Positions 1 through 64,000 of a stretch of 64,000 nucleotides of DNA are shown here, piece by piece. Under the pieces are notes generated by a model that worked only from the letters and a program-made list of their open reading frames with translations, made no database searches and had not been told where the DNA came from. Source of the stretch: a virus (Duplodnaviria > Heunggongvirae > Uroviricota > Caudoviricetes); IMG/VR virus record IMGVR_UViG_3300029828_000006, positions 27,904-91,903 of that record. The stretch is one strand, 5' to 3'. How positions within the stretch are numbered: position 1 is the stretch's first letter; the number at the start of each line of letters is the position of its first letter. Position numbers and translations under genes: made by a program.

Positions 1-139
1 TGGAGTCCATTAATACAAAACCATCCGGTAGTAGAGTAATTATCAGGCCAGGCCCATACACCAACACTCCATACTTTACGGCGGCACACTTCAGCCTGTC
101 CTTCCCTGATTTTTTTTACCGCCTGCATGATGTCCATCA
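1..139 (-). CDS. partial ORF (start in window, 3' end beyond left edge); C-terminal-module protein of the antirepressor locus
   Basis: ATG at 137-135 overlaps the stop of the Rha ORF (TGATG coupling); product MDIMQAVKKIREGQAEVCRRKVW... resembles the 53166..53462 product (RERIKTGYAIVCRRVSW...). Confidence 0.35.
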
Positions 140-844
140 CTCACCTCCCCAACCGATCACCTGGAATTGCCCCATTTTGGGGTGATACCAGCGTTTTCCT
201 CGGTGTTCAGCCTCCGACATCATCCGGTTAAAAGCATTCATGAAGGGAGATAAGGCCACGATTGAACGACGCGACAATACCCCCTCTGGAGTTAAAAACT
301 CATGCGTATCTGTGGGGATCCGGTAAGCGTTGACCAGGTTGCGGCATTTGGCTTCGGTCAGGCCGCATTTTGCCGCCAGCTGGCGGTAGCCAATGTAACC
401 TTCCGGCATGTTGCCCTTCTTGATTTGCTCGACGGTTTCTACCACTTGGCTAACCTTTGACTCAACAACATGAAGCCGCTTTTGCTGCTGAACTGCATTT
501 GCAGCCATTGCGGCGATCATCTCTATTTCGGTCAACGGCTGGCGTGCTTGTTCTTCCAGTTCGCGCCAGCGGTCCACCAGCCGGGCGGTGAATTCGGGAG
601 AGAGCTGCGCAACGACAATAATGCTGTCTCGTTTGCCTTGCTCGCCTTCGAAGACGTAAGCCTCGACACTACGGCGTAGTCCTAAGTTATTGATTTTTTC
701 GAAAACCTGCAATGCAGGAAGTTGAATAACTCCAGATTTAGCCAGGCGCTCTATTGATATTTTTACGTTATCTGGACGACTTCCCACCAGCTCCGCGATC
801 TCAATGCTGGTCATTGATGGCTTTTCAAGAATGCAGATATCCAT
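137..844 (-). CDS. Rha-family phage regulatory protein / antirepressor (Ant-like)
   Basis: N-terminal MTSIEIAELVGSR...ISIERL Rha-type motif; overlaps upstream Icd-like ORF as in P1 immI; ~90% DNA-identical paralog at 53470..54108. Confidence 0.7.
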   Translation of the reverse strand: MDICILEKPSMTSIEIAELVGSRPDNVKISIERLAKSGVIQLPALQVFEKINNLGLRRSVEAYVFEGEQGKRDSIIVVAQLSPEFTARLVDRWRELEEQARQPLTEIEMIAAMAANAVQQQKRLHVVESKVSQVVETVEQIKKGNMPEGYIGYRQLAAKCGLTEAKCRNLVNAYRIPTDTHEFLTPEGVLSRRSIVALSPFMNAFNRMMSEAEHRGKRWYHPKMGQFQVIGWGGE

Positions 845-1068
845 CAGTGTGCCTCCGCAATTCCGGGATTGGTAATATTGCGATACCAGGGATTAGTGTT
901 TGGTTGTGGGGAAGTAGAGAAACGACCAGTAAGAACACCATGCTGATCAGGGATCAGAGAACGGGCTTCTTTTTCGGTTGCGGCAATTGCGAAGTGATCG
1001 CAGTGTTTTTGCAGGGAGTGGAAACGCCAGATGAATTCTGGACGTGAGCAAGGATTGGCATTAACCAT
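844..1068 (-). CDS. Icd-like host cell-division inhibitor (small immI protein)
   Basis: 74 aa, FIWRF motif, immediately upstream of and overlapping ant-like gene; SD GAGG 8-11 nt upstream of ATG. Confidence 0.5.
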   Translation of the reverse strand: MVNANPCSRPEFIWRFHSLQKHCDHFAIAATEKEARSLIPDQHGVLTGRFSTSPQPNTNPWYRNITNPGIAEAH

Positions 1069-1129
1069 AGTTACGGCCTCACTAACAGGTTTAACAACCT
1101 GCTACCCGCTGTCAAACAGGTGGCAGGAC

Positions 1130-1240
1130 GTGACAGGGTTGACAGACTGGCGTTAGTGAAACCAGCAGGCCGAAGCCTCCCCATCACGCCCCACCATAAT
1201 TCGGGCGTAACGCGGTTTACGGACACAAAAATACCGCAAT
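1130..1240 (-). ncRNA. candidate c4-type antisense RNA element in icd/ant leader
   Basis: Leader segment (+ coords 1152-1160 gttagtgaa) is the reverse complement of the icd RBS region (1077-1086 cctcactaac); exact RNA ends not determinable. Confidence 0.25.
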
Positions 1241-1417
1241 ATCGGAAATCTGCGGTTGTCCGCACTAACATTCAGGCTGTCAAACCTGGTCGCAGAATTT
1301 GCTACGACGGCATGAATATAAGCCTGAAAACATGGAAGATCAACTAAAAATTTCAGCAATGGATGACTTCAGTCGATGATGCAGATCATACATTCCGATT
1401 TAGAAACAGCAAATTAA

Positions 1418-1429
1418 TTTTCTAACACA
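1418..1429. promoter_or_regulatory. operator-like motif TTTTCTAACACA (putative C1-type repressor site) upstream of immI-like leader
   Basis: One of at least 7 copies of the same asymmetric motif found in intergenic regions upstream of operons; flanked by partial inverted copy TTAGAAA at 1400-1406. Confidence 0.4.
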
Positions 1430-1481
1430 GATTATCGAGCGAGCATTTTCCGATCATTGGGATGTTTTGTAGACACACAGG

Positions 1482-2444
1482 TCATCCCCTAAAGCCCGCC
1501 GGGATTGACCAATCCTCACGGTCAAATTCAGACCGATAGCCACGCTGTTTCATCAGGTCAAAGGCTTCACCAATGGTTGCACACCCCAGGGAGCCAGAAT
1601 AATCCATTGAGAAATCCAGGGCACTGGATTGTTTAGGCTTATTCACTGCGGTAGCGGCACTACGTATCCATGCAAATTTTTTTGCCAGCTTTTCAGCGGT
1701 ACGATACAGAGCCTGCCGTTTTGCGTGCCCCTCGTCTGAACGACGCTTTGCAGCTCTCGCTTTTGCCGCCGCCAGGCAGTGGTTGGTATGTTCTTCCCTG
1801 ATTACTGGTTTTTTATCCAGCACCCCATTATCCGCTTGAGAACTATCTGCTGGTGAAGCCTTTGGCTGAACCGCGCATGATCTTTCTCTTCTTTTTGCTA
1901 TAGAGTGACTCTTATTTTCTATTGGCTGTTCATTTTGAACATGGGGGGACTTGTTCAATTTGAACAGGGGGTTCCCAGTTTCAAAAAAATAACGAACCTT
2001 TGAAATCAACTGCTTAACCAGTTTTGTGGCGTTGGCAAATTTGATGCCCTGCTTACCCCCTATCTCCATTGCTACATGAATGAAGTGGAGAAATTGTGTC
2101 GTAAACCGATATACGTTACACACCTGGGCATTGTTATTCGCTACCTGATGTTGCTTAACAAGCATTCCGCACTTCGTCGCTTCAGCAAATGCCCGGCGCA
2201 CAGTAGAAATACTGCGTCCTGTAATCTCGGACATATCAGCATATGAGCGACGGATCATGTATTCATCGGTAGACCCTGCCAGGTTGGCGAACTCGGCAAT
2301 AATGGCGCTATGTGAAGGGGAAAGAAGACCGCTATGACGAGCAAAAAAACTCAACTGATGACCTTTGATTTTTTTGTGGTATTCAGTGTTGTTTTTATAC
2401 TCAGAAGTGTTGAAAGTTACTGAAACTGAATTTAAAATACTCAC
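1482..2444 (-). CDS. HTH DNA-binding protein, possible replication initiator (RepL-like position)
   Basis: 320 aa, predicted helix-turn-helix region (ITGRSISTVRRAF), basic C-terminal half; own operator-like motif upstream at 2616-2629; family not resolved. Confidence 0.3.
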   Translation of the reverse strand: MSILNSVSVTFNTSEYKNNTEYHKKIKGHQLSFFARHSGLLSPSHSAIIAEFANLAGSTDEYMIRRSYADMSEITGRSISTVRRAFAEATKCGMLVKQHQVANNNAQVCNVYRFTTQFLHFIHVAMEIGGKQGIKFANATKLVKQLISKVRYFFETGNPLFKLNKSPHVQNEQPIENKSHSIAKRRERSCAVQPKASPADSSQADNGVLDKKPVIREEHTNHCLAAAKARAAKRRSDEGHAKRQALYRTAEKLAKKFAWIRSAATAVNKPKQSSALDFSMDYSGSLGCATIGEAFDLMKQRGYRSEFDREDWSIPAGFRG

Positions 2445-2506
2445 CAGATAGTTCCGTGAAAAAATCTATCTACCGTATAAATCTATGGCAGTGGATTTAT
2501 ACACCC

Positions 2507-2539
2507 AAAAAGCCGCTTCTCAGCGGCTTTTGCTTTTTT
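2507..2539. terminator. bidirectional rho-independent terminator hairpin
   Basis: aaaaagccgcttctcagcggcttttgctttttt: GC stem flanked by A-run and T-run. Confidence 0.55.
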
Positions 2540-2615
2540 GGCAGTCGCTACCGGAGCAGTGACCGCGATCCTACTCGATCCCATCCACCAGGATCAACAG
2601 TGTATATAAATACAC

Positions 2616-2629
2616 TATGTTAGAAATTT
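2616..2629. promoter_or_regulatory. operator-like motif (reverse orientation AAATTTCTAACATA) upstream of 1482..2444
   Basis: Motif family TTTCTAACA; sits between terminator and start of the 320-aa gene. Confidence 0.35.
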
Positions 2630-2644
2630 AACTTAACAAGGCAA

Positions 2645-3643
2645 TCACCCCCTTCTAGAAACGAAGAGTAACGGGGTGGTGTTTTTGTTCTCCTTCGGTG
2701 ATAACTCTGGTTCTTTCTTGCCTGATACCGGTAAGCCATAAGTAGCATTTGCCCCAAGAGATTCAAGCATCGCAGCCACTATGCGGGCATCATCTTCAGA
2801 CTGCATACGGCAGAGCGCCCGGCGCTGTTCTGCGCTGATAAAAACAGGCATTTCCTGGATAGCGTCACGCAAAATCCGGCGGCATTGCTTTGCATTTTCC
2901 CCTTGGCTTTCCATCATCGCTGTTTGAGCGCGCAGCTTATCTCGAAGCTGTATGTTTTCCACTTCAAGGAGCATCAATTCTGATTCCAGGGCTTCACGAT
3001 GTGCAGATTCGAGCATGGCTTGCTGATTTTTCATTGCTGAAAAGTGGTGAACCAGATCCGTAGCTGCGTTATCGGTAAAACCTTGTTCGATAAGTGCTGC
3101 ATGAATAGCCGCATCGCGCTCTTCTACTGATTCAAGCATCAGGCTTTTCTTGTCGAGGCTGATATAGTTAGGCACAGTTACGTAATCAAAGCCGTGGAAA
3201 GACTTTACCAGGGATACCGATGAATCTGGACCAGATGTAGCCCACGACCAACCACCAGCACCAGAATTAATCATGCCCTGAACAATACGCCCGGTGTCTG
3301 TATCCAGTATTTCCTGCGTATGAGTAACAATGCCGTTGTCGTCAATCGAAATGTCGATAGTCCTGTTTGACGGCACGTTCTCCAATACAACAGGCTTCCC
3401 ATCTACCATCACAACAGAGACTTCCGGCAAGTTCAGGCTTTTCGTTTTGTTATAGTGCATCGCCCGGCGACCATGACCGTAATAACCATACATCTCACCC
3501 AGCGCGATACGCTCTTTTGTTTCTGGCGAGTTGAATGTGTCTCGTACCGACTGAATGACGTAATTTCGGTTGTTCTGCGGTGTGTGTTTGCGGATTTTCT
3601 CTACCAGGGAGAAGCGATCCGTAACAGTATTCAGTGATTGCAT
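2645..3643 (-). CDS. hypothetical phage virion/head-associated protein
   Basis: 332 aa ORF, last gene of the long minus-strand operon 10558->2645; no recognisable motif. Confidence 0.3.
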   Translation of the reverse strand: MQSLNTVTDRFSLVEKIRKHTPQNNRNYVIQSVRDTFNSPETKERIALGEMYGYYGHGRRAMHYNKTKSLNLPEVSVVMVDGKPVVLENVPSNRTIDISIDDNGIVTHTQEILDTDTGRIVQGMINSGAGGWSWATSGPDSSVSLVKSFHGFDYVTVPNYISLDKKSLMLESVEERDAAIHAALIEQGFTDNAATDLVHHFSAMKNQQAMLESAHREALESELMLLEVENIQLRDKLRAQTAMMESQGENAKQCRRILRDAIQEMPVFISAEQRRALCRMQSEDDARIVAAMLESLGANATYGLPVSGKKEPELSPKENKNTTPLLFVSRRG

Positions 3644-3656
3644 TATTTCCCTCCGG

Positions 3657-5339
3657 TTAATTGCTCATCACAAATTTTGCAAAGTTTATTAACTGTTCTG
3701 GCGTCCAGTTTTCCGGATCGTCACCGGACGACAACGGCGCGGATTCGTACATACCATGCTCGCTGTTTTGCTCTGATTCATTCGCCTTAAACTCTTTGAT
3801 CATGGTGTTGAGAGTGTCATCGTCGATGTGCAACTGCTCGGTGAACAGATAACGCATAAACGCGTCACTACCAGCCAGTTTCGGGTTGTTCTGGATCTGG
3901 TCCATAATTTGGGAGATGACAGCAACAAAGTTGGCGCGTGCATCCAGTTCTCGGTTTTCCTCTTCCTGGATAGCAGTGTTCATTGAGTTGAATTGCACGT
4001 CATAAGGGCGGTTTGTTTCGGTGTAAACCTTGCCGTATTTATAAGCGAGGTGAATGTCCAGAAGCCGATAAATAGTTCGCTGGGCGGCCTGTCTGATCCA
4101 GTTCGCACGCAATGCAGCCTGGATAGCAGTTTGCTGCCAGCCGCCTTCTCCAAGCCCTCCGCTCATCTGATCAGCCCAGCCAAGCATTGTTGCGTCAATG
4201 CCGAGGCTTGCAGCAAGCTGCCGGAGGTGAAACATAACGTCTTCGATACCACTGATATCTGCGGGTATGGATTGCGTATCAATGGTGATGCCGTTCTTCC
4301 CGTCTCCCATAACAGGTATCAGATGGTTAAGCACAGTCGGAATAGCGTTAGCATTAATCGACCTTTGCGCCACCAGGTCACTATGACGCTTCAATGCCTG
4401 GCTGACGCCACGCGTATAGTTCGCCGCATTAACCGGGTCCAGTGTGTTCGTCGTAAGAGCAATCAGGCGGTCAATTTTGGCTGCATTATTTCGCGTTGAT
4501 TTCAGCGCGGCGAGCGAAGCACATAAATTAAGGTAAGGTTCATAGCTGTATTCCAGGAATGAAGTTCCGTAATTCTGCGTCTCCATTAACGGCTTATCAG
4601 CCTGATCACTTAACAGTGAGTACCCTTTTGTGCCGTAGCTAACCGGAATAACTTTATGCTGTGGCGTCCAATAGGGATTTTTCATGGAAACCAGATTCCA
4701 CGGTTCGGTTATTACTCTGCGCAAACTATGCGTATCCAGGATGTAATCACCACTGAATCCAACCAGCTGGCTACCGCGATAAAATTCCTGGACGAAATGT
4801 GGCAGAGTGTAATAACTGGACTCAATGCCTGTTATCCCCCTGCCCTGTTCAGCATAAGGTCGGACATAAGACACCCCAAAGATCGCCATGATCATGGCCC
4901 ATGAAGGAAGTCCGTCATTAATCATCGCCCCCAAATCAGCGGTTAACTCTTCACATCTACTTACTGCCTCGGCATCGGAACCATCCTTTGGCGAAAGGAT
5001 GAATGCCTGTCCGGTTTTTTTTGAAGGCGCAAGCGCATGTGCAATGTGAATGTTTAAAGCCGTCGAGATAGTCGGGCTTTTAGCCATCGTTTCCAGGATG
5101 TTGTACTTTTGCAGGCGCTCGCCGGGCAGTTCAGCGGATAAAGAAATTGAATCTGCCTCACTCGTCATGCCATCGCTATTGCTCCCCAGGATGCCTGGAC
5201 GTAAAGCAGACAGGCCGGAACGAGCAACGACACTATGTCCGCTCGTAAAAACGACCGGATCGGCGGGCGTAACATCACCACCGTTGAAGGCTTTCTTCAA
5301 TGCTGACAGAAAGCCTTTATTTTTGTCTTTCGTTGCCAT
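3657..5339 (-). CDS. hypothetical large phage protein (portal or injected head protein candidate)
   Basis: 560 aa ORF with SD GGTGA before ATG; position in operon after antirestriction-like genes; no motif-level assignment. Confidence 0.3.
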   Translation of the reverse strand: MATKDKNKGFLSALKKAFNGGDVTPADPVVFTSGHSVVARSGLSALRPGILGSNSDGMTSEADSISLSAELPGERLQKYNILETMAKSPTISTALNIHIAHALAPSKKTGQAFILSPKDGSDAEAVSRCEELTADLGAMINDGLPSWAMIMAIFGVSYVRPYAEQGRGITGIESSYYTLPHFVQEFYRGSQLVGFSGDYILDTHSLRRVITEPWNLVSMKNPYWTPQHKVIPVSYGTKGYSLLSDQADKPLMETQNYGTSFLEYSYEPYLNLCASLAALKSTRNNAAKIDRLIALTTNTLDPVNAANYTRGVSQALKRHSDLVAQRSINANAIPTVLNHLIPVMGDGKNGITIDTQSIPADISGIEDVMFHLRQLAASLGIDATMLGWADQMSGGLGEGGWQQTAIQAALRANWIRQAAQRTIYRLLDIHLAYKYGKVYTETNRPYDVQFNSMNTAIQEEENRELDARANFVAVISQIMDQIQNNPKLAGSDAFMRYLFTEQLHIDDDTLNTMIKEFKANESEQNSEHGMYESAPLSSGDDPENWTPEQLINFAKFVMSN

Positions 5340-5403
5340 GAATCACCGCAAATTGTTTCCAGTTTTGCGGCAGCATAATCAGTATGTGATTTCAGCGGTT
5401 GGT

Positions 5404-6801
5404 TTAGTTTTCCGTACGGCAATTATTTAGATCTGTAGAATTTTCAAACATAGCAAAGTTCAGACCTTTCCCTTCGCCAAATTCACCCTCAATTTCATCA
5501 GATACAGCAGACAAAATACGACGCAGATCAACATCGCCACCGCCGAACATATCGCCCAATGCCTGTTGTTTATGAGTCAGCTCGTCGTTGATTTTTTGCG
5601 CCATTTTTTTGAATGCTGTCCCCATACGCTTCGCACTGCGATTATTTGCTACGATGAATAGCGCCAATGCCTCAGCTTCTGGTGTACTGTCGCCGAATAA
5701 CCCCCTTTGGGCGATCACTTCTTCAACGGCCTGACCGTTGTCTTTGGCTTCACGTACAAGATTAATTGCTTCCTGGAGTGCTGCTATCGCCTGTGTATCC
5801 AGGCCATTAACCTGCTCTATACCGTCCACTAAGCCTGTTACTGCGTCATGGTGAGCGTCGCCAGACAGCGACTGCATTTGCGCAAAATCGCTGGCTGCCG
5901 TATTTAATGCGGTCAGGATATTACGCATTTCCGGATCTGGCTCTTCCGACACCAGCCGAACAAGCCTTTCATCCTTGTACGCTTTGGCAAAAATTGCATT
6001 CTGGATGCGATCGATAAGCTGTTTCGTGGGACGCCCATCGGCAGTAAGCAAGCCTGCCGTCGCTGTATCGCCAATTTCGCGCAAAAACGCACGAATAAAC
6101 GCATCATTGGACCGCGCCAGCAGATTTCCATCATCTGAAGGATTAAATAGCGCCATGACGCTCTCAGTGAGAAATTGCGCATCCGCATACGCTTTTTCAC
6201 TTGCTGCCATCTCTTGCAGATCGCTAATGTTTGAATCGCGGGCAAATTGAGCGCGGTCTACATCTGTGAGTCTTTCTCGCACCAGTACGGGCATAGACAT
6301 TTGCGAAATTTCGTCAGGATTCAGACCAAACTCTTTCGCATGGTCGATCAGGTACTGGCGATACTCATCCGCCTGTCCTTGCTCATAGGCACGCCAGATA
6401 CCCATACTCCTTCCGTTGCCGGATTCAACAACGTTGTCCGGACCAACTATCGGCGCTCCGTGGCTGCTCATACCGGAATCCGTTAATTGTGCCGGGCGTA
6501 AATTGGAGGCAATACGGTTAACCTGGAGTTTGCTGGATAGCCGGGTACGATCTCGTGGTTGGAGTTCTTCCGGGAAGGCCGGGTTAATCGTACCGTCAAG
6601 GTTGTTCGAAATGATCAGACTGCTGGCATCAACGACCTTAAAAGCCGTCTTTACCTCTGCACCTTTGCTGGTGACTACGTAGCTACTTCGCCCCAGGCGT
6701 GTTTCTTTCCTCTCTAATGAAGAAACCAGAGCAATGACGCTGTTAATATCTGCGGCCCCGGAAAGCGCAGAAGTAACTGATTTGTTCAAAATACACTCCA
6801 A
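5404..6801 (-). CDS. hypothetical phage protein
   Basis: 465 aa ORF in same operon; function unassigned. Confidence 0.3.
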   Translation of the reverse strand: MECILNKSVTSALSGAADINSVIALVSSLERKETRLGRSSYVVTSKGAEVKTAFKVVDASSLIISNNLDGTINPAFPEELQPRDRTRLSSKLQVNRIASNLRPAQLTDSGMSSHGAPIVGPDNVVESGNGRSMGIWRAYEQGQADEYRQYLIDHAKEFGLNPDEISQMSMPVLVRERLTDVDRAQFARDSNISDLQEMAASEKAYADAQFLTESVMALFNPSDDGNLLARSNDAFIRAFLREIGDTATAGLLTADGRPTKQLIDRIQNAIFAKAYKDERLVRLVSEEPDPEMRNILTALNTAASDFAQMQSLSGDAHHDAVTGLVDGIEQVNGLDTQAIAALQEAINLVREAKDNGQAVEEVIAQRGLFGDSTPEAEALALFIVANNRSAKRMGTAFKKMAQKINDELTHKQQALGDMFGGGDVDLRRILSAVSDEIEGEFGEGKGLNFAMFENSTDLNNCRTEN

Positions 6802-6883
6802 CTATAGAGAAAGCTGTGAGTGTAAAAAGTGTGTGATTTATGTGAGAACAGATAAGTGAAAGGGGCATTTCAGCCCCTTTTGA

Positions 6884-7252
6884 TTACCCGGCATAACCGT
6901 TAGCTTTCACCCAGCTTATGGTCTGCTCTTTAGCCTGCTCCAACGTAAGGAACTCGCCAACATAGTTTGAGATCCCACGCAGCGCATCAATAAATTCCAT
7001 TTGTGTGGACTTTGTGAAGACACCGCCCAGGAAGTCAGTCACTATCTTAGGGACTTCATCTACAACAGGATCAGTCTGTTGTTGCGGTTCCGCTGCCGGT
7101 TGCGCGGCAGTCCCCAGGCCCAATTTCAGCATCACATCAACAATCTGCTTACCAATGGTGACGCGTTGCAATACTGGCGCAGTTTTCTGCGCCTGCATTA
7201 GATCTGATAGCTCTTTACCTAATTTCAGGCGGTCTAAAACAGAGATGGTCAT
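6884..7252 (-). CDS. small hypothetical phage protein
   Basis: 122 aa; start overlaps stop of upstream 656-aa gene. Confidence 0.3.
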   Translation of the reverse strand: MTISVLDRLKLGKELSDLMQAQKTAPVLQRVTIGKQIVDVMLKLGLGTAAQPAAEPQQQTDPVVDEVPKIVTDFLGGVFTKSTQMEFIDALRGISNYVGEFLTLEQAKEQTISWVKANGYAG

Positions 7253-9222
7253 TAAGCACCTCCCTGCTGAATTTCAGCCAGAATGTTGATCAGGTAGTCA
7301 ACTGCTGCACCAACAGTGGCTTCGTTCTCGTCGTATCGACCTGCACTGATTAGAGCGTTTGCTGCTTCCTGCACATGATCAAGTTCAGCACTAATGACCG
7401 TCAGATCGCGGGATGTAAACTGCTCCGGCACGGATTTCAGGTACTCCAGTGCTTTATCTGCCTCCTGATCAGCTTCATTTGCTGATTCACCCGTTTCTTC
7501 TGGCTCCTGTTCTGGTGCTGGTTGTGGTTGTGGTTGTGGTTGTGATTCTGGCTCAACCATATGCTCTGTTTTTACTTCGCTTGAATGATTTTGAAGGGCG
7601 TTATACACGTCCATAATGAAAAGGTTCTCCCCATCACTAAGTGGATACGCCACGTTTGGAAACGCTTTGCGGAAAAGAATTTTCACTTGCGCCTTGAATG
7701 TTTTCAGGTCACTGCCAAACAGGTCCACATAGCCATCAATATGTTTCGACATGCTGGACGCAACCAATTGGTCTGCAAAATCTTTCAGCTCATCTTCATC
7801 AGGAAGATAGAGCAACTCGTACTGGCTGACTTCTTCATCTGTCAGTTTACGGTCATACGTAATGATACCGTGACGAGCATATTCGTAATACTGATCAGCC
7901 TGGTCAGGACGATCAAGCACGGCTTTATTTCCATCCGGAACAGCACCAACACCAGCCGGGCGAGATTGAAGTGCATAGTGGTATTTACCTACATCTTGGC
8001 TCTCTGGTTGTAATACTGGGTTCGTTTCGGGGTCTGTCTGTGGTGGTTCGGAGTCTTCCAGCTGGCCTGGTAACACATCAACTTTATATTTATCTGCGTT
8101 ATGCTCTCGGTAGGCTTTAAGTAATTTGGTTGCAGCATCTGCCAAACTGCCTCCTTTGACAGCACTGGCATCAATACTGAATTTACCTTCAGGTGCTACT
8201 ATCGTAACGAAATTATCACTGCCGGACGTGACATAATTAACTTCAGCTCCATTATCCAGCACTGTTTTTCCGTCAATGGCAAGATTATGTTTTACATGTC
8301 GCAGCTGGTCACTAAACGCTCGTTCTTTCGTTTTTTCACCTTTAGCAGACAACAATTTATCGCGTTTTGCTTGTAATTCCTCGTTGATGGCTTTCTGGGC
8401 ATCAAGTTTTTTTTGCATCTCCGTAAGAGCAGCACGCTTTTCAGTCAGCCCACGTTGCGCAACTTCCACCTGATCAATCATTATTGACCGTTCTTCTGCC
8501 AGTTTATCTGCTTCATTGAGATAACTCTCAATATCTGCCTTCATTTTGTCCTGGCGCTCTTTTGCTTTCTTAAATTTTTCGCTGTTACGCTCAATCAAAT
8601 TAGATAGCGCCTGGCATACCTGGCTTAAAGAAACATCTCTCCCACCAATCGGGGCGACAACGTGAGTTACGTTACGTTTATTAAGTAAAAACTGAAATGC
8701 AACAAGCTCGTCGTTACTCTTTATTTTTGCCCCGTCAGCTGTTGGAGAGTGGAAAATTATGCTTGTACTCTGCCCGTCAGTAAGCGGTATCTGCGCGGTC
8801 AAAACAGGGATATTAGCTACCCGACGTACACGACCGATAATCGCACCACCAATACAATTACGTCCATTTTCATCGGTCCCAGCTTCATCAGTCCCTGCCA
8901 TAATATTCGTACCATTCAGGCCACGATTCAGCGCACGGACGAAAGCTCGCATTGTTTGAGCTAACCGAATTCTGGTTGTAGTTATGGACTCAAACATAGC
9001 TTCGTCAGACACAACCAGAATTTCATTGCCCATATAGGCAAGCTCAATATCTTCTAAGGTCGCCGCCTCAAAAATCAGGTCATCTTCGCTTAATTCTTCT
9101 GAAGACCAGCGACTTGGCATATAGCCGGGGATCGTATCAGCAAAAGTAGACTGAATATTAATTCGTAAAGGATTGTTAATCATGCTCATCCTCCAGGCGC
9201 GCGATTTCTTCTTTAAGAGCAC
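7252..9222 (-). CDS. large acidic phage protein (DarA-position candidate)
   Basis: 656 aa, central coiled-coil, acidic PQ-repeat linker (QPQPQPQP encoded by (GTTGTG)4 at 7520-7544); operon context after holin-like genes as in the P1 darA operon (from memory). Confidence 0.3.
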   Translation of the reverse strand: MLLKKKSRAWRMSMINNPLRINIQSTFADTIPGYMPSRWSSEELSEDDLIFEAATLEDIELAYMGNEILVVSDEAMFESITTTRIRLAQTMRAFVRALNRGLNGTNIMAGTDEAGTDENGRNCIGGAIIGRVRRVANIPVLTAQIPLTDGQSTSIIFHSPTADGAKIKSNDELVAFQFLLNKRNVTHVVAPIGGRDVSLSQVCQALSNLIERNSEKFKKAKERQDKMKADIESYLNEADKLAEERSIMIDQVEVAQRGLTEKRAALTEMQKKLDAQKAINEELQAKRDKLLSAKGEKTKERAFSDQLRHVKHNLAIDGKTVLDNGAEVNYVTSGSDNFVTIVAPEGKFSIDASAVKGGSLADAATKLLKAYREHNADKYKVDVLPGQLEDSEPPQTDPETNPVLQPESQDVGKYHYALQSRPAGVGAVPDGNKAVLDRPDQADQYYEYARHGIITYDRKLTDEEVSQYELLYLPDEDELKDFADQLVASSMSKHIDGYVDLFGSDLKTFKAQVKILFRKAFPNVAYPLSDGENLFIMDVYNALQNHSSEVKTEHMVEPESQPQPQPQPAPEQEPEETGESANEADQEADKALEYLKSVPEQFTSRDLTVISAELDHVQEAANALISAGRYDENEATVGAAVDYLINILAEIQQGGA

Positions 9223-9811
9223 GTGTCTTAGCTACTTCCTGAGACAAGGCAGCTTTAACATTACCCGTATCTTGCATTACTTTGTCTGACTTGCTCTGGA
9301 GTTTAGACAGTTTGTCGTTAGCATTAGCGATATCTTCACGGAGTGCATCACGTGATTCTTTCGCTTCAGCTAATTTCTGAGCGTTAGATTTAACTCCCTG
9401 CCGCTTCTTATTTCCGTCATCAATATTTTTTGCTGCACGAGCAAGTTTTCGAGCTAATGACTTCTGGAAAGAAGTTGCTCCACGATTAAATAAAGCCGCA
9501 AGAGATTGCCCCAAAGCCGACATTGTTTTTACTGGCTTGAACGGTACTGTTTTACCATTCAGTTTGATCCCAGATATATCACCGGTATCGTTAACCTGAA
9601 CTTCCATTGTCTGTTCATCAATACCAATAAGGGTAAACGTGCGCGTCATGATCCCATCTTTCTTCCTGCCATTACTTGCAGGGATCACCCTCGCTATCTT
9701 GTAACCACCTTTGCTGATTTCTTTGACGAGTTTTGCCAGCCCCTTTTCGTTTAACTCATCATAATTAAGAAGAACATAATTATTCTTATTTGACATCCCA
9801 GTCTCCTTCAC
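9176..9811 (-). CDS. hypothetical basic coiled-coil phage protein
   Basis: 211 aa, overlaps neighbours by 26-47 bp. Confidence 0.3.
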   Translation of the reverse strand: MKETGMSNKNNYVLLNYDELNEKGLAKLVKEISKGGYKIARVIPASNGRKKDGIMTRTFTLIGIDEQTMEVQVNDTGDISGIKLNGKTVPFKPVKTMSALGQSLAALFNRGATSFQKSLARKLARAAKNIDDGNKKRQGVKSNAQKLAEAKESRDALREDIANANDKLSKLQSKSDKVMQDTGNVKAALSQEVAKTRALKEEIARLEDEHD

Positions 9812-10232
9812 GCTTTTCGATCGTAAACTGGCGCTCTATGCAGTCATTGATAGGGAAAATGCGATAAAGCGGATTCAGTCGGCAGTTACCGTTAGTCAAT
9901 GTGACTTTCAGATCCCACTTCGTTGGCTCAAGATATTTCGTATCGATGAGCAAATACTCTTCTCTCTCACCGCGTTTTGAGGCGTCAACTGGTCGCGTTT
10001 TCCCTGAAATAACCACAGATGGATTTTTCAGGTCTTGCAACCAATATTCGATTTGAGCATTGCTGACCCAGCTTCGCTTAACACGTAGCGAAACAGGAAA
10101 TGCTATAGCTGATTCTTTCACTACAGCGTCACCAATACTCAAAATCTCAACACTCTTGCGACGAAAAATGAAACGGTCAATGATGGCAACAAATGCCATG
10201 ATAAAAATGAAATAATTTCCAAAGTTACCCAT
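9786..10232 (-). CDS. membrane-anchored protein (lysis-associated candidate, LydB position)
   Basis: 148 aa, single N-terminal TM helix (NYFIFIMAFVAIIDRFIF) then soluble domain; directly follows holin-like gene. Confidence 0.3.
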   Translation of the reverse strand: MGNFGNYFIFIMAFVAIIDRFIFRRKSVEILSIGDAVVKESAIAFPVSLRVKRSWVSNAQIEYWLQDLKNPSVVISGKTRPVDASKRGEREEYLLIDTKYLEPTKWDLKVTLTNGNCRLNPLYRIFPINDCIERQFTIEKREGDWDVK

Positions 10233-10558
10233 TATTTCTCTCCACCTTTTCCCCCATTCGCTATTACGCTTAAGAGATTCAAGACGTTACTAGCTCTGGA
10301 CTTCAAGCCCTGTAAAATTTCACTACCGTTGTTACTGGCAATCAGAACAACGCAGAAAATGATGCCTTCAGGCCATTCTTGGCTAACCGCCACCCCATAC
10401 CCCGCAAGCCCGGCTGTTACCGCAGTAAACAATTCACTCGCAAGATTGAGCAGGGACGCAGAAATGCGCCCGTCTCTAACTCCGAGAAGGAATACGCCGG
10501 TTCCACTTAGTAGGGATGTTATGACTACTACAGCCAGATTTTCATAATCTGCAAACAT
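10232..10558 (-). CDS. small multi-TM membrane protein, holin-like
   Basis: 108 aa, 3 predicted TM segments, first gene of operon; P1 lydA-like position. Confidence 0.4.
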   Translation of the reverse strand: MFADYENLAVVVITSLLSGTGVFLLGVRDGRISASLLNLASELFTAVTAGLAGYGVAVSQEWPEGIIFCVVLIASNNGSEILQGLKSRASNVLNLLSVIANGGKGGEK

Positions 10559-10634
10559 ACCCCTCCAGAAATAACATCTAATGCGCCACTAACTTAGTCA
10601 GTTTGTTATTTCCTTACAGGACATCTTCTAAAAT

Positions 10635-10660
10635 CTCCCCCCTTAACATACTAGGGGGGA
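10635..10660. promoter_or_regulatory. hairpin (C7/G7 stem) overlapping invertase ribosome-binding region
   Basis: tcccccc-ttaacatacta-gggggga ending 4 nt before invertase ATG at 10664. Confidence 0.4.
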
Positions 10661-10663
10661 CAT

Positions 10664-11224
10664 ATGCTTATTGGATACATTCGCGTATCAACTAATGACC
10701 AAAACACCGCTTTACAACGAAACGCCCTTGAAAGCGCAGGATGTGAGCTAATTTTTGAGGATAAGGCGAGCGGCAAAAAGGCTGAACGCCCAGGGTTAAA
10801 AAAGGTTCTGCGTATTATTTCCAGAGGTGACACCCTGGTCGTATGGAAGTTAGATCGTCTTGGGCGCAGCATGCGTCACTTGGTTGTGCTGGTGGAAGAG
10901 CTGCGTGACAGAGGCATTAACTTCCGAAGTCTCACTGACTCCATCGACACCAGTACACCAATGGGGCGCTTTTTCTTTCACGTAATGGGGGCGCTGGCAG
11001 AAATGGAACGTGAGCTTATCGTTGAACGTACACGCGCTGGACTTGATGCAGCTCGCGCAGAAGGTCGTATAGGTGGGCGTCGGCCTAAATACAAAGAAGA
11101 AACATGGCAGCAAATGCGGCGATTGCTGGAGAAGGGCATCCCCCGTAAGCAGGTTGCAATCATCTATGATGTGGCTGTTTCCACGCTTTATAAGAAGTTT
11201 CCGGCGTCATCATTTCAATCCTAA
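10664..11224 (+). CDS. cin: serine-recombinase DNA invertase (Cin/Gin/Pin/Hin family)
   Basis: 186 aa, MLIGYIRVSTNDQNT...VVWKLDRLGRS...GRFFFHVMGALAEMERELI; stop codon abuts left crossover site of an invertible tail-fibre segment. Confidence 0.9.
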   Translation: MLIGYIRVSTNDQNTALQRNALESAGCELIFEDKASGKKAERPGLKKVLRIISRGDTLVVWKLDRLGRSMRHLVVLVEELRDRGINFRSLTDSIDTSTPMGRFFFHVMGALAEMERELIVERTRAGLDAARAEGRIGGRRPKYKEETWQQMRRLLEKGIPRKQVAIIYDVAVSTLYKKFPASSFQS

Positions 11225-11241
11225 ACCTTGGTTTAAGAGAA
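11216..11241. promoter_or_regulatory. left crossover site (cix/gix-like, 12-2-12)
   Basis: caatcctaaacc TT ggtttaagagaa: dyad half-sites around 2-bp core; start of inverted homology with 15521-15546. Confidence 0.7.
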
Positions 11242-12873
11242 CTCGGTACCAGCGGTGAAAAGATCCCCCTGTTGAGTACGGCTAACACATGGAGTGCGCG
11301 CCAGACTTTCAACGGCGGGATCACCGGGGCGCTGACAGGGAACGCCGACACCGCGACGAAATTAAAAACAGCCATAAACATTAATGGCGTCAGATTCGAT
11401 GGTTCGGCTGACATTAATATCAATACTCTGGTATCGCGTGGTCGCGTAACGGCTCTGGGGGCGAATGCACAGGGGACATCCGGGATTCAGCTGTATGAGG
11501 CATACAACAATGGCTACCCTTCCCCCTATGGCAATGTGCTTCACCTTAAAGGTGCCACCGCTGCTGGCGAAGGTGAGTTATTCATTGGCTGGAGTGGCAC
11601 GAGTGGTGACCATGCGCCCGTACATATCCGTTCGCGGCGGGATACTGATTCTGCTAACTGGTCTGAATGGGCGCAGGTCTATACGTCAAAAGATTCCGTT
11701 CCCGGCGTTAATGCCAAAGGGAATCAGGACACCTCTGGTAATGCGGCTACAGCGACCAAGTTGCAGACAGCATGTACTATCAACGGTGTCTCGTTTGATG
11801 GTTCTAAAAATATTGAGCTAACGGCGGAAGATTTAAATCTACAGGAAACGGTAAACAAGGCTGATAACGCGGTTCAAAAGACAGGCGATACCTTGTCCGG
11901 TGGACTTACTTTTGAAAACGACTCAATCCTTGCCTGGATTCGGAATACTGACTGGGCGAAGATTGGTTTTAAAAATGATGCCGACAGCGATACTGATTCA
12001 TACATGTGGTTTGAAACAGGCGACAACGGCAATGAATATTTCAAATGGAGAAGTCGCCAGAGCACCACAACAAAAGACCTGATGAATCTTAAATGGGATG
12101 CTTTGTCTGTCCTTGTTAAAGCCCTTTTCAGCAGTGAAGTAAAAATATCGACAGTCAATGCACTAAGGATATTTAATTCATCTTTTGGTGCTATTTTTCG
12201 TCGTTCTGAAGAATGCCTGCATATCATCCCTACACGAGAGAATGAGGGGGAAAATGGTGATATAGGGCCACTACGTCCCTTTACACTTAATCTCAGAACT
12301 GGCCGTATAACTATGGGGCATGGTCTGGATGTTACAGGAGATATAACAACTAACGCCTGGGTGTATGCAAACAGGTTTGCTATTAACAGCAGTAATGGTA
12401 TGTGGATTCAGATGCGCGATAACAACGCTATCTTTGGGAAAAATATAGTTAACACTGATAGCGCCCAGGCATTGCTACGTCAGGACCATGCTGATCGCAA
12501 ATTTATGATTGGTGGTCTGGGGAATAAGCAATTTGGCATCTACATGATTAATAATTCAAGGACAGCCAATGGTACCGATGGTCAGGCGTACATGGATAAT
12601 AACGGGAACTGGCTTTGCGGCTCGCAAGTTATTCCCGGCAACTATGGCAATTTTGACTCCAGATATGTGAAAGATGTTCGACTTGGTTCACAGCAATATT
12701 ATGGAGTGAACAACTGGCAAACATGGAATTTCCAGTGCCCTTCAGGTCATGTATTGTCTGGTATTAATGTTCAGGATACAGGTTCCAACTCTGCCGATAA
12801 TATAGCGGGCGTTTATTACAGGCCCGTTCAAAAGTTTATAAATGGCACCTGGTATAATGTAGCGAGCGTTTAA
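11230..12873 (+). CDS. promoterless alternative tail-fibre C-terminal cassette (Sv')
   Basis: Reading frame open from the crossover site; N-terminal ~60 aa identical to residues ~485-545 of the expressed fibre; would fuse to constant part after inversion. Confidence 0.75.
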
Positions 12874-12874
12874 C

Positions 12875-13402
12875 ATGATGCACTTAAAGAACATAAAAGC
12901 GGGTAACGCTAAAACACTGGAACAGTATGAGTTAACAAAGAAACACGGAGTTATCTGGCTTTACTCTGAGGACGGAAAAAACTGGTATGAGGAAGTGAAA
13001 AACTTTCAGCCAGACACAATAAAGATTGTTTACGATGCAAATAATATTATTGTCGCCATCACTAAAGATGCCTCCACGCTTAACCCTGAAGGTTTTAGCG
13101 TCGTTGAGGTTCCTGATATTACAGCTAATCGTCGTGCTGATGATTCCGGTAAGTGGATGTTTAGGGACGGAGCTGTGGTTAAACGGATTTATACGGCAGA
13201 CGAGCAACAACAACAGGCCGAATCACAAAAGGCCGCGTTACTTTCCGAAGCAGAAAACGTTATTCAGCCACTGGAACGCGCTGTCAGGCTGAATATGGCG
13301 ACGGATGAGGAACGCGCACGACTGGAGTCATGGGAACGCTATAGTGTTCTGGTCAGCCGTGTGGATACGGCAAATCCTGAATGGCCACAAAAACCAGAGT
13401 AA
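12875..13402 (+). CDS. tail-fibre assembly protein, alternative copy (U')
   Basis: 175 aa, [11 protein letters not shown]...[14 protein letters not shown], paralog of 13431..13964. Confidence 0.8.
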
Positions 13403-13407
13403 AAATT

Positions 13408-13427
13408 AAGGCCCGATATCGGGCCTT
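13408..13427. terminator. bidirectional terminator hairpin at centre of invertible segment
   Basis: aaggcccgatatcgggcctt between convergent tfa genes. Confidence 0.55.
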
Positions 13428-13430
13428 CTC

Positions 13431-13964
13431 TCATTCTGGTTGTTCGGGAAACGTTACTGGCAGGCTGGAGGTGTCTGTAGATTCGACTTTCTGCGCAAAG
13501 AGCATCCACTCTGTTAATTTTTGTTTATTCTCGTCGGAAATGATGCCCAGCCGTAGCTGTGAGTCCCATAGCTGGGTTTTATCCCTGACGAGCTGTAGCA
13601 GGCTTTGCTTTTCATTTTCCGCCTGCTGCCTCTGCTCTTCCTCGGTATAAGTTCGCTTTACCACTACGCCATCTTTGAACATCCATTTACCCGAAATGTC
13701 AGCACGGCGATTTGCTGTAATATCAGGAACCTCAACGACGCTTGCGCCTTCTGGATTAATTGCTGAAACATCCTTTTCAATACAAATAATAACGCCGTTG
13801 TGGTCATAGACCATTTTCAACGTATCAGTCTGGAAATTCTTTTGTTCCTCATACCAGTTTTTTCCATCCTCTGTATAAAGCCATTTGATGTTAAATTGTT
13901 TCGTTAGCTGGTATTGCTCTTTTGTTTTAGGGTTGCCAGCAGTAATATTTTTTAAGTGCATCAT
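13431..13964 (-). CDS. tail-fibre assembly protein (U), currently expressed orientation
   Basis: 177 aa, MMHLKNITAGN... family; immediately downstream of fibre gene. Confidence 0.8.
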   Translation of the reverse strand: MMHLKNITAGNPKTKEQYQLTKQFNIKWLYTEDGKNWYEEQKNFQTDTLKMVYDHNGVIICIEKDVSAINPEGASVVEVPDITANRRADISGKWMFKDGVVVKRTYTEEEQRQQAENEKQSLLQLVRDKTQLWDSQLRLGIISDENKQKLTEWMLFAQKVESTDTSSLPVTFPEQPE

Positions 13965-13966
13965 AA

Positions 13967-16900
13967 TTAAATACTCCCCGCGTTATACCACGTTCCATTA
14001 ATGCAATACTGAATTGGCCTTGCCTGAGTTGTATCAATTAATTCATCACGGTTTCCGTTAACTGAACCAGTAACGACATAACCTGACCTGTCAGACCAGC
14101 CGGGACCATTCCATGTCTGAACAGATGACAGACCGCCAAGGCGAATACCTGTAATAAACCTTGAGTTACATTCTGCCTGCGTATATGCACCAACATCTCT
14201 CGCAGAGGGTTTGCGGGTTGTGGTGTAAAACTCTGACCAGTCAGCTTCAAAGCCATAACCATCACGCGCTGAACGATAAAAGATTCCGCCATTTCTGTAA
14301 TTCACGCGGAACTGTACAGCAGGGCAGCTCCCCGTATTCATATTGAAGTGGAGGATTAATGTCGATGCGCCACCAATATTTGCGTTATAGACCCCGCTAT
14401 TCCAGTTCCAGCCAACAGCTTTATCATTTCCGACAGTGCTTCCTGTTTGCCCTAAAGCAAATGCAGGCTGCTGGTTTTTCGTGTTGTAGTCTCGTCGCCA
14501 GCCAGGAGCATAAGCATCACCATGATTAATATAGGTGAATTGAGCGTTAGTAATTCCGCCGCCGCTGGACGTACTCGGCGTAGTAACGCGTATGGTCATT
14601 GCGCCGCGAGTGCCAATAACTTCCACCACAGCACCTGCAAGACAAATATTTCCGCAACCTGTATCTGTAATGACCTTATTATTTGCATAAGCCCATGAGC
14701 CTTTGCACATCCAGTAAGGATGGTTAAATGCTCCCTGACTCTCCAGCCACGAAATAAATTGCGCGGTTGTCCAGACCTGACTATCGCCACCAATATTCAG
14801 CCATGAGCTATATGCGCGGCAGGCACCAATATTTTTGGTGAAGGTATCTTTTCCTGGAATATCTGCGCCGTTCTGGTTTTTCTGCAATGATCCAGCGGCT
14901 AATTCTACGGTTTGCTCAAGATTTAAATCTTCCGCCGTTAACTCAATATTTTTAGAACCATCAAACGAGACACCGTTAATAGTACATGCTGTCTGCAATT
15001 TAGTCGCTGTAGCCGCATTACCAGAGGTATCCTGATCCCCTTTAGCATTGACGCCGGGAACGGAATCTTTTGACGTATAGATCTGCGCCCATTCGGACCA
15101 TGCCGCAGCAGTGCTATCTCTTTTGGATCGAATGAAAGCAGGTGCATGAGCGCCATTTGTGCCACTCCAGCCAATGAGCAACTCGCCTTCACCAGTGGAT
15201 GCTGCTCCCTTCAGGTGAAGTACATTCCCGTAAGTCGTTGGATAACCATTGTTGTATGCCTCATACATCTGCAATCCAGTAGCAGCACCTTGCGTTGTAC
15301 CGGTAAGCGCAGTAACGCGTCCTCTAGACGTAATTGTTGGTATCGAAATGTTCGTAGAACCATCGAACCTGACGCCATTAATGTTTATGGCTGTTTTTAA
15401 TTTCGTAGCGGTGTCGGCGTTCCCTGTCAGCGCCCCGGTGATCCCGCCGTTGAAAGTCTGGCGCGCACTCCATGTGTTAGCCGTACTCAACAGGGGGATC
15501 TTTTCACCGCTGGTACCGAGTTCTCTTAAACCAAGGTATTGGATAACGGCTAGTGTGCTTGTTTTAGCCAGAATATCGCGACCGACTGACGTTAAATCAG
15601 TCTGCGCTACCGTATCCTTACCGGTGAAATAAGGCAGTTTGTTTGCACCAGTCGCAAGGGCAGCAAGAGCGGTTAAAGTTGCATCAAGTGGCTGTTTCCC
15701 TGCCAGCGCATTTGTCATGGTTGTCGCAAAGTTCGGGTCATTGCCCAATGCTGCTGCAAGCTCATTCAGGGTATCAAGAGCTTCAGGTGATGAGCCGACC
15801 AATGCAGAGATAGCAGCCCGTACGTAAGCAGTCGTAGCGATCTGCGTATTGTTTGTGCCCTGTGCGGCGGTCGGCGCAGTAGGGACACCCGTTAATGCAG
15901 GGCTTGCCAAAGGCGCTTTGAGAGCCAGGGCATTGTTGATAGTTGTGCTGAAATTCGGGTCGTTATTGATCGCAGCCGCTATTTCTTTCAACGTATCCAA
16001 TGTGCTAGGCGCACCGTTGATAAGTGTCGTTATAGCTGCCTTAACAAAGGCTGTATTTGCAATCTGCGTGCTATTTGTGCCTTGTGAGGCCGTAGGCGCT
16101 GTCGGTGTACCTGTAAACGCCGGGCTTGCCAAAGGAGCTTTAAGAGCCAGTGCGTTATTGATAGTTTCGCTGAACTTTGGGTCGTTATTGATGGCTGCTG
16201 CAATTTCTTTCAGCGTGTCCATCGTTCCCGGAGCACCATTGATAAGCGCATTTATAGCAGCATAGACAAAGGCCGCATTTGCGATCTGTGTGTTGTTTGT
16301 ACCGGGTTCAGGTGTTGGCGAAGTCGGCGTACCTGACAGATGCGGACTATCGAGCGGAGCTTTTGTATCAACCAAATCATGGAGAGTTTTGACAGCCAGA
16401 GGTGTAGCCGCTTTTCTTTCTTCTGTACTGCTTATTTCATTAGAGAATTCGACACCAACAGCACGGTTAACCCGGTATTTAAGCACAATCATTTCTTTAG
16501 TCACAGCCGTTGCGCCGCTAGGCACGATAACTCGACATAATTCAATTTGATTCTGCCCAATAGTATTGTCCGTACGCGCGTAAATTCTTGCAGCACTGAC
16601 AGAAGATGCGCTATCTACCTGTGTCGTTTTTACACCATGTTCAAAATTGGCTTCCAGCACAATAATGTTTGTAGCCCCAGCCTTTACCGAGACAGTCACA
16701 TCTTCTATTTGCTGAACGGATATCTGAACATTATTTACATCTACTGAAGCAGCCCCTTTACCTTCTGAGTTTTCAGAAGTTACACGGACGCTCAACCCTG
16801 TGCCGGGAACTGGTTCAAATCCACAGTAAAAGCCAGGCAAAACAATATTTTTAAGTTTTCTGTTAAGAGCCGAACTACTATAGAGTTCGAAATATTGAAC

Positions 16901-16975
16901 ATCAGCAAGCAACGGCTGTGAAACACCAGAGGATAGTGTCATTATGTTGTTCGTTTTATCAGCCCCCATAATCAA
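13967..16975 (-). CDS. tail fibre protein (S-like): constant N-terminal part plus currently linked variable C-terminal part
   Basis: 1002 aa; three tandem ~74-aa fibre repeats; crossover falls at residue ~482. Confidence 0.85.
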   Translation of the reverse strand: MIMGADKTNNIMTLSSGVSQPLLADVQYFELYSSSALNRKLKNIVLPGFYCGFEPVPGTGLSVRVTSENSEGKGAASVDVNNVQISVQQIEDVTVSVKAGATNIIVLEANFEHGVKTTQVDSASSVSAARIYARTDNTIGQNQIELCRVIVPSGATAVTKEMIVLKYRVNRAVGVEFSNEISSTEERKAATPLAVKTLHDLVDTKAPLDSPHLSGTPTSPTPEPGTNNTQIANAAFVYAAINALINGAPGTMDTLKEIAAAINNDPKFSETINNALALKAPLASPAFTGTPTAPTASQGTNSTQIANTAFVKAAITTLINGAPSTLDTLKEIAAAINNDPNFSTTINNALALKAPLASPALTGVPTAPTAAQGTNNTQIATTAYVRAAISALVGSSPEALDTLNELAAALGNDPNFATTMTNALAGKQPLDATLTALAALATGANKLPYFTGKDTVAQTDLTSVGRDILAKTSTLAVIQYLGLRELGTSGEKIPLLSTANTWSARQTFNGGITGALTGNADTATKLKTAININGVRFDGSTNISIPTITSRGRVTALTGTTQGAATGLQMYEAYNNGYPTTYGNVLHLKGAASTGEGELLIGWSGTNGAHAPAFIRSKRDSTAAAWSEWAQIYTSKDSVPGVNAKGDQDTSGNAATATKLQTACTINGVSFDGSKNIELTAEDLNLEQTVELAAGSLQKNQNGADIPGKDTFTKNIGACRAYSSWLNIGGDSQVWTTAQFISWLESQGAFNHPYWMCKGSWAYANNKVITDTGCGNICLAGAVVEVIGTRGAMTIRVTTPSTSSGGGITNAQFTYINHGDAYAPGWRRDYNTKNQQPAFALGQTGSTVGNDKAVGWNWNSGVYNANIGGASTLILHFNMNTGSCPAVQFRVNYRNGGIFYRSARDGYGFEADWSEFYTTTRKPSARDVGAYTQAECNSRFITGIRLGGLSSVQTWNGPGWSDRSGYVVTGSVNGNRDELIDTTQARPIQYCINGTWYNAGSI
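15521..15546. promoter_or_regulatory. right crossover site (cix/gix-like)
   Basis: ttctcttaaacc AA ggtattggataa; closely matches Hin hixL TTCTTGAAAACC AA GGTTTTTGATAA (recalled from memory). Confidence 0.75.
15688..16363. repeat. ~222-bp tandem direct repeats (3 copies) inside tail-fibre gene
   Basis: Encode repeated IANAAFV..INGAP..LDTLKEIAAAINNDP..ALKAPLASPA units (residues ~205-430). Confidence 0.7.
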
Positions 16976-17418
16976 CCCTCAACTTGCTCGATTGTCATGA
17001 GAATACTGTAACGTTTACCTTTATAGAGGGTATCTTGCTGGGTGCAAAGCACACCAAAAGCCTGTTCCTCAGCATCAACAAGCACAAGCGTGTTAAAGTC
17101 GTAAGGCGTGTTATCCGGCATTCTTTCTTGAGGGAAGGCTGCATTGATAGTGATAATCCCATCCACACTGGACAATATCAGATCGGACACTGCAAACTGT
17201 TGAGCATCACTCAATTTAAAATCGAGTGGAATGTCAGCTATATTCCAGCCTCCTGCACCATTAGCAGTTACCAGACTAGATTTGCACCAATACGCCTTAG
17301 AGATAACAAAACGCGCACCTTTGCCGATCGCCGACTCAGCGCGGCGTGAATAATAGTAGGAAAGCAATTGCGCCTTATACAGGCGGTTACCATCTCTTGC
17401 CTTTAAATTTTCAGCCAT
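16972..17418 (-). CDS. tail protein (P1 R-position)
   Basis: 148 aa, overlaps fibre start by 4 bp. Confidence 0.35.
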   Translation of the reverse strand: MAENLKARDGNRLYKAQLLSYYYSRRAESAIGKGARFVISKAYWCKSSLVTANGAGGWNIADIPLDFKLSDAQQFAVSDLILSSVDGIITINAAFPQERMPDNTPYDFNTLVLVDAEEQAFGVLCTQQDTLYKGKRYSILMTIEQVEG

Positions 17419-17512
17419 ACGAACATAGCCCCTTCATAAGCAATGAACCAAAGGAGAGTATGCTCAGTTTGTGATTTCCGTTGTTCTTCCCCCAAATGCG
17501 GGGGAAGAATTA

Positions 17513-18358
17513 TTAAACAGGTTGAAGGTGGTAATCCAAAGGCCACGCATCGAGTGGGGTTACATCAAGATGTAATTGCTTTTCTGCCGTTCGGTTCGGT
17601 ATGGCGTTAAGAGAAATATTGTCTACCTGGCAGGAGATATCACTACGGGATAGCATATCAGCCATACTCTCAGTAACATAAACACCTTCAATTACCGAAA
17701 CATCCGTAGACAAGCAATTTAGTATTTCTGCCACTTCAGGGAATACAGCACTAAGCCGAAACGAGACGCCATCAAAAACAATATGCAATGGCAACAAAGG
17801 GGCTATTACTGTTTCGAAGTCAGATAACAATTTCTGCACAGCGGCTTCTTTATCCTGCTCTCCATATGAGCGATATAGCTTGTTCTGATCAACAACGACC
17901 AGCCCCCTTGATGTCAGGAAGAACTCACCGAATTGAGCCTGTGCCGTAGGTATTTCTATTTCGGTCGCAAAATATGAACCATAGGGGTGTTTTTCTATAT
18001 TTACAGGTGCATACAGCGGTTCCCAGCTAACAGGAATACAACCGAATTCACGCCAGAATGTCTGCTCAATAGGCAAGATAGTGCCTTTAAAGTGCACTTC
18101 ATCTAAACGTTGTGCCAGTAGCATTGGCCTACGGGCCTTATCTTTTTCAGTGATGACGAAAAAACGCCCGTATTCAGCAATGCGGGCATCCATATCCTCA
18201 CTGTCCATAGTGAAGAAGGATTTTCTGTTACTTATTCTTGTTAATATTGGTTCTACTGCCTCATTCCAGACATCCTGTAAAGCGTCGATAAAGGCACTCC
18301 AGAGATGTGAATCCTGTTTTACTTTAGTTAATCGTTCCTTAAGCCAATTATCTTTCAT
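17513..18358 (-). CDS. baseplate/tail protein (P1 gp16-position)
   Basis: 281 aa; gene order relative to fibre. Confidence 0.4.
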   Translation of the reverse strand: MKDNWLKERLTKVKQDSHLWSAFIDALQDVWNEAVEPILTRISNRKSFFTMDSEDMDARIAEYGRFFVITEKDKARRPMLLAQRLDEVHFKGTILPIEQTFWREFGCIPVSWEPLYAPVNIEKHPYGSYFATEIEIPTAQAQFGEFFLTSRGLVVVDQNKLYRSYGEQDKEAAVQKLLSDFETVIAPLLPLHIVFDGVSFRLSAVFPEVAEILNCLSTDVSVIEGVYVTESMADMLSRSDISCQVDNISLNAIPNRTAEKQLHLDVTPLDAWPLDYHLQPV

Positions 18359-18368
18359 GCCAACCTCA

Positions 18369-19799
18369 TTACGGGTAAGAAATGCTGAACGTTGAAGATT
18401 TCACGTCAAGATAAATGAAGTCATTAAAGTAAACAGCATCTTTCATATTTTGTATTGTTATGTCGTAAGACAGAAACATATCCAGAGACTCTATTACTCG
18501 CCAAATATCTTTAACTTTTACCTGTGCATAACATTGCTGGGAATCATCATCACTCTGTAGTAATAAACTGAATGATGAAGAATCACGGCCAAAATTATCT
18601 TCCAACGCTGCTTTAATAGTATTTTGAGCATCGTCTATCAGAACATTTTTACGTGCAATACCTATAAAATTTATAGTAAATGGCTGTTCATTTGTATCTA
18701 CATACTCGAACCGCTTGTTCAACTCATTTGGAACATTCTCTAGAGCTTTCAGTATTTCTGATTTTAGCTGAGCCTGGCTTACACCCGGTTTATGTCCGCA
18801 AAAGAAAATTTTGTTGATGTTTCGAACGTCAAACCCAGTTATTTTCTCTTGTAACGCTTCGCCCCAAACGTTCAACCATGAAGTTCCATGAACAACATTC
18901 TGAATGAATTGGCGATAATCACCGCCCCATACCACTTGTTCATCGTATGCAACATAATACTGAGCACGATTTCGAGTTTCTTCTGTAGTTTCCATACCAC
19001 TACCACCGGTAATGATCGAATCAGTTTTAAACTCTAGTGACTCCACATATTGAGCGATATTTCCAGCCGGTTCTAACTTTTGTCCTTCAGCCAAAGTATA
19101 GTCGCCAAGGCTAGCCATAACATCGATTCGAACCTGACAGCCTGCTGGAGGCATCATACCCATAGAACCATCACCAAACTTGACTCCAAGTTGTTCTGTA
19201 GGTTTATATGCCAATGAATAGTGTTTACTCTTGTCTCTGGACATTCTAAATAATGGGTTATATGTCCATTTTTCTTCTACGCCATCTGTAATAACATAAA
19301 CATCCAGGCTAGAGACTTCTTTTGTTAACTCTCTGGAAAGCAACAATGTCAGAAATAAAGTTTCCTTCTCAATATCAAATGTAACGCTAACGGCTTCATG
19401 CTGTTTAGTTTCTACGCCAGAAACAGTTCCTCCAGCAGGAATTACAACACTGTTAATAATTGCCAAAGGTGTTTGGTCATTGGCAAGCAATTCAGCCCCG
19501 GCTGGTAACGTAATATCCCGATCAGTTTTATTGGTTATAGACGTTGTTCCGTATGAAGCACTAACAAATCGCCCTACGTAGCTACGGTCTTCAGCAACCG
19601 CTAAAATACTTGAGCGGCGCGTAGCCGTTGAAATAAGTCCCTCAGTGAGGCCGCGGCTTGCAAATGTACGGGCAATATAAATAAGCTGTGATCCGAATAT
19701 AGCGTGCATCTGCACAAACTGACTATTTACAAATCGTGACCACCATGTGTTTTCATTTAACTTAGCGTTAAATTTGTCCAGTAATTCTGTAATCGTCAC
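18369..19799 (-). CDS. baseplate J-like protein (P1 BplA-position)
   Basis: 476 aa; follows gp25/W-like gene and precedes fibre genes as in contractile-tail baseplate modules. Confidence 0.45.
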   Translation of the reverse strand: MTITELLDKFNAKLNENTWWSRFVNSQFVQMHAIFGSQLIYIARTFASRGLTEGLISTATRRSSILAVAEDRSYVGRFVSASYGTTSITNKTDRDITLPAGAELLANDQTPLAIINSVVIPAGGTVSGVETKQHEAVSVTFDIEKETLFLTLLLSRELTKEVSSLDVYVITDGVEEKWTYNPLFRMSRDKSKHYSLAYKPTEQLGVKFGDGSMGMMPPAGCQVRIDVMASLGDYTLAEGQKLEPAGNIAQYVESLEFKTDSIITGGSGMETTEETRNRAQYYVAYDEQVVWGGDYRQFIQNVVHGTSWLNVWGEALQEKITGFDVRNINKIFFCGHKPGVSQAQLKSEILKALENVPNELNKRFEYVDTNEQPFTINFIGIARKNVLIDDAQNTIKAALEDNFGRDSSSFSLLLQSDDDSQQCYAQVKVKDIWRVIESLDMFLSYDITIQNMKDAVYFNDFIYLDVKSSTFSISYP

Positions 19800-20170
19800 G
19801 CGCCCACCCCACTTGATTTCTGCATAACAATATCCATGCTCCCACCTTTCGCATAAAAACTAATTAATAAAGAATCTTCAGAAATTGATGTGCAACGAAT
19901 CCCCTGCACATCCAAACCTGGCAAATCTTGTCGTAGTTTTTTCATCATTCTCCCTTCAATAGCCACTTCAACTATGTGCGAAGTTTCAGAGCCGAATGGT
20001 TCATGCTTAAATTCTTCCATTGGATTCCCCCATGAGGGTAAACCATAAACACTCCCTTCAGGGGTTCGTAACCACTCGTCAAGTCGGGCCATCCATGCTG
20101 CGGTACTTCCTTCTGCAATAATGACACCGCTCTCATTCGTTTGAAGTCTTGCGTCTATTTCATAAAGCAT
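19796..20170 (-). CDS. baseplate wedge protein, gp25/W-like
   Basis: 124 aa; size and position typical of GPW/gp25 family; weak motif match. Confidence 0.4.
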   Translation of the reverse strand: MLYEIDARLQTNESGVIIAEGSTAAWMARLDEWLRTPEGSVYGLPSWGNPMEEFKHEPFGSETSHIVEVAIEGRMMKKLRQDLPGLDVQGIRCTSISEDSLLISFYAKGGSMDIVMQKSSGVGA

Positions 20171-20175
20171 CTGTA

Positions 20176-23100
20176 TTAATCCTCAAGCAGAGCATCCAGC
20201 GACGGGTCATTAATAGTTGTGCTAGCACGTGGTCGCGGTTGCGGCTGCGATGTTTTGACAACCTTATCCGGATCGCCTTTTGTATTGTTCTTGTTCACAT
20301 TCAGAAGATCGTTCAGGATAGAGCAGATGTTATCCAGCGCCTTCAACATAGCAGGATCGTTATTTATAGTGTCAGTAGTTAATGGTTGTCTTATTCCGCT
20401 TCGTGCGAGGTCTGTTACAGTAGGAAGCTGTGGTGGCAAAGCAAGAAAAGGTTCTTGCACGGCTGACGCAGAGCCAAATATGGCATTATTGGCTTCGTTT
20501 GATATACCTCTAATGCTATCTGCGGTTTGTTGAATACCATTATTCAGCCAACTACCGGCGCTCCTGGTAAGCGGGCTAATAGCCCTGGCAATTGTTGAGT
20601 TCTGCCCAGTAGCCTGATAAACCAAATCATTAACAATGCCAGTGCCATCTACCCCACCAATAAGTTGTGAAACGTTATCGCCAATTGCAGGTAACACAGC
20701 AGAGCTAATACGTTTCAGACCTGTTAATGACGAGTCAAACAAAGAGCCAAGCACCCCCTTATCTTCACCATCAATTACCTTGTATCCATTGTCATAAACT
20801 GGAATCCCCCTTGAGTTTACAGAGATTTTTTCACTCTCTCTTGCCGAAGAAACACCGGAGAGAAGATCCACTGAAGGCATATCGCGTTCAGCTTTTGGTC
20901 TTTTTTGTAAAGCGTCTCTTATATCAGTTACCTGGCTTGCTTTTTGAAATCCAAAAGATTTACCGGTTAAGCTGGATATCTTTTCAGTAAGAGCCTGATC
21001 CATTCCTTTCGCTTTTTCGGAAAGCGAAGATATAGAACCAAACGAAGTCGCCGACGCAAAATCCTTAATCAGGCCAAGGCTTGTACCAGCAATGCTGGTA
21101 GCCGCACCTCCAAATAAATTACCTACCCCGCTGTCATTTATAGCGATTAATCTCTCAAGCAGACTTGATGGCGAGCCAGTATTAACATCAACATTCTCTG
21201 GATTAATCGGTTGCGATTGATTGCCTGTTTTTTGTGGCTTTTTGACTGTCTGAGCATGTTGTGCAACCTCAATTGGCTGTTGTGTTGCTGTCGGAACGGC
21301 ATTCAAAACTGGTTGAGCTGGAGATTTTCCATTAGCATATTTTACCTTGCGACCAACACTATATTGCGAATCGCGGGCAATTAGCTGACCACCATTTTCT
21401 TTCTGAATTTTATTAATCCGCGCCAATGTTTCGTCAGAGAATTGTCCCTCCCATCGACCAGTATTTGTGTTAAATGCCCCAAGAGCATTCTTTATGAACT
21501 CATTGTTAACCGCCGGGTTTCCACCTTCTTTCGTCGCTATTGCACGAACTAATTGCGTCATAACCTCTGGGTTGCTGACGTCTATTTTTTCATTAGGCGA
21601 GACGCCAAGATATTTGCTGACGTTATCAATATATTGATTAGTATTGTTCTCCTTTGGGGGTGCCCATTTGGAAATAATACTGGATACCGTCTGTAGCTTC
21701 TGATACCCAGCAGCGGCGCTGGTGCCGTTGTAATAGCTTGACACCTGGTTTGCCAGCGCCCTGATCCCTTCTTCAGGCGTGTTAAATCGCGCAAAACGTT
21801 GTTCACCTTTTGCATTTGGTGCTTCCAGCGTCGCCCCTTCCTGATTAGCGAAAACAAGGTTGCCGAGATTATTATTCCGGTAATTGCGGTTTTTAGCGTT
21901 GCTGCCACCAATATTCAGATCCGCTGCAATGGTGTTGCTGGTAGGGGCATTAAATTCAGCCGGGGAAGTATACCCGTGCTCACCAACACCATCTTCACCA
22001 TCACGCCCGCCTTGTAGCTGCTCACCTAAAGAATGAATCGCATCGACAGTTTTTTTGGTGCCGTCTTCAACAGCTTTTTTTACTTGTTTTGTGTTTTCGT
22101 CAGTGGATAAAAATGTATCCTTAAGGCTACCAAAAACAGATTTGGTGATATCTACCGCGCCGTTAACACCACGAGCAATATCTCCGGTATCAAAATTCTG
22201 AAGTTTTTCACCTGCTCTTTCAAATCCTAGCGCAGAAATTCCTTTCCCTATCAAGTTTGTTGCGCCCGACACCAAGCCCCCCATATCGAGCACATTAGCT
22301 GTTGCGTAAGCCGTTTTTTGCTGTTCGGATACAGCATCATCGTCACTTAAACCAAAGGCTGCCTTTTGCGCCTCTGTATCTGTGTAACCATCTATGGCGT
22401 CATATCCAGCCATTGCCAGCGAACCGATGATAGGGACCGCTCTCGCCGCTGTGGATGCTGCTGATTTAACTCCTATTTTTGCAGCACTTTTGAGGGCTAC
22501 AGATTCAGTTTTTTTCTTTGCAATGGCTTCGCCGGTTTTAATGGTGGCATCTTCAGCCACAACACCAGCTGACTTCACGGCCTTAGCAGTATTTTTTGTT
22601 TCCTTTGCAATCCCCTTTGATGTATCGCTGATAGTGCTTACATCTTTGGGTTTACTGATCTTATTTTTAACTACTTTTGCTGCTCCGACACCAGTGCCAG
22701 CTGCAGCACTACCGGCAGCAACTTTTTCGCCAACGGAGAGTGCTTTTTTCCCAAGATTGCGACCTTTCCTTTTCGATTTATTCCGTTTATTTTTTCCCGT
22801 TTGATCACCAATATTGATTTTATTTCTTCTGCTTGCTCGATTTTTCCAGAGATCACTTAAGCCGAACTTATTTCCAGAAGACACTGATTTCCGAAGCTTA
22901 ACTATCTCGTCAGAAACATTTTCCAGACCATCAATTATTTTGTTGTCATTGGTCTGAAGGATTTTGGTTTGCTCTTCTACTGCTTGTGCGGATTTTGTCT
23001 CAACAGCGTTATTAAACGCTTTTGCAGATGTTGCTTTTTGAGAATTCACCGCCGCCGGATAAGTAATTACTGGTGATATTGCTTTCGAGGTTGATGTTTC

Positions 23101-23958
23101 TTTTTTCCCCTTTTCTACCCATTCTTTAAGAGATTCTGCTTTACCTGTGATCTCTTTAGTTATGTCGTACATGCCACGAGCCGCCATCCATAACGGCCCA
23201 CCAGCACCGACACCAGCTGCATTTGTTAAAGACTCTTCACTGGAAGACTGATTGCCATCTACCCCCATAATGGAACCTAGCTTTCTGAGAAAGCCAGCTT
23301 GTAATTTTGCGTCGGCTTTACGTGCGTTCTGCAATTCTTTTTTTCTGGCTACATCCTCATTGCTTTTTTGGGATACAAAACGTCCATTACTATCCCGCAG
23401 CGGGCCTTTTAGACTTTGGGGGGATTGTGGTTCAAGAGGGGCTGAATTAGCAGCTACCGGTATAAAACCGTCCGATTTTCGGATGGTCTGACGTGATTGC
23501 ACGGAGCGAACACTTTCTGGTGTGTTCGTTGCAACGATAGAGCGGTCCACGGTTTGGTTTATCGGTGCCCTTTCCTTTTTAGCAGGGAGACGTTTTTTAT
23601 ATGGGTTAGTTTGGACATCTCTAACGCTATCAGATGTACTTTGCTCGTAGTCTTTACGCCTGCGTGATAGTCTGTTGCTAACTCTGCCTTGCCTTTCGTC
23701 CTGTTGAGTTATGGTGCTTGCCCCAGAAAGAATGGCGTCTTTTACCTCAGCAAGAGCTTTAAGTTCGTTTGTGCTCGCCTCCTGAATAGCGTCAATTATT
23801 GCGATACGGTCTTTATTCTCTTTCAAAATAACCTCTCTTTTACCAGCGCGATCAACGTTTCCCAGCTTGAGCTTTGTATTTTTCTTCCAGGGCTTTTGAC
23901 ATATGGAGTGCTCGCCATTGCGGTAATTGTTCAACGTCGCTAACGGGCTGATATCCAT
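20176..23958 (-). CDS. giant tail internal/injection protein (P1 Sit-like; tape-measure candidate)
   Basis: 1260 aa, Lys/Ala-rich N-terminal half, C-terminal globular domain; located where P1 sit lies; no classic SLT motif recognised. Confidence 0.5.
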   Translation of the reverse strand: MDISPLATLNNYRNGEHSICQKPWKKNTKLKLGNVDRAGKREVILKENKDRIAIIDAIQEASTNELKALAEVKDAILSGASTITQQDERQGRVSNRLSRRRKDYEQSTSDSVRDVQTNPYKKRLPAKKERAPINQTVDRSIVATNTPESVRSVQSRQTIRKSDGFIPVAANSAPLEPQSPQSLKGPLRDSNGRFVSQKSNEDVARKKELQNARKADAKLQAGFLRKLGSIMGVDGNQSSSEESLTNAAGVGAGGPLWMAARGMYDITKEITGKAESLKEWVEKGKKETSTSKAISPVITYPAAVNSQKATSAKAFNNAVETKSAQAVEEQTKILQTNDNKIIDGLENVSDEIVKLRKSVSSGNKFGLSDLWKNRASRRNKINIGDQTGKNKRNKSKRKGRNLGKKALSVGEKVAAGSAAAGTGVGAAKVVKNKISKPKDVSTISDTSKGIAKETKNTAKAVKSAGVVAEDATIKTGEAIAKKKTESVALKSAAKIGVKSAASTAARAVPIIGSLAMAGYDAIDGYTDTEAQKAAFGLSDDDAVSEQQKTAYATANVLDMGGLVSGATNLIGKGISALGFERAGEKLQNFDTGDIARGVNGAVDITKSVFGSLKDTFLSTDENTKQVKKAVEDGTKKTVDAIHSLGEQLQGGRDGEDGVGEHGYTSPAEFNAPTSNTIAADLNIGGSNAKNRNYRNNNLGNLVFANQEGATLEAPNAKGEQRFARFNTPEEGIRALANQVSSYYNGTSAAAGYQKLQTVSSIISKWAPPKENNTNQYIDNVSKYLGVSPNEKIDVSNPEVMTQLVRAIATKEGGNPAVNNEFIKNALGAFNTNTGRWEGQFSDETLARINKIQKENGGQLIARDSQYSVGRKVKYANGKSPAQPVLNAVPTATQQPIEVAQHAQTVKKPQKTGNQSQPINPENVDVNTGSPSSLLERLIAINDSGVGNLFGGAATSIAGTSLGLIKDFASATSFGSISSLSEKAKGMDQALTEKISSLTGKSFGFQKASQVTDIRDALQKRPKAERDMPSVDLLSGVSSARESEKISVNSRGIPVYDNGYKVIDGEDKGVLGSLFDSSLTGLKRISSAVLPAIGDNVSQLIGGVDGTGIVNDLVYQATGQNSTIARAISPLTRSAGSWLNNGIQQTADSIRGISNEANNAIFGSASAVQEPFLALPPQLPTVTDLARSGIRQPLTTDTINNDPAMLKALDNICSILNDLLNVNKNNTKGDPDKVVKTSQPQPRPRASTTINDPSLDALLED

Positions 23959-23972
23959 ATAGAGTCAGGTTG

Positions 23973-24794
23973 TTAATAATGGTTAGCCATCCATTCAGAT
24001 CTAATTGATGGGATAAACTCTCTATTGAGAAAGGGGACGTACAGTGTGGTTGTCACATCTGCACCCTCCTTAGCGTTTTTGCAATGTTGCGGAGGCAGGA
24101 TCAGTCGGCTTGTGCCTCTCTCAATAGACATTTTCAGGCCGTGGCGTAGGTCTTTTTGCATAAGCTGTATGCGAGCCACAAGCGGTGTAAACTCGGTTTC
24201 AAGCGCCATGCTTTCAATAATGTCAAAGCGTCGGTTAGCGGCCTGCGTGAAGTCCTCCGGATCGTCTTCAAGCGCCGTGCATAAAGCGAGTTCAGCAATC
24301 CGCATCCGTGCCACGCCAGCACTGTATTCGGGGCTTTTCATATCAGGAAGTGACGCTCGCATTCGTTCAAGGAGTTCCGCGCCTTTCCCGGTTAATGGTT
24401 TAAGTATCCAGTCAGTTGGTACTCCATTTACTGGTACGTTGGTTTTCACGTAAGGAGGTACAGTGAGTATTTCTACTGTTTGGGCCAGGTCGCTCAGGTT
24501 AATATCTGCATGATGCGTATTACCGCAGTGACTGCACTCATAGGAGTAGGTCATTACTGCATCGGGGCGCGAATTAATAAATATCCACCAAAGAGCAGTT
24601 CTGCGATCCTGAACTGTCCAGTTAGCACTGTCGTTAATTTCACCATCCTGCATAGAGTTAAGGTACTCTGTAGTAGTTGCCTCATCTTCTGCCGGGTTCA
24701 GGTCAGAATATTTCAGCGCATCCTTCACGGTAGGGGCGTGGAACTGAATTTCTGTCTCAGGACGGGAAGGCAATGGGAATTTTGGAATGTTCAA
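23973..24794 (-). CDS. hypothetical tail-operon protein (P1 PmgB-position)
   Basis: 273 aa; first gene of the tail operon. Confidence 0.3.
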   Translation of the reverse strand: MNIPKFPLPSRPETEIQFHAPTVKDALKYSDLNPAEDEATTTEYLNSMQDGEINDSANWTVQDRRTALWWIFINSRPDAVMTYSYECSHCGNTHHADINLSDLAQTVEILTVPPYVKTNVPVNGVPTDWILKPLTGKGAELLERMRASLPDMKSPEYSAGVARMRIAELALCTALEDDPEDFTQAANRRFDIIESMALETEFTPLVARIQLMQKDLRHGLKMSIERGTSRLILPPQHCKNAKEGADVTTTLYVPFLNREFIPSIRSEWMANHY

Positions 24795-24869
24795 TTATTC
24801 CTCCGAAAAGCAGGTATCTGTTCATTTTCCAGAGGATAGGGAGTGTGTGATTTGCGATGGGGATTGAAT

Positions 24870-25160
24870 GAAGATCTTTGCTGGTCGAGAAGCGATTATT
24901 GAGGGTGATTTTTACACCTTAAGTGACGCTACTCACATATCCACAGAGTATTTTTATAAACCTTTTTCCATTTTTAATCCTTTTTAGATCCTTTTTAGGC
25001 GTCGCTGGAGCCAGTAGTGGCGCGGGCTGTAGAGGAGGCTGGTGTAAGATTTGCCCTCAATTAAATACGATCGGTGTAAGATTTGCCCTCAAAAGGTGTA
25101 AGATTTGCCCTCAAAAGGTGTAGTAATTGCCCTCAAAGTGATGTAAAAATTGCCCTCACC
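24870..25160. promoter_or_regulatory. plasmid replication origin region (oriV): GATC sites, DnaA-box-like ATATCCACA, AT-rich tract, iterons
   Basis: GATC at 24873 and 24987; ATATCCACA at 24937-24945; inverted iteron 24899-24918; direct iterons 25041-25158 end just upstream of repA. Confidence 0.6.
25041..25158. repeat. five direct iterons (GGTGTAAGATTTGCCCTCAA, ~22-bp spacing)
   Basis: Exact copies at 25041, 25073, 25095; degenerate copies at 25117 and 25138. Confidence 0.85.
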
Positions 25161-25182
25161 ATTTGAAGGATCACACAGGGTT

Positions 25183-25938
25183 ATGAACAGAGCGGAATTA
25201 ACAGCAAAAGCCGTCAGCCTGATTGAGTCAGCGACACCTATTAGTCGTAGTTTGGCACAAGCCAATGAGATCACGGAGGCTGCTTATCACCTGACTCGCG
25301 ACCAAAAGCGACTGTTGTTTATTGTGGTGGGAAGACTTCGCTATGCTTCTAAGGATGGCGTTCTTGGTTCAGGTGCCTGTGAGTTGACGGTCAACGAATA
25401 TGCAGAGATGTATAATTTGCCCTCTGCTGAAGCCAGCAAGGATATTCGTAAGGCCATTTCAGGGCTTAGCGAGAAGAAAGTTACGATATATAACCCTGAT
25501 GAATCGACCGAATCAGAAGACAGTTATGAGTCTTATCCTTGGATGATTAAGGATGCCTATTCACCACGGCGCGGGACTTACATTATTCATCTTAATCCAT
25601 ATCTCATGCCGTTTTTTACTCTGCTTGATAAGAGATTCACAAGGCTGAATTTTACCGAAGTATCTCGCCTTACAAATCCTTATTCTATGCGGCTTTATGA
25701 GTCCTTATGCCAGTACAGGAAGGATGATGGAAGCGGCTTTGCCATACTTGGCGTCGAATGGATGCGGGAGCGTTATGGGTTACCAAAAAGCTATCAGCGG
25801 TATGCCGAATTTAAGAGAAGTTTTTTAACGAAGGCTGTAGCAGAGATTGAAAAAAATACAAAAATGAAAATAGTCTTCTCAGAGGTGACGGAAGGCGGCA
25901 AAGTTACCAGGATAAAATTTACCTATCAGCAGTCTTAA
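25183..25938 (+). CDS. repA: iteron-binding plasmid replication initiator (Rep_3 family RepA)
   Basis: Flanked by iteron arrays on both sides; track ORF starts at TTG 25150 inside the last iteron, ATG 25183 preferred. Confidence 0.7.
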   Translation: MNRAELTAKAVSLIESATPISRSLAQANEITEAAYHLTRDQKRLLFIVVGRLRYASKDGVLGSGACELTVNEYAEMYNLPSAEASKDIRKAISGLSEKKVTIYNPDESTESEDSYESYPWMIKDAYSPRRGTYIIHLNPYLMPFFTLLDKRFTRLNFTEVSRLTNPYSMRLYESLCQYRKDDGSGFAILGVEWMRERYGLPKSYQRYAEFKRSFLTKAVAEIEKNTKMKIVFSEVTEGGKVTRIKFTYQQS

Positions 25939-25939
25939 G

Positions 25940-26273
25940 GGCAATTTTTACACCCCTCTCAAGGTGTAGAATTTGCCCTTAACGATCGGCAATTGAGGGC
26001 AATTTTTACATCTTAATTGCATGTATCTTGTTATTAGCAAGTTGTGTTTTTATATAACGTATTGATATGTAAGGACTATGTAAAAATCGCCCTCAACCAA
26101 TATCGTGCGTATCGTGCATTCTTATTGCGCTTTTTTATTATCATTCACTGTGTTAACTGATTGATATTATTGAAATGTGTAAAGAATGCCTTCATTACAG
26201 ATGAATTGATGATGTAAAAAATGCCCTCAAAATTGCGCTACCTTCCCTACCCGCTATCGTTGAGGGCGTGGGT
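25940..26273. repeat. downstream iteron array (incA-like), mixed orientation
   Basis: Iteron-like units at 25940, 25963, 25994, 26079, 26212, 26259. Confidence 0.7.
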
Positions 26274-26319
26274 GCTGACGGGAAATGAGCAACCCTCCAG
26301 CACACATAATTAAAGCTAT

Positions 26320-27027
26320 TCAGAATTTGATCACTCCACTCACAGCCCCCTTTAACGCACTTGTAGCCATGCCAGCGGCACCGTTGACCAAAGCAGAAAC
26401 ACCTGAGCCTGCGGATGTGTATTTCTGGAAAGTGATTGGGTATGACAAGAACTCTGACACCTGATCACGTGAGCGTGTGATTTCCCCAAGTTGCGTAGGA
26501 AATACGCGCATTTCTTCTTCCAGTTCTTTTCCGCCGTCCTGAGTCACCCGGTAGACACGGATTTTCATCAGATATTCAGGAGGAAGGTTTATTGTTCCAT
26601 CAGGATTTGTTACACGAGAACGACGCTCTTTGAACCAGTCCATGATCTTGCCATCTTCGGTATCCCTCACGGTCATAGTGACCGGTCCGGCGCTAACATA
26701 GGTTGGCTTGCTGAATTCTACGCTGCCGATCACCTTGCTTTCTGTCTCAATGTTTCCACTGCTGTAGGTGATATCCTTCACGAACATATCGAAGCCGTTC
26801 AGGCCATCCACTTCAACGGTCCACTGCCACCCCTGGGCGTAACGGATACGCATAGCGGCAGCAACAATATTTTTCCCGTAGGCAATATCGCTACTGTAAT
26901 TCCCGCTTACCCCGCCGCCTGATATGGCTTTATCAAGAATGTCGCTAATGAGGTTGCTGGTGAATGATTTCGTGTTAAATGACAATGCGGTGGTCAACAT
27001 TCTACCAACGCTGCTGAAAATACTCAC
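26320..27027 (-). CDS. hypothetical late/virion protein
   Basis: 235 aa, last gene of late operon. Confidence 0.3.
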   Translation of the reverse strand: MSIFSSVGRMLTTALSFNTKSFTSNLISDILDKAISGGGVSGNYSSDIAYGKNIVAAAMRIRYAQGWQWTVEVDGLNGFDMFVKDITYSSGNIETESKVIGSVEFSKPTYVSAGPVTMTVRDTEDGKIMDWFKERRSRVTNPDGTINLPPEYLMKIRVYRVTQDGGKELEEEMRVFPTQLGEITRSRDQVSEFLSYPITFQKYTSAGSGVSALVNGAAGMATSALKGAVSGVIKF

Positions 27028-27042
27028 TCTGCGCCTCCAGCG

Positions 27043-27594
27043 TTAAAAAATGGTAGCCCCCGGAATAATGGCCCGGTTTGAGGACATTTTTTCCTCAATC
27101 TCCTGCACGCGGGCATATAGCGTGGCTTCATCGGGCAGATCGGAGTAGTCAAATTTCCCGTCGATGGACGCTCTACGCTGCCGGGCGACATTTCTTACAT
27201 TGATAAGCGCCTCCAGATATTCCTCCAGCATTCCAATGATTGCAGGAGGCACTTGCCATTCATCCAGCTCTCTGTCGCGTAGATTAACCAGATACAGCAT
27301 TCGAAAAGGCCAGCGTTCTGAACCTGTTAGTTCTAATTCAATAAATCCGGATAATTCATCCGAATAGACCAACAAGCCGTTGTTGTCGGTAACATGAACC
27401 AGAGAGAGATAATCTTCTGGCAACGGGATTGCAGTACCACCAGCTTTTTCAAGTTTTAACGTTTTCACTACCCCTGCCCTGTCCTGATACGTGGTCAGAG
27501 CTTTGATCAGGAATGCTTTCAACGTTTCTTCTTCACGCACAAGCAGCGGATTAAATCGCTCTTTAACGCTTTCTAATAATTCAATTGGTGTCAT
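27043..27594 (-). CDS. hypothetical late/virion protein
   Basis: 183 aa. Confidence 0.3.
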   Translation of the reverse strand: MTPIELLESVKERFNPLLVREEETLKAFLIKALTTYQDRAGVVKTLKLEKAGGTAIPLPEDYLSLVHVTDNNGLLVYSDELSGFIELELTGSERWPFRMLYLVNLRDRELDEWQVPPAIIGMLEEYLEALINVRNVARQRRASIDGKFDYSDLPDEATLYARVQEIEEKMSSNRAIIPGATIF

Positions 27595-27648
27595 TGTTGC
27601 CTACAACTCAATAACAAGGATGTTCCCGCCACAAGGGCGGGATAGGGA

Positions 27649-28140
27649 TTATTCCGCCCAGTTGTAAACAATGCGCAGGGAAGGTTTAACGACCGCCGTT
27701 ACGTCTTCGGATGAGAAGTCCACGGCGTCGGAATACACTTTGCAATGAGAATATGTGCGGATCAGACCTTTATGGTTACCGCTATTCGATTCAGCCGCCG
27801 CCTGTAAGGTAATTTCCAGATATTCTTTTCCGTATACCATCTGTTTTACAGCGGCGAGAACTGCGCCTTCGATAGTTTCCGCGCATGTGACCTGAAATTC
27901 ACCAGAGTTGCGTAATGGTCCGTGCTGGTTGAATTTCATGCCACCAGGGGCGTAATCCTCCACATCTTCACGTGTCATTTCTGGTAACTGAGCTGTACGA
28001 ACTAGTACAGACAGATGTTCGTAACCCTTAATGGTCATCCAATATTCAGAACCAATAAGTTTTTCGCCTGCAGCCAGGTTTTTATTAAACCGGGATTTTA
28101 GAAAGGCCATATCGGCTTTTGTATTTGCAAAACCGGACAT
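27649..28140 (-). CDS. tail tube protein candidate
   Basis: 163 aa, size and position downstream of sheath gene typical of myovirus tube proteins. Confidence 0.35.
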   Translation of the reverse strand: MSGFANTKADMAFLKSRFNKNLAAGEKLIGSEYWMTIKGYEHLSVLVRTAQLPEMTREDVEDYAPGGMKFNQHGPLRNSGEFQVTCAETIEGAVLAAVKQMVYGKEYLEITLQAAAESNSGNHKGLIRTYSHCKVYSDAVDFSSEDVTAVVKPSLRIVYNWAE

Positions 28141-28148
28141 AAATACTC

Positions 28149-28739
28149 CTACACAAAAACAGATGAGATATTGCTACGGTTGATCGATGTGTTACCGCTG
28201 CATTGCAGGGTTACCGTGTTATGAGTGAAATAGCCTTCCGGTGTGCGCGGGGCGTCCAGTTGGTAACTCACGCTTTTGATAACAACGTCGGTAAGGGCTA
28301 TGTTCCTACCTATGTTTAACGTTACTGTCTCCGGGCGACGACCGAATGGCGCTACATTGTTCAGTTCCGGCGATTCCATCTTCAGCAATGCTGTAATGGC
28401 TGCGTTCACTTCAAGTTGCGCGTTCGTTGTCGCCATGAAATCAATTACCAGATTAAATTCAGGCGGTTGCTGACCTTCCCAAACAAGCATTGAGTTGAAG
28501 AGGGTTTTTGTTGTTACGCCGGTTGCGGTCTGAAGCGTATCTGCAAGAGAGCCAGCCGCAGCGCTAATACCGCCAAGCAAACCTCCTACTGACTGGTTTT
28601 CAAATGGTGATTGCCACATTGATGACAGTTCTGCGGTAGATCCTTCACCGATATAACCGACGACCATATCCTCTGAAGAGAGGATATAAACCTTCATTAA
28701 CGGACTTATTCCGTCAGGCATTATCGCGCCGCAAATCAA
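28149..28739 (-). CDS. hypothetical late/virion protein
   Basis: 196 aa. Confidence 0.3.
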   Translation of the reverse strand: MICGAIMPDGISPLMKVYILSSEDMVVGYIGEGSTAELSSMWQSPFENQSVGGLLGGISAAAGSLADTLQTATGVTTKTLFNSMLVWEGQQPPEFNLVIDFMATTNAQLEVNAAITALLKMESPELNNVAPFGRRPETVTLNIGRNIALTDVVIKSVSYQLDAPRTPEGYFTHNTVTLQCSGNTSINRSNISSVFV

Positions 28740-28788
28740 ACGCTATTTCTCCCAGGTAGAGGCCACCTTTGCAGGCGGCCTATGTCAC

Positions 28789-29529
28789 TTACAAACCGCG
28801 TTTTTTGCGAATGCGCATTGATTTTTTGCGGTTGATATTCGCTACGGATGTATGTGCTTTGCGGCGTGCTTTTTTCAGCGCCTGTTTTTGCAATGACGTC
28901 ATGCGGCGAGGACGCGGGCGTTTACGGATGATGGTAACCTTGCCATCACGAACCACTTTTTTACGTACCGCTTCCAGCATTGCGCTATCACCACCAGCAA
29001 CGGTGTAAATGGCAATAGCTGTTTCCATCATGTCGGTGTCGCTTTCGGAAAGAGCGTCATAAACACGTTCGGCAGCTGAGTCATCTTCATCGTCGATCAT
29101 TTCGGTTACATCGTCCTGATCAGCGCCAAGCGCAACAGCTGCATCAGCAAGAGCTGCGAGAGCATCGTTATAAGCATCGATTTGCTCATCGGTGAAATCG
29201 GTGTCTTCATCGATATCAGCCAGGCCAGCCATAGTGATTGCTAATGCATCAAATGAGTCAGCCTCCGGATCACCATCTTCAACCCAACCAGCAAGCATGG
29301 AAGCTGCCAGGCTGCGCATATCACCTTGTGCACGGGATTCAACCGCTTCCATCATCGCGGTTTCAATGTCGTCTTTGGGCTTTGGTTGAGTGTCCTTTCC
29401 TTTCTGTCCTGCGCTTTCCAGCATGGCGTTATCATTATTGTCCTGCGTGGATTTATCACCGCTTTCAAAGCAGCCAGAACCGAAAATCGCACGCATAAAA
29501 GGATCAGCAGTATAATTTTTCATATTCAA
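28789..29529 (-). CDS. acidic protein with strongly basic C-terminal tail (scaffold/chaperone-like)
   Basis: 246 aa, D/E-rich body, C-terminal KRPRPRR...RKKRGL. Confidence 0.3.
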   Translation of the reverse strand: MNMKNYTADPFMRAIFGSGCFESGDKSTQDNNDNAMLESAGQKGKDTQPKPKDDIETAMMEAVESRAQGDMRSLAASMLAGWVEDGDPEADSFDALAITMAGLADIDEDTDFTDEQIDAYNDALAALADAAVALGADQDDVTEMIDDEDDSAAERVYDALSESDTDMMETAIAIYTVAGGDSAMLEAVRKKVVRDGKVTIIRKRPRPRRMTSLQKQALKKARRKAHTSVANINRKKSMRIRKKRGL

Positions 29530-29566
29530 ACCTCTCTCCCCCGCATCATTTAGCGGGGGTTATAAA

Positions 29567-31225
29567 TCAGCGCATCAGAATTGGCTTACCGACGATTCGG
29601 CGAGCTGTACCGGTCGGACAAACAGACCAGGACACTTCCCACAGATCGATGTCCTTTTGGACAACCTGAACAACATATGGATCTTCACCCTGGGACTTGT
29701 CACGTGGAGTAACCAGCGCACCGGCTGCAACGTAACGGTCAAGCAATTCAGTCATTGCTTTCATTAGCGTTTCTTTGGTAATGCCATCCGGTTCGTGCTT
29801 AATCGCCTGAGCTACTTCATAGAAATCTCTGGCGATGGCGTTCATCAAGGAAGACACATGCTGGAATCGCAGATAGTTGTTTTTGCTGTAAGTTGTTAAA
29901 GAGTCGTCAATGTAAACGGACCCGTCAGCAGCAACTGAAACTGGATTAATGCGCGCAAGAACGAACGCTTCACGATCAACTGCACCGATATTTGGAATTC
30001 GGGCAATGTTCTGTCGATCAATAATCGCGCGTGATATACCTGCCGGTGCGTAATGCCAACCACCAACATCCGGTACCAGCGCCACTCCTTTTGCTTTCGC
30101 TACGAATGCGTCGCAGCTAATGCCATAGACGACATTCATTCCAGTGAAAGTATCTCGGCAGGAGAGCGGGAAGTAGTAACGGCTTGGTTGATGTGAGCCG
30201 CCAAAACTATGGCTTTTCGCTTCTGAAATAGCGTTTTCAGGTGTCTGGTTGCCCTTCAGGTCATAGAACATGTCTACGCGAACATCTTCAGCCAGCTTTT
30301 TGATTGCGGCTAAGGCGGATGCGTCATAACAACCCAGTGACAGCAATGCGGTGTAATTAACCTCTGAAGCTTCGAGAACCTTTAATGCTTCCAGATAGTC
30401 TTCAGTGTCAATTTCGGACAGATCTCCATCAGTACCACCTTCAAAAGCCACATCCTCAAAAATGAGTTGAGCAGCGGATGCTTCTGCATTATCTGCCAGT
30501 ACGGCACCAATGCGAGTGGACTGGCTTTCAAGCAGTGTCGGAATCCATGCTGGTTGGCCCATGTCGTTAGTGCCTTCTGGATTGAAAGACACTTGGTGGC
30601 TTTCCAGCACCTCAATGGACCCATCGGTTTGTTTTTCTTTCAGCGTCAGCGTAAAGAGTTCGCTTTCTTCATCATCGCGAGTTAGTGATAACGTGCGATT
30701 TTGAGATGCATCACCATCTTTGATGAAGAATAATGCCTTCTCTTCACCTTTAATCTGGGGCGTCTCTTTGGGTGTGAAGGACACTGATTGAGTCGTTGCA
30801 GTTGAAGCAACACCAACGCTTAATGTGTCACCTGGATTTACTGTGGTTTCAGTAGGTTCAACGGAAAGTTCTTTGCTCGCCTTTGCCGCTTTTGCTTTGC
30901 CCACAACGGAAACAGAAATACCCGGCACCTTCATGTCTTTAGCGCAAACTCGAACGACATATCCAGAGCCGCCTTTTACTGCACGCTCCACGTGGCGATA
31001 TGGTTCAAATGCCGCGCCCTGGCGAGGGTGAATCGGTGAACCTAATACGCTTTGATAAGTCGTATCGTCAACTTTCAGTACCTTACCCGGTGCGCCACGA
31101 CGCGATATTACAAGCCCAGCAAAGACGGATGCGCCACCGCTGGTATTGGTGAGGGTAGCGTCAGCATTTACTGACATTACAGCAACGCCAGCTGCCTGCC
31201 CTACCGAAAAACTAATCTTATTCAT
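29567..31225 (-). CDS. contractile tail sheath protein
   Basis: 552 aa; N-terminal and C-terminal sequence patterns judged sheath-like. Confidence 0.55.
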   Translation of the reverse strand: MNKISFSVGQAAGVAVMSVNADATLTNTSGGASVFAGLVISRRGAPGKVLKVDDTTYQSVLGSPIHPRQGAAFEPYRHVERAVKGGSGYVVRVCAKDMKVPGISVSVVGKAKAAKASKELSVEPTETTVNPGDTLSVGVASTATTQSVSFTPKETPQIKGEEKALFFIKDGDASQNRTLSLTRDDEESELFTLTLKEKQTDGSIEVLESHQVSFNPEGTNDMGQPAWIPTLLESQSTRIGAVLADNAEASAAQLIFEDVAFEGGTDGDLSEIDTEDYLEALKVLEASEVNYTALLSLGCYDASALAAIKKLAEDVRVDMFYDLKGNQTPENAISEAKSHSFGGSHQPSRYYFPLSCRDTFTGMNVVYGISCDAFVAKAKGVALVPDVGGWHYAPAGISRAIIDRQNIARIPNIGAVDREAFVLARINPVSVAADGSVYIDDSLTTYSKNNYLRFQHVSSLMNAIARDFYEVAQAIKHEPDGITKETLMKAMTELLDRYVAAGALVTPRDKSQGEDPYVVQVVQKDIDLWEVSWSVCPTGTARRIVGKPILMR

Positions 31226-31292
31226 GCTGGTTCTTATCCTCTAAAGCGAGAGAACGAGGCAAGGCTACCCACGGTTAATGGGCAGCCTCTGA

Positions 31293-31571
31293 TCAGGATT
31301 CGCTTACCGTGAAGTTGTCGCCTACGGTTACTTCTTTCGTAGTTGGTTCAACACTGACGGCGCTTACGCTTTTAGGTGCCTCCCTAACAGTGACTGTGCA
31401 CTGTGCGGTTTTATTGCCGTCATTTGTTTTGATTGTCAGCACTGCCTGCCCGGCCTTAAGAGCGGTACATGTAGTGCCATCAACCTGGACAATTTCAGGG
31501 TGATCTGACTCAACAGTGAAAGATTTGTCTGTTGCGTCAGATGGCGTGATAGTTACTTGAATGTTTGCCAT
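31293..31571 (-). CDS. small Ig-like (BIG2-type) domain protein, decoration candidate
   Basis: 92 aa, all-beta pattern TVTVREAP... with Thr/Val-rich strands. Confidence 0.4.
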   Translation of the reverse strand: MANIQVTITPSDATDKSFTVESDHPEIVQVDGTTCTALKAGQAVLTIKTNDGNKTAQCTVTVREAPKSVSAVSVEPTTKEVTVGDNFTVSES

Positions 31572-31718
31572 TCTTTTCTCCTGAACGCCCCTTATTCAGG
31601 GGCGTGTTTTTGCCTTACTTCTGCTTTGTTTTTTTCTGTGCCTTTGAAGTGTTCGCGGCGATAGTTTCACCTTCATCTACGTCAAGTGACGTTGGTGATA
31701 CCGACACGTTCGCCACCA

Positions 31719-33416
31719 TCACTTTTTTTCGTTAACCTTGCCTGTCAGCATGTCGATAGCACCTTCTTTGGCACGAGTCAGACGCAGGCGGGTGAAGTAG
31801 TTTTCACCGTTGCGAGGATGTACTTCGTTGATGGCACTGCCCCAGAGAGTGGTACGGTTAACGAGAGACGGATTGGTTTCGTGCACGTAAGGGATTGCTG
31901 GGACTGCATCACCAGCAATCAGACCGGCTTTACCGATGCCTTCGCCACGCCCATAGAAGAAGATGTCATCCAGCCCGAAGTCATATCCCTGTGCCTGGAA
32001 TTGCTCACAGACAGGTTGCGGCACTTCGTAAATACGAATCGTGCCAAACAGGGTGCCGATGTACTGTACATACGGCGACTGAACGTAACCTGGTGCGATC
32101 TGGAAGTGCTGTGGAGGCAGAGAGCGCAGGAAGTTCGCGGCGTCACCACCAGCAAAGCCGCCACGAATACCCGTTGTCAGGGTACGATTTGCCATTTCTT
32201 GAGACAGAGCGTTTACTACGTGACGCAGGAGGCCGACCCAGGACTCATAGTTTTGAGCTTCCGGCAGAGCCACATCAAATTCACGACCATAAACGGTATG
32301 GAATACTAGGGTGCGCAGACGCATGATGTCAGTCTCATGGGAGATCCAGTTACGCATCGCGGAGAACTGAAGTGCCGCTAATTCAAGGCCGTGCTCACGG
32401 CTTAAATCGGATGCGGACATTACCGTGTGTTCGGATGCAATTACGTACTGGGACGGACGAACTTCGTACTTACGCATAGCCTGGTTGATCACCGGAATCA
32501 GGCTTGGATTGCGCTCGATGTTAATTTCGACCTGAACAGCAATTTCAGTACCTTCTGGCGGAGCCTGGGTAAATGTAATGTCAATGACACCAGTGTCATA
32601 GGCAACTTTGGCAGTCGCTGAGAAAGCATTACCTTTGCTGTCTTTAGCATTGAAATAAAGGTTGCCATCGCCGTCGTCAACTTTGGACGGTTTGCGGTTG
32701 ATCAGCAGTTTGTTATAACCAGCGCGAAGCGGGCAGGATTGTCCCTCAAAATTTTGGATGTCGAACTGGAAGGTTTTGGTGCTGCCATCCCCTTTAGTGG
32801 AAAGGGTATACAGGCGCTTCATTTGAGAATAAACACCAGCTGACTGCATATTCAGTTCGTCACCTTGTTTGAAGGTGCCGAATTTTGTGCCTGCTACGTT
32901 GACCAGTTCATAAATATTTGACTCGTCACGATCACAAGGAACAAAAGTACAGGCATCACTGGTAGCAGCGCCCAGAGAGGCAGGCAGAATTAGAGCAGCA
33001 TATTGAGCAACTTTCATTACGCCGTCAGAGCTACGCATTGATTGCGCGACAGACTCAAACATCGCCTTACCCGTGCCTTCATGGGTATCACTGGCACATT
33101 CAGTCATCAGGCGTTCAAGAGCCATGTGTGCGTTCGCCAGGATGTCACTTGCCGGGTAATGACCATGTTGACGTTTATACTCATGCAGAGACATAGCCCA
33201 CCCACCAGTGATCTGACGAGCGACCTCTGGATTTACGCCTTCAAACATAGGCACTTTCTGGATTGCTTTATCCAGGTTTTCCATCATTACTGCCTGGTCA
33301 GCAATCATGTTGCCTGCTGCATCGGTGGTCGGATCGACGGTCATAGCCATGACGCTTGCCGCCCGATTCATAATCTCGCGCTCGCGATCACGAGCTGGCT
33401 GAATGTTTTTATTCAC
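31719..33416 (-). CDS. major capsid protein candidate (~62 kDa precursor)
   Basis: 565 aa, first gene of late operon adjacent to sheath; GTG start with SD AGGG; size fits P1 gp23 precursor (from memory). Confidence 0.4.
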   Translation of the reverse strand: MNKNIQPARDREREIMNRAASVMAMTVDPTTDAAGNMIADQAVMMENLDKAIQKVPMFEGVNPEVARQITGGWAMSLHEYKRQHGHYPASDILANAHMALERLMTECASDTHEGTGKAMFESVAQSMRSSDGVMKVAQYAALILPASLGAATSDACTFVPCDRDESNIYELVNVAGTKFGTFKQGDELNMQSAGVYSQMKRLYTLSTKGDGSTKTFQFDIQNFEGQSCPLRAGYNKLLINRKPSKVDDGDGNLYFNAKDSKGNAFSATAKVAYDTGVIDITFTQAPPEGTEIAVQVEINIERNPSLIPVINQAMRKYEVRPSQYVIASEHTVMSASDLSREHGLELAALQFSAMRNWISHETDIMRLRTLVFHTVYGREFDVALPEAQNYESWVGLLRHVVNALSQEMANRTLTTGIRGGFAGGDAANFLRSLPPQHFQIAPGYVQSPYVQYIGTLFGTIRIYEVPQPVCEQFQAQGYDFGLDDIFFYGRGEGIGKAGLIAGDAVPAIPYVHETNPSLVNRTTLWGSAINEVHPRNGENYFTRLRLTRAKEGAIDMLTGKVNEKK

Positions 33417-33549
33417 GGTTAAGCCCTAAATTCGGGCGCGGCGTGAAGGTTCTTTTGACGGGCTAACAATACCTACTTTGTGATTTAGTCAATAGGTTTA
33501 GTAAAATAAAATATATTAACACGCATGTTGTTATGTGATTTAATTTTAG

Positions 33550-33563
33550 TTTTCTAACACAAA
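33550..33563. promoter_or_regulatory. operator-like motif TTTTCTAACACAAA 12 nt upstream of ATG 33575
   Basis: Same motif family as the other operator-like sites. Confidence 0.45.
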
Positions 33564-33574
33564 TTATTAGAGTT

Positions 33575-33967
33575 ATGGCGTATCGAATCTTTGTTTCGTA
33601 TAAAAATGGCGCTAAGAGCCACTCTCTGAACACAACAAGTCGCTTTCTTGTTGAGGCGCAGTTGGCATCAATTCTTGCTGAAAGTGAGATACTCTCGCTC
33701 GCTGAACGGATCGTTATCCAGTTTTCTGGTAGAGATATACTCAATGTCCCCGCCCTCACCCCGGCATCCGAAGTTATGGAATCAATTAAATGGCCTGTAT
33801 GCGGATGTCCTGCCAGGGTTGAAGAGCCGGTAACTGCAACGCTCTACATGCCGAAAGCTGTAAGAGATTGGCTTGCTATGGTTGGCAATGGGAAAGTCAG
33901 TGCTGGACTTCGCAAGTTAATTGAAATGGCAGATATTCCTGAGTTAAAAAATGCATGGCGACAATGA
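33575..33967 (+). CDS. hypothetical early protein
   Basis: 130 aa, operator-controlled position. Confidence 0.35.
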   Translation: MAYRIFVSYKNGAKSHSLNTTSRFLVEAQLASILAESEILSLAERIVIQFSGRDILNVPALTPASEVMESIKWPVCGCPARVEEPVTATLYMPKAVRDWLAMVGNGKVSAGLRKLIEMADIPELKNAWRQ

Positions 33968-33983
33968 GTAAACAAGGGACAAA

Positions 33984-34442
33984 ATGAGTCACGTTAACCC
34001 ATCAAAAACACAATATCGCTTAATGCTGGCGATCGCGTCAGCTATACCAACCAGCCTGAATCCCCCGACAGGCTATCCCGCTGTTGTTGATGATTGTTTT
34101 CAGTATTACGGAGAAGACATCCTGAGCCAGTCAAAAGCGCTCAAGCAGTTATGTAAGGCAGGTATTCTTCACTGTATCGGAGATCCGGACGATTTTGTTG
34201 TTATGCTGGCGGATCGTGACTCTTTTCTACTGTCCTGGAAAGCTGGTGCGCGCGAAGCACGTTTGGGGAATGGTATTGGTTACATAGACTATAGCGATTG
34301 TCCGCTGGCATTTGCTGGTGGATATATGCATTGGCATGAGCGAAATAGGGGCCGTCAGCGTCAGTATCGTTTGAGTGACTTTAACGTCTGTCACGGTTTC
34401 GAAGAAGCTGACAGCCAGGACATCTGGCTTCAGGAGCCTTGA
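33984..34442 (+). CDS. hypothetical early protein
   Basis: 152 aa. Confidence 0.35.
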   Translation: MSHVNPSKTQYRLMLAIASAIPTSLNPPTGYPAVVDDCFQYYGEDILSQSKALKQLCKAGILHCIGDPDDFVVMLADRDSFLLSWKAGAREARLGNGIGYIDYSDCPLAFAGGYMHWHERNRGRQRQYRLSDFNVCHGFEEADSQDIWLQEP

Positions 34443-34762
34443 TCCCCCTTCCCTTCCCAAATCTCCCTGTTTCTTTGGTTATTCAGTGCGTTTCGTTGGT
34501 TGCATTCGTCGATCGTGCTGAATAACTGTTCAGCGTATGTCGGATACTTGTTTAACAGCACTGGCGTGTCTTCTGGCACTAAACAAGGGGAGTAATCAAT
34601 CAGATTTGCCTGCGGCCTGCTGGTGGCTTCTACGGTAATTTTCACTGGCACGCTGGTTGATGGCTTTTGCCCGTTCCCGCTGCATCCTGATAACGTCATC
34701 AGGCACACGCACATCGTTAATCCCAGCACGGCGTAACGCATTTTCAAGGCGAGTGATTTCAT
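34430..34762 (-). CDS. outer-membrane lipoprotein, o-spanin (Rz1-like), overlapping the i-spanin gene
   Basis: Signal peptide plus lipobox LSGC; ORF overlaps the 3' end of the 34596..35069 gene in another frame. Confidence 0.55.
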   Translation of the reverse strand: MKSLALKMRYAVLGLTMCVCLMTLSGCSGNGQKPSTSVPVKITVEATSRPQANLIDYSPCLVPEDTPVLLNKYPTYAEQLFSTIDECNQRNALNNQRNREIWEGKGDQGS

Positions 34763-35069
34763 TCTGGCTTTCCTCCCGTTGTTTGATTAGGTTGGCATTC
34801 AGTTCTGCTGTTTTGCGCTGGTACTCCTTTTCCAGTGCTTTAATTCTTTCGTTTTCGGACAGCATGGCTGAGCGAGCGTTCTCACTTAACTGTAATGCGG
34901 TAGAAAGCGTGTTGTTCGTGCTTTCCAGTTGTGATTTTGAGTCTTCAAGCGATCGGACATACCTGATGTGTTCGATAACTGCCGTCGTTGTTCGGTAAAT
35001 TCCAGAAATGGCTAAAAGCGCAATTACAATCAAAATTATCTTTTTCAAAACCATCCTCTTTAGGTTCAT
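34596..35069 (-). CDS. i-spanin (Rz-like): N-terminal TM anchor plus periplasmic coiled coil
   Basis: 157 aa, TM IILIVIALLAISGIY, then heptad-rich segment. Confidence 0.55.
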   Translation of the reverse strand: MNLKRMVLKKIILIVIALLAISGIYRTTTAVIEHIRYVRSLEDSKSQLESTNNTLSTALQLSENARSAMLSENERIKALEKEYQRKTAELNANLIKQREESQNEITRLENALRRAGINDVRVPDDVIRMQRERAKAINQRASENYRRSHQQAAGKSD

Positions 35070-35124
35070 CTTTGGTGTTAAACATGTACCAATTCACATC
35101 CTTTTGTGTTCCTAAGTGGTGTTG

Positions 35125-35931
35125 CTATTGTTCCTTTTTGGTGTTCTTTTGGAGCGCATCGATAACGCCTTGTGGCATGATTAAACTGATTGCCGGACTC
35201 ATTACTGCATCATCCAGTAGAGAACCAGTTAACGTGATGGCGACAGCGTTCTCTAAACCTTTGGTTGCCTGAGTGGTTGACGTTTTAATGCGACCTGTAA
35301 GGGTTACGACACTCTCACTTGCTGAGTTAATTTCGGAGAGTAAAACTTCGGCGGCTGCCACTGCTTCCCGTAAAGCATCAATTTCATCCTGAGTAATGAC
35401 TGGAGCCTGAGCGCCCCCAGCACCACCCTGTCCACCATTGCTATCACCACCACCAGCACTTCCGGCAGCTTCTATTTTTGCGTTAATGGCGTTCATGGCG
35501 GTTTTCAGAGCATCAAGTTTTAGCGCCGCCAATGCGTCCGTTAATGAATGCGGTATGGAAACATTACCCATCCCCTCCACGAGAGCGAATGCTGGCGTGG
35601 GTGCCAGTTCATTACCTTTTGCGTGGCATTCCCAGCCAATCTTCATCTGTAACAGCTCTGATGGCTTGGTGTATGGGGAAAGAGAATCAGCCAGTAATGA
35701 AGACGCTTTGCTGGCCTCATTGAGCTGTTCAGAAAAGCCAAGCAATTGAGTAGTCCAGGCCGAAACAGAATCAGGATAGGCTTTATCGGCGTGAACTATT
35801 CCCTGTATGGCGCTGGCGAGCGATGAGGCTTTTACAGAAGCTGCCCGGCTTATGGTTATAGATTCTGGTGTAGAGATACCGGCATCTGACAGAATTTTGA
35901 AGGCTTTAACTTCACCTATTGAATCAAGCAT
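35125..35931 (-). CDS. hypothetical protein with Gly-rich linker
   Basis: Likely start MLDSIG at 35931 (ATGA overlap with PAAR-like gene); AGSAGGGDSNGGQGGAGGA linker. Confidence 0.3.
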   Translation of the reverse strand: MLDSIGEVKAFKILSDAGISTPESITISRAASVKASSLASAIQGIVHADKAYPDSVSAWTTQLLGFSEQLNEASKASSLLADSLSPYTKPSELLQMKIGWECHAKGNELAPTPAFALVEGMGNVSIPHSLTDALAALKLDALKTAMNAINAKIEAAGSAGGGDSNGGQGGAGGAQAPVITQDEIDALREAVAAAEVLLSEINSASESVVTLTGRIKTSTTQATKGLENAVAITLTGSLLDDAVMSPAISLIMPQGVIDALQKNTKKEQ

Positions 35932-36215
35932 TATGCAACCTGAAAAATATCCTCGCCGTTGGCGATAACAGAACCACAAGAAAGCGGATCGCCTACACAG
36001 ACAACTCCCTTTCCACCTATCGAAAACCATACTCGCGTCGATACAGCTGCCCCTGGATGTGCACTGTTACCGTCAGTGTGACTGGGAAACATGGCACCAT
36101 CTACAACAATTGGCTTACCGTTAACGGTGAACCAGGGAACAGTTTCAGCTACCAGTCGCGGCGGAAATCCTCCGTGACCAGAACAAAGGGTGTCGCTGGT
36201 GGCTATTGCGCTCAT
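35931..36215 (-). CDS. PAAR-like spike-tip protein
   Basis: 94 aa, Cys/His/Gly-rich PAAR-type pattern (CSGHGG...VNGKPIVVDGAM...CVGDPLSCGSVIANG). Confidence 0.5.
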   Translation of the reverse strand: MSAIATSDTLCSGHGGFPPRLVAETVPWFTVNGKPIVVDGAMFPSHTDGNSAHPGAAVSTRVWFSIGGKGVVCVGDPLSCGSVIANGEDIFQVA

Positions 36216-36239
36216 TCTTCACCTCCTGGTTATCCTCCT

Positions 36240-36457
36240 ATTGTCATCACTTTGTTATTTCGTCATTCAAACTGAGAGTTAAATTTCGGAATATTTTTGT
36301 ATTCTCAATTCATTCTCAAATAAATCTCACTGTCAGACCATCATTCATTGGGTGATTAAGATATTCTCAAAGTGAACTCAATAATCACTCTTTTTTATCT
36401 CTTTTGGTGTGGATTTTTGGGTGCTTCTCTTTTAAAATTGCATTTTGATTCTCAAAT
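36240..36457. repeat. parC-like centromere with repeated ATTCTCAA units upstream of parM
   Basis: Units at ~36310, 36323, 36370, 36447 in AT-rich region. Confidence 0.5.
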
Positions 36458-36481
36458 GTGTCTCAGAAGTGGAGCAAGAAG

Positions 36482-37438
36482 ATGCGCATTTTTATCGATG
36501 ATGGTTCAACCAATATCAAAATGCTGTGGGAGCACGACGGGGAAACTCGCACTCACATCAGCCCTAACAGCTTTAAGCGCGGATGGTCAGCAACATTTGG
36601 TGCGGGCAAGCCGTTTAACTATGTCATTGACGACGAAAAGTATTCGTATGATTTGATCTCGCCAGATGTTCTGCCGACGAATAACGTGGAATGGCAATAC
36701 AGCCCGCTTAACGTCCTGGCTGTTCACCATGCCCTGCTGACAAGTGGCATTGAGCCGCAGGAAGTAGAAATTGTGGTCACGCTGCCTCTGGCGGAGTTTT
36801 ACGACGACGACGCGCAATACAATCTCGATAACATCGAGCGCAAGAAAGCCAGCCTTATGCGCCCCGTCACGCTGAATAAAGGCAATGTGTTCACGATTAA
36901 GAAAGTTACGGTACGCCCGGAGTCTATTCCGGCAGGAATTGGCCTGTGCGACAATCTGAACCCTGCCCATTCTGTTCTTATCGTCGATTTGGGTGGAACT
37001 ACCCTTGATGTTTCAATGGTCGCCGGGCAAATGACGGCAGTTTCCCGTGTTTTTGGCGATTCGAATCTTGGCGTCTCTCTGGTTACCAGGGAAGTAAGGC
37101 AAGCACTTGCCAGAGCCAATACCGAAACGTCAAATTACAATGTCGATCAGCTCATTATTAACCGCCACGATGAAGATTATCTGAACGACAATATCAATGA
37201 CCCATCAGCGATTGGTGATGTGAAAAAGGCCATTGCCGCAAGCATTGATCGTCTGCGTACCCGCGTTCTTGATGTGATTGGCGACTTTAAAGGATATACG
37301 CATGTCATGGTGATCGGTGGTGGCGCACCGCTGGTGGCAGATGCAATTCGCGAGCAAGTTAATATTCGTGATGACCGTTTCTTCGTGGCGGATGACCCGC
37401 AACTTGCTCTTGTTCATGGCCTGAAAGCAATCGGTTAA
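36482..37438 (+). CDS. parM: actin-like plasmid segregation ATPase ParM/StbA
   Basis: MRIFIDDGSTNIK...ISPNSFKR...WQYS..NV.AVHHALLTSG...DLGGTTLD...GYTHVMVIGGGA matches R1 ParM recalled from memory; SD GGAG before ATG 36482. Confidence 0.85.
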   Translation: MRIFIDDGSTNIKMLWEHDGETRTHISPNSFKRGWSATFGAGKPFNYVIDDEKYSYDLISPDVLPTNNVEWQYSPLNVLAVHHALLTSGIEPQEVEIVVTLPLAEFYDDDAQYNLDNIERKKASLMRPVTLNKGNVFTIKKVTVRPESIPAGIGLCDNLNPAHSVLIVDLGGTTLDVSMVAGQMTAVSRVFGDSNLGVSLVTREVRQALARANTETSNYNVDQLIINRHDEDYLNDNINDPSAIGDVKKAIAASIDRLRTRVLDVIGDFKGYTHVMVIGGGAPLVADAIREQVNIRDDRFFVADDPQLALVHGLKAIG

Positions 37439-37445
37439 CGAGGTA

Positions 37446-37790
37446 ATGTCCATGTCTCAGGAACGTAAGAAAGTGATGATTTATCTTCGCCCAGAGGCTT
37501 ATGCCAATGAAAAGGCGGCGAGCGAGAAGATAAAAAAACATAGCGATATGGCAAGAACCGCATTGTTGGCAGGGCTTGCGCTGGGAGAAGTCGATAGCAG
37601 GCTTCCAGGATTACTGGCTTCCCTGCTGACCGAAGATAATAATCCGGAGCTGATCCGAAAAATGCTGGCATCCTTCCTGGAACTACCAGCTGCGGTTGAG
37701 GAGCGCCCTGCCTCCATTGAGCCAGTGAAGGAGCAAGTTGTTGCCAAAAGCGCGTCGGCGCGCAATCTGGCTGACTCTCTACCTGATTGA
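37446..37790 (+). CDS. parR: ParR/StbB-like partition adaptor
   Basis: 114 aa immediately after parM; RTALLAGLALG motif. Confidence 0.6.
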   Translation: MSMSQERKKVMIYLRPEAYANEKAASEKIKKHSDMARTALLAGLALGEVDSRLPGLLASLLTEDNNPELIRKMLASFLELPAAVEERPASIEPVKEQVVAKSASARNLADSLPD

Positions 37791-37808
37791 CAGAAGATGT
37801 GCTGGTTT

Positions 37809-37835
37809 AAGGCTGCAAATTGCAGCCTTTTTTAT
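37809..37835. terminator. rho-independent terminator after parR
   Basis: aaggctgcaaattgcagcctttttt. Confidence 0.6.
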
Positions 37836-37843
37836 GCCTTAAT

Positions 37844-37917
37844 GGTGCCTAATTGGTGTTAATCTGGCACCAGTTAGGTGCTGTTATGGTGCAGTTTTGT
37901 ATCTGGTTCCAATTTGG
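37844..37917. repeat. centromere-like GGTGC(A)CC repeat cluster upstream of parA
   Basis: ggtgcctaattggtg / tggcaccagttaggtgc / ggtgcag / ggttccaatttgg. Confidence 0.45.
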
Positions 37918-38077
37918 GGCTGATTTCGTGTTAAATAGGATGCAATATAAGGTGTATTTGGTCTGATTGATGTTATACTTTGCCAAACATTCATGACTCC
38001 ATTATAGAGCCTGTCCCGCATCAAAAAGGCTCTTATCTGGAACCGTTTTGATACCAAAATCACACCGAGGAACGGAT

Positions 38078-38719
38078 ATGATTATATTGGTAGTCAGCCA
38101 AAAAGGTGGCTGTGGAAAATCAACCACAAGCGTAAACATCTGTGCGGAGCTTGCCCGCGCAAATAAGGATGTAGTGTTACTAGATGCAGACAAGCAAGGA
38201 ACAGCTGCCCGCTGGGCAGCTGACCGTAACACGGCAGAGGTTTCTCCTGTTATTCATTGTGTCCAGAAGTTTGGTAATATTCGAGAAACACTTCTCGATC
38301 TGGATAAGCGTTATGAATTTGTAGTTGTTGATACAGCCGGGCGCGATAGCAAAGAGATGCGTACAGGCATAACCGCTGCAGATATTGTGTTGGTCCCATT
38401 CAGACCATCTCAACCAGATTTAGACACGCTGGCACACTTTGTTGAAGTGTTTGAAGAGGCTTTGGACCTGATGCCTAATCCTAGCATTAAGGCGTTCGCA
38501 GTCTTAACAATGGCCCCATCCAATCCGGTTGTGAATGAAACCAATGAGGCCAAAGAGTACCTGGCTGAATATCCGCAACTGAAGTTGCTGAAAACCATCA
38601 TTCGTGATCGTAAGGTTTACCGCGATTGCATGGCTGAAGGGAAGGGCGTTGTTGAGATGGACAACGGGAAAGCTAAAGGTGAAATCCAGATGTTGGTTAA
38701 GGAGTTATTAAGTGATTAA
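38078..38719 (+). CDS. parA: ParA/Soj-family partition ATPase (small type Ib)
   Basis: Walker A VVSQKGGCGKST; ATG 38078 with SD GAGGA preferred over track TTG 38048. Confidence 0.85.
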   Translation: MIILVVSQKGGCGKSTTSVNICAELARANKDVVLLDADKQGTAARWAADRNTAEVSPVIHCVQKFGNIRETLLDLDKRYEFVVVDTAGRDSKEMRTGITAADIVLVPFRPSQPDLDTLAHFVEVFEEALDLMPNPSIKAFAVLTMAPSNPVVNETNEAKEYLAEYPQLKLLKTIIRDRKVYRDCMAEGKGVVEMDNGKAKGEIQMLVKELLSD

Positions 38720-38999
38720 GCCTCGTAAATCGGTAAAAGCCCCCGAAGTAAAAGACCCCGATCTTGAACGCCGAATTGAGGATTTTGCCAGTAAGGCTGA
38801 TTTGGTGCCAGGTGAGCAACCAGAAGACAACAAAGTGCTCGATAAGGACGCTCCACGTGATTTTAAATCTATTCGTGTTGGTTTCAATGAATACGAGTAC
38901 CAGGTACTTGATGCGTTAAGTAAAAAGCATAATCGCAGCAAATTGAATATGATCCGCCATGCTATCCTCATGTTAGCGGAGTCTGAGGAAGCAAAATAA
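38712..38999 (+). CDS. ParG-like small partition protein
   Basis: 95 aa, GTG start overlapping parA stop; C-terminal RHH-like segment. Confidence 0.5.
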   Translation: MIKPRKSVKAPEVKDPDLERRIEDFASKADLVPGEQPEDNKVLDKDAPRDFKSIRVGFNEYEYQVLDALSKKHNRSKLNMIRHAILMLAESEEAK

Positions 39000-39039
39000 A
39001 GTCTTTCAGGTTGGTTTTAGAACTTAAAAAGTCTTGAAC

Positions 39040-39110
39040 CAAAGGTGCACCAATACACCACTAATTTGGTGCACCTTTACATCCTTTTTGGTTCCAATTG
39101 TGTACCATTT
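39040..39110. repeat. palindromic centromere-like repeat downstream of parG (GGTGCACCAA / TTGGTGCACC)
   Basis: Inverted repeat 39044-39076 plus ggttccaattg at 39090. Confidence 0.45.
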
Positions 39111-39267
39111 GTCATTAATTTACTTATGCGCAAAAGTGGGCTTCATGAAAAAGCTCATTATTGAAATAACGATAGAAAGCAATTTCTAATCAACTAGTGG
39201 TTGTCAGCCTATTCGGCTTATAAGATCATACGCTGTTATACGTAGTTTACGCTTTGAGGAATCCACA

Positions 39268-40929
39268 ATGAGTGAGGCAGAAGCCCGCCCGACTAACTTT
39301 ATTCGTCAGATCATCGATGAAGATCTGGCCAGTGGTAAGCACACCACAGTACATACCCGTTTCCCGCCGGAACCGAATGGCTATCTGCATATTGGTCATG
39401 CGAAATCTATCTGCCTGAACTTCGGGATCGCCCAGGACTATAAAGGCCAGTGCAACCTGCGTTTCGACGACACTAACCCGGTAAAAGAAGATATCGAGTA
39501 TGTTGAGTCGATCAAAAACGACGTTGAGTGGTTAGGTTTTCACTGGTCTGGTAACGTCCGTTACTCCTCCGATTATTTTGATCAGCTCCACGCCTATGCG
39601 ATCGAACTGATAAATAAAGGCCTGGCGTATGTTGATGAACTGACACCGGAACAGATCCGCGAATACCGCGGCACCCTGACGCAGCCGGGTAAAAACAGCC
39701 CGTACCGCGACCGCAGCGTTGAAGAGAACCTGGCGCTGTTCGAAAAAATGCGTACCGGTGGTTTTGAAGAAGGTAAAGCCTGCCTGCGTGCGAAAATCGA
39801 CATGGCGTCGCCATTTATCGTAATGCGCGATCCGGTGCTGTACCGCATTAAATTTGCTGAACACCACCAGACTGGCAACAAGTGGTGCATCTACCCGATG
39901 TACGACTTCACCCATTGCATCAGCGATGCGCTGGAAGGTATTACGCACTCTCTGTGTACGCTTGAGTTCCAGGACAACCGCCGCCTGTACGACTGGGTGC
40001 TGGACAACATCACCATTCCTGTTCACCCGCGCCAGTACGAATTCTCGCGCCTGAATCTGGAATACACCGTGATGTCCAAGCGTAAGCTGAACCTGCTGGT
40101 GACCGACAAGCACGTTGAAGGCTGGGATGACCCGCGTATGCCGACCATTTCCGGTCTGCGTCGTCGTGGTTACACTGCGGCTTCTATTCGTGAGTTCTGC
40201 AAACGCATCGGCGTGACCAAGCAGGACAACACCATTGAAATGGCGTCGCTGGAATCCTGCATCCGTGAAGATCTCAACGAAAATGCCCCGCGCGCAATGG
40301 CGGTTATCGATCCGGTGAAACTGGTTATCGAAAACTACCAGGGCGAAGGCGAAATGGTCACCATGCCGAACCATCCGAACAAACCGGAAATGGGTAGCCG
40401 TCAGGTGCCGTTTAGCGGTGAGATTTGGATCGACCGCGCCGATTTCCGCGAAGAAGCTAACAAGCAGTACAAACGTCTGGTGCTGGGTAAAGAAGTGCGT
40501 CTGCGTAATGCTTACGTCATTAAGGCTGAACGCGTGGAGAAAGATGCCGAAGGCAATATCACCACCATCTTCTGTACTTATGACGCCGACACCTTAAGCA
40601 AAGATCCGGCAGATGGTCGTAAAGTGAAAGGCGTTATTCACTGGGTGAGCGCGGCACATGCGCTGCCGGTTGAAATCCGCCTGTACGATCGTCTGTTCAG
40701 CGTGCCGAACCCAGGTGCTGCGGATGATTTCCTGTCGGTGATTAACCCGGAATCGCTGGTGATCAAACAGGGTTTTGCTGAACCGTCGCTGAAAGAAGCG
40801 GTAGCGGGTAAAGCATTCCAGTTTGAGCGTGAAGGTTATTTCTGCCTCGACAGCCGCCATTCTACGGCGGAAAAACCGGTATTTAACCGCACCGTTGGGC
40901 TGCGTGATACCTGGGCGAAGTTAGGTTAA
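39268..40929 (+). CDS. glnS: glutaminyl-tRNA synthetase
   Basis: 553 aa with class I HIGH ([13 protein letters not shown]) and VMSKR (KMSKS-type) motifs; matches E. coli GlnRS recalled from memory almost throughout. Confidence 0.95.
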
Positions 40930-40953
40930 TAGGTATTTCGCCACATAAAAAAG

Positions 40954-40979
40954 AAAACGCCGCTACTGCGGCGTTTTTT
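40954..40979. terminator. bidirectional terminator between glnS and Dam-methylase gene
   Basis: aaaacgccgctactgcggcgtttttt. Confidence 0.65.
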
Positions 40980-41883
40980 ACTTCATTATTGCAATTATAT
41001 CGTTAGCAACTACACGTTTTGACGCCTTGCAGGACACCGACCGTCTGGCTGCCATATGATGTACTTTAAACCCGTTTCCTTCATATAGTTCACGGATGTT
41101 TGGCGCACCACTATTTGTTATCACTACCTTAGCGCCGCGCTGGTGGGCTTCCACCAATAGAGATACCAGCCGTTTCTGTTCGTCGAAACGGAAGCTATTT
41201 CCTGAATAACTGGTAAACCCTTCTGTATCCGGCAGCGGTTCATACGGCGGATCGCAAAAAATCACATCGCCTTCACCAGCCGCCTCGATGACGCCAGCAA
41301 AGTCACCTGATACAAAGGACGTGTTTTTGAGGACGTCATCAGCCAAAAATGCCTCCATCTCTGCATGTGGGAAGTAGGGCGCTTTGTATTTGCCATACCC
41401 CACGTTGAACTCGCCATTTTGGTTGTACCGCGTTACGCCATTAAAACAGTGCCGATTAAGGTACAAAAAGGCGGCAGCATGATGTAGCTGGTCATACTTT
41501 CCTCTGTTAAATGCCTCACGCACTTCGAGGTAAGCGTCAGCGTTGTTGTAATTTTGGAAAAAACTATATGACAGCGTGACGAGCGAATGTCCTTCTCGCT
41601 GCAATGTCTGATAGAAGTTAATCAGGTCACCGTTAATATCATTAAGCAGGTTGTGGCAAAATCCTGCATTCGTAAATACGGAACCGCCACCAACGAATGG
41701 TTCTATTAACCGCTTACCGTGTGGTAGATGCTCAAGCACTGTAGGCAATTCTGAGAATTTACCACCTACCCATTTGAATATCGGACGCTCATATTCATCC
41801 GGAGTCCGAATGGTGCGCATATAGCTAATTTCAGCCATCGTATCCTGTTTTTCTATGGCTATGCTTGCTATAGATTTACTCAT
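40978..41883 (-). CDS. Dam-family DNA adenine (N6) methyltransferase
   Basis: FKWVGGK...EPFVGGGSVF and DPPY motifs; ATG 41883 overlaps stop of upstream gene (ATGAGTAA). Confidence 0.85.
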   Translation of the reverse strand: MSKSIASIAIEKQDTMAEISYMRTIRTPDEYERPIFKWVGGKFSELPTVLEHLPHGKRLIEPFVGGGSVFTNAGFCHNLLNDINGDLINFYQTLQREGHSLVTLSYSFFQNYNNADAYLEVREAFNRGKYDQLHHAAAFLYLNRHCFNGVTRYNQNGEFNVGYGKYKAPYFPHAEMEAFLADDVLKNTSFVSGDFAGVIEAAGEGDVIFCDPPYEPLPDTEGFTSYSGNSFRFDEQKRLVSLLVEAHQRGAKVVITNSGAPNIRELYEGNGFKVHHMAARRSVSCKASKRVVANDIIAIMK

Positions 41884-42526
41884 AGAGCACCCCCTTATTC
41901 GCTTCGAAAACTGCCTTTGCGAATCCATGTGGAGTAGCACTTCGAAAATTAGCCCTGTCAGGCCCTGGTGGCGCGGCATGGATTCTGTTATCTGGCTTGC
42001 CTAATGATTCGTCCATTAGGGCATCAGGCATGACAAAGCCCTGGCCGCTCCAGAGGCATGTTTTTTTGGTGTAGTTATCTTCCTGACAATATGCAGTGAA
42101 GAAGTAAGGGTGAAAGATGTGATCTGGCTTACGCCAGAATGTCGATATTTTGCTGACCGGATTTTCAATCATGTACGGACAACCGATCATCTTTGCAATG
42201 TCATAACACTGCCAGACAACCTGCATTGCTTTGAACTGGAAAAACGGATCTTTGTCAGCCTTATGCGCAAACCAGCGCGCACCGGAAACAGCAAGGTCCG
42301 TGCACGGCGGAAAACCAGCTAAAAACACAATACGTTGTAAATTATTTCGGAGAAAAGCATAAACTTCATCACTATCGATAATCGCACTGATACGTGTCAG
42401 AACTGCGCCTGATTGCATCAGCTCATCTCTGGTCTCTGCGTGTTGTGGATCGACGATAACAGCATCTATACCATGCTCCAGCCAGGGGGCGACCATTTTC
42501 CCCGTGAAATCACAAAGACTCACCAT
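41876..42526 (-). CDS. divergent C5-cytosine methyltransferase-like protein
   Basis: GFPPC..AVSGAR (PCQ-type motif IV) and ENP (ENV-type motif VI); likely start MVSLCDF at 42526, 14 nt after rdgC stop. Confidence 0.5.
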   Translation of the reverse strand: MVSLCDFTGKMVAPWLEHGIDAVIVDPQHAETRDELMQSGAVLTRISAIIDSDEVYAFLRNNLQRIVFLAGFPPCTDLAVSGARWFAHKADKDPFFQFKAMQVVWQCYDIAKMIGCPYMIENPVSKISTFWRKPDHIFHPYFFTAYCQEDNYTKKTCLWSGQGFVMPDALMDESLGKPDNRIHAAPPGPDRANFRSATPHGFAKAVFEANKGVLYE

Positions 42527-42539
42527 CAGAGGTCTATTG

Positions 42540-43445
42540 TTAACGTTCTGCTTCACCACCAACGGCCTCCACCAGCGAAGTGAACATCGCGGATAATTCA
42601 GCAGTAAACAGGATAAAGTCAGCGTCAAATCGTTGCGCAACATCCTCTCGATCAATATCGTCGTTCTGGTCGTACAATTCGTCGCTGAACGACAAAGCCT
42701 TGATACTCATATCGTCATTCAGTCTGAAAAATGCACGGTCTTGCCAGTTAACCGCAACTGTGGTTGCAACCTTACCAGCTTCTATATGACTCATGATCTC
42801 GTCGGATAGCAGGTCCACTTTTTTGCAGCGGACCGCGCCGCCATCATCAAGCAATGCTTTTAAGGTCGCTTCCTCACCGGCACGGAAACCGTTCGGGAAG
42901 CCATTTTTAATCCAGCCAGTGATGGTCAGTTCTAATGGGTCTTTCGGAGAGAAGGGGACAACGGGCAAGCTGCCAAGCGATTTCCGTAACAAAGCCAGCT
43001 GATCCTCTGCTTTTTTAGCACTGCTGGCCTCGACAAAAACCAGATGATTGCTTCGGTCTATCAGGATTTTAGCGACTGATTTTCTCGTGAAAGCACGAGG
43101 AAGCAGAGAGTGAAGCACTTCATCCTTCAGCGAATCTTTTTCAGTCTTCTTCAGCTTTCTGTCTTGCTCTTCTTCAAGTGTCAGGATTTTTTTCTGTAAC
43201 TCTTCTTTGAGCACTTGAGAGGGTAGGATTTTTTCCTCTCGTTTATGCTGTATCAGAAGAAAACCCTGGTATTCATGGGTGAGGTTGTCACCAAGAACGG
43301 AGGTCCAACCAGCTTTAGCCATATCCTGAGAACCGCATGGGGTAAACACAAACTTGCTAAGGGCTGCATTTACTTCTGCAGTATCCCAGCTAACTTCGCG
43401 TGAAAGACGATAGATGAAGATATTTTTGAAAGCGACTGATCTCAT
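42540..43445 (-). CDS. rdgC: RdgC-like recombination-associated protein
   Basis: 301 aa; [12 protein letters not shown]...[11 protein letters not shown]...[21 protein letters not shown]...RFDADFIL resembles E. coli RdgC (from memory). Confidence 0.75.
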
Positions 43446-43454
43446 GTCTCACCA

Positions 43455-43492
43455 TTTGTGTTAGAAAATACATATTAATTATCTAACACAAA
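43455..43492. promoter_or_regulatory. pair of inverted operator-like motifs upstream of rdgC
   Basis: TTTGTGTTAGAAAA (43455-43468) and TTATCTAACACAAA (43479-43492); first copy lies 10 nt from rdgC ATG. Confidence 0.5.
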
Positions 43493-43504
43493 TGGGTGCA
43501 TTTT

Positions 43505-44158
43505 CTATCCTTTCTTGAAATCGAAGTTGCCAGCAGTGGCCTGAAAGGTTCCTCCTGCCTTGAAAGCTATGTCTCCGTTAGCGGTGACAGCTATATTTTC
43601 CCCATTAACATTGATGTTGTTGGCTGATTTGACGTTAACACTCCCTCCTGCATTCACGATTACATCAGCCGGACCAATGATATATATCTGCCCGGACTCA
43701 TTCATGCCAATCCTTGAGCCTGCTGCCGTATTGGCAATTTCATAGCCGCCACCAGCAGTTCGTACTTCAAGAATATTGTTGCGGTGAATAACGAAGTCTT
43801 TCGTTGCTGAGATTTGGGGGCGGGGAGGTGCTCCATCTACTTCCGGCGGCGTCCAGCCGTTGCCTTTGCCAGATGCTTCTGGTGCAACGTTTGGAATTCC
43901 TCCCGGTGCATCCTGAGCGGCACCAACTATCATTGGGCGTCTGGTGTCTATTCGACCGTTAACATCTAAATAAGGAAACTCTACCCAGACCAGGTCACCT
44001 TTGACTGTAGGTACAAAAGCGTTCCCGATGGGTAACTGGTATTCCGCCCAGGGTAGATCGTCATCAGGAACGCCATTCCAGTCAGGTAAAACACGGACTT
44101 GAGCACGCATAAGCCCTGCCGGGTGCACAGTTCCAACAATTTGCGCTCTACGCTTCAT
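43505..44158 (-). CDS. baseplate spike protein (gpV/VgrG-like OB fold plus beta-helix)
   Basis: 217 aa; RAQVRVLPDWNGV...VPTVKGDLVWVEF...RPMIVGA then repetitive VNxGGxVNV beta-helical tail. Confidence 0.55.
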   Translation of the reverse strand: MKRRAQIVGTVHPAGLMRAQVRVLPDWNGVPDDDLPWAEYQLPIGNAFVPTVKGDLVWVEFPYLDVNGRIDTRRPMIVGAAQDAPGGIPNVAPEASGKGNGWTPPEVDGAPPRPQISATKDFVIHRNNILEVRTAGGGYEIANTAAGSRIGMNESGQIYIIGPADVIVNAGGSVNVKSANNINVNGENIAVTANGDIAFKAGGTFQATAGNFDFKKG

Positions 44159-45135
44159 TTGTTAGGCACTCCCAATATCATTCGTGTTGTGTAGCCTACG
44201 CGGTCCTCAAAGTGCGCAACATTTTTTACTATCAGCTTACGGGGCATTGATTCATCAATGCGGTTTTCCTGGTCATAGCGGTATACGATAATCTCTATTA
44301 CCATCCCCGGTTTTATATCAGGATTGCCTGCGACTTCTATATCCATTTTGGGGACGAGAGACAGCTGCATATTGCGAAGAGTTTCCATATCAGAGTCGGA
44401 TATATAACGCACTGGGAGTGAGCTATCGCCATATTCGACGTAGCCATCGGTCATGGAATACCCAACAAAACGATATTGATTCTTTGCTGTTGTCGCATGT
44501 TCCTGTTGGAGTAGGCGCATTTTGGACAAAGTGTATTCTGCTTTAGGGTTATTCCCCTCGTAGGTAAATGATGGCGTTTGCTTCATCAGATCAGCCAGGG
44601 TATAAAAGTTAAATTCCCCCCGACATACCCAACACAATGCACCTTTGTCTCGCGCTATCTCCGAAAGCATTTTTGACGGTTTGTCACCGGCATTCAGATG
44701 ATATGTAACTGCGCGTTTTAGCACGCTGCTGGTAATTTTAAGTTTGCCGGAATATGCCTTGAATATAGCGTCTGGTGTTTTGTTGGTATGTAAATTTGTG
44801 CGCGGGGAGGGGATCTTAAACCTGCGCACGTCTTCACTGACAGCAATAACGGTAACAACATCACCAGCCAGCATTGCAGACGTAACAAAGAAATCTGTTT
44901 TAAAAGTGCCTGCATTACCGTTTGGATCGCCCATTTCAGCCACCAGCGATGCACCGTATTTGGCTTTCCAGTCATCAATTACGGTGCCGGTAGCGTCATG
45001 AATTTCCAGTTTTAGCAAAGGGGCTTTGAGGCTGGTTTTTTCTACATATACTGCGGTAAAAATCCAGTCTCGTGGCACTTTGTTATCGTTAATGAGCACT
45101 GACTGTAGAAAATATTGTTGTAACTCCTGGGCCAC
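44155..45135 (-). CDS. hypothetical tail/baseplate protein
   Basis: 326 aa, translationally coupled to spike gene. Confidence 0.3.
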   Translation of the reverse strand: MAQELQQYFLQSVLINDNKVPRDWIFTAVYVEKTSLKAPLLKLEIHDATGTVIDDWKAKYGASLVAEMGDPNGNAGTFKTDFFVTSAMLAGDVVTVIAVSEDVRRFKIPSPRTNLHTNKTPDAIFKAYSGKLKITSSVLKRAVTYHLNAGDKPSKMLSEIARDKGALCWVCRGEFNFYTLADLMKQTPSFTYEGNNPKAEYTLSKMRLLQQEHATTAKNQYRFVGYSMTDGYVEYGDSSLPVRYISDSDMETLRNMQLSLVPKMDIEVAGNPDIKPGMVIEIIVYRYDQENRIDESMPRKLIVKNVAHFEDRVGYTTRMILGVPNK

Positions 45136-45138
45136 TTA

Positions 45139-45906
45139 TCACCCCATAGATATCGAGGTTTCGGTAATAATACGTTTTGCGTCCAACTCCCATGCTGTGA
45201 TCACGTCTGCAATCACACTTATCGGCGCTTGTGTGGCATAAATACGCTCTTCTCCAATTGGTGCTGAAACATCCGTAAAGCCGACTTCTTTGGCATCCTG
45301 TATCGAGCAAATCAGCGGGACCGGGACACGAACAAGGTGAGTGGTTGCTTCAAATTGTGTACCTGTCATCAGGCGAAGCCGTGCGCCCAGCGAATTACAC
45401 ATCAGACTCATGGTCGCTTTATCAGTTGCCATTAACGTAACGTCATACGTCAGAATGGCCTGGGTGTATTCCAGTTCTGCTAAAGGCATTCCGGTATCCG
45501 GTTCGCAAAAACTGGCTACTTTTTTGCGGTCAATCTGCTGATCATCGTTGATATAATTGATATCCATAGTGCGTGAGATATTGACCAGGGGGAGAGCATC
45601 CCGGTTAATGTTCTGGTTTTCAGGTTTTCTCCCTTGCCCGGCATTTGCGCGACGAACTGCTTTAAGAAACTCGATCGCATTGTCGAAACGGGCCACATAG
45701 ACACGCTCTGCTGGTGGACGATTCAGGAATGACGCAAAGCGTTTTTCTTCCGGCGCGGGGGCCACCAGTAAGATATCAGAAAAAATGTTGCTGATTAGCG
45801 TCGCAAACGCGTTATCCACGTTTTCAAAGCCCGTGGTCTGGAATTTTCCTGTGCGTGAGGTTTGCCATTCACCTGTTCGCGCCAGGAGGGTTTTATTTGA
45901 AGTCAT
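45139..45906 (-). CDS. hypothetical virion protein
   Basis: 255 aa. Confidence 0.3.
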   Translation of the reverse strand: MTSNKTLLARTGEWQTSRTGKFQTTGFENVDNAFATLISNIFSDILLVAPAPEEKRFASFLNRPPAERVYVARFDNAIEFLKAVRRANAGQGRKPENQNINRDALPLVNISRTMDINYINDDQQIDRKKVASFCEPDTGMPLAELEYTQAILTYDVTLMATDKATMSLMCNSLGARLRLMTGTQFEATTHLVRVPVPLICSIQDAKEVGFTDVSAPIGEERIYATQAPISVIADVITAWELDAKRIITETSISMG

Positions 45907-46706
45907 TCGATCACTCCGTTTTGAGTCGTATCAAAATTCCTGGCAGGTATGCAGTAGTAAAGCGAACCAACATGCTGTGTGCCGTAGCTAAAAATACGGT
46001 GCACGTACCACCAGCGGCGCGCTACGCCGTTTACCATCTCTTCATTCCATTCAAGAATTGAGCCGACGGGGACGTTATTTGCTGCAATACGCAGAATCAG
46101 AACATCATCGGTTAAGCCATCCTGCTCACCGTCTGCGTCAATCGCATGGAAAGAGTCACGCCCGTCAGGGTTATCCAGCACATAAACGATTTCAGGTTCC
46201 TGGTAAGTCAGTTCGCGTTGGTTGTTATCCAGTTCAGTGAATGACTCTTCTCCTGTTTCGTCGCTGACTACCCCATATGTGCCAACATCTGGTCGATATA
46301 AGAGAGCCTGAAACGCGTCTGGGCTGGATTCAATAATCAGCATCCAGTCTGCGCGGATTTGGTCGTTAAAGGCTTTATGCCCGTTATAGCGTGCTTTTAA
46401 CTGTGGAGTCGGTTCTCTGCCAGCCAGGGAAGATGGAAGTATGGCTATATCTGATTCGCCAGCATCCGGAGTAAGGCCACCGTTGCTATCAGCAAAATTA
46501 TCATGGCTATCAGCTTGGGCGGCGGGTTGCTCTTCCAGAATGCTGAATGAATCCGAACCGGTATTGCCATGTTCCGGCGCGCCTCCTGCATTCGCTTCAA
46601 TCGGCGCTGGCGTTTCTCTCTGCGTGCTGTCATGTTCTGACTCCTTACTTGCCAGGTTTGCATCGTCAGCAAACCATTCGTCAAAACGGCCCATAAGCAT
46701 CCTCAA
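45903..46706 (-). CDS. hypothetical protein with acidic disordered N-terminus
   Basis: 267 aa. Confidence 0.3.
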   Translation of the reverse strand: MRMLMGRFDEWFADDANLASKESEHDSTQRETPAPIEANAGGAPEHGNTGSDSFSILEEQPAAQADSHDNFADSNGGLTPDAGESDIAILPSSLAGREPTPQLKARYNGHKAFNDQIRADWMLIIESSPDAFQALLYRPDVGTYGVVSDETGEESFTELDNNQRELTYQEPEIVYVLDNPDGRDSFHAIDADGEQDGLTDDVLILRIAANNVPVGSILEWNEEMVNGVARRWWYVHRIFSYGTQHVGSLYYCIPARNFDTTQNGVIE

Positions 46707-46856
46707 AGGTCGATCTGTCAGGTATCGAAAGGAAGATTTTCTGGAGATTGTGATTTTGGATGAAGGAGGGGGAATTCATAAAATGCACTTGCGCACAGTG
46801 CAACGGTGCGCTATAGTTATGGCATTCGGTAATCATCACGGAGGATCAAATGACTA

Positions 46857-47159
46857 ATGACCAAAAAAATTAACATAAAGGATTTCAGGGATGCGTGGCT
46901 TGATGATTTTTTTGAATTTTCAACACCACATAGAAAGATACCTCCTGATATTCATATGACATTGTCACGGAAGTTGGACATTATCAATGCCGCAACTACC
47001 TGTAAGGATTTAAGATCACCACCAGGTAATCGGTATGAGGAACTGTCAGGGAAGCTAAATGGCTATTCATCAGTAAGGGTGAATAAGCAATATAGGTTAA
47101 TTTTTAAGTGGGTTAACGGAAAGGCCGAGGACTTGTATCTCGACCCTCACAAATACTAA
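46857..47159 (+). CDS. higB: HigB toxin (RelE/ParE superfamily)
   Basis: 100 aa, C-terminal RVNKQYRLIFKWVNGKAEDLYLDPHKY matches HigB pattern. Confidence 0.8.
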   Translation: MTKKINIKDFRDAWLDDFFEFSTPHRKIPPDIHMTLSRKLDIINAATTCKDLRSPPGNRYEELSGKLNGYSSVRVNKQYRLIFKWVNGKAEDLYLDPHKY

Positions 47160-47229
47160 AACAGATACCCGGTTACGGACCGGGTTCTGACCAGAGTCCA
47201 CTTAATACGCACGCTAGTAAGGGCAAAAA

Positions 47230-47568
47230 ATGAAACAGGCAACCAGAAAACCGACGACCGTAGGTGATATCCTGCTGTACGAATACCTGGAGCCGTTAGA
47301 GCTGAAGATCAACGAGTTAGCAGAAATACTTCATGTTCATCGTAACACCGTAAGTGCTCTTGTTAATAACAATCGTAAGCTAACGATGGATATGGCATAT
47401 CGCCTGGCAAAAGCATTCGATACTTCTGTAGATTTTTGGATTAATCTTCAGACCGCAGTAGATCTGTGGGAAGTCGAAAATGATATGCGCGTTCAGGAAG
47501 AGTTAAGTCGTATCAATACTGCTGAAAAATTTATTTCTCAGCGGAACCTGAATAAAAAAGCAGCCTGA
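47230..47568 (+). CDS. higA: HigA antitoxin (XRE-type HTH)
   Basis: 112 aa, LAEILHVHRNTVSALVNNNRKLT HTH, FWINLQ motif. Confidence 0.8.
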   Translation: MKQATRKPTTVGDILLYEYLEPLELKINELAEILHVHRNTVSALVNNNRKLTMDMAYRLAKAFDTSVDFWINLQTAVDLWEVENDMRVQEELSRINTAEKFISQRNLNKKAA

Positions 47569-47586
47569 TATAGTAAAACACATACA

Positions 47587-47618
47587 AAAAGCCCACTTAG
47601 CAAGTGGGCTTTCCTTTG
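47587..47618. terminator. terminator after higA
   Basis: aaaagcccacttagcaagtgggctttcctttg. Confidence 0.55.
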
Positions 47619-47624
47619 TAATTA

Positions 47625-47825
47625 ATGAACATTAAACCTATCCGTACAGAACAAGATTATGAGGCCGCACTGCGTGCGGTCGAACCGATGTTCGATAACG
47701 AACCGGAAATGAATACTCCGGAAGGTGATTTCTTTGAGGTTATGAGTCTTCTCATTGAGGAGTACGAGAAGAAACATTACCCAATTCAACCACCATCACC
47801 TGTTGAATCTTTTAACTATCCATAA
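47625..47825 (+). pseudogene. truncated two-domain HigA-like antitoxin (N-terminal domain only; HTH domain missing)
   Basis: 66 aa PIRTEQDYEAAL...EGDFFEVMSLLIEEYEKKHYPI then stop where the HTH domain normally follows; abrupt drop to AT-rich DNA begins here. Confidence 0.5.
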
Positions 47826-47846
47826 TAAAAGTAATCAGGATAAGCT

Positions 47847-48575
47847 ATGATGTCAGAAAAAGTTAAAGATAATCCGTCTATAAATGAAACAGAACTAAAA
47901 TCATTTTCTGAAATAATAAAAGATAAAATATTTAACAAGGTTTTTGCATATGTTGTCATTTCTTTTCTAATTTTTAACTGGAAGGATATTTTAATTATAT
48001 TAAAGTCAAAGGACGACATCCTATATACATTATCTATTGTTTCTGTTGGTGGTAATGTCCCGTTCATTGATAATTGGATTGTATCCCCGTGGGTTTATCA
48101 CGTTGTAATCCCATTTATTTATGGAGTATTTGCATCTGTGTTAGCTCCTGTTCTCACACTGAAGATATCTAAGCTAACAAGTAAATTATACACTGAAATA
48201 AGATATTTAGATGAAGTTGCTGATTATGATAAAAGAATAGAATTGCAAAGAAAGAAAACAAAGTTAAATCAAGCAACCAATGACGCTAAATATTCAAAAC
48301 AAATCTTAGATGAAAATGAAAATAAACTTAATGACTTGGTTGCGAAACAGCGAGAAATTTGTGGCGCGATAAAACTATTGCATACTGATGTTGGCAGTAT
48401 TATTGAACTATATAAAAATAAGGGGGTTAGCATTGAATCTCCGCAAGATTTATGTGATTTTATAGTCGCTATAAAAAGCACATCATTCTATAATGATGAC
48501 AAGCATTTTAATAAATTGGTGTCTGATATTTCCAGTTTGTTTGATAATACTGGAATTGATCTTTCAAAAAAATGA
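47847..48575 (+). CDS. low-GC 2-TM membrane protein with cytoplasmic coiled-coil domain (accessory gene; exclusion/defence candidate)
   Basis: 242 aa; TM helices ~33-50 and ~80-105; markedly AT-rich codon usage unlike neighbours. Confidence 0.5.
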   Translation: MMSEKVKDNPSINETELKSFSEIIKDKIFNKVFAYVVISFLIFNWKDILIILKSKDDILYTLSIVSVGGNVPFIDNWIVSPWVYHVVIPFIYGVFASVLAPVLTLKISKLTSKLYTEIRYLDEVADYDKRIELQRKKTKLNQATNDAKYSKQILDENENKLNDLVAKQREICGAIKLLHTDVGSIIELYKNKGVSIESPQDLCDFIVAIKSTSFYNDDKHFNKLVSDISSLFDNTGIDLSKK

Positions 48576-48581
48576 AAGCCC

Positions 48582-48621
48582 AGCATAAACTACTAGGCTA
48601 TGTGTGGTTTATGCTTTTTTT
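48582..48621. terminator. terminator hairpin shared by convergent genes
   Basis: agcataaac...gtttatgct followed by TTTTTTT. Confidence 0.55.
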
Positions 48622-49802
48622 ACATACTCCATGAACATTTTTTCAGCTTGTGCTGGTGGTGTTCCAGCCATGACAAGCGCATCAATGAACGCCTGCTTCT
48701 TCAGTGCGAACTGATCGGCAAGGCGTTGCTGAAGCTCCTTGTTTTTCTGTTTCTCACGTTGCAAGGCCGCTTCTTTTGCTGCCGCCCGTTTTTTCTGTGC
48801 ATCTGACAACTTTCTGGCCTTGGTCAATTGGTCACGTAGTTTGTCGATCTTGCCGTTGTCCTTTGCCAGTTTTGTACTTAAAGCTGCCTGGCGCTTCTGA
48901 TAGAGCCTCCATTCGCGTTTGGCGGCTTCAACGTTCGTTTTACTGCTACGATTGCGATTAAACTCCTTCTCGTCTTCTTTTGAGAAGTGTTTGGTTGTAC
49001 GGCGGCGATCGTCACCAAATGCAATTTGCGTTGCAGCCTTTTGTAGCGCACGAGCAATACTCATTTGCCAACTGGCGGACTGTAACCGCGTCATTGAGTG
49101 GATCACGTGTTTACAGGCGACGCCTTGCAGCTTCGGGTTGCGAACTTTTGGATAGGCGTATTCTTTTGGCGGTGCCAGGGCAAAGTTACCCGCAGTGGCG
49201 ATGTAACGATACCAGTATTGATGACGACCACAGTCACAATCGAAAGACACTCGCCCGGCGCACAGTGATTTAGTGATTTTGAGAGCTGATTTATCGTCTT
49301 CTGCGATGTCATCAACCATCTGATCCCATTCTTCAAAGCGTATCCGGACGATATGGTGCTGGTGGACGGATATATCCGATGCTTCTACGCGGATATTAAT
49401 CACATTGTGGCGAAGAGATACGGGTGTAGCTCTTTTGATACCAGATCCGTCATCCACGGCGTTATTTGCACGCTTAATATCGATTGCCTGGCTGGATGCC
49501 ACCAGCTGGGCGTATGTGATGCCAGCCGTCTTGCTGTCATATTTTTCGCGCGTTTTACTCCGTAGCTTTTCGAAACCTTTCAGGTCGTCTCGCGTGAAGA
49601 ACGTGCCGCCTTTTTTCTTCCCTAACTTGAGAATATCTTCGGCGGATTTGTTCCTCAGTCTACCTGGCGTCAGCGTCCGGTGAGCTTGTCGGCGCTTACG
49701 GGTTTGTTCTTTCCTGATAAGGTCGAATAAACGCGTGAAGTCCTTAGAGGACAGGCCGTCAGTGATATAGCGCCCGTCCTGGTTTTTCAGGAAATCAGGC
49801 AT
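48609..49802 (-). CDS. SWIM-type zinc-finger protein with basic coiled-coil C-terminus
   Basis: 397 aa; CDCGRHQYW...ACKHVIH (CxC...CxH). Confidence 0.4.
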   Translation of the reverse strand: MPDFLKNQDGRYITDGLSSKDFTRLFDLIRKEQTRKRRQAHRTLTPGRLRNKSAEDILKLGKKKGGTFFTRDDLKGFEKLRSKTREKYDSKTAGITYAQLVASSQAIDIKRANNAVDDGSGIKRATPVSLRHNVINIRVEASDISVHQHHIVRIRFEEWDQMVDDIAEDDKSALKITKSLCAGRVSFDCDCGRHQYWYRYIATAGNFALAPPKEYAYPKVRNPKLQGVACKHVIHSMTRLQSASWQMSIARALQKAATQIAFGDDRRRTTKHFSKEDEKEFNRNRSSKTNVEAAKREWRLYQKRQAALSTKLAKDNGKIDKLRDQLTKARKLSDAQKKRAAAKEAALQREKQKNKELQQRLADQFALKKQAFIDALVMAGTPPAQAEKMFMEYVKKA

Positions 49803-50124
49803 TTTCTATCTCCGGTTCCGCGCTTGCGTAATCACGGATCTTGTTCCTCAGCCATGCCACATCAGGAAGAGTTAACGTGGTCCCTGCGGGCATTTCTTCC
49901 ATTTCTGACTCATGGCCCACCAGCACCCGGAATACCCAGCGCAAATCTGCATTGCCATACGCCCTGTAGGCTGCAAGGTCTGAACGATATACTTCATCAA
50001 TCTTTATCGTGTACTGGAAATTATCAGAGTGATACTCCGATACCCGCTTAATCATTTCCTGGTGAAACAGCGCACGAAAAATATCGTCTTCAATGTACCT
50101 ATCGTCGAGTCTGCTATAGCCCAT
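49795..50124 (-). CDS. hypothetical protein
   Basis: 109 aa, overlaps downstream gene by 8 bp. Confidence 0.3.
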   Translation of the reverse strand: MGYSRLDDRYIEDDIFRALFHQEMIKRVSEYHSDNFQYTIKIDEVYRSDLAAYRAYGNADLRWVFRVLVGHESEMEEMPAGTTLTLPDVAWLRNKIRDYASAEPEIENA

Positions 50125-50452
50125 AACAAAGCCTCTCAGTCATAACCTGGGGGAAACTGTATGCAGGGTGTGAAATGCGAGAAACAGACAGGCCACCAGT
50201 TCAGGGGGATGTGGTTCATAAATCCCCTCACTGGTGACAAGTGACTTTCATTAATCTTTATGCGGGGGCCAGCTTCATTTGCTGGCATTAGATTAAAAAT
50301 CAAACGGAGTAAATGACATGGATGTTATCTTCGAATTATTAATGCTAATTGATCTGTTTATGAACGCTTCATTGACCACTCAAATACTCGCGTCAATATT
50401 TTTGTTACTCTTCTACCTGGTATTGAGGGAGTTAACAAAGCTACTAATGTGA

Positions 50453-51106
50453 TCAAAGTATCACGGTATCTTCATCAACTTCTTTCCCAGTCAGCGACTT
50501 TGGCTGGGAGGTGCCTGCTTTAACTTTTTCATGCCCAATAATGGACAGGAACGAAGCGAGTATGCCTGTTTTTTGCTCTTTCTCGACTGTACCGGTCATC
50601 TGCTCTACGTAATCCGCACTGGCAACATTGTGGTATACGGTCGCGTAGCAACACAGGATCATCAAAATATGTTCCGGCCTGATATCCTGCCAGTTCACCC
50701 GGTAAACTTCTTCTCCGTTACCGTTGTATTCGGTGTCAACGATGGAGTCGGGAATTTCGAAAGCACCTTTATTGTTTTGCGGCAGGGATAATAGCTTCTG
50801 GAGTTTTAGCTCTCTGTATCTTTCCATCCCTACGATGATCGCAGCTCTGCCGTCGGCATGACGTGTCTTGAGTGTTACCTGGCTTGCTCCGGTGCCAGCG
50901 GAGATCGTTGGCGTAATTTCGTCTACCAGCACCTTAAATTTGCTTTTCCGCAGGGCTGCTATAGCTGGAGGAATCTTTTGCTTTTGTTCCAATGCTGACG
51001 CGGGAAGGGGTTTTACTTCGTTAATCACGAGAGCACCGTCTTTCAGTATTGCAGTGAGCATTTGCGGTTTGCTGGTGGTCAGGCTGAATATTGCTATCTT
51101 CTCCAT
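50453..51106 (-). CDS. hypothetical protein
   Basis: Likely start MEKIAIF at 51106 with strong SD GGAGGAAGGA; track ORF extends to 51148. Confidence 0.35.
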   Translation of the reverse strand: MEKIAIFSLTTSKPQMLTAILKDGALVINEVKPLPASALEQKQKIPPAIAALRKSKFKVLVDEITPTISAGTGASQVTLKTRHADGRAAIIVGMERYRELKLQKLLSLPQNNKGAFEIPDSIVDTEYNGNGEEVYRVNWQDIRPEHILMILCCYATVYHNVASADYVEQMTGTVEKEQKTGILASFLSIIGHEKVKAGTSQPKSLTGKEVDEDTVIL

Positions 51107-51133
51107 TGTCCTTCCTCCACGGATGACGGATAC

Positions 51134-51165
51134 AAAAAAAGGCCGCACATGGCGGCCTGCTTTGG
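51134..51165. terminator. rho-independent terminator (minus direction)
   Basis: Reverse complement gives ggccgccatgtgcggcc followed by TTTTTTT. Confidence 0.5.
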
Positions 51166-51452
51166 CGTTATGACTCCCTACCGCGCTTCGGCTGAAAGTT
51201 AATCGTCAAAAGAACCTTCAACGGGAGCCGTTAGCGCGATGGATTATGTGCAGTTTGTGATTTCCAGAATAGTGTCAACCACTTTTTGAGGATTTTATTA
51301 TTTGACCGAAACTTGGCCTAAATCATGTTGATGTAGTTGATTGTTTTTATAACATAAAACCTCATTTTGTTTACATGAAGGACGGGGTAGTGAAGTTAAG
51401 GGTTTTAGGGACCGCGCTCGCGGCTAAGATGGTAAAGTATGGAGTTAATGAA

Positions 51453-52286
51453 ATGTTTTTTATAAAAAATGGAAAAAGATGTTCCTCAACAATACTTGCT
51501 ACTGTTGTTGCTCTCTCTGTTCCCACATTTGCCTTTGCTTATGATTTTAGCAAAATTGACTGTAATGCCCCTAAAACCAGACAGATGTTAATCGATGATT
51601 ATAATGAACTGCTGAAGGACGATCAGGAAGCAATCTCTGTAATTGATGCTTATAATCAGATCAATGAGATAAGAGAAAAAAATAAGCTCCAATGTCTGGG
51701 AACGTATGAATTCTCTGATGGAAGTGCGCTTAGGGTTAGATATAAGTTATATTTAAATAGCCTCGGCACACCCATATATGAATTTGCTCCAGTTGAGGAA
51801 TTAACGCAGGATGATGTAAGCGCATCTATTCATAATTCCCCTGCAACTCCTGCAAGCATGGCTGGACATGATAAAAAAAATAATGGTGAAACGTATGCCT
51901 GTAAGGTGGCTGTAACTTACAAGGGGGAGCGTTCTAACTATATGGGGGATTCCGGAACATGGGATCGTGTGATTACTGACTATGGCACTTATTTTTCATG
52001 GGATTTGCCACGCGGAAACCGAGGCAACAGCACAGGTCAGGATGCTTTTAGTGGCATGGACGAATCAAAGCCTGTATTAGAAAATCAGCTAGTGAGAAAG
52101 GAAACTGAAAAAGATGGTAGCGTGGTTGATGAATTTAGGACTGATGTAAGTTATGGGGAAAAACAACCAGTTCATAAGTTTGTATATGCTCGTAGAATAA
52201 AACCTACAGGCATGAGAGAGTATTATGTTACGGATTTAACAGACAAGCGGGCGTTTATGTTTCTGAATTGTCAGAGAGATTCGTGA
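51453..52286 (+). CDS. secreted protein (signal peptide), low GC
   Basis: ATG 51453 with SD GGAG; MFFIKNGKRCSSTILATVVALSVPTFAFA signal peptide; track ORF starts 51375. Confidence 0.45.
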   Translation: MFFIKNGKRCSSTILATVVALSVPTFAFAYDFSKIDCNAPKTRQMLIDDYNELLKDDQEAISVIDAYNQINEIREKNKLQCLGTYEFSDGSALRVRYKLYLNSLGTPIYEFAPVEELTQDDVSASIHNSPATPASMAGHDKKNNGETYACKVAVTYKGERSNYMGDSGTWDRVITDYGTYFSWDLPRGNRGNSTGQDAFSGMDESKPVLENQLVRKETEKDGSVVDEFRTDVSYGEKQPVHKFVYARRIKPTGMREYYVTDLTDKRAFMFLNCQRDS

Positions 52287-52293
52287 TTGACAT

Positions 52294-52321
52294 AGCAGGC
52301 TTACTATTAAGCCTGCTTTTT
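52294..52321. terminator. bidirectional terminator
   Basis: agcaggcttactattaagcctgcttttt. Confidence 0.6.
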
Positions 52322-52325
52322 GGCT

Positions 52326-52685
52326 TTACTCGGTAATAGTTTTGCAGTTGTTTTGATTTAATGACAATCCTAGCTTGCTAGCAGCCAACTCATTTTCTGT
52401 GTGAGAACCAGCAAAAATGAAGCCTTGTTTTATCTTATTTACGGTGAAATATTTATTATACATGAACGCCCAGATAAATGAGGCAATCCACGGGCCAATT
52501 CCGGCTGTGAGGAATGCCAGTATCAGCATCACTACAAATACCCCAATAAAAGTTATAAAGTCTTTCCTGAACAAAGCTGGAAAAGCACCAAACAAGAATG
52601 TAGTCCAGGAAAAACCATAAAAACCGGTGATTGATTCGCCAGTTTGAGGGTTTTCAAGTTTAATTTTAGTAGCCACGATTATCAT
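52326..52685 (-). CDS. small inner-membrane protein (2 TM)
   Basis: 119 aa, hydrophobic segments FSWTTFLFGAFPALF and IGVFVVMLILAFLTAGIGPWIASFIWAF. Confidence 0.4.
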   Translation of the reverse strand: MIIVATKIKLENPQTGESITGFYGFSWTTFLFGAFPALFRKDFITFIGVFVVMLILAFLTAGIGPWIASFIWAFMYNKYFTVNKIKQGFIFAGSHTENELAASKLGLSLNQNNCKTITE

Positions 52686-52821
52686 CCTTTTACATAAAAA
52701 ACATATAGTTATAGTGCTGTGTGAGATTCTAATGTTACTAATTTACACTTTGTAATGCAATTAAATAACTTTAGGCAGTGGAAGTAACTATTCGTGGCAG
52801 ACTATCGTTAAGACCTTTCAA

Positions 52822-53106
52822 TTATGGTTGCTGTAAATGGAGGGGAACAGCCTGTTCTATCATCCCGCGTATCAAGCCAACTTCAAGTAGTTCCTCGTAT
52901 TCCCAGTATCTGTTTGTTACCAGATCCAGGCTGGCTATGACCTTGTGCCGGTCATTCGGCATAGCCAATTTTTCTGCTATAACCATCAGTGAAAACTCTT
53001 CATCCAGTAGAATTTGATAGCAGTTTTTTGATAGTTCCACTTCCCTTATGAGACTGAAACGTCGCTGGATTGTGGCAGCAGAGTAAGTGAAATCTATTTT
53101 CTTCAT
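52822..53106 (-). CDS. hypothetical protein
   Basis: 94 aa. Confidence 0.3.
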   Translation of the reverse strand: MKKIDFTYSAATIQRRFSLIREVELSKNCYQILLDEEFSLMVIAEKLAMPNDRHKVIASLDLVTNRYWEYEELLEVGLIRGMIEQAVPLHLQQP

Positions 53107-53165
53107 CGTGCGGAGAATCCGGTTATTTAGTAGTTAAAGCCCCGGACAGGCCGGGGCAACAGTAA

Positions 53166-53462
53166 TTAACTAACAATCCAGTCCGTAGCAACAACATCCT
53201 CTGGAGCTAAATCAATCGCATGGATTTTCCCATCCCGGATAGTGCGCCAGTGCTTTCGTGATCCACCTTCGGGCCACACCCATACACCTTCAGGCCAGGA
53301 TACTCGACGGCATACGATTGCATAGCCTGTTTTAATCCTCTCTCTGGCGGTATGCAACGACAGGTTTGCCTTTGGACTTTCAGGCACAGGATGGTGGATT
53401 GCCTGAAACATCCCCATCTTTGGATGATACCAGCGTTTATTGCGTGGTTCTGCCTCCGACAT
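53166..53462 (-). CDS. antirepressor-locus C-terminal-module protein (separate gene)
   Basis: ATG at 53462 preceded by AGGUG SD 7 nt after Rha stop; MSEAEPRNKRWYHPKMG... homologous to the tail of 137..844 and to the partial ORF at 1..139. Confidence 0.45.
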   Translation of the reverse strand: MSEAEPRNKRWYHPKMGMFQAIHHPVPESPKANLSLHTARERIKTGYAIVCRRVSWPEGVWVWPEGGSRKHWRTIRDGKIHAIDLAPEDVVATDWIVS

Positions 53463-53469
53463 CACCTGC

Positions 53470-54108
53470 TTAAAGGCTTTCCGGAAGGGGGGCCATGGCC
53501 ACAATGGAGCGTCGCGCAAGCAAACCATCGGGAGTTAAAAACTCATGCGTATCGGTGGGAATCCGGAAAGCGTTAACCAGGTTGCGGCATTTGGCTTCAG
53601 TCAGGCCACATTTCGCCGCCAGCTGGCGGTAGCCAATGTAGCCTTCCGGAATATTGCCTTTCTTTATTTGCTCGAGTGTTTCAGCGACCATCGATACTTG
53701 TGCTGATACCTCGGCTACCTGGGCATTTACGGCGTTGATCCGGCGTTCATGCTCAAGATGCATTTGCGCCATTTCAGCCAGAATTTCGGCTTTTGATTTT
53801 AACTGTACCCGGGCATTCTCCAGTTCGCGCCAGCGGTCCACCAGCCGGGCGGTGAATTCGGGAGAGAGCTGCGCGACGACGACAATACTATCGCGCTTGC
53901 CTTGCTCGCCTTCGAAGAAATAGGCTTTTGTGTATTTATTAGGGCTAAGTGATTGATTATTCTCAACTGTAGCCAATGGCGTATGTTGGATAACTCCTTT
54001 AGCAACAAGTCTTTCGATGCTGCGTTTAACATCAGAGTGACGACTTCCCACCAGTTCCGCGATCTCAATGCTGGTCATTGTCGCTTTTTGAGAGATGGAC
54101 AGATTCAT
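53470..54108 (-). CDS. Rha-family phage regulatory protein / antirepressor (second copy)
   Basis: 212 aa, MTSIEIAELVGSR motif; ~90% DNA identity with copy at 137..844 over the conserved core. Confidence 0.7.
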   Translation of the reverse strand: MNLSISQKATMTSIEIAELVGSRHSDVKRSIERLVAKGVIQHTPLATVENNQSLSPNKYTKAYFFEGEQGKRDSIVVVAQLSPEFTARLVDRWRELENARVQLKSKAEILAEMAQMHLEHERRINAVNAQVAEVSAQVSMVAETLEQIKKGNIPEGYIGYRQLAAKCGLTEAKCRNLVNAFRIPTDTHEFLTPDGLLARRSIVAMAPLPESL

Positions 54109-54323
54109 CAGTGCACCTCCACGCAGTTCATTGGCAGATTCCAGTAATTGAGGATCTCCATCGCATCAAGAGTGAAGCGAGCAGCAAAAATGCAGGGTTC
54201 TTCGGGAAGGTATGAGCGCGCCTCTGCTTCGGTAGCAGCCATTACGCAGATATAAAGGTGTTTTTGGCAGGAATAGAAACGCCAGATAAATTCAGAATGA
54301 GTTGGGGTAGGGATAGTAGCCAT
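54108..54323 (-). CDS. Icd-like small protein (second copy)
   Basis: 71 aa, FIWRF motif, strong SD AAGGAGG. Confidence 0.5.
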   Translation of the reverse strand: MATIPTPTHSEFIWRFYSCQKHLYICVMAATEAEARSYLPEEPCIFAARFTLDAMEILNYWNLPMNCVEVH

Positions 54324-54389
54324 ATTGGCAGCCTCCTTTGACTAAGTTAAGGAGCTACCGCGTGAGGTTCCAATCTCAATGGCGGTAGC

Positions 54390-54480
54390 ACTGACTGGGT
54401 TGGAACTACCGGCGTCAAAGGGAACCGGCCTGCCTTTCGGCAGCCCAGCCAGCACTACCATTGATCTCTGAGCTAAACGC
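54390..54480 (-). ncRNA. candidate c4-type antisense RNA element in second icd/ant leader
   Basis: + strand 54414-54422 gtcaaaggg is reverse complement of RBS-region cctttgac at 54335-54342. Confidence 0.25.
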
Positions 54481-55121
54481 TAAGTATGGCTGTGCGATGG
54501 CATGACACAAAAAAAGACGCGTTCGGCGTCTGTGTCGCCTTTGACATTATCCGGGGTTCCAATCCCGGCACCCGTTTTTCTAAGGTGCCGTAGAAATATA
54601 CCCCACGATAATGCCAGGGCGCAACAGTCAGTATTTTATGCTTTGGCGGATTTCTTCCGGGCTTGCTTGCAGGCGTAGGCCATTGCTTTAGCTTTCACTT
54701 CATCCAGCTTCCCGGTGATCACTTCTTTTCCGAGAGTGACAAACCAGTCATAGCAACCGCCAGTAATGTTCTTGATTTGAAAGTTGAGGTAGCGAACAGT
54801 CATTTTGACACCCCCAGCGCGAGTAAAGAATGCAGATTATCGCGTGAGTGGTGGACGACGAGTGATGGGAAAAGACTGTAGTTGTTCATAGTGTAGTGAC
54901 TCCTTGCTTTCGGAGCCGCCATCGACTGTTCCACGGTCTGGTGGCGGCGCAATAAAGGCTGGAACACCGTGAGTCAACGGGGGCTTTTCAGCCACCTATA
55001 TTGCACCGCCATAGGTATGGCGGCGGCAATAATACGAAAAACTAAACAGTTTGTCTCAAAAAGTTGACCGGTGTGCCAATCGGTAGTGAATGTACATCGG
55101 TGAAATTCACAATTCAACTTA

Positions 55122-55136
55122 AAATGTTAGAAAACT
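55122..55136. promoter_or_regulatory. operator-like motif (reverse orientation, AGTTTTCTAACAT) far upstream of second immI-like module
   Basis: Motif family; abuts stop of ref-like gene. Confidence 0.35.
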
Positions 55137-55713
55137 AATTTATCAATTCAATCGCCATCTGATACAACGTCATTTCATCGGCATTGTGCCGCATGAAATC
55201 TGCTTTTCCGCCTATTTTTCCGTCAGCATGAACAGGGACCAGCCAGGGATATTGTTCTCGGACCTCGGCTGGCGCTGCGTACTGGTGGTGCCATTTACAC
55301 AAAGGGAGGACATATTTATGCGCGTTCTCTACCGTTCTCCCGAAGATATGGTGCAGGGATACCACAGGGCTATGTTGCCCGTGAATATGGCAGGCAATGC
55401 AGGGGAGAGTACCGATAGCGGTCTGTATCCGGCGTTCATCGGCTGTGAGTGATCTGCCCTTCAGGCCGCGTGACGTGCGTGTTTTTTTGGGCGGAGCGGA
55501 TACCGCTTTATCTTTTCTCCGCTGTTCATATTGCTTTGCTTTTTCAATTTTCTTTTGCCGATATTCAGGCGATGCGGCTTTTTCTCTCGCTCGCTGCTGC
55601 TGGCGTTGAGCTTGTTGAAGGCGCTTTGCCCTTTGTTCCTCTCGCCAGGCTGGGTCAGCCAATTTTTGCATGGCTTTTTGTCTCTGTTTCTCCCAATAGC
55701 TCTGTTTCTGCAT
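55135..55713 (-). CDS. ref: HNH endonuclease, P1 Ref-like
   Basis: 192 aa; Lys/Arg/Gln-rich N-terminal ~80 aa then LPCIACHIHG...SLHHI.GRT...LPLCKWHHQ...AAPAEVREQYPWLVPVHADG HNH core. Confidence 0.6.
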   Translation of the reverse strand: MQKQSYWEKQRQKAMQKLADPAWREEQRAKRLQQAQRQQQRAREKAASPEYRQKKIEKAKQYEQRRKDKAVSAPPKKTRTSRGLKGRSLTADERRIQTAIGTLPCIACHIHGQHSPVVSLHHIFGRTVENAHKYVLPLCKWHHQYAAPAEVREQYPWLVPVHADGKIGGKADFMRHNADEMTLYQMAIELIN

Positions 55714-55781
55714 GATGGCAGTCTCTTACTTTTCAACGATTTTTCTATGATTGATCATAACCGTTAGATATTCAAAATTGA

Positions 55782-55796
55782 TTTTCTAACACAAAA
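55782..55796. promoter_or_regulatory. operator-like motif TTTTCTAACACAAAA in divergent ref / early-operon promoter region
   Basis: Motif family; partial inverted copy GTTAGATA at 55763-55770. Confidence 0.45.
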
Positions 55797-55830
55797 CATT
55801 AATATCATCACTGATAAATGTTTGGAGGAC

Positions 55831-55986
55831 ATGATGCTTATAGCTTTAAGTGCGATCCACCAGCCATCTGTGAATGAGATTGGCCTGTTCTATGTGTTGG
55901 TTTTCGGGGCGTTGGCGCTACTTGAGCTTGGTATTGAGCTTTTCGCAGTGCTTATGTTTTGCGTCACGATTCTGGGGAAATTTTGA
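55831..55986 (+). CDS. small hydrophobic membrane protein (51 aa), first gene of early operon
   Basis: SD GGAGGAC before ATG 55831; stop overlaps next ATG (TGATG); below the ORF-track size cutoff. Confidence 0.4.
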   Translation: MMLIALSAIHQPSVNEIGLFYVLVFGALALLELGIELFAVLMFCVTILGKF

Positions 55987-56597
55987 TGGTGAAACGTGTT
56001 TTGAAAATTTACATCGCGGGGCCGATGACTGGTTATCCAGATTACAACCGTGCGGCGTTTAATGCGAAAGCGAGCGAGTTGATGGCTGAAGGGCATATCG
56101 TTCTGAATCCAGCTGTGTTACCTGGTGGCCTTTGTCAGAGTGAATACATGGATATTTGCCTGGCAATGGTGCGTTCTGCTGATGCGATCTACTTGCTCAA
56201 TCGATGGGAGGAATCGATTGGTGCTCGTGCAGAGCACGCGCTGGCTGAAAAGCTGGGGCTGACTGTAATTTATGAGTCACCAACCAACATTGAATGCCAG
56301 GTTGCTCCGCATATTTACCGGGAACTGGTCAATGCACTGCGTGATATCGCTGCTGTATATCACGGCACAGAACAGCTTCGTGAGCGTTTAGCCCATACCA
56401 TTTCCTATTACCTGTCTTTATCTCATGAGCACAAGCTCCGCCAGAAGGTAATGATCAAATTTATCATGAGGTTATCGAAATCCCTGGCAAACGCCGATCC
56501 AAAGAATCCATTACCGAAAGAGGCAATGAATTACCTGAAGTCCTGCAACGTTGTTTCTGAAGATGGCGTTCTTTTGGTTAGAAGGAGTTCTGCGTGA
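55986..56597 (+). CDS. nucleoside 2-deoxyribosyltransferase-like protein (DUF4406-like)
   Basis: KIYIAGPMTG N-terminal motif; start MVKRVL at 55986. Confidence 0.4.
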   Translation: MVKRVLKIYIAGPMTGYPDYNRAAFNAKASELMAEGHIVLNPAVLPGGLCQSEYMDICLAMVRSADAIYLLNRWEESIGARAEHALAEKLGLTVIYESPTNIECQVAPHIYRELVNALRDIAAVYHGTEQLRERLAHTISYYLSLSHEHKLRQKVMIKFIMRLSKSLANADPKNPLPKEAMNYLKSCNVVSEDGVLLVRRSSA

Positions 56598-56911
56598 GCT
56601 GGCGGGGATGGGGAAGGGCAGAAATCATGATACTCCGCCAGTGCGCCGGAACTATGACGGTCGAGAGTATTGGGAAGCTGATCGGTCGTACCGGTGATGC
56701 CGTCAGGACTAAAGCGCGGGAGTTGGGGATCAGCATGATTCTGAAAGGAGACTTTCATCCGTCAGCCAAATACCGGCAGAGCGATATAGAACTGGCACGG
56801 CAGCTTCATCAGTGTGGTGTTCCCCGCCGTGAGATCGCGGAAAAACTCGAAATGCCCCTGGGCATGATTAATCAGTACGTTTATTTCGAAAGGAGAGTGT
56901 ATGAAGTCTGA
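56594..56911 (+). CDS. hypothetical early protein
   Basis: 105 aa, ATGA-coupled. Confidence 0.3.
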   Translation: MSWRGWGRAEIMILRQCAGTMTVESIGKLIGRTGDAVRTKARELGISMILKGDFHPSAKYRQSDIELARQLHQCGVPRREIAEKLEMPLGMINQYVYFERRVYEV

Positions 56912-57389
56912 AGGTTTAACGCCCGCACAACTGGCAGAGCGTAACGCTGAGTATGTAACGGAAATTTCCCGACTTGAGAAAGCGTGTGCTGCGCTGGCGG
57001 CGGAGAATGCTGGGCTGAAACATGCAATGGCTGTAACTCTTGAGCATGTGTCGGTCACGGATGCAGGGCAGGCCGGAGTTGCTGCAATGATTATCAACGA
57101 TGCCCTGCACCACAGCGAAACTCCAGCCACCAATGCTTTTCTGGCTGAAATTCGTGCGGCGGCTCGCAACGAGGGGATTAACTATACCGCAAGCCGTCTT
57201 GCTGCTGCTTTCAACCACGGATTTATCAATAAGTCTTTACGTGAAGTTTTCGACGTTACGCGCATGATTCTGTCAGCGAAAGAAGAGTTGGCTAATGAAC
57301 CGCACCCGATTGATGGCCTGTCCGGTGAATATGCGGAGAAATCCCTTGAAGAATGGGCGGAACAGATTCGCAAAGGAGCTGACAAGTGA
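56901..57389 (+). CDS. coiled-coil early protein (Ea22-like), paralog of 57805..58590
   Basis: Shared module AAENAGLK...FLAEIRAAARNEG..A.R.AAAF..GFI. Confidence 0.35.
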   Translation: MKSEGLTPAQLAERNAEYVTEISRLEKACAALAAENAGLKHAMAVTLEHVSVTDAGQAGVAAMIINDALHHSETPATNAFLAEIRAAARNEGINYTASRLAAAFNHGFINKSLREVFDVTRMILSAKEELANEPHPIDGLSGEYAEKSLEEWAEQIRKGADK

Positions 57390-57796
57390 AGAGGATGATT
57401 TTTGTGGCGGCATTGCTGACCATTACCCAACAGGCGCAGGCTTCAGCAGTTATTGTGGCATCTACCGCCGCGACCACGGCTGCTGTAGCTGCTGCGAACT
57501 CTGCGAATATCGCAAACCAACAGTCACAGCGTGCTGCCAATGCATCAGCCAGTGTTCACCCGATCGCCATTAAGACCGGCAAGAAAAATATAGGTTTCAT
57601 AACATGCGGCAAACGTTCTGACGAGGCTGTAGGTTCACTTGGATGTACGGTATATGGGGATAGTGAGAGTAGAGAAATTCCATGGAAAACGTGGCCCGGA
57701 TACGTTCTCGGATCGAAGCTCCCTGCCAGCTACGAAGTAAATGCCGTATCGTTTGATCACTATAACGGCGTGGCAACTGTCTATTTTACATACTGA
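57386..57796 (+). CDS. secreted protein (signal peptide)
   Basis: MKRMIFVAALLTITQQAQA signal peptide. Confidence 0.4.
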   Translation: MKRMIFVAALLTITQQAQASAVIVASTAATTAAVAAANSANIANQQSQRAANASASVHPIAIKTGKKNIGFITCGKRSDEAVGSLGCTVYGDSESREIPWKTWPGYVLGSKLPASYEVNAVSFDHYNGVATVYFTY

Positions 57797-57804
57797 GGCT
57801 CCGC

Positions 57805-58590
57805 ATGAAATTCTCCAAATTTTCTGAGTTGGTGAATCGTATTTTGTCCAACAACCACAGCCATCGTCGCGATATGGATGTAACGATCATTGTTCATTCG
57901 CCTGGCAGCATTGGTTCAACACCCTCAGTTGAGGTTCAGTCAATTCACGCTGGTTTTGATTGGGATTCCGGGAAAGTGCTGATTTTCCCTGCACAGCCAC
58001 TGACTACGCTAACACCAGAACAGATTACTGATATTACTGATAGTGTGCGCAAAGGTCAGTCCTGGCACGCATATCAGGAATACAAGAAGCATAAAGAGCA
58101 GTTGGAAAAATTATCGATTGAACTTGATACCGCAAAACAGCGCATTGCAGAGCTGGAGGGTAATCGCGCGGCGCTGGCTGCGGAGAATGCGAGACTGAAG
58201 GCGATATGTGAGGATCGCCGCACGTTCATTATGAATGGCGTGCAGCTTGGTTTTATCAAGGTGCCAACAGTGGAAATAGATCCAGCTCTTGAAACAATTC
58301 GTATCGCCCTATCACCACAAAAAACCACTCCTGCGACCGACACTTTCCTGGATGAAGTGAAGACTGAAGCACGCAAGGAGGGCGCTTACTTTGTGGCGAA
58401 CAGGATGCTGGCTGCCTGGAAAGCTGGTTTTATTGATGATACTGCGAAGAACGCCGCGGATATTGCCCGGATGATTCTTACCTCTACTGAGTTTATGGCT
58501 AATGCGCGGGAAGGCGATTTTGACCGCTCATTCTCTGATGGCGTTCTCGAAGATATCGCCGAACAGCTTAGAAAAGGAGGTAAACAGTGA
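57805..58590 (+). CDS. coiled-coil early protein (Ea22-like), paralog of 56901..57389
   Basis: 261 aa; AAENARLK and C-terminal module shared with 56901..57389. Confidence 0.35.
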   Translation: MKFSKFSELVNRILSNNHSHRRDMDVTIIVHSPGSIGSTPSVEVQSIHAGFDWDSGKVLIFPAQPLTTLTPEQITDITDSVRKGQSWHAYQEYKKHKEQLEKLSIELDTAKQRIAELEGNRAALAAENARLKAICEDRRTFIMNGVQLGFIKVPTVEIDPALETIRIALSPQKTTPATDTFLDEVKTEARKEGAYFVANRMLAAWKAGFIDDTAKNAADIARMILTSTEFMANAREGDFDRSFSDGVLEDIAEQLRKGGKQ

Positions 58591-58835
58591 GTAATACCGC
58601 ACGACTACAGCTTGGTTTTTCACCGCTATCAAAAACCATCGTGTTGGCAAAAATGCGTGACTTAGGGGATGGAACAAAACGTCGTGTCGGCAATGATCGC
58701 GGTCGTGATGTAACCAACGAGGCCGCACAACTCGTTTGGCATCTAGTCATGGCTGAAGGCGGTGAAATTAATTGGGAGCTGGATGATGGTTCTCGCATGG
58801 TATTGAAGGCAGAAAAGCAGGAGCCACCACAGTGA
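58587..58835 (+). CDS. small hypothetical early protein
   Basis: 82 aa, ATGA-coupled. Confidence 0.3.
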   Translation: MSNTARLQLGFSPLSKTIVLAKMRDLGDGTKRRVGNDRGRDVTNEAAQLVWHLVMAEGGEINWELDDGSRMVLKAEKQEPPQ

Positions 58836-59107
58836 ATATCGACACCACGATAACAATCGATACGGCCCTAAATACCGGTCTGGCACTTTTCGGTTGGCTT
58901 TACATCATGTCCCGTACCTGGCGATGGCTGGGTTCCATTTTCCTAAAAGAGTGGAAAAAACGGCGCAAACAGGAACTACGCCAGAAGGCATTAGAAGCGT
59001 TCTATGACGCATTTGAGCTTAGCCGCATTGAACCAGGCACAACAGCCAGAATAGCGACAAAAGGCGACCTGATGATAGTGATGTTCAGACAGGAGAAAAC
59101 CAAATGA
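58832..59107 (+). CDS. small hypothetical early protein
   Basis: 91 aa. Confidence 0.3.
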   Translation: MNIDTTITIDTALNTGLALFGWLYIMSRTWRWLGSIFLKEWKKRRKQELRQKALEAFYDAFELSRIEPGTTARIATKGDLMIVMFRQEKTK

Positions 59108-59328
59108 CAGAACAGACGATGACAAATCGCGAACTTGTTGATGCCGCGATTGAACTTGCTGGCGATTTTTATTCCATGATGGGTTACGAGCATCGACCTG
59201 GTTTTAAGTATTGGGAGTCACCGCATCCGCAAGAACAACAGGTGTTTGAAATGGCCTGCCGTGCTTTTGAGGTTATTCGCGGTTCTGATGTGATGGAGGC
59301 CGTTGCCGACTTGGAGGATGAAGAGTGA
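59104..59328 (+). CDS. small hypothetical early protein
   Basis: 74 aa. Confidence 0.3.
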   Translation: MTEQTMTNRELVDAAIELAGDFYSMMGYEHRPGFKYWESPHPQEQQVFEMACRAFEVIRGSDVMEAVADLEDEE

Positions 59329-59636
59329 GCATCATTAAAGAAATGCCGGTAGAACGTGATGAATATGGCTGCTGGACACATCCGGAGTATGAGAAGTTTT
59401 GCGCAGGTCGTGAATATATTTCCACTGAGGAATTTGACGCCTGGATGAAGGAAAATAATCTTCAGTGGACTATTCGCAGTATGGATGAAGATGATTTTGA
59501 TCTGGACGCAGCTGGACCCGATATTGCCGCCTGGGAACCGGAGCGACCAGAGGGTGAAGGCTGGTTTGTTGGCTCTATCCATGACACTGAAGATGGTCCA
59601 GTTTGTATCTGGCTGCGGGAGAAGGTTGCCGCATGA
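59325..59636 (+). CDS. small hypothetical early protein
   Basis: 103 aa. Confidence 0.3.
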
Positions 59637-60325
59637 TCCAGGCTATGCATGAAGTGAATTTATATAGCCGTATTGATGGTTCTGGCTACAGAAACATATG
59701 GGTTGTTGGTGATCTGCATGGTTGCTACACCAGACTGATGTCCGAACTCCATCGTGTGGATTTTGACCCGGCGCAGGATTTACTGATATCGGTTGGCGAC
59801 CTTATCGATCGCGGCACCGAAAATGTTGAATGCCTGGAGCTATTGCAGATGCCCTGGTTTCGGTCGGTTATGGGAAACCACGAGCGATTAATGATCGATG
59901 CGTTAAGTCCTGATGGCAACGTGAATAACTGGCTAATGAATGGCGGGCAATGGTTCTTCATGCTGGACGCTGATCAGGAAATATTAGCCAGGGCGCTGGT
60001 GGAGCTGGTAAGACGTCTGCCCTATATCATTGAGTTGAACACCGGGCATGAAACTATCGTTATAGCCCATGCCGACTATCCAGGTGGAGAGTACCAGTTC
60101 GGTAAGGATGTGTCGCTTTTTGATGTTGTCTGGTCGCGCAGTCGCGTCGGTGATTCGATAGATGGCATTGGTGGAGAAATCACAGGCGCAGATCGCTTTA
60201 TCTTTGGGCACACACCGGTACGAAGACCAAAAGCATACTGGAATCAGCACTACATAGACACTGGCGCGGTTTTTTGCGGAAATCTGACGCTAATGCATGT
60301 GAAGGGAGGGCAGCTTAAAGTCTGA
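59633..60325 (+). CDS. Ser/Thr protein phosphatase (lambda PPase family)
   Basis: GDLHG, GDLIDRG, GNHE motifs; ATG 59633 overlaps previous stop (ATGA); track ORF starts 59603. Confidence 0.8.
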
Positions 60326-60351
60326 TCAAATCATTTACGCACTCAAAATAC

Positions 60352-60382
60352 GTTAGAACATTGATTTTAGTTTTCTAACATA
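60352..60382. promoter_or_regulatory. operator-like inverted pair (GTTAGAA ... TTTTCTAACATA) upstream of 60423
   Basis: Motif family. Confidence 0.4.
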
Positions 60383-60422
60383 TTATTTTACCACTCGGAA
60401 CAAAACAGAGTCGGTATGCATT

Positions 60423-61418
60423 ATGAGTGCAATAATCACCCCATATGTCGTAAATGAAACTGGTGTGGCTGTCTTTCCTGTAGATAAGCCCACCAGCAAT
60501 TACATCGGCGCAGGACGCCGTTTTCTTATATCCCCATTGCCGCGCGAACAGGTTGAAAACACCCCTGATGGCGTCGTGGACCTGAATTATTCCCTGGTTG
60601 CCAACCAGTCACTGACACCCTTTTTTCAAAGTGAGCGCGTATTTAATGCGTTAGGTGGTGAGGATTCTATCGTTCACTGGGTTAGCACCAACATTCACGA
60701 TTGCCAGGCGCATGATAAGCGTGATTGTAGCCACCAGCTAACCACTCACTTCTATAACGGTTCTGCCGTTCGCCTGTGCTGGAAGCATGATGCGGAATAC
60801 ATGATGAAGGGGTACGGCAAGCTTGACGACCAGCTATCCCTGAATCGCGCCAACTGGATTATGAACTGGGCCGCCAGCGAGTTAAAACTTCCGCCAGACC
60901 GCGATCTTAGCATGGTTGAACTCACCTTTTGGGCCATTCGCCGGAATCTTAAAGACGAGCTACCTGATGAAGCTGGTCGCATTGCATTTTGTCAGCCAAA
61001 GCCTGAGATCCCTACAGGCACTCTGAAAGAGTCGGATATCACCTGGGAGCACAGCACCCGCGAGCTGGTGGATATTACCGCAGAGCAGATCGTCAACCTG
61101 TCTGTAGATGAAGATTCCGGCCTGCTTTATATGCGCCGACCAAAAACGGTCCTCGGTAAAAGCCCGGCTTATCTCCGGTTTGTGGTTTCTCGTCCGTGCA
61201 TCGGATGCGGTGGAAAAGTTAATCACCCGTTCATGTACCGCGCCCGCTCGTTAAACGAACACGATCGCTGGGCTGTTCCTCTTTGCGATGAATGCGCCAG
61301 AAGCGCAGAAAACGATGTCCGGGCATGGGAAAAAACGCATGGCATACGCCTTTACGTAGCCGCTAACCAGCTTTTCGATTTCGCCATCGAGCGCGGAGTG
61401 ATCACGTTCAATAACTGA
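60423..61418 (+). CDS. hypothetical protein with Cys/His zinc-binding-like cluster
   Basis: 331 aa; CIGCGG...HPF...PLCDEC. Confidence 0.3.
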   Translation: MSAIITPYVVNETGVAVFPVDKPTSNYIGAGRRFLISPLPREQVENTPDGVVDLNYSLVANQSLTPFFQSERVFNALGGEDSIVHWVSTNIHDCQAHDKRDCSHQLTTHFYNGSAVRLCWKHDAEYMMKGYGKLDDQLSLNRANWIMNWAASELKLPPDRDLSMVELTFWAIRRNLKDELPDEAGRIAFCQPKPEIPTGTLKESDITWEHSTRELVDITAEQIVNLSVDEDSGLLYMRRPKTVLGKSPAYLRFVVSRPCIGCGGKVNHPFMYRARSLNEHDRWAVPLCDECARSAENDVRAWEKTHGIRLYVAANQLFDFAIERGVITFNN

Positions 61419-61431
61419 TGGGAACAATGCA

Positions 61432-61731
61432 ATGAGTCAAGGTAATGGTGACGGAGCTGCAAAGTGCAGAATCTCCACTTGTTTGATTAATGACAAAAAA
61501 ATAGAACCGTGCGCGGCGTTGGCACAATCCCTGGAGCAGGATGCTGAATACACGACGCGGAAAGGTCTGCTGAAATACAAAATCTATAACCATGAATTAA
61601 TTCATTCACAAGACCTGATCATGCTGCGGTCAGGCGAGCTTTCTAAATCGCCGATTCGAATTTCATTTTGCCCGTTCTGTGGTGAAAGTCTGAAAACGTG
61701 GGAAGCGGAGGCAACCAGTGATCAAAATTAA
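61432..61731 (+). CDS. small hypothetical protein
   Basis: 99 aa, CPFCG motif. Confidence 0.3.
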   Translation: MSQGNGDGAAKCRISTCLINDKKIEPCAALAQSLEQDAEYTTRKGLLKYKIYNHELIHSQDLIMLRSGELSKSPIRISFCPFCGESLKTWEAEATSDQN

Positions 61732-62527
61732 CTATCAAGAACTGCGCGAGGCGGCGGAACAGGCAACGCAAGATGAATGGGTAGCATATATTTTGCCGGG
61801 TCATAACGGCATTTATCCTGCGCGCACGTCTGAGGGTAGGCATTGCGGATACTTTATTGACTGGCCTGGCATTGATGGACAAAGGAATGCTGGTGCTAAT
61901 GCCCGTTATATCGCGTCTATCCCACCAAAAGTTGCGCTGGCACTCCTGGCCGAAATTAAGTGCCTGGAAGACACAAATATTGATGCCATGTGCCGAATTG
62001 CAGAACTGGAAAAACAATGCGCTGAATGGGAGCGAAAAGCATTAAGCAACTTTGAAGAGTGTGCTGCTATGGCTGAACGTATCGAAGAGTTGCAGACAAA
62101 CTCTGCACCAGGTTCGTTTGGCATCATCGGTGAAAATATTCGAACACAGGATAATCGAATAACGTCAGACCCTATGTTTTGTGTGTATCAAAAGCGCGAA
62201 ATCGTTGTTGATGCTGATTATGACTATGACCGGATTGTCTGGGTTGATGAAGATGGCAATGAAGCCAATAAACGCCAAAGTCGTCGTCTCGAACTACTTC
62301 ACGAAAACTTTCGAGAGCCACCAGAAAAATGGCGGCGCGTTGCTGTGAAAGATATTGATGAATTCGTGACCTGCTGTTTCACCGAGCAGGGTTGTAAAGA
62401 CTACTTGGCAGCCAATGGTCACAATCTTCGCTTGCCTTTTATATATGTAAAAAGCGGTTTCAGGAACGCTGAATATATCGGCATAAGAAACTGGCTTGCT
62501 GGCATTCGCATCAAAGGAGGTGAGTAA
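61718..62527 (+). CDS. hypothetical early protein
   Basis: 269 aa. Confidence 0.3.
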   Translation: MIKINYQELREAAEQATQDEWVAYILPGHNGIYPARTSEGRHCGYFIDWPGIDGQRNAGANARYIASIPPKVALALLAEIKCLEDTNIDAMCRIAELEKQCAEWERKALSNFEECAAMAERIEELQTNSAPGSFGIIGENIRTQDNRITSDPMFCVYQKREIVVDADYDYDRIVWVDEDGNEANKRQSRRLELLHENFREPPEKWRRVAVKDIDEFVTCCFTEQGCKDYLAANGHNLRLPFIYVKSGFRNAEYIGIRNWLAGIRIKGGE

Positions 62528-62700
62528 TGCGTGTGGCATGTATCGGCTTGTTACCGTACCCGACTCGTTTTTGGGCTTCTGCGCTAATTGCAAAGCCACA
62601 TGTCCTGATGGCTGACAACATCATCCCGGCACCAAAGCGCCGCCATACCGGTATTGCAGCGGCACGACGAGCAGCAAAGAAACGCAGGAGAGCAAAACGA
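62527..62700 (+). CDS. small basic protein (57 aa), below track cutoff
   Basis: ATG overlaps previous stop; C-terminal RRAAKKRRRAKR; stop overlaps next ATG. Confidence 0.3.
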
Positions 62701-62882
62701 TGAAAAACCGTAAAGCAAAGATTCTGTTAGTTCGTAGAAACGCCCCTAGCGTCTGGCAGTGGGTGAGACTCAGCAACCGACGGATGGGGTTGATGAAATA
62801 TTACGGGATGATGGATTGTTGTTTTTGCAAAAAGCCTACCGCGGCACAGAACAGGCGGAAGAAAGGGTACGCAGTACGATGA
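62700..62882 (+). CDS. small basic protein, tandem paralog 1 (MKNRKAK...)
   Basis: 60 aa; paralog follows immediately. Confidence 0.35.
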   Translation: MKNRKAKILLVRRNAPSVWQWVRLSNRRMGLMKYYGMMDCCFCKKPTAAQNRRKKGYAVR

Positions 62883-63060
62883 AAAACCGTAAAGCAAAGA
62901 TGCTTATTTCCCGTGTATACAGACGTTGCCATCCCAGCCAGTGGTTGAGAGTTAGCAATCGCCGTGTGGTGTTGTACTTATATTCTGGAATTGCCAGAGA
63001 GGGAGTCCGAGATAAGCGCAGCGCGGCGCAAAACCGCTGGAAAAACCACCTGCGCACTAA
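62700..63060. repeat. diverged tandem duplication (~180-bp unit x2)
   Basis: Both units start ATGAAAAACCGTAAAGCAAAGAT and share internal blocks. Confidence 0.6.
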
Positions 63061-63070
63061 AGGAGACTGA
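62879..63070 (+). CDS. small basic protein, tandem paralog 2 (MKNRKAK...)
   Basis: Internal ATG 62879 of track ORF 62759..63070; same N-terminus as paralog 1. Confidence 0.35.
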   Translation: MKNRKAKMLISRVYRRCHPSQWLRVSNRRVVLYLYSGIAREGVRDKRSAAQNRWKNHLRTKGD

Positions 63071-63071
63071 T

Positions 63072-63281
63072 ATGGCTATTGCCGCAAGTTACACCATGCA
63101 TCTCTACTGTGATTGTCGCCAGTGTACAAATGGTAAATATCAAACGCCAGACTTCGGTGAGTATATCGGTACGTCATGGGCTGGCTGTGCAAAAGAGGCG
63201 CGCAAGGACGGCTGGCGAATAAGCAAAGACAAAACACGTGCTTTTGCGCCCGGGCATAAAGTTTTGAGGATTAACAAATGA
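63072..63281 (+). CDS. small Cys-rich protein
   Basis: 69 aa MAIAASYTMHLYCDCRQCTNGKY...; internal ATG of track ORF 62964..63281. Confidence 0.3.
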   Translation: MAIAASYTMHLYCDCRQCTNGKYQTPDFGEYIGTSWAGCAKEARKDGWRISKDKTRAFAPGHKVLRINK

Positions 63282-64000
63282 CAACTATTACCAGAGAAAA
63301 CGCGGAAATTAAATCATTCATCACTGGTTTCCTGAGCGACCCGGCGCACGACAACCAATCTACAGACAGCCTGCTTGCCAATGTGTTTCGTATCGCACAG
63401 GCATCGCTGGAAGCAGAGCCTATTGGTGAAGTTTCAGAGAAGCGACACGGCCTTGTTATGGATGGAACGGTAGACCTTGGCGGGAAATCAACTTATCGCA
63501 TCATTAAGGGAGAAAAAGCGATGAAGTTGTTGCCGTTGGGGACGAAGTTTTATACCGCACCGCCAGCGCCGGTAATACAGGCTGATGTCGCGCAAGCAAT
63601 TGAAAATCTCAAGCAGAAATTAGTGGAATGCAATCGCTATAACTACTGCGCAGATGCAGTTAAGGGCGTAGAGGATGCCTGCCACGCTGCCATGCTTCAG
63701 GGTATCCAACCTGTAAGCCAAACTTACAACTTGCCAGAATTAATCGAAGGGATGGAAGTTTCCATTGATGTAAGCACTTGTGATGCTGATTTAGGTAATC
63801 GCTATTTCGGCACCGTCACCGAGGCGTTAGAACTTGATACAGCCAAGAATGGTTACATCCTCCTGGTTCAGGACGCAGAGCCAAACTTCGATGTAAATGG
63901 CAACTCTCCGGTAACTCCGGATAGTTGGATAAGCTGTAGTGATCGAATGCCTGAAAAGGGCCAGAACGTGCTTATTTCGGTGAATTTCGATAGCTCTCTG
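63279..64000 (+). CDS. partial ORF running off right edge (prophage early protein, DUF551-like C-terminal region)
   Basis: ATG 63279 (ATGA overlap); open frame to window end: MTTITRENAEIKSF...SWISCSDRMPEKGQNVLISVNFDS. Confidence 0.35.

Follow-up and report, generated by a model that had tools for sequence, protein, structure and literature searches.

A very probable P1-type immI module with a c4 antisense RNA in a D6-like phage-plasmid

Does the minus strand at the start of this 64,000-nt stretch of phage DNA (the whole stretch is called the window below) carry an immunity module in which an antisense RNA controls an anti-repressor gene, and how closely does it follow the immI region of phage P1? 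Work on P1 and P7 established the biology of c4, icd and ant decades ago. Our analysis indicates that positions 1-1480, part of a D6-like phage-plasmid, very probably constitute a complete P1-type immI module, encoded on the minus strand. The P1-type c4/icd/ant system is an already known one, and such regions have been published for D6-like elements: homologues of c4, icd and the antirepressor, together with a second c4/icd region, were described in a D6-like plasmid (PMC6799933). In this sense, the locus mainly confirms that a classic regulatory RNA can be recognised from raw sequence.

Genes and RNA elements of the module

The segment is 100% identical to the Escherichia coli plasmid pF16EC0589-1 (CP088384.1), a D6-like phage-plasmid, across the 2,500 bases tested, and 96.1% identical over 1-2500 to the orf18-orf19 region of Escherichia phage D6 (found also in D6-like plasmids, e.g., pYU39_89), with which it shares genes, operator and promoters. 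The protein-coding genes are the following:

844-1068, minus strand: icd, encoding a 74-aa Icd-like cell-division inhibitor; leader cistron for ant (NF033153, phrog_1426)
137-844, minus strand: ant, encoding a 235-aa Rha/Roi-type putative anti-repressor (open reading frame list; phrog_63)
1-137, minus strand: small orf17-like ORF, truncated by the window start (D6 annotation; 65 aa in the full plasmid CP088384.1)
1482-2444, minus strand: repL-like gene for lytic replication, adjoining the module on its upstream side (D6 annotation)

The succession of icd (1068-844), ant (844-137) and the truncated orf17 bears out the first-pass annotation, which had read an immI-like order of icd, Rha/Ant and a third ORF. 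Its name for the latter, a C-terminal-module ORF, is apt because orf17 (phrog_7385, E 1.4e-48) is the counterpart of the C-terminal domain in the longer, fused Ant that a second, orthogonal module encodes at 53.2-54.6 kb; the same family matches that domain. The icd product matches NCBIfam NF033153 (phage_ICD_like) with 40.3 bits (cut-off 25), and is 61% identical to P1 Icd across 61 aa. For the ant product, the best family is phrog_63, 'anti-repressor Ant' (E 2.7e-47), with weak Pfam matches to Phage_pRha and HTH_24 and a winged-helix/Rha-like region at the N terminus. We considered homology of this protein to P1 Ant1/2 and ruled it out, as the protein is a Rha-like member of phrog_63 and gave no tblastn match; in the 64-kb window, P1 C1, Coi, Ant1 and KilA had no tblastn match at E 1e-2 or better. 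Outside the window, a c1-like gene is carried by the remainder of plasmid CP088384.1 and by D6, and this D6-type C1 shares just 21% identity with P1 C1. The genes are tightly packed: the ant ATG (844-842) overlaps the icd stop codon (846-844) as TGATG, with GGAGG located 7 nt 5' of the ant ATG, and the orf17 ATG (137-135) overlaps the ant stop codon (139-137), again as TGATG. The icd/ant overlap is compatible with translational coupling.

Upstream of icd, we identified in silico the RNA elements listed below:

1119-1195, minus strand: c4 antisense RNA, 77 nt (RF01695; ends transferred from the P1 annotation)
1159-1152, minus strand: b', UCACUAAC, in the loop of c4 hairpin 2
1145-1139, minus strand: a', CUGUCAA, in the single-stranded c4 junction
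1077-1086, minus strand: b2 target GUUAGUGAGG, including the icd Shine-Dalgarno GAGG (1080-1077); identical to the annotated P1 b2 and covarying with b'
1109-1116, minus strand: a2 target UUUGACAG, directly 3' of c4 (P1 annotation; covariation with a')
1263-1269, minus strand: b1 target GUUAGUG, upstream copy of the b target, covarying with b'
1277-1284, minus strand: a1 target UUUGACAG, the a target repeated upstream, within a hairpin loop (RF03163; covariation with a')
1227-1256, minus strand: terminator-like hairpin ACCGCA/UGCGGU with a 12-nt loop and a U5 run (1231-1227) behind it; located between b1 and c4, at the position of the isrK-type terminator

The presence of a c4-type antisense RNA had been proposed from the letters alone, and the Rfam search was positive: the C4 antisense RNA family (RF01695) matches at 1116-1201 on the minus strand with 68.8 bits (gathering score 45), spanning model positions 1-87 of 87, and the a1/b1 target motif (RF03163) matches at 1269-1321, also on the minus strand, with 54.4 bits (gathering score 46.7). 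From 1195 to 1119, c4 is identical to the mature c4 of phage P1 at 77 of 77 nucleotides. It is predicted to fold with -42 kcal/mol (z -4.55), the minimum-energy structure coinciding with the centroid, into the known shape: a closing stem and two hairpins, the second of which exposes b' in its loop, with a' left unpaired in the junction. The targets a2 and b2 are placed between c4 and icd, whose ATG is at 1068. The b' sequence (UCACUAAC, 1159-1152) is complementary to b2 (GUUAGUGA, 1086-1079), which overlaps the icd Shine-Dalgarno, and a' is complementary to a2 (1116-1109). The complementarity noticed at the outset, between plus-strand 1152-1160 (gttagtgaa; RNA strand UUCACUAAC) and the ribosome-binding region of icd, amounts to eight Watson-Crick pairs and one G-U pair with the minus-strand GUUAGUGAG (1086-1078).

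Covariation of c4 and its targets

Complementarity between two short segments may arise by chance, or may be the decayed remnant of a system without present function. When the 50-nt spacer was shuffled, a complement of at least 7 nt to the c4 loop appeared in 2.5% of the shuffles, and a single match is therefore only mildly unusual. The joint pattern is a different matter, however: among 20,000 shuffles, a'/a2 together with b'/b2 occurred three times and the full set of four target sites never. We then turn to relatives of the module, for which a viral contig collection was scanned with a plain 25-mer and the six a/b sites of each locus were located by MAFFT column mapping. Across 114 related loci, a', a1 and a2 co-vary, as do b', b1 and b2, in 15 allele combinations with the three partners always matching; the first-pass annotation had named lack of conservation in homologues as evidence against its reading, and we observed the opposite, compensatory covariation. 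In 13 representative sequences, 100% of the cells were paired, versus 28-48% in slid controls, and compensatory double changes occurred in 8 of 15 pairs at the downstream targets and 8 of 14 at the upstream ones. Cognate b' and b2 form 9-10 contiguous pairs and non-cognate combinations mostly 3-7, the exception being D6 b' with L085 b2, which reaches 9 pairs aided by G-U wobble. The 15 combinations and the complete pairing thus show that the pairing is under selection and does not reflect chance. Rfam scores lie far over threshold, and the icd, ant and orf17 frames are all intact. We consider chance or decay extremely improbable, and, within the reach of sequence analysis, this explanation is refuted by the covariation. 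With its natural allele series, the cassette also supplies a set of compensatory mutations, ready for studies of antisense specificity.

The distribution of alleles raises a broader possibility. There are at least three a alleles and at least eight b alleles, recombining freely to give the combinations observed, and the same a/b alleles are found upstream of both P1-type Ant1/2 and D6/Rha-type Ant. D6-like genomes carry two mutually orthogonal cassettes each. Compared with D6, the window element differs at one site pair in module 1 (D6 has b' CGUAAGU with b1/b2 ACUUACG) and at both in module 2, where the a and the b alleles are different. Given these allele differences in both modules, we predict heteroimmunity between the window element and D6 at each of the two. 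We tentatively suggest, as an idea that we hold to be possible but not probable, that the c4 cassette is a combinatorial 'immunity barcode' shared across two otherwise unrelated phage-plasmid families. If this is true, P1-like and D6-like plasmids with an allele in common, P1 itself included, would show cross-immunity at the RNA level, and the 7-nt kissing sequences would be under strong diversifying selection. Since the exact P1 c4 allele is present here, mutual repression of the anti-repressor genes is to be expected between P1 and this element.

Transcription, proposed control and alternative outputs

The intergenic space between icd and repL (1069-1481, about 400 nt) contains three further features:

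1315-1343, minus strand: promoter equivalent to P1 P51b (P1c4), with -35 TTGATC at 1343-1338 and -10 TATATT at 1320-1315 (promoter scan)
1385-1412, minus strand: putative second promoter adjoining the operator-like site, with -35 TTGCTG at 1412-1407, a 16-nt spacer and -10 TATGAT at 1390-1385 (read from the sequence)
1413-1429, minus strand: operator-like site TGTGTTAGAAAATTAAT, 17 bp, a candidate D6-type C1 binding site (dispersed motif)

The hexamers of the first promoter align with those of the annotated P1 P51b and form conserved islands in 18 distinct D6-like leaders. Both hexamers of the putative second promoter are likewise conserved islands across diverged D6-like leaders; the promoter scan was silent here because the -35 matches the consensus at three of six bases only. 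Judging from the promoter positions, transcription from the promoter with its -10 at 1320-1315 would give a leader of about 240 nt, and transcription from the operator-adjacent promoter one of about 310 nt, so that the leader of about 400 nt described in the first-pass annotation fits the intergenic space but not the transcript. The operator-like motif that it placed at 1418-1429 is real but longer, extending over 17 bp. Eight copies are present in the window, against 0.41 expected at up to three mismatches, and all are intergenic; one of them is near repL, at 2616-2632. A bivalent site is located at 43457-43490. In D6 and the rest of the plasmid, the motif is found upstream of c1, lpa, c4, repL and ref; its sites precede the genes that are under C1 control in P1, and its core is invariant among diverged D6-like leaders. 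The P1 C1 operator consensus ATTGCTCTAATAAATTT has no match in the 64-kb window at up to three mismatches, and the candidate operator is therefore not of the P1 sequence type. Control by C1 through the 17-bp site is a candidate mechanism, suggested by the motif derived here and by its location at the place equivalent to the P1 operator. As a candidate, the site lets a regulon of the D6-type C1 repressor be proposed and tested.

Combining these elements, we propose the following course of events. A transcript would start at the promoter with its -10 at 1320-1315, and, when the C1-type repressor is absent, probably also at the operator-adjacent promoter. It would comprise, in order, a1, b1, the terminator-like hairpin, c4, a2, b2 with the Shine-Dalgarno, icd, ant and orf17. 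The 77-nt c4 RNA would be released from it by processing, which in P1 is carried out by RNase P. By pairing of its b' and a' with b2 and a2, c4 would cover the icd ribosome-binding site and block icd translation, a1 and b1 presumably serving as duplicate upstream targets. In P1, an untranslated icd permits Rho-dependent termination. Since ant also starts on the icd stop codon (TGATG), the block of icd would keep the anti-repressor off, and the prophage would stay repressed. The a' and b' sequences, here the exact P1 allele, would determine the specificity of immunity. For processing of c4, translational repression and Rho-dependent polarity, we follow what has been published on P1, and it is likewise by analogy that the Rha-type Ant would inactivate the D6-type C1.

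Two alternatives concern how the module is switched on and what it delivers. The leader resembles isrK, and an extra activating layer may therefore exist: a short a1/b1 RNA, terminated at 1256-1227, would switch on icd-ant translation, either by acting in trans on a long silent transcript or by titrating c4. Such an inducible switch would complement c4 repression. The precedent is IsrK of Salmonella Gifsy-1, which in its short form opens an inactive structure, activating orf45-anrP, with translational coupling given by an AUGA overlap (PMC4825925). The terminator-like hairpin with its U5 run occupies the corresponding place between b1 and c4, although a terminator scan was silent on it (1256-1233), because its loop exceeds 8 nt. 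The isrK family (RF01394) matches module 2 above its gathering score of 50 (54510-54588, 61.3 bits), whereas the match in module 1 falls under it (1227-1308, 43.5 bits). When the entire leader is folded, 1100-1085 joins the region of the a1 hairpin in a predicted long-range helix of 16 bp, 91.8% paired in 13 homologues versus 21-50% in slid controls; its covariation, however, is no greater than in shuffle controls, and half of the helix is lost in D6. To our knowledge, no a1/b1 RNA ending at such a terminator has been described in P1. On balance, we regard an IsrK-type layer as possible but doubtful.

The other alternative accepts a P1-like c4-icd cassette with a payload other than an anti-repressor of C1. 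Together with orf17, the Rha/Roi-type protein would instead act as a regulator that binds DNA, or as an effector directed at the host, and the module would gate another output, as in the activation of antQ by AnrP of Gifsy-1 or in the case of HK97 Roi. This is consistent with the lack of similarity of the ant product to P1 Ant1/2 or KilA, with its winged-helix/Rha-like N-terminal region and with the similarity to HK97 Roi noted in the D6 annotation; at the homologous position, Gifsy-1 encodes AnrP, a transcription activator (PMC4825925). Against it, phrog_63 is by name an anti-repressor family, a label that is itself an annotation, and the module retains both its place and its control logic beside C1-type operators. 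We find such a payload unlikely, slightly more so than the additional RNA layer, and retain repression of a putative C1 anti-repressor by c4 as the preferred reading.

Comparison with Gifsy-1, P1 and P7

Like the isrK-orf45-anrP region of Gifsy-1 (PMC4825925), the module has a two-hairpin leader with a terminator-like element, a downstream RNA (processed to about 80 nt in Gifsy-1, and predicted to be processed here), and a small leader ORF joined by an overlapping stop/start to a gene for a Rha-like 'anti-repressor'. It differs in the isrK score of module 1, which is below threshold, and in having no antQ output; moreover, the mechanism published for Gifsy-1 is activation by a short RNA, not repression by c4.

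The correspondence with P1 is much closer. P1 immI is laid out as promoters P51a and P51b, the operator Op51, a1 and b1, c4, a2 and b2, icd, and ant1/ant2. In our module, a1, b1, a2 and b2 are the same in sequence, order and spacing; between a1 and the start of icd, only two bases differ, both in the stem of the a1 hairpin, and the P1 features map one to one. In both, b2 lies over the icd Shine-Dalgarno and the start codon of ant shares bases with the icd stop; the P51b hexamers and the N-terminal halves of Icd are homologous, and an operator, here a candidate one, sits at the -35 of the upstream promoter, P51a with Op51 having a layout similar to that of the putative second promoter and operator here. 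Nucleotide homology is nevertheless confined to 957-1328, from icd codon 37 to the P51b spacer. Ant is of the Rha/Roi type, unrelated to Ant1/2, and is followed by a separate orf17; there are no adjacent sim genes, and the operator differs from the P1 C1 consensus. While repL is located upstream of c4 here, in P1 kilA-repL lies downstream of ant. The likeness to P1 immI claimed in the first-pass annotation thus holds for the c4-icd-ant core, with ant of another type, and does not extend to the whole neighbourhood.

The immI region of P7, which is heteroimmune to P1, shares the architecture and the c4 scaffold with the module. Its alleles are different, a being UUAGCAG with CUGCUAA and b being GAUUGUG with CACAAUC. 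The module carries the P1 alleles, and we therefore predict it to be of the P1 immunity type at immI, rather than of the P7 type.

Gene content and RNA elements of the module

All genes in positions 1-2444 of the window lie on the minus strand (ORF list). Over its first 2,500 bases, the window shows 100% identity to the E. coli plasmid pF16EC0589-1 (CP088384.1, 91.9 kb) and 96.1% identity to Escherichia phage D6, whose record labels the matching genes orf17, anti-repressor Ant (similar to HK97 Roi), Icd-like protein, and RepL. On the basis of this identity and of the matching annotations, we assign the window to a D6-like phage-plasmid. We aligned the annotated P1 immI region to the window and found a counterpart for each P1 feature.

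Genes and RNA elements of the first module (a1 to b2 from the P1 alignment)
to 137, minus: small ORF, truncated at the window start
137-844, minus: Rha-like ORF, 235 aa
844-1068, minus: Icd-like ORF, 74 aa
1068, minus: icd ATG
1069-1481: intergenic region, 412 bp
1086-1077, minus: b2, GUUAGUGAGG
1116-1109, minus: a2, UUUGACAG
1145-1139, minus: a', CUGUCAA
1159-1152, minus: b', UCACUAAC
1195-1119, minus: c4, 77 nt
1269-1263, minus: b1, GUUAGUG
1284-1277, minus: a1, UUUGACAG
1343-1338 (-35 TTGATC) and 1320-1315 (-10 TATATT), minus: P51b-equivalent promoter
1429-1413, minus: 17-mer operator-like site, TGTGTTAGAAAATTAAT
1482-2444, minus: repL-like ORF, 320 aa

An Rfam scan identified a C4 antisense RNA (RF01695) at 1116-1201(-), with 68.8 bits versus a gathering score of 45; it also scored 1269-1321(-) as an a1/b1 target motif (RF03163, 54.4 bits versus 46.7). 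The predicted c4 fold has the published shape, a closing stem and two hairpins (-42 kcal/mol, z -4.55); b' occupies the second loop, and a' the junction. The first-pass annotation had proposed a c4-type antisense RNA from the complementarity of 1152-1160 to 1077-1086; the Rfam match agrees, and this complementarity corresponds precisely to the pairing of b' with b2.

The 74-aa ORF matches NCBIfam phage_ICD_like (40.3 bits versus a cut-off of 25) and is 61% identical to P1 Icd across the first 61 residues. The 235-aa ORF matches phrog_63, "anti-repressor Ant" (E 2.7e-47), and, weakly, Pfam Rha and winged-helix families. Since P1 Ant1 and KilA, used as queries, had no match anywhere in the window, we consider this payload gene analogous, not homologous, to P1 ant. 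A TGATG overlap links the icd stop to the ant start (846-842) and, again, the ant stop to the orf17 start (139-135). orf17 (phrog_7385) corresponds to the C-terminal domain of a longer fused Ant in a second module, which bears out its earlier description as a C-terminal-module ORF.

Conservation of the pairings and a second module

In shuffled sequence, a loop complement of at least 7 nt arose by itself in 2.5% of cases (50-nt spacer), a'/a2 and b'/b2 jointly in 3 of 20,000, and all four target sites jointly in 0 of 20,000. Comparison with relatives is stronger evidence against chance than these shuffles. Searching IMG/VR with a 25-nt exact c4 core returned 119 stretches, and 114 sequences in total could be aligned. 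Their alleles, of 3 a types and at least 8 b types, occur in 15 combinations, and the three partners (x1, x', and x2) are matched in every one. The refuting condition set by the first-pass annotation, complementarity lost in homologous elements, is therefore contradicted decisively, which supports its reading. Across 13 representative sequences (alignment A2), the downstream and upstream pairings are both 100% paired, versus 28-48% for slid controls, with compensatory double changes at 8 of 15 downstream and 8 of 14 upstream pairs. Non-cognate b'/b2 combinations mostly form only 3-7 contiguous pairs, versus 9-10 for cognate ones; one of them, D6 b' with L085 b2, reaches 9 with the aid of G-U wobble.

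The window holds a second complete c4-type module at 54588-53166, on the minus strand.

Elements of the second module
54588-54510, minus: isrK-type a1/b1 leader with terminator (RF01394, 61.3 bits)
54465-54378, minus: c4 (RF01695, 77.1 bits)
54323-54108, minus: icd2
54108 (start), minus: ant2

Its alleles (a, UUGGAAC with GUUCCAA; b, GUCAAAGG with CCUUUGAC) have no relationship to the alleles of the first module, and for this reason the two modules should be orthogonal. Between D6 and the window, 6 of 6 sites in this module have changed, in a matched compensatory manner. One extra C in the C run around 53492, relative to the intact 313-aa D6 orf82, divides ant2 into ORFs of 212 aa (54108-53470) and 120 aa (53528-53166); this may reflect a frameshifted pseudogene, a homopolymer sequencing error, or slippage-prone expression.

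Predicted promoters and operator

P1 nucleotide homology ends within the P51b-equivalent promoter, at 1328 in the spacer separating its -10 from its -35, and the P1 operator consensus is absent from the window. The operator-like motif initially placed at 1418-1429 proved to be part of the 17-mer at 1429-1413, which has eight copies in the window (at most 3 mismatches) versus 0.41 expected, all eight intergenic. The other copies (TRTGTTAGAAAAYTAAW) lie at 2616-2632, 33545-33561, 43457-43473, 43474-43490, 55123-55139, 55777-55793, and 60366-60382; those at 43457-43490 form a back-to-back (bivalent) pair, one copy precedes repL and another a ref-like HNH gene (55713-55135). Across the D6 genome and the rest of CP088384.1, high-scoring 17-mers also precede the c1-like repressor gene, by 14 nt, as well as lpa, c4, repL, and ref. 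The same operons (c1, lpa, c4, repL, and ref) are, as far as known, under C1 control in P1. The copies look like the regulon of a D6-type C1 repressor, which would bind them; its gene lies outside the window, and the protein is distantly related to P1 C1 (21% identity, E 2e-8).

Among 18 distinct D6-like leaders, otherwise diverged, the conserved islands are the operator core, a TTGnTG/TATGAT hexamer pair (1412-1407 and 1390-1385, directly downstream of the operator core), and the P51b-like hexamers. Given these islands, the layout mimics P1, with a putative operator at the -35 of a putative upstream promoter and a putative downstream promoter outside the operator, which could keep c4 expressed in lysogens.

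Regulation and relation to known systems

The P1 mechanism is the best-supported reading of module 1. The present analysis itself establishes that the RNA belongs to the c4 family and that the pairings exist, whereas c4 processing, translational block, Rho-dependent polarity, and Ant-C1 antagonism are features of P1 that we carry over from work on that phage and from its record annotations. By analogy, one transcript would carry c4 and its targets, and c4 would be processed out of it; b' and a' pair with b2 and a2, which would occlude the icd ribosome-binding site and block translation, so that the coupled ant would not be expressed. The a/b sequences would set immunity specificity.

The leader also resembles isrK, the Salmonella Gifsy-1 leader RNA (1227-1308, 43.5 bits, below the gathering score of 50). 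The silent long transcript of Gifsy-1 is switched on by a short leader RNA that ends in termination (PMC4825925), and the resemblance raises a comparable activating layer, as rival or addition to c4, which we regard as possible but rather doubtful. A terminator-like hairpin with a U-run (1256-1227) would suit it, as would a predicted 16-bp long-range helix that joins the a1 hairpin region (1273-1288) to 1085-1100 (minus strand), 91.8% paired in 13 relatives; however, the covariation of this helix in those relatives is no greater than in controls.

The 1085-1100 side of the helix is the spacer between a2 and b2, and an invariant UU partner in the helix fits both a alleles (GA or AG) through A-U and G-U pairs; the helix as a whole is similar to "structure A" at the IsrK locus. 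Immediately 3' of b1 lies a small hairpin (GCGG ACAA CCGC; 1256-1263, minus strand) whose 3' arm doubles as the 5' arm of the terminator-like one (1233-1256; ACCGCA ... UGCGGU, followed by U5). The two hairpins are therefore mutually exclusive, and because of this termination might be affected when c4 pairs at b1.

As to the c4 mechanism itself, a D6-like plasmid has been reported to carry an ImmI-related region (c4, icd, antirepressor) and a second c4/icd region (PMC6799933). The immI-like module of the first-pass annotation is confirmed as an observation and supported in its interpretation; it is correct but already known, its biology ordinary and described before. A search of the literature apart from the primary D6 paper turned up no account of how large the allele repertoire is or how backbones share it. 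Identical a/b alleles precede both P1-type Ant1/2 and D6-type Ant, and the window carries the exact P1 allele, which predicts RNA-level cross-immunity between P1 and the plasmid. P1-family phages have in common with the window only 957-1328 (372 bp, 87-93% nucleotide identity), from the P51b-like promoter spacer to icd codon 37, and the flanks have no megablast similarity to them; this confinement indicates a mobile regulatory cassette placed before unrelated anti-repressor genes.

The P1 c4 is identical to the 77-nt c4 of the window, the a and b alleles are the same, and between a1 and the start of icd the two differ at two bases only, both in the a1 hairpin stem. D6, in contrast, has b' CGUAAGU with b1/b2 ACUUACG, and P7 has a UUAGCAG and b GAUUGUG. 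By all RNA-level criteria tested, module 1 falls within the P1/P7 c4 family, departing from that type only in its payload protein, gene neighbourhood, and operator sequence.

Follow-up and report, generated by a model that had tools for sequence, protein, structure and literature searches.

Copies of an asymmetric 19-bp motif are dispersed between the genes of this plasmid prophage, and very probably they are the operators of the element's own C1-type master repressor. This conclusion draws on sequence comparison and on analogy with phage P1. A motif set of this kind is an expected, ordinary feature of the phage family, here with its own recognition sequence. The DNA analysed, a 64-kb window, covers ~70% of an E. 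coli plasmid prophage that is like phage D6 and distantly related to P1. The whole element is 96.9% identical to phage D6 and ~100% identical to plasmid CP088384.1, and the window region is matched by 140 PLSDB plasmids.

A sequence-only reading of the window had listed seven loci with an asymmetric motif of about 14 bp. All seven are present where it placed them and the motif is real, but its boundaries had to be moved: the conserved block spans 19 bp (A-W-W-T-T-A-R-T-T-T-T-C-T-A-A-C-A-Y-A; site form AWWTTARTTTTCTAACAYA), running 7 nt (AWWTTAR) further 5′, and on the 3′ side, where the 14-mer ended in CAAA, conservation stops at YA. Allowing up to 2 mismatches to TTTTCTAACACAAA, the window contains 6 matches as compared to 0.83 expected, and none of 100 shuffles reaches 6 (shuffles for motif counts were dinucleotide-preserving). 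Exact matches to the core TTCTAACA number 7 in the window and 13 in the replicon as a whole, and an unbiased tally of every 8-mer puts this core near the top of the replicon's intergenic words. In the comparison of coding and non-coding density proposed with the earlier reading, 11 copies of this core fall in the non-coding 9% of the replicon and 2 in the coding 91%. Two replicon sites lie inside the coding mask, one in pmgM and the other over an unconfirmed ORF, i.e. an added ORF of at least 60 aa in a stretch that is unannotated in phage D6. Information is found also at flank positions that were not used for site choice (A-9, T-6, T-5, A-4, T-2, T-1, Y+8 and A+9). With the 19-bp matrix 15 replicon sites score above 20 bits and 100 shuffled replicons yield nothing higher than 19.4, a test that is circular in that these sites were also used to train the matrix. 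In the window there are 8 strong copies (>20 bits) and 2 degenerate partners, that is 10 half-sites at 7 loci, all intergenic, and the G/C-containing core TCTAAC is invariant. A further match at 51345 (TTTTATAACATAAA, 2 mismatches) has an invariant core base broken, scores 8 bits, which is chance level, and is probably no site. Weak matches at 51338, 47897, 19345, 52073 and 53982 (8–11.5 bits) are at the level of shuffles and were left uncounted.

Two of the loci belong to immI-type modules. Both have the same order, with C4 antisense RNA and target elements followed by icd and a Rha-type gene, and in both the motif site is 5′ of the module. The operator of module 1 is at 1411–1429 on the + strand (30.1 bits; AAATTAATTTTCTAACACA); the module itself (c4-a1b1, C4 RNA, icd and a Rha-type antirepressor) is on the − strand, with Rfam matches to c4-a1b1 at 1269–1321(−) and to C4 at 1116–1201(−), the latter with 68.8 bits. 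The claim that the sites are oriented with transcription holds for the strong copy at six of the seven loci and fails here, where the site is antiparallel. This site touches or overlaps the −35 of a promoter predicted on the − strand (TTGCTG 1412–1407, 16-nt spacer, TATGAT 1390–1385) and is the positional homologue of P1 Oc4, which likewise overlaps a −35. The operator of module 2 (55123–55141, − strand, 27.4 bits; AAATTAGTTTTCTAACATT) overlaps the stop codon of ref, covering the last 7 nt of this gene. Module 2 consists of orf86, orf85, an isrK-like element, C4 RNA, icd2 and ant2 on the − strand, with Rfam matches to C4 at 54378–54465(−), 77.1 bits, and to isrK at 54510–54588(−); ant2, the second antirepressor gene, is frameshifted in the window, unlike in D6. 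The core of the site forms a predicted −10 (TAACAT 55129–55124; −35 TTGAAT 55151–55146), and the site is invariant in 28 relatives, the degenerate R position excepted.

The repL operator (2616–2634, − strand, 26.3 bits; AAGTTAAATTTCTAACATA) is located 5′ of the lytic replication gene repL (1482–2444, − strand). As in immI module 2, its core forms a predicted −10 (TAACAT 2622–2617; −35 TTGCCT 2644–2639). The site is conserved among 21 IMG/VR relatives while its 5′ flank diverges; its counterpart by position in P1 is OrepL, an operator overlapping the PkilA −10. The orf52–orf53 operator (33543–33561, + strand, 29.5 bits; ATTTTAGTTTTCTAACACA) stands 13 nt 5′ of orf52. Genes orf52–orf53 (33575–34442, + strand) have no assigned function and no Pfam match, and P1 is without a counterpart of this operator. 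The site is kept in relatives in which orf52 is only 80% identical and the flanks are divergent. Promoters are predicted here 26–40 nt upstream, so the motif copy would fall 3′ of the transcription start.

Bivalent inverted pairs with one common geometry occur at three loci (hrdC, ref/early operon and pdcB); the earlier reading had seen only one inverted partner, at 43479, which is real and belongs to the hrdC pair. The bivalent hrdC operator consists of 43457–43475(−) and 43472–43490(+), inverted with a 4-bp overlap and scoring 23.0 and 23.7 bits, and it sits 11 nt 5′ of hrdC(rdgC)-dcm-dmt on the − strand. A predicted −10, GATAAT (43483–43478), lies inside it. Both cores remain unchanged even in relatives whose HrdC identity is as low as 76%, whereas variation is seen in the central spacer and in the outer flanks; dyad symmetry outside the conserved motif is kept via compensatory changes. 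By position this operator is the homologue of P1 Odmt. At the ref/early operon locus a strong copy at 55775–55793(+) (AAATTGATTTTCTAACACA, 27.1 bits) has a degenerate inverted partner at 55760–55778(−), and together they separate the divergent ref (− strand) and early operon orf88...ppp (+ strand). The block is invariant in a divergent group of relatives (L032–L038) in which both flanks have been replaced, and in this group the partner is a full TTTTCTAACA copy. The block overlaps a predicted −35 for rightward transcription, TTGATT (55778–55783), as well as candidate elements of a leftward promoter of ref; the operators of the corresponding P1 genes are Oref and Oppp. The third pair, with the same geometry and 4-bp overlap as at hrdC, lies 40 nt 5′ of pdcB (DUF968) and the genes that follow it on the + strand. 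It combines a strong copy at 60364–60382(+) (ATTTTAGTTTTCTAACATA, 28.7 bits) with a weak inverted partner at 60349–60367(−), 12.5 bits, and covers a predicted −35, TTGATT (60361–60366), plus spacer. The strong half does not vary among 33 relatives; the partner core GTTAGA is preserved in almost every one of them, and the sequence directly beyond it is hypervariable. Formation of a hairpin or cruciform was considered as the main role of the pairs and rejected, since good folding was obtained for the hrdC pair (−14.2 kcal/mol, z −7.6) and for neither of the others.

Taken over the window, predicted −35, spacer or −10 elements are overlapped at six of the seven loci, although the promoters are sigma-70 consensus-scan predictions of modest score, matching the consensus at only 8–9 of 12 positions, which is near chance level. 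The distance of 10–30 nt to the first start codon claimed previously applies at two loci (13 and 11 nt); at the others it is 40, 40, 171, 200 and 342 nt. The genes named as controlled (two immI modules, repL, hrdC/rdgC with the methylases, ref and the early operon) proved correct, and they match the genes behind P1 operators.

The repressor gene was expected outside the window, and indeed a c1-like gene is found ~8 kb past its right end on the same circular replicon (25230–26267 of CP088384.1; 72072–73109 in concatenated replicon coordinates). Its 345-aa product, 62 aa longer than P1 C1, is 21% identical to P1 C1 over 268 aa (E 1e-8), and the element C1 and P1 C1 both match phrog_1678 (PHROG 1678), with E 5e-170 and 3e-140. 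Our searches found no Pfam family and no solved structure for this C1 homologue. At the position of the P1 co-repressor Lxc there is a syntenic gene (D6 orf13) without similarity to Lxc. The replicon-wide motif search that had been suggested gave 17 copies, and one of them, with 27 bits, sits 11 nt 5′ of the c1-like gene. Copies beyond the window are located before c1, before lpa, beside cre and around pmgR/pmgS/pmgM, and no motif site was found at par, rep, toxin-antitoxin genes and glnS.

By analogy with P1 C1, the repressor would bind each asymmetric 19-bp site, presumably as a monomer, and at three loci it would occupy two inverted copies overlapping by 4 bp. Since the sites overlap predicted −35, spacer or −10 elements, bound repressor would bar RNA polymerase from the sigma-70 promoters. 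In the window, promoters of both immI modules, repL, hrdC-dcm-dmt, ref and the early operon, the pdcB operon and orf52–53 would be held off, and loss of repression may release them together. The site before c1 would lead to autoregulation, and the one before lpa, the late-gene activator, would keep the late genes off indirectly.

A shared promoter element, for instance a consensus of early promoters or a site for a phage-encoded activator or sigma-like factor, would also stand before operons; at two loci the core does give a −10-like TAACAT, and at two others the 5′ arm gives a −35-like TTGATT. We consider this explanation improbable. Placement of the motif relative to the predicted hexamers varies (−35, spacer, −10 and 3′ of the start), the copy at immI module 1 is antiparallel, inverted overlapping pairs are found at three loci, and one copy precedes the repressor gene itself. 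Moreover, a separate late-promoter-like box was found 5′ of late operons, and the layout mirrors the mapped repressor operators of P1.

The likeness to P1 is extensive. P1 has 22 C1 operators in the genome with the consensus ATTGCTCTAATAAATTT (PMC8546580), in agreement with the consensus given in the sequence-only reading. The P1 GenBank record places C1 operators before c4, kilA-repL, uhr-hrdC-dmt, ref, lpa, c1/coi and pmgR-pmgS, and names them Oc4, OrepL, Odmt, Oref, Olpa, Oc1a–e and OpmgRa/b, with Obanab and Oc1ab as bivalent ones. As in P1 and P7, a homologous repressor of the same PHROG is combined with many asymmetric sites scattered across a plasmid prophage of ~90 kb (22 sites in P1, 17 here). 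Specifically, sites precede the homologous genes c4/immI (twice here), repL, hrdC-dmt, ref, lpa, c1 and pmgR/S, and here also lie near pmgM. P1 operators overlap promoter hexamers, to which the overlap with predicted hexamers here may be a parallel; in both phages monovalent sites occur beside bivalent overlapping inverted copies. The TCTAA core is common to both, with little else of the P1 consensus. The conserved block is 19 bp as compared to 17 bp in P1, longer 5′ of TCTAA; the overlap of bivalent sites is 4 bp here and 6 bp in P1 Obanab and Oc1ab; and the hrdC and ref sites are bivalent here but monovalent in P1. Where P1 has a single immI module with Ant1/2, this element has two, both with Rha-type antirepressors. 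Phage D6 (MF356679) has the same 17 sites at the same positions and a c1 gene 99.6% identical at the nucleotide level; the repL operator core is perfect in the window and TTGCTAACA in D6. The GenBank record of D6 annotates rox and cix sites, and no operators. A full-text literature search, which did not extend to Gilcrease and Casjens (2018) on the D6 genome, returned no relevant account of D6 operators or of the motif.

Conservation of the sites has the character of phylogenetic footprints, as they stay constant where the flanks are replaced in relatives. Three motif classes track three C1 classes among 79 IMG/VR loci and three plasmids. The D6-type matrix gives 2.2–3.6 matches per 10 kb in loci with C1 69–100% identical, 0 in P1 and 0 in 810 kb of P1-like loci. 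Conversely, the P1-type matrix gives 4.05 matches per 10 kb in P1-like loci, ~0 in D6-like loci and 0 in this replicon. A profile search of genome contigs with the C1 alignment returned only 4 P1-like loci. The third lineage (C1 ~30% identical; Leclercia pE1_003, NZ_CP042508, and IMG/VR locus L173) comprises P1/D6-like plasmid prophages with a TCTAA core and their own dispersed intergenic motif, (A/T)TAATTCTAAGG, a third specificity class. It lies at homologous places: TAATTCTAAGG is found before c1, cre, ref, rdgC and pmgM, and after pmgS. Mutual absence of D6-type and P1-type sites fits distinct immunity; together with the C1 homologue and the site positions it supports the earlier proposal of dispersed C1-type operators with non-P1 specificity. 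The element would thus stand outside the P1 immunity group though P1-like in its workings.

The same covariation bears on the identity of the binding protein. The sites could be bound by one of the Rha-type winged-helix 'antirepressors', by another small regulator or by a host nucleoid protein; Rha/HTH_24 proteins are indeed encoded by both immI modules, and the link between C1 and the sites is one we infer. Motif class, however, follows C1 lineage in three classes and across many independent contigs. On the conjugative plasmid pK91 (C1 68% identical) a fragment is all that is present of a D6-like element. Its listed genes include c1 and cre and none of Rha type, and the motif sites in front of c1 and next to cre are retained. 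For a host factor the motif would not differ among P1, D6 and pE1_003 elements of the same enterobacteria, and on inspection by eye there was no match to the IHF, DnaA, LexA and CRP consensus sequences. A binder other than C1 is therefore unlikely. That the motif is a functionless chance or compositional repeat, as the AT-richness of both motif and intergenic regions might suggest, is scarcely credible, because dinucleotide-preserving shuffles never attain the observed counts, the TCTAAC core is invariant, sites survive flank replacement and the motif is missing from P1-like loci that are just as AT-rich (810 kb).

The D6 and P1 consensus sequences, both AT-rich, align with ~9 of 17 matches in either orientation, which is ambiguous. 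We prefer the alignment on TCTAA, since it is the most conserved core and is common to P1, D6 and the third class; it is suggestive that both repL operators then lie on the transcribed strand over the −10. One possibility, which we hold only tentatively, is that P1-, D6- and pE1_003-like C1 all read the TCTAA core and that the lineage-specific flanks set immunity, while the hrdC dyad hints at a second function, e.g. hairpin formation in late transcripts that read through.

E. coli, Salmonella and Shigella commonly carry D6-like plasmid prophages. The understanding of how P1-type immunity works is unchanged by these results. The operator sequence would define the lysogeny regulon, thereby telling silent prophage genes from the others, and would provide a sequence-based marker of an immunity group distinct from P1; the sites may also be usable for engineering inducible D6-type vectors. 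If the TCTAA-core reading is true, heteroimmunity groups of hundreds of clinical Enterobacterales phage-plasmids would be predictable from sequence alone.

The seven loci at which the sequence-only reading had placed a repeated 14-mer all carry the motif. With up to two mismatches allowed, the 14-mer has 6 matches as compared to 0.83 expected, and six was reached in 0 of 100 shuffles. Its exact core TTCTAACA is found in 13 copies in the replicon (the window plus the rest of the same circular element), 7 of them in the window. When all 8-mers of the replicon were counted blind to the finding, TTCTAACA and TTTCTAAC were among the top intergenic words. The claimed intergenic placement holds as well: the core words have 11 copies in the non-coding 9% of the replicon and 2-3 in the coding 91%. 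Alignment of the 13 exact-core sites reveals conservation also at positions outside the core used for selection. More specifically, the informative block is 19 bp long (A-W-W-T-T-A-R-T-T-T-T-C-T-A-A-C-A-Y-A), and the originally described 14-mer is therefore shifted: on the 5′ side the motif continues for another 7 nt, and the AA that ends the 14-mer is unconserved. A 19-bp matrix gives 15 replicon sites above 20 bits against a maximum of 19.4 in 100 shuffled replicons, although this test is partly circular. Copies lost to the exact-core search but recovered by the matrix are 43472-43490, a weak partner at 60349-60367 and the site in front of lpa. In total, the seven loci of the window hold eight strong copies plus two degenerate partners, all of them intergenic and one overlapping the last 7 nt of ref.

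The element is closely related to Escherichia phage D6 (MF356679), whose gene-by-gene annotation is that of a distant relative of P1. Megablast of window 33000-45000 gave 96.9% identity to D6 over the full length and about 100% identity to E. coli plasmid pF16EC0589-1 (CP088384.1, 91.9 kb); 140 PLSDB plasmids match this segment in all. The D6 equivalent of the window is about 20.7-84.7 kb. The replicon remainder was joined to the window, yielding a 91,942-nt circle to which gene names were transferred from D6 by BLAST. On this circle the c1 homologue lies at 72072-73109 (joined coordinates), about 8 kb past the right end of the window. The Cin-invertible tail-fibre segment (window 11270-17000) has the orientation opposite to D6 and partly different S/U alleles (86-94% identity), and gene coordinates in this segment are not the same in the window and in the nearly identical plasmid CP088384.1. 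A full-length glutaminyl-tRNA synthetase gene, glnS, is present at 39268-40929 and also in D6; the 19-bp matrix scan of the replicon found no operator upstream of it.

Rfam matches, all on the minus strand, confirm the two immI-type antirepressor modules proposed earlier: C4 antisense RNA is matched twice (1116-1201 and 54378-54465) and c4-a1b1 once (1269-1321), and a further match at 54510-54588 is an isrK-like element. The RNA modules are complete (1116-1321 and 54378-54588), each has an operator upstream, and each precedes an icd-like and a Rha-type antirepressor gene. The second Rha-type gene, homologous to D6 orf82 (53166-54108, minus strand), has 943 nt where D6 has 942; a frameshift after about residue 205 splits it into ORFs 53470-54108 and 53166-53528. 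Either the gene is a pseudogene or the sequence contains an error; the PLSDB gene table, which omits pseudogenes, has no CDS at 53166-54108. Other operators of the window precede repL, hrdC(rdgC)-dcm-dmt, ref with the divergent orf88...ppp operon, pdcB (DUF968) with the following genes, and orf52-53, whose function is unassigned. Beyond the window, D6-type sites lie 11 nt before c1, 76 nt before the late-promoter activator gene lpa, between cre and the orf117-dut operon, and around pmgS/pmgR/pmgM. The site set of phage D6 is identical (17 sites).

The geometry is less uniform than had been proposed. Distances from operator to start codon at the seven loci are 13, 11, 40, 40, 171, 200 and 342 nt, so that 10-30 nt is true for only two of them, and the immI-1 site is antiparallel to transcription, contrary to the claimed common orientation. 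Promoters were predicted as simple sigma-70 consensus matches only. By these predictions, the operator covers the -10 of repL and immI-2, where the core provides TAACAT; it covers the -35 and spacer of the early operon and pdcB, where the 5′ arm provides TTGATT. It adjoins the predicted -35 of immI-1 and covers the predicted -10 and start region of hrdC, and the orf52 site is apparently downstream of the candidate promoters. Directly downstream of the repL operator there is an 18-nt inverted repeat, AGTGTATATAAATACACT (2598-2615), at about the 5′ end of the predicted repL transcript and followed by several GATC sites; it is kept in all relatives examined.

Two inverted copies occur at three loci, hrdC (TGTGTTAGAAAATACATATTAATTATCTAACACA), ref/early operon (TGTGTTAGAAAATCAATTTTGAATATCTAACGG) and pdcB (TACGTTAGAACATTGATTTTAGTTTTCTAACATA), with the A/T-rich 5′ arms overlapping by 4 bp at constant spacing. 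The second copy at ref and pdcB, degenerate in the window, is full in more divergent relatives. The hrdC bivalent operator (43450-43497) is in addition a palindrome with 14-bp arms reaching beyond the conserved motif (DNA fold -14.2 kcal/mol, z -7.6). Among relatives, the changes in its outer arms are compensatory (CCATTTG/CAAATGG, CCAATTG/CAATTGG, AAAACTG/CAGTTTT); 4 pairs are changed on both sides, in 10 cells, which was matched by 0 of 500 shuffles and is drawn from only about three lineages.

P1 C1 binds at 22 dispersed sites, and their consensus, ATTGCTCTAATAAATTT, is asymmetric and 17 bp long (PMC8546580). In the P1 GenBank record, experimentally based C1 operators precede c4, kilA-repL, uhr-hrdC-dmt, ref, mat, ssb, ban, pmgL, pmgN-ppp, pmgR-pmgS, pmgT, lpa and c1/coi, and the bivalent Obanab and Oc1ab are overlapping inverted copies. 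Most D6-type sites precede genes homologous to these. At c4 the operator touches the -35, and at repL it lies over the -10, in both systems; the D6-type promoters are predicted. The gene syntenic to P1 lxc has no similarity to Lxc in the D6 type. The predicted 345-aa repressor is 21% identical to P1 C1 (E 1e-8), both match PHROG 1678, and on sequence grounds it is a true, distant homologue.

Comparison of relatives gives further evidence. The ref/early operator block does not vary among IMG/VR relatives, even where its two flanks have been replaced. Both cores of the hrdC pair are kept down to 76% HrdC identity with a variable spacer, and the repL, pdcB and orf52 operators are likewise conserved amid diverging flanks. 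In a conjugative plasmid with only a D6-like fragment (C1 68% identical), the sites before c1 and beside cre are kept and their flanks have diverged. These phylogenetic footprints support a function of the putative operators. C1 homologues were taken as the centres of 79 loci, each up to 21 kb long. With the D6-type matrix, those whose C1 is 69-100% identical to the D6-type protein have 2.2-3.6 hits per 10 kb, and 810 kb of P1-like loci have none. With the P1 matrix, P1-like loci have 4.05 hits per 10 kb and D6-like loci practically none. In a third lineage, where C1 is about 30% identical, a word of its own, ATTCTAAG, tops the intergenic list, with 9 non-coding and 0 coding occurrences in Leclercia plasmid pE1_003; there the motif TAATTCTAAGG precedes c1, cre, ref, rdgC and pmgM, follows pmgS, and is found again in an independent IMG/VR contig. 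The predicted operator class is thus one that covaries with repressor lineage. The only part common to the three classes is the TCTAA core (P1 GCTCTAAT, D6 TTTCTAAC, pE1_003 ATTCTAAG). In one relative (IMG/VR 3300048927_000308; Ref only 49% identical) a P1-type operator, ATTGCTCTAATAGTT, is present upstream of ref in place of a D6-type one. Judged from its sequence, this locus is independent evidence of a switch in operator class at a homologous position.

Second in enrichment among intergenic words is TGTGATTT, present at plus-strand positions 5385, 6832, 17470, 24846, 33479 and 51256. Read on the minus strand it is AAATCACA(A/C)ACT, followed after 3 nt by a -10-like hexamer. The late operons with such a box upstream are prt/pro, ddrB, darA, R-S tail fibre, pmgB-sit, capsid gene 23 and mat. 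The box is apparently a D6-type counterpart to the Lpa-dependent late promoter of P1, in which the -22 box has a different sequence, AAGTGACTT.

The D6 GenBank record has no operators annotated, and no description of D6-type operators was found in the searchable literature, though they may already have been described in print. The finding is sound but ordinary, and a specialist would expect such sites in a D6-type phage. In the other structural features compared, the system resembles the P1 C1 regulon; promoter overlap is a prediction from consensus matches. The operator sequence differs: the P1 matrix finds no P1-type operator in the replicon, which upholds the proposal of an immunity specificity distinct from P1 within the same kind of system. 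A P1-style immC circuit is the best-supported reading of the D6-type sites; binding, stoichiometry and repression we infer from the likeness to P1, where C1 binds as a monomer. By occupying dispersed asymmetric operators that overlap promoters, the C1-like repressor would keep lpa, the early operons and the lytic replicon silent, together with the antirepressor modules and the genes for recombination and methylation. Late genes would be silenced through lpa, and c1 would be autoregulated.

What the first reader, a model, noticed from the sequence alone, without database searches (positions are those of the whole stretch)
2645..10558. Holin-led operon running into large virion-protein genes (Dar-like layout)
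A small 3-TM holin-like gene and a TM-anchored partner open an eight-gene minus-strand operon that continues into 211-, 656-, 122-, 465-, 560- and 332-aa proteins of unknown function. In P1 the lydA/lydB lysis genes head the darA antirestriction/head operon (recalled from memory), and the sizes of the 211/656/122-aa proteins are close to Hdf/DarA/DdrA. Downstream members differ in size from P1 and may be novel injected proteins.
Basis: inference. Interest (0 to 1): 0.4.

Follow-up and report, generated by a model that had tools for sequence, protein, structure and literature searches.

The report
D6-type phage darA antirestriction–head operon

Summary
The eight minus-strand ORFs exist exactly as described. 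The DNA is 96.9% identical to phage D6 and 100% identical to E. coli plasmid pF16EC0589-1. It occurs, always on plasmids, in 100 of 5,426 complete E. coli genomes.

All eight products are homologues of P1 proteins: LydA (43%), LydB (34%), Hdf (40%), DarA (39%), DdrA (33%), DdrB (64%, N-terminal half only), portal Prt (50%) and prohead protease Pro (43%). DarA, Hdf and Prt match the solved P1 virion chains. A Pro model's best fold match is the T4 gp21 prohead protease.

The "Dar-like layout" reading is therefore correct. The idea that the three downstream proteins are novel injected proteins is not: they are a short DdrB, the portal and the protease.

Differences from P1:
- prt-pro follows ddrB directly.
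- DdrB lacks its C-terminal HExxH peptidase half. This is a deletion allele shared by 86 plasmids and under purifying selection.
- P1's late-promoter box is absent. A different box, AAATCACANACT-N3-TANNNT, sits before lydA, ddrB and prt and before other late operons. The stretch is probably three late transcription units, not one operon.

Already known; low interest.

The parts
10591..10611 (-). Late-promoter-like element upstream of lydA: box AAATAACAAACT (10611-10600), 3 nt, -10-like TAAGTT (10596-10591). It occupies the position of P1 LPdar.
   Evidence: The motif is enriched (6 found vs 0.03 expected, all on the - strand).
10232..10558 (-). lydA, holin (108 aa)
   Evidence: 100% identical to D6 LydA and 43% to P1 LydA. 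PHROG 1527 holin, E 8e-39. Pfam Phage_holin_3_3 scores 18 bits, below its 28.4 cut-off. Three hydrophobic segments.
9786..10232 (-). lydB, LydA-holin antagonist (148 aa), with an N-terminal hydrophobic anchor
   Evidence: Pfam LydB PF16084, 87 bits against a cut-off of 28. 34% identical to P1 LydB. Hydrophobic segment 4-23.
9176..9796 (-). hdf (206 aa from ATG 9796; the maximal ORF of 211 aa starts at 9811): DarA_N-type domain plus a C-terminal helix. Capsid-inner-surface partner of DarA.
   Evidence: Pfam DarA_N, E 8e-18. PHROG 1620 Hdf-like, E 2e-76. PDB 9ukm_H (P1 Hdf), E 3e-25. AAGGAG ribosome-binding site before 9796.
7252..9183 (-). darA (643 aa from ATG 9183; the maximal ORF of 656 aa starts at 9222): internal head / antirestriction protein
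   Evidence: Pfam DarA_N (E 5e-40) and DarA_C (E 9e-19). NCBIfam NF052326 anti_RE_DarA, 1131 bits. PDB 9ukm_I (P1 DarA), E 9e-122 over residues 35-642.
6884..7252 (-). ddrA (122 aa)
   Evidence: PHROG 1855 DdrA-like, E 5e-50. 33% identical to P1 DdrA over 118 aa, E 8e-22. No Pfam family.
6859..6880 (-). Stem-loop directly after the ddrA stop codon (8-bp stem AAAGGGGC/GCCCCUUU). Terminator-like, with a weak U tract.
   Evidence: strand folding gives -14.1 kcal/mol, z -4.2. The consensus terminator scan did not flag it.
6819..6839 (-). Late-promoter-like element upstream of ddrB: box AAATCACACACT (6839-6828), 3 nt, -10-like TACACT (6824-6819). P1 has no counterpart here; its ddrA-ddrB gap is 12 nt.
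5404..6789 (-). ddrB, short allele (461 aa from TTG 6789; the maximal ORF is 465 aa): ParB-like domain plus a helical region. It lacks the C-terminal HExxH metallopeptidase half of P1 DdrB.
   Evidence: Pfam ddrB-ParB, E 3e-42. 64% identical to P1 DdrB residues 2-442 of 995. 97% identical to the first 450 residues of the 1017-aa DdrB ORF of pTB423, then diverges after ...FAMFE. HExxH is present in P1 (872) and pTB423 (894) and absent here. dN/dS is 0.07.
5393..5443 (.). Deletion or replacement junction. These 51 bp have no counterpart in D6. At the same place D6 carries 1,110 bp (orf23 and the DUF4145 gene orf24), and pTB423 carries the ddrB C-terminal half, an hxr homologue and two divergent genes.
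   Evidence: blastn breakpoints. Annotations and ORFs. 86 PLSDB plasmids share the window's junction, and 4 carry the long form.
5372..5392 (-). Late-promoter-like element upstream of prt: box AAATCACATACT (5392-5381), 3 nt, -10-like TATGCT (5377-5372). It occupies the position of P1 LPpro.
   Evidence: The box is conserved upstream of prt in D6 and in the 73%-identity relative L009.
3657..5339 (-). prt, portal protein (560 aa)
   Evidence: 50% identical to P1 Prt. PDB 9ums_C (P1 Prt), E 1e-169. PHROG 1497 portal, E 6e-230. Pfam Portal_T4 scores 22.0, just below its 22.9 cut-off.
2645..3643 (-). pro, prohead (capsid maturation) protease (332 aa): N-terminal protease fold (about 1-165) plus a long C-terminal coiled coil (helix 191-263)
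2508..2531 (.). Terminator-like GC-rich hairpin flanked by A and T runs, between pro and repL. It probably ends the prt-pro unit.
   Evidence: Terminator scan. Strand folding gives -16.8 kcal/mol, z -2.6.

Best explanation
The region is the late-expressed lysis, defence-against-restriction and head-assembly cluster of a D6-like plasmid prophage, a P1 relative.

The working below is inferred from homology to P1; none of it was tested here. Late in lytic growth the genes are transcribed from late promoters.
- LydA is the holin and LydB its antagonist. Together they time lysis with an endolysin encoded elsewhere.
- Hdf and DarA bind as pairs to the inner capsid surface at penton-hexon junctions and contact the packaged DNA. 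They are needed for normal head size and for loading the other Dar proteins: DdrA, DdrB, and DarB and Ulx, which are encoded just outside the window.
- The Dar proteins leave the head with the DNA and protect it in cis from type I restriction.
- Prt forms the portal.
- Pro is the prohead protease that trims the major capsid protein and the N-terminus of DarA.

Three features differ from P1, and these are shown here:
1. prt-pro lies directly downstream of ddrB on the same strand.
2. DdrB is a deletion allele that keeps only the ParB-like N-terminal half.
3. The late promoters carry a different -22 box, and such boxes precede lydA, ddrB and prt. The stretch is therefore most likely three late units: lydA-ddrA, ddrB, and prt-pro.
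For: Identity of the element:
- 96.9% nucleotide identity to phage D6, whose genes at this locus are annotated lydA, lydB, hdf, darA, ddrA, ddrB, prt and pro.
- 100% identity to plasmid CP088384 over window 1-11853.
- Found in 100 of 5,426 complete E. coli genomes, always on plasmids.

Protein homology:
- blastp to all eight P1 proteins, E 6e-23 to 0.
- Pfam LydB, DarA_N (twice), DarA_C and ddrB-ParB; matching PHROGs; NCBIfam DarA equivalog.
- Solved P1 virion chains: DarA 9e-122, Hdf 3e-25, Prt 1e-169.

Rest of the Dar system:
- DarB (43% over 2,000 aa) and Ulx (48%) homologues lie within about 8 kb to the left of the window start in the identical plasmid.

P1 mechanism, from the literature:
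- Cryo-EM shows 55 DarA-Hdf pairs on the inner capsid, absent after DNA ejection. DarA residues 1-69 are not visible, which the authors read as cleavage by Pro. Dar proteins load in a set order (PMC12810830).
- Virion proteome and assigned roles (PMC9024508).
- Protection acts in cis (PMC12707154).

Promoter box:
- AAATMACAHACT occurs 6 times against 0.03 expected, and 9 times against 1.4 expected with one mismatch, all on the - strand.
- 8 of 9 sites are followed after exactly 3 nt by an NANNNT hexamer, and they lie upstream of lydA, ddrB, prt, R, pmgB, gene 23, gene 7 and mat. For lydA, prt, R and mat, P1's record annotates a late promoter before the same gene (LPdar, LPpro, LPs, LPmat).
- The box is conserved before prt, darB and the lysin gene in diverged relatives.

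Short ddrB is functional: 73 synonymous against 21 non-synonymous differences from D6, dN/dS 0.07.
Against: - No function was tested. All mechanism is transferred from P1 at 33-64% protein identity.
- DarB and Ulx are not in the window, so the full system rests on the identical plasmid record.
- The short DdrB lacks the domain proposed to process P1 DdrB, so its packaging and role could differ.
- The promoter assignment rests on motif statistics and position only. There are no transcript data, and no late activator was identified.
- The hairpin after ddrA has a poor U tract and was not flagged by the terminator scan, so read-through from lydA to pro remains possible.
Confidence: 0.92

Rival explanations
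1. One reading: the 465-, 560- and 332-aa proteins are novel injected (antirestriction) proteins specific to this phage.
For: Their sizes differ from the P1 gene that follows ddrA (DdrB is 995 aa). In P1, prt and pro are not in this operon. Pfam and NCBIfam give no family for the 332-aa protein.
Against: - The 465-aa ORF is 64% identical to the N-terminal half of P1 DdrB and has the ddrB-ParB domain.
- The 560-aa ORF matches the solved P1 portal, E 1e-169.
Confidence: 0.03
2. The short ddrB is a decaying remnant (pseudogene) left by a deletion, and the Dar system of this element is partly defective.
For: It ends 11 codons after the breakpoint in unrelated sequence (...FAMFE|NSTDLNNCRTEN). The HExxH half and the hxr homologue kept in pTB423 are missing.
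Against: - dN/dS is 0.07 against D6 and 0.06 against pTB423, with about 75-80 synonymous changes.
- The same junction is intact in 86 PLSDB plasmids.
- It has its own late-promoter-like box and a GGAG ribosome-binding site.
- A 449-aa ParB-only DdrB occurs in a distant relative, L010.
- Iyer et al. predicted that the N-terminal ParB fragment is the packaged part in P1 (PMC5512222).
Confidence: 0.07
3. The eight genes form one operon transcribed from a single promoter upstream of lydA. On this reading the internal AAATCACANACT boxes are not promoters; they could be binding sites for another regulator, or chance.
For: All eight genes are on one strand with short gaps. No good sigma-70 promoter was found on the - strand inside the stretch. 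The hairpin after ddrA lacks a clear U tract.
Against: - The box is about 200-fold enriched and strand-specific.
- It keeps a fixed 3-nt spacing to a -10-like hexamer.
- For lydA, prt, R and mat it precedes the genes before which P1's record annotates late promoters.
- The prt copy is conserved in a relative with diverged flanks.
- P1 transcribes prt-pro from its own late promoter.
Confidence: 0.2

Closest known systems
Escherichia phage D6 orf21-orf30 (MF356679 / NC_050154; Gilcrease & Casjens 2018) and the D6-like plasmid prophages of E. coli and Salmonella
   Same: Same genes in the same order at 96.9% nucleotide identity. LydA and LydB are 100% identical, Prt 99.6%, Pro 98.5%, DarA 94.7% and DdrB 95.8%. 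The short DdrB is shared. The late-promoter-like boxes before lydA and prt are shared.
   Different: - D6 has an extra 1,110 bp between ddrB and prt (orf24 with DUF4145, and orf23). The window has 51 bp there instead.
- The last residues of DdrB differ.
- The ddrA-ddrB segment is more diverged (dS 0.27) than lydA-hdf (dS about 0.01), so the operon is a recombination mosaic.
Phage P1 darA operon (lydA-lydB-hdf-darA-ddrA-ddrB-hxr) with LPdar, together with the P1 Dar system (DarB and Ulx)
   Same: The first six genes are homologous and in the same order, with near-identical sizes for Hdf, DarA and DdrA. The same Pfam domains are present. The holin and antiholin lead the antirestriction genes. 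DarB and Ulx homologues are present in the same element.
   Different: - Protein identity is only 33-64%.
- DdrB is 461 aa rather than 995 aa and has no HExxH peptidase half.
- No hxr, lydC or P1-type lyz in the window.
- The P1 -22 box AAGTKACTW is not used. A different box sits at the same distance from the -10 hexamer.
- There is a 94-nt ddrA-ddrB spacer with a hairpin and a box, against 12 nt in P1.
Phage P1 prt-pro late operon (LPpro), divergent from darB
   Same: Homologous portal (50%) and prohead protease (43%), adjacent and in the same order, preceded by a late-promoter-type element.
   Different: In P1 this pair lies about 5 kb away from the darA operon on the opposite strand, next to darB. 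Here it directly follows ddrB on the same strand, and repL, the immI-like genes and a lysin gene lie between it and darB.
T4 gp21 / HK97 gp4 / herpesvirus assemblin capsid maturation proteases
   Same: [quoted passage not shown] His57 and Ser133 are invariant.
   Different: Sequence identity is only 8-12%. No Pfam protease family matches. There is a long C-terminal coiled coil of about 70 residues. The catalytic triad was not verified by superposition.

Membership tests
P1-type Dar (defence against restriction) system / darA operon | DarA with DarA_N and DarA_C domains | tested here: met
   Pfam scores 136.7 and 68.1 bits against a cut-off of 27. NCBIfam equivalog NF052326 scores 1131 against 350. 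PDB 9ukm_I, E 9e-122.
P1-type Dar (defence against restriction) system / darA operon | Hdf paralogue (DarA_N domain plus C-terminal helix) encoded immediately upstream of darA | tested here: met
   Pfam DarA_N, 64.8 bits. PDB 9ukm_H, E 3e-25. hdf overlaps darA by 8 nt.
P1-type Dar (defence against restriction) system / darA operon | DdrA homologue downstream of darA | tested here: met
   PHROG 1855, E 5e-50. 33% identity to P1 DdrA, E 8e-22.
P1-type Dar (defence against restriction) system / darA operon | DdrB with an N-terminal ParB-like domain | tested here: met
   PF18763, 144 bits. 64% identity to P1 DdrB residues 2-442.
P1-type Dar (defence against restriction) system / darA operon | DdrB C-terminal zincin (HExxH) peptidase half, as in P1 | tested here: not met
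   The protein ends at residue 461 and has no HExxH. P1 has HELGH at 872 and pTB423 has HEIGH at 894.
P1-type Dar (defence against restriction) system / darA operon | DarB and Ulx encoded in the same genome | tested here: inconclusive
   None in the 64-kb window (tblastn). Both are present to the left of the window start in the plasmid that is 100% identical over window 1-11853: DarB 43% and Ulx 48% identity to P1.
P1-type Dar (defence against restriction) system / darA operon | lydA-lydB head the operon behind an Lpa-type late promoter (AAGTKACTW-N4-TANNNT) | tested here: not met
   The gene order is met. The P1 box is absent upstream of lydA and is not enriched in the window. A different box with the same geometry is present.
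P1-type Dar (defence against restriction) system / darA operon | The proteins are packaged in the head, ejected with the DNA, and protect in cis against type I restriction | not testable with these tools
   Known for P1 only (PMC12810830, PMC9024508, PMC12707154).
LydA holin (Pfam Phage_holin_3_3) / LydB antagonist (Pfam LydB) | Sequence membership of both families, with the two genes adjacent | tested here: met
   LydB scores 87.4 bits against a cut-off of 28. LydA scores only 18 bits against 28.4 in Pfam, but hits PHROG 1527 at E 8e-39 and is 43% identical to P1 LydA. The genes overlap by 1 nt.
Phage portal protein (P1 Prt type) | Full-length homology to a structurally defined portal | tested here: met
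   PDB 9ums_C (P1 Prt), E 1e-169 over residues 30-524. PHROG 1497, E 6e-230.
Capsid maturation serine protease (T4 gp21 / HK97 gp4 / assemblin fold) | Protease fold | tested here: met
Capsid maturation serine protease (T4 gp21 / HK97 gp4 / assemblin fold) | Catalytic Ser and His in the active-site positions | tested here: inconclusive
   H57, S133, D153 and E171 are invariant in 39 homologues. Their equivalence to the T4 gp21 catalytic residues was not checked by superposition.
D6-like plasmid prophage | Near-identical DNA and synteny with phage D6, carried on a ~90-kb plasmid | tested here: met
   96.9% identity over 99% of the region. 104 PLSDB plasmids cover at least 80% of window 1-12000. 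All 106 places in E. coli genomes are on plasmids.

The most novel reading that the evidence does not exclude
Two things the evidence does not exclude as new.

(a) D6-type phages use a late-promoter '-22 box' (AAATCACANACT, 3 nt before TANNNT) unrelated in sequence to P1's palindromic AAGTNACTT box. That would imply a late activator with changed specificity, and it would split this cluster into three late units, with a promoter dedicated to ddrB.

(b) The dominant natural ddrB allele is a ParB-only protein. This amounts to a natural experiment suggesting that the peptidase half of P1 DdrB is dispensable.

I could not read the D6 genome paper to see whether (a) is already described.
Probability: 0.35. 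Interest if true: 0.25.

Novelty: already known. Interest (0 to 1): 0.12.

Why it matters
As a discovery it matters little. The locus is an annotated, widespread gene cluster of a known phage-plasmid family, and its P1 counterpart has genetics, proteomics and a 2026 cryo-EM structure.

It has three practical uses:
1. It corrects the RefSeq/PHROG label 'tail fiber protein' for the prohead protease Pro.
2. The short DdrB allele and the accessory-gene hot spots around it give natural variants for dissecting which Dar parts are needed.
3. The candidate D6-type late-promoter box gives a testable handle on late gene control in a phage-plasmid group common in clinical and livestock E. coli and Salmonella.

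Tried and rejected
- P1 late-promoter box. I took AAGTKACTW-N4-TANNNT from the P1 record and searched the window. It gave 12 hits with up to 2 mismatches against 14.9 expected, and none upstream of lydA. Rejected as the promoter type here.
- Palindrome CTAAGTTAG upstream of lydA. It is not recurrent (11 against 8.9 expected). Rejected as a shared regulatory site.
- Sigma-70 scan. It found fewer sites than in shuffles and none usefully placed on the - strand.
- DdrB peptidase half. Pfam does not detect the peptidase in the P1 or pTB423 DdrB C-terminal halves. I used the HExxH motif and Iyer et al. 2017 instead.
- Papers not held. Piya et al. 2017 (PMC6011833) and Gilcrease & Casjens 2018 (PMC5800970) could not be read. 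P1 roles are therefore quoted second-hand from PMC12810830 and PMC9024508, and I could not check what the D6 paper says about late promoters.
- Pseudogene idea for the short ddrB. I considered it and judged it unlikely.

Full report
**Observation**

These are maximal ORFs. Ribosome-binding sites and two independent annotations favour Hdf at 206 aa (ATG 9796), DarA at 643 aa (ATG 9183) and DdrB at 461 aa (TTG 6789).

The first five genes overlap by 1, 11, 8 and 1 nt. Gaps of 94, 64 and 13 nt follow.

Hydropathy shows three hydrophobic segments in the 108-aa protein, the third only 12 residues long. The 148-aa protein has one N-terminal hydrophobic segment.

**Origin of the DNA**

- The region is 96.9% identical over 99% of its length to Escherichia phage D6.
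- Window 1-11853 is 100% identical to E. coli plasmid pF16EC0589-1, CP088384.
- 104 PLSDB plasmids cover at least 80% of window 1-12000.
- 100 of 5,426 complete E. coli genomes carry the region, always on a plasmid.

The window is a D6-like plasmid prophage, a known relative of P1 (PMC6799933).

**Gene identities**

The D6 record annotates the genes as lydA, lydB, hdf, darA, ddrA, ddrB, prt and pro. I tested this directly against P1 (NC_005856).

| Product | blastp identity to P1 | Other evidence |
|---|---|---|
| LydA | 43% | PHROG holin, E 8e-39; Pfam below cut-off |
| LydB | 34% | Pfam LydB |
| Hdf | 40% | Pfam DarA_N; PDB 9ukm_H, E 3e-25 |
| DarA | 39% | Pfam DarA_N and DarA_C; NCBIfam DarA equivalog, 1131 bits; PDB 9ukm_I, E 9e-122 |
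| DdrA | 33% | PHROG DdrA-like, E 5e-50; no Pfam family |
| DdrB | 64%, P1 residues 2-442 of 995 only | Pfam ddrB-ParB |
| Prt | 50% | PDB 9ums_C, E 1e-169 |
| Pro | 43% | No Pfam, NCBIfam or PDB sequence match |

The Dar-like reading is right. In P1, lydA and lydB do head the darA operon behind LPdar, and the 211-, 656- and 122-aa products are Hdf, DarA and DdrA.

The suggestion that the downstream members are novel injected proteins is wrong. They are a short DdrB, the portal and the prohead protease.

The other two Dar components are not in the window. They lie to the left of its start in the identical plasmid: DarB is 43% identical to P1 over 2,000 aa, and Ulx is 48% identical.

**How it most likely works (by homology to P1, not tested here)**

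- Hdf and DarA bind as 55 pairs to the inner capsid surface at penton-hexon junctions and touch the DNA. They are gone from heads that have ejected their DNA. DarA residues 1-69 are not visible in the structure, which the authors read as removal by Pro. DarA and Hdf are needed to load DdrA, DdrB, DarB and Ulx (PMC12810830; PMC9024508).
- Protection against type I restriction acts in cis on the packaged DNA (PMC12707154).
- LydA is the holin and LydB its antagonist, according to the P1 record.
- Prt is the portal.

**Differences from P1**

*1. Layout.* In P1, prt-pro is a separate late operon next to darB. Here it follows ddrB directly.

*2. DdrB.*
- The window's protein is 97% identical to the first 450 residues of the 1017-aa DdrB ORF kept in plasmid pTB423. 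After ...FAMFE it ends in 11 unrelated residues.
- The HExxH motif of the C-terminal half (P1 position 872, pTB423 position 894) is missing. Iyer et al. assigned that half to a zincin peptidase and predicted that the N-terminal ParB fragment is the packaged part (PMC5512222).
- The deletion also removed an hxr homologue.
- 86 PLSDB plasmids share the window's junction, and only 4 carry the long form.
- dN/dS of the short gene is 0.07, so it is maintained and is not decaying.
- A 449-aa ParB-only DdrB also occurs in a distant relative.

*3. Promoters.*
- P1's late box AAGTKACTW-N4-TANNNT is absent.
- Instead, AAATMACAHACT occurs 6 times against 0.03 expected. With one mismatch it occurs 9 times against 1.4 expected. 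All copies are on the minus strand.
- 8 of the 9 copies are followed after exactly 3 nt by a -10-like hexamer. They sit upstream of lydA, ddrB, prt, R, pmgB, gene 23, gene 7 and mat.
- For lydA, prt, R and mat, P1's record annotates a late promoter before the same gene: LPdar, LPpro, LPs and LPmat.
- The box also precedes the lysin gene in the identical plasmid and in D6.
- In more distant relatives it precedes prt, darB and the lysin gene.
- A stable hairpin follows ddrA (-14.1 kcal/mol, z -4.2), and a terminator-like hairpin follows pro.

I therefore think the stretch is three late units: lydA-ddrA, ddrB, and prt-pro. Read-through cannot be excluded without transcript data.

**Novelty**

The locus is already known and annotated, and it is common. 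I could not read the D6 genome paper or Piya et al. 2017, so I cannot say whether the late-promoter box has already been described. Interest is low.

Noticed in passing
window 5381-5392, 6828-6839, 10600-10611, 17466-17477, 24842-24853, 33475-33486, 46745-46756, 51252-51263 (all - strand); also L004 8366-8377 (+): A 12-nt box AAATCACANACT followed after 3 nt by a -10-like hexamer precedes the late (morphogenesis and lysis) gene runs: lydA, ddrB, prt, R, pmgB, gene 23, gene 7, mat and the lysin gene. It is a likely D6-type late promoter. It sits at the same distance from the -10 as P1's box, but the sequence is unrelated and not palindromic. A ninth copy at 26472-26483 lies inside an ORF and lacks the hexamer.
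   Followed up: partly
window 5393-5443; L001 (D6) 6736-7845; L005 (pTB423) 5340-8100; L009 2398-3875 and 7353-8170; L010 8468-9574: The gaps ddrA|ddrB, ddrB|prt and prt|pro are hot spots for accessory genes in relatives. D6 carries a DUF4145 gene and a small gene with a signal-peptide-like start. L009 carries SSB, a Shedu-type SduA_C gene and small genes. L010 carries a Tad2-like gene. pTB423 carries an XRE regulator and an hxr homologue. The window has the minimal, empty form.
   Followed up: partly
window 5404-7252 compared with 9176-10558: Synonymous divergence from D6 is uneven. It is about 0.27 in ddrA and ddrB, but 0.01-0.02 in lydA, lydB and hdf, and 0.05-0.09 in darA, prt and pro. This indicates recombination within the cluster.
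   Followed up: no
window 2645-3643: RefSeq (for both D6 and P1) and PHROG 1801 label the prohead protease Pro as 'tail fiber protein'. The fold search shows it is a T4 gp21-type capsid protease, so the label is an annotation error that is propagating.
   Followed up: yes
window 10664-13402 and beyond 11853: The cin invertase and the invertible tail-fibre C segment follow the operon. Identity to CP088384 stops at 11853, and the blastn hits to D6 and P1 beyond that point are on the opposite strand. The segment is apparently in the other orientation, or is a different fibre allele.
   Followed up: no
window 24855-25160 (- strand view, upstream of the pmgB-like gene): There are several direct repeats of TTGAGGGCAAATCTTACACC-like units (iteron-like) next to the repA-like plasmid replication gene, just upstream of one late-promoter box.
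   Followed up: no
window 1-64000 (tblastn); L004 8422-8907: The window has no homologue of P1 Lyz, LydC, LydD or Hxr. The likely endolysin of this element is a TIGR02594-family / CHAP-like peptidoglycan hydrolase. It is encoded just left of the window start and has its own late-promoter box.
   Followed up: partly

Follow-up and report, generated by a model that had tools for sequence, protein, structure and literature searches.

The tail-fibre locus of the window (the whole 64,000-nt stretch of DNA analysed here) is very probably a Cin/C-segment host-range switch carried by a D6-like, P1-related plasmid prophage of Escherichia coli. Judged from its sequence, all structural components of the Cin system of P1, namely recombinase, sites, enhancer and payload, are found and intact (Table 1), and the switch is genuine and apparently functional in this molecule. 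Characterisation of the Cin/C-segment switch goes back to the 1980s. The switch is already well known: it is annotated in the P1, P7 and D6 records, and the same switch has been described for P1-like and D6-like elements (PMC6906374, PMC6799933).

Table 1. Features of the Cin/C-segment locus, in coordinates of the window
Feature	Position	Strand	Basis
C6/G6 hairpin just 5' of cin ATG	10636..10660	+	RNA fold -16.8 kcal/mol, z = -2.25
cin, 186-aa serine DNA invertase	10664..11224	+	Pfam Resolvase 6.9e-51, HTH_7 3e-18
Recombinational enhancer homologue, within cin (cin nt 19-90)	10682..10753	+	68/72 identical to annotated P1 AF234172 enhancer, 72/72 to D6
Fis-like motif I TATCAACTAATGACC	10686..10700	.	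Matches degenerate Fis consensus; weak alone (~0.55 loose matches expected per 72 nt)
Fis-like motif II GCGCAGGATGTGAGC	10734..10748	.	Fits strict pattern G..YR..W..YR..C; identical in P1
cixL, crossover 11228/11229	11216..11241	-	26/26 identical to cixL of P1, P7, D6
Invertible C segment, 4305 bp	11229..15533	.	Bounded by the two cix centres; inverted vs D6, P1, CP088384.1, flanks collinear
Inverted-repeat arm A, joined to silent tip	11229..11853	+	Inverted repeats I1, I2; identity profile along arms
Silent alternative S C-terminus, 547 aa, P1 Sv / Mu S type	11230..12873	+	79% to P1 Sv(C+), 76% to D6 S tip
Silent tail-fibre assembly gene, U type, 175 aa	12875..13402	+	Pfam Caudo_TAP 3.5e-38; 91% to P1 U
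Terminator hairpin between convergent chaperone genes	13408..13427	.	Terminator scan; RNA fold -20.6 kcal/mol, z = -5.2
Expressed tail-fibre assembly gene, U' type, 177 aa	13431..13964	-	Pfam Caudo_TAP 1.6e-36; 97% to P1 U'
Currently expressed variable S C-terminus, P7 Sv / P1 Sv' / Mu S' type	13967..15533	-	97% to P7 Sv, 86% to P1 Sv'
Inverted-repeat arm B, joined to expressed tip	14906..15533	-	Inverted repeats; identity profile along arms
cixR, crossover 15533/15534, within S	15521..15546	+	26/26 identical to cixR of P1, P7, D6
Sc, constant N-terminal part of tail fibre S	15534..16975	-	90% to D6 S N-terminus
R, first gene of the R-S-U tail-fibre operon	16972..17418	-	99.3% to D6 R
Candidate late-promoter box GGAAATCACAAACTGA, 46 nt 5' of R	17464..17479	-	8 matches in window vs 1.35 expected

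Recombination sites, invertase and enhancer

The two 26-bp sites are mutually inverted and match each other at 22 of 26 positions. Each is an imperfect dyad whose 12-bp half-sites agree at 8 of 12 positions around a central AA/TT that is the same in both sites, and the sequences are those of the cixL and cixR recognised by Cin. An earlier note on this DNA had placed a 26-bp dyad at 11216-11241 and its inverted partner at 15521-15546, and both are there. Its comparison of the right site with the half-sites of Hin hixL and Gin gix caught a genuine similarity (21/26), but the actual match is to cixL/cixR, at 26/26; the gix sequence was confirmed in the Mu record. When the window was searched with a 24-nt cix pattern allowing at most three mismatches, cixL and cixR were the two matches in 64 kb, against 0 expected (100 shuffles). 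A multi-site system, such as Min of p15B or the plasmid shufflons, was rejected because only these two cix-like sites occur in the window.

The cin product has the build of a small serine invertase (~190 aa; catalytic domain at the N-terminus, helix-turn-helix at the C-terminus, nucleophilic serine at position 9/10). It is full length, without frameshift, carries Y5-R7-S9 with the catalytic Ser9 as well as the LDRLGR motif, and matches the Gin structure 3uj3 over residues 1-182 (1e-88). The protein is 98.4% identical to D6 Cin (three conservative differences), 97.3% identical to P1 Cin (five differences) and 100% identical to the protein of plasmid CP088384.1, and it is presumably catalytically active in this molecule. 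The gene had been said to end exactly at the left site. It does reach the site, whose outer half-site overlaps the final cin codons and the stop, but the stop codon (11222-11224) falls within that half-site, 4 nt before the crossover.

The note had also suggested a search for a Fis-bound enhancer in the 5' region of the invertase gene. This search recovered a P1 enhancer homologue, which sits as far into cin as its P1 counterpart, with two Fis-like motifs whose centres (10693 and 10741) lie 48 bp apart; both positions also match in P1. At the sequence level this is the arrangement of an invertase enhancer, two Fis sites 48 bp apart at the 5' end of the gene, with motifs scored against a degenerate Fis consensus. 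Inversion in this molecule would be predicted to depend on Fis. Upstream of cin, in a region common to D6 and not to P1, a hairpin pairs with the G-rich Shine-Dalgarno sequence of the gene and may limit its translation. A sigma-70 scan around cin returned fewer promoter-like sites than shuffled sequence and none convincing near the gene. The cin promoter was left unassigned, since the sole sigma-70-like site upstream (10521-10548) is weak, at 9/12.

Tips, chaperones and the tail-fibre operon

The ~4.3 kb between the sites had been described as carrying two alternative fibre C-termini and two assembly genes in opposed orientation, and all of these were found within the 4305 bp. The silent tip matches the Mu tail fibre S (5yvq, 5.5e-151); it lacks a 5' portion of its own and comes into frame with Sc after in-silico inversion. 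The tip in use matches the Mu S' structure 8ju3 (1e-214), and the earlier call that the current state expresses the 13967-15533 tip with the 13431..13964 assembly protein was right. The right site lies in S, as had been claimed, with the crossover in codon 481 (479 counted from the ATG) and not ~482. As an open reading frame, S (13967-16975, minus strand) comprises 1002 aa from a mechanical TTG; its start is likely the ATG at 16969, giving 1000 aa, as in gene calls. The Sc shaft contains three 74-aa repeats (aa 205-426).

Flipping the segment in silico yielded an uninterrupted 1028-aa S with U directly after it, and the equivalent flipped S gene is annotated in CP088384.1 with 1026 aa. Both states of S (1002 aa native, 1028 aa flipped) are in-frame fusions directly followed by a Caudo_TAP gene. 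Pfam Phage_P1_tail_fiber_R is listed for the identical R gene in related contigs. All eight matches of the 16-nt box GGAAATCACAAACTGA in the window are on the minus strand, and the box also stands upstream of lydA, the portal gene and other minus-strand operons. It is a putative late promoter of late-type operons, and late transcription of the fibre genes would presumably start upstream of R. The P1 LPs -22 late-promoter box AAGTTACTT was sought upstream of R and not found.

The inverted repeats flanking the tips measure ~0.63 kb and are mosaic, in agreement with the ~0.6 kb of mosaic inverted homology first reported. Identity is 96% between 11218-11415 and 15347-15544, and 82% between 11488-11853 and 14906-15271.

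Herein, we propose how the switch would operate, with steps that follow what is established for the Hin/Gin/Cin/Pin invertases. Cin dimers would bind cixL and cixR, and on supercoiled DNA both sites would meet the Fis-bound enhancer in the 5' part of cin. Ser9 would then cut both strands at the central AA/TT of each cix, whereupon subunit rotation and religation would invert the 4305 bp between the sites. Since the promoter, R and the first ~480 S codons (Sc) lie outside the segment, each orientation would fuse Sc in frame to a different receptor-binding tip, and each would put the matching chaperone gene directly downstream of S. In the sequenced orientation the fibre would carry a P7 Sv / P1 Sv' / Mu S'-type tip, served by a U'-type chaperone. 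In the other, a 1028-aa fibre with a P1 Sv / Mu S-type tip would be made with a U-type chaperone. The swap of tips would presumably change host range; what points to two host specificities is the likeness of the tips to Mu S (5yvq) and Mu S' (8ju3).

Comparison with known systems

Among the closest known systems is that of phage D6 (NC_050154, MF356679), whose flanking genes (lydB, lydA, cin, Sc, R) share 96-98% DNA identity with the window. Both have the same cix sites, no lydC between lydA and cin, and mosaic arms. However, the segment is opposite in orientation to the D6 record, the S shaft has three 74-aa repeats in the window and two in D6, and the tips are just 76-86% identical to those of D6. 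P1 (AF234172), the experimentally characterised prototype of the C segment, shares the ~4.3-kb segment, the ~0.6-kb inverted repeats, the opposed Sv-U / Sv'-U' pairs and a cin gene adjoining cixL. Unlike P1, the window has mosaic arms where those of P1 are near-perfect, and it is in the state called C(-) in P1; Sc and R are merely 45-59% identical. The region 5' of cin is non-homologous, the window lacking lydC and the P1cin/P2cin promoters, and the P1-type -22 box is missing 5' of R.

The expressed tip is 97% identical to Sv of P7 (AF503408), and the orientation is as in the P7 record; the matching chaperone gene, by contrast, is split into Ua and Ub in P7 and is one intact 177-aa gene in the window, and the P7 inverted repeats span only ~150 nt. 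With the Gin / G segment of Mu, the unique central ~3 kb shares 92-94% DNA identity, both tips match the solved Mu S / S' structures, Cin is ~74% identical to Gin and the site matches gix at 21/26. Sc nevertheless comprises 480 codons in the window and ~170 in Mu, with respect to the S promoter the invertase gene lies on the other side, and the phage backbone is different. The E. coli plasmid pF16EC0589-1 (CP088384.1) has an identical Cin and is collinear with all 64 kb of the window at 99.6-99.98%, the one exception being the inverted stretch 11218-15544. Because both of its arms are of the window's arm-A type, about 110 differences from the window are concentrated at 14960-15460.

Orientation among relatives

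Next, we compared the two orientations among related plasmids and genomes. Coverage of at least 80% was reached for the native query by 13 records of the plasmid collection, and for the flipped query by 11. The best match to the 7.1-kb region at 10400-17500 was 95.8% in the native orientation and 98.5% for the flipped query. One UK farm survey contributed two sibling plasmid pairs whose members are essentially the same apart from an inversion at the cix sites; CP057047 flipped at cix is identical to CP057059 over 9304 bp. Only the pair CP057521 / CP057592 is informative about the exchange point: when the segment inverted, a SNP lying 49 nt inward of each cix stayed behind. The window as sequenced is absent from the phage, plasmid and E. 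coli genome collections, and the flipped twin of its exact allele pair (the cin 3' end joined to arm B and the P7-type tip) had no exact match among complete E. coli genomes, the best reaching 97.2%. The presence of both states among near-identical plasmids goes some way towards the check for both orientations, by reads or PCR, that the note had called for.

It is very unlikely that the switch is a frozen relic, in which the parts are intact, yet Cin is inactive or unexpressed and the prophage always makes the same fibre. The hairpin that may occlude the cin ribosome-binding site and the lack of a convincing sigma-70 promoter close to cin would fit such a state, and degenerate Cin switches have been reported in some P1-like plasmids (PMC6906374). 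However, Cin is full length, differs little from the Cin of the isolated phage D6 and from that of P1 and is identical to that of an oppositely oriented plasmid, CP088384.1; conservation extends to both cix sites and to the enhancer, and the silent tip and its chaperone are still open, which would be unexpected after long disuse.

More improbable still is the reading that orientation differences among relatives stem mainly from RecA-type recombination or gene conversion between the ~0.6-kb repeats, and not from Cin acting at cix. The unmoved SNP of CP057521 / CP057592 favours it, placing the exchange point 49-485 nt inside the repeat unless the SNP was converted later, as do the homogenised, near-perfect arms of CP088384.1 and P1 beside the mosaic arms of the window and D6. 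That difference shows that recombination acts on the arms. Against repeats as the main route, the minus-strand match to CP088384.1, D6 and P1 extends up to cix (11218, 15544), and cix is perfectly conserved while the adjacent arm diverges to ~60-80%. P7 keeps only ~150 nt of repeat, yet is annotated with the same Cin-inverted C segment, and the classic work of Iida et al. of 1982 reportedly found C inversion in P1 to depend on Cin. The residual SNP itself could be an assembly-polishing artefact of a mixed-orientation culture. In most near-identical pairs the arms are identical to each other, so that a cix crossover is indistinguishable from one elsewhere in the 0.6-kb repeats. Inversion by Cin at cix remains our reading of the switch. 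It is possible, if doubtful, that exchanges inside the 0.6-kb repeats, and not strictly at cix, account for part of the switching and for the patchwork arms in natural D6-like plasmids; the SNP of CP057521 / CP057592 and the homogenised arms of CP088384.1, otherwise 99.9% identical to the mosaic window, hint at this.

Implications

The value of the locus for discovery is small, and its practical use lies in annotation. The 'tail fiber protein' open reading frame at 11272-12873 is the silent alternative C-terminus of S, not a free-standing gene, and whichever way 11229-15533 points should be recorded as a state that can vary, and not counted as structural divergence among isolates. Plasmid assemblies from mixed-orientation cultures may contain polishing artefacts in the repeat arms. 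If exchanges inside the repeats do occur, they would reshuffle between the tips roughly the 200 residues with which the variable part begins, and create new fibre chimeras. As homology to the Mu S / S' tips suggests, particles made by this prophage may come with one or the other of two receptor specificities.

Anatomy of the Cin switch

The earlier note had described an inversion switch in which a serine invertase gene and a dyad site face an inverted partner site inside a tail-fibre gene, with alternative fibre tips and assembly genes in between. By the ORF list, the repeat search and the site comparison this description is accurate, apart from two small corrections. The invertase gene (cin) does overlap its site, but it does not end exactly at it: the stop codon lies within the outer half-site. 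The partner site is indeed inside the tail-fibre gene S, although not at codon ~482; the crossover dinucleotide (15533/15534) falls in codon 481 if codons are numbered from the start of the mechanical ORF, and in codon 479 if they are numbered from the probable ATG at 16969. The Pfam domains are Resolvase and HTH_7 in the 186-aa protein, Caudo_TAP in both small genes, and tail-fibre domains in the two large ones. The repeat search resolved the inverted arms, A beside the silent tip and B beside the expressed tip, into two blocks of homology. The constant part of S (Sc) includes a shaft of three tandem repeats of 74 aa (222 nt; S aa 205-426).

Features of the inversion locus and other signals in the window
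Feature	Position	Strand	Remarks
cin ORF	10664-11224	+	186 aa; ORF list
Enhancer homologue	10682-10753		cin nt 19-90
cixL crossover site	11216-11241		26 bp
533-aa ORF	11272-12873	+	ORF list
Silent tip	11230-12873		
Chaperone gene, silent side	12875-13402	+	~175 aa; ORF list; convergent with 13431-13964
Terminator hairpin	13408-13427		strong; between the convergent chaperone genes
Chaperone gene, expressed side	13431-13964	-	~175 aa; ORF list; convergent with 12875-13402
S ORF	13967-16975	-	1002 aa; ORF list
Expressed tip	13967-15533		fused to Sc
cixR crossover site	15521-15546		26 bp
Inverted homology, block 1	11218-11415 and 15347-15544		96%
Inverted homology, block 2	11488-11853 and 14906-15271		82%
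S shaft repeats	15700-16363		
C6/G6 hairpin	10636-10660		over the cin Shine-Dalgarno sequence; -16.8 kcal/mol, z = -2.25
Copies of the 16-nt box (five of eight)	5379-5394, 10598-10613, 17464-17479, 36247-36262, 51250-51265	-	
Rfam C4/a1-b1/isrK-type matches	1116-1201, 1269-1321, 54378-54465, 54510-54588	-	

Crossover sites and enhancer

The anatomy of the switch and its conservation can be read directly from the DNA. The two sites, TTCTCTTAAACCAAGGTTTAGGATTG (cixL, read on the minus strand) and TTCTCTTAAACCAAGGTATTGGATAA (cixR), match each other at 22/26 positions, and both are imperfect dyads with a central AA/TT. Annotated records of the reference phages P7, P1 and D6 supplied the coordinates of both cix sites, the crossover points and the enhancer; the window sites matched the extracted cixL and cixR at 26/26 positions in all three. 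A search of the 64 kb with the 24-nt cix pattern, allowing up to three mismatches, returned only these two sites, while 100 shuffles returned none. A multi-site system of the Min or shufflon type was rejected, there being only two cix-like sites in the 64 kb.

The enhancer homologue within cin is identical to that of D6 (72/72) and nearly so to the annotated P1 enhancer (68/72). Fis sites in the Hin, Gin and Cin systems follow a known consensus and a 48-bp spacing rule. Two motifs resembling this consensus lie in the homologue, with centers 48 bp apart and positions as in P1; the consensus is degenerate, and a loose motif is common (~0.55 per 72 nt).

Cin itself is 98.4%, 97.3% and 95.7% identical to the proteins of D6, P1 and P7, respectively. 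Five changes separate P1 Cin from the window protein (P1 residue first: V6I, E12D, M51I, L52I and Q144K), and they leave Y5, R7, S9 and the LDRLGR motif untouched. The nearest solved structure is Gin (3uj3, 1e-88). Among phage records, megablast matched the annotated cin, C-segment, S and U regions of P7, P1, D6 and RCS47, as well as the G segments of Mu, D108 and SfMu.

Sequenced orientation and inversion among relatives

Aligned to the records of D6 and P1, the window has its flanks on the plus strand and 11218-15544 on the minus strand; hence, it is in the C(-) state of P1 nomenclature. The expressed tip shares 97% identity with P7 Sv and 86% with P1 Sv', and among solved structures it matches the Mu S' tip (8ju3, 1e-214); the chaperone downstream is 97% identical to P1 U'. 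For the silent tip, identity to P1 Sv in the C(+) state is 79%; this tip matches Mu S (5yvq, 5.5e-151), and the chaperone that goes with it shares 91% identity with P1 U. Nine public contigs, among them one of 63.9 kb from a JGI metagenome and several assemblies at NCBI, encode exactly the 1000-aa S protein that belongs to the sequenced orientation. In those contigs the silent tip is inconsistently annotated, since the lengths called vary widely, from 326 to 548 aa.

When 11229-15533 was reverse-complemented in silico, an open S ORF of 1028 aa with an unchanged junction peptide was obtained, directly followed by the U gene. As a 7.1-kb query, the flipped version matched the E. coli plasmid CP088384.1 in one piece at 98.5%, while the best match of the native version reached only 95.8%; coverage of 80% or more was reached by 13 records for the native query and by 11 for the flipped one. 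The whole window aligned with the whole of CP088384.1 in three collinear plus-strand blocks (99.64-99.98%), with 11218-15544 on the minus strand, and the annotation of this plasmid includes a tail-fibre gene of 1026 aa, the counterpart of the flipped S predicted here. The junction that inversion of the window's own pair of alleles would create had no identical match among complete E. coli genomes.

Two sibling plasmid pairs from one farm survey differ by the same inversion. CP057047, when flipped at the cix centers, is identical to CP057059 over 9304 bp. After flipping, CP057521 and CP057592 differ solely by one SNP, which lies 49 nt inward of each cix (CP057521.1 position 3016; CP057592.1 position 7058) and stayed when the segment moved. 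That this SNP stayed put hints either at an event within the arms, such as a crossover in the repeat or gene conversion, or at an artefact of consensus polishing if the culture was of mixed orientation. The sibling comparisons show inversion, but with arms that scarcely differ, or not at all, they fix no precise crossover. Between the window and CP088384.1, its 99.9% identical relative, there are ~110 differences, nearly all in one arm (14960-15460); the plasmid has two identical arms, whereas those of the window are mosaic. Recombination or conversion is evidently concentrated in the repeat arms.

Candidate expression signals and antisense RNAs

The region upstream of cin is common to the window and D6 and absent from P1; the C6/G6 hairpin may therefore be lineage-specific, and it may act as a brake on cin translation. 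No late-promoter box of the P1 type (-22 box) was found upstream of R, the first gene of the fibre operon. A 16-nt box, GGAAATMACAAACTGA, occurs in eight copies where 1.35 would be expected, every one of them on the minus strand, and five copies are located upstream of late-type genes or operons (portal, lydA, R and others), at distances of 35-145 nt. This box is a candidate D6-type late-promoter element in place of the P1 -22 box.

Elsewhere in the window, Rfam identified two C4 antisense RNA genes, one with a1/b1 target sites and the other adjoining an isrK match, which suggests two immI-type immunity modules within one plasmid prophage. CP088384.1 has two Icd-like genes annotated at the corresponding places.

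A known switch in a D6 backbone

By every feature that sequence can test, this is a Cin-family system. The flanking lydB, lydA, Sc and R are 96-98% identical in DNA to those of D6, with much lower likeness to P1, and lydC is missing from both D6 and the window. D6 has one 74-aa shaft repeat fewer, and the repeat number is a polymorphism in shaft length. Compared with the reference phages, the window combines a P7-type tip and an intact U' chaperone with a D6 backbone, and its repeat arms are mosaic; these departures, the extra shaft repeat included, are ordinary allelic mosaicism. The same region has been described in P1-like plasmids (PMC6906374) and in D6-like plasmid prophages (PMC6799933), and the D6 record carries its annotation. 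The switch is real and the earlier note read it correctly; it is also already known.

From homology with the characterized Cin, Gin and Hin, Cin bound to both cix sites and Fis bound to the enhancer would form an invertasome on supercoiled DNA. Ser9 would then cut at the central dinucleotide, and subunit rotation would invert the segment. By this analogy we infer the activity of the switch, its dependence on Fis and the host specificities of the tips. With the R-Sc transcription unit staying fixed, inversion would change which receptor-binding tip and which chaperone are expressed from that unit.
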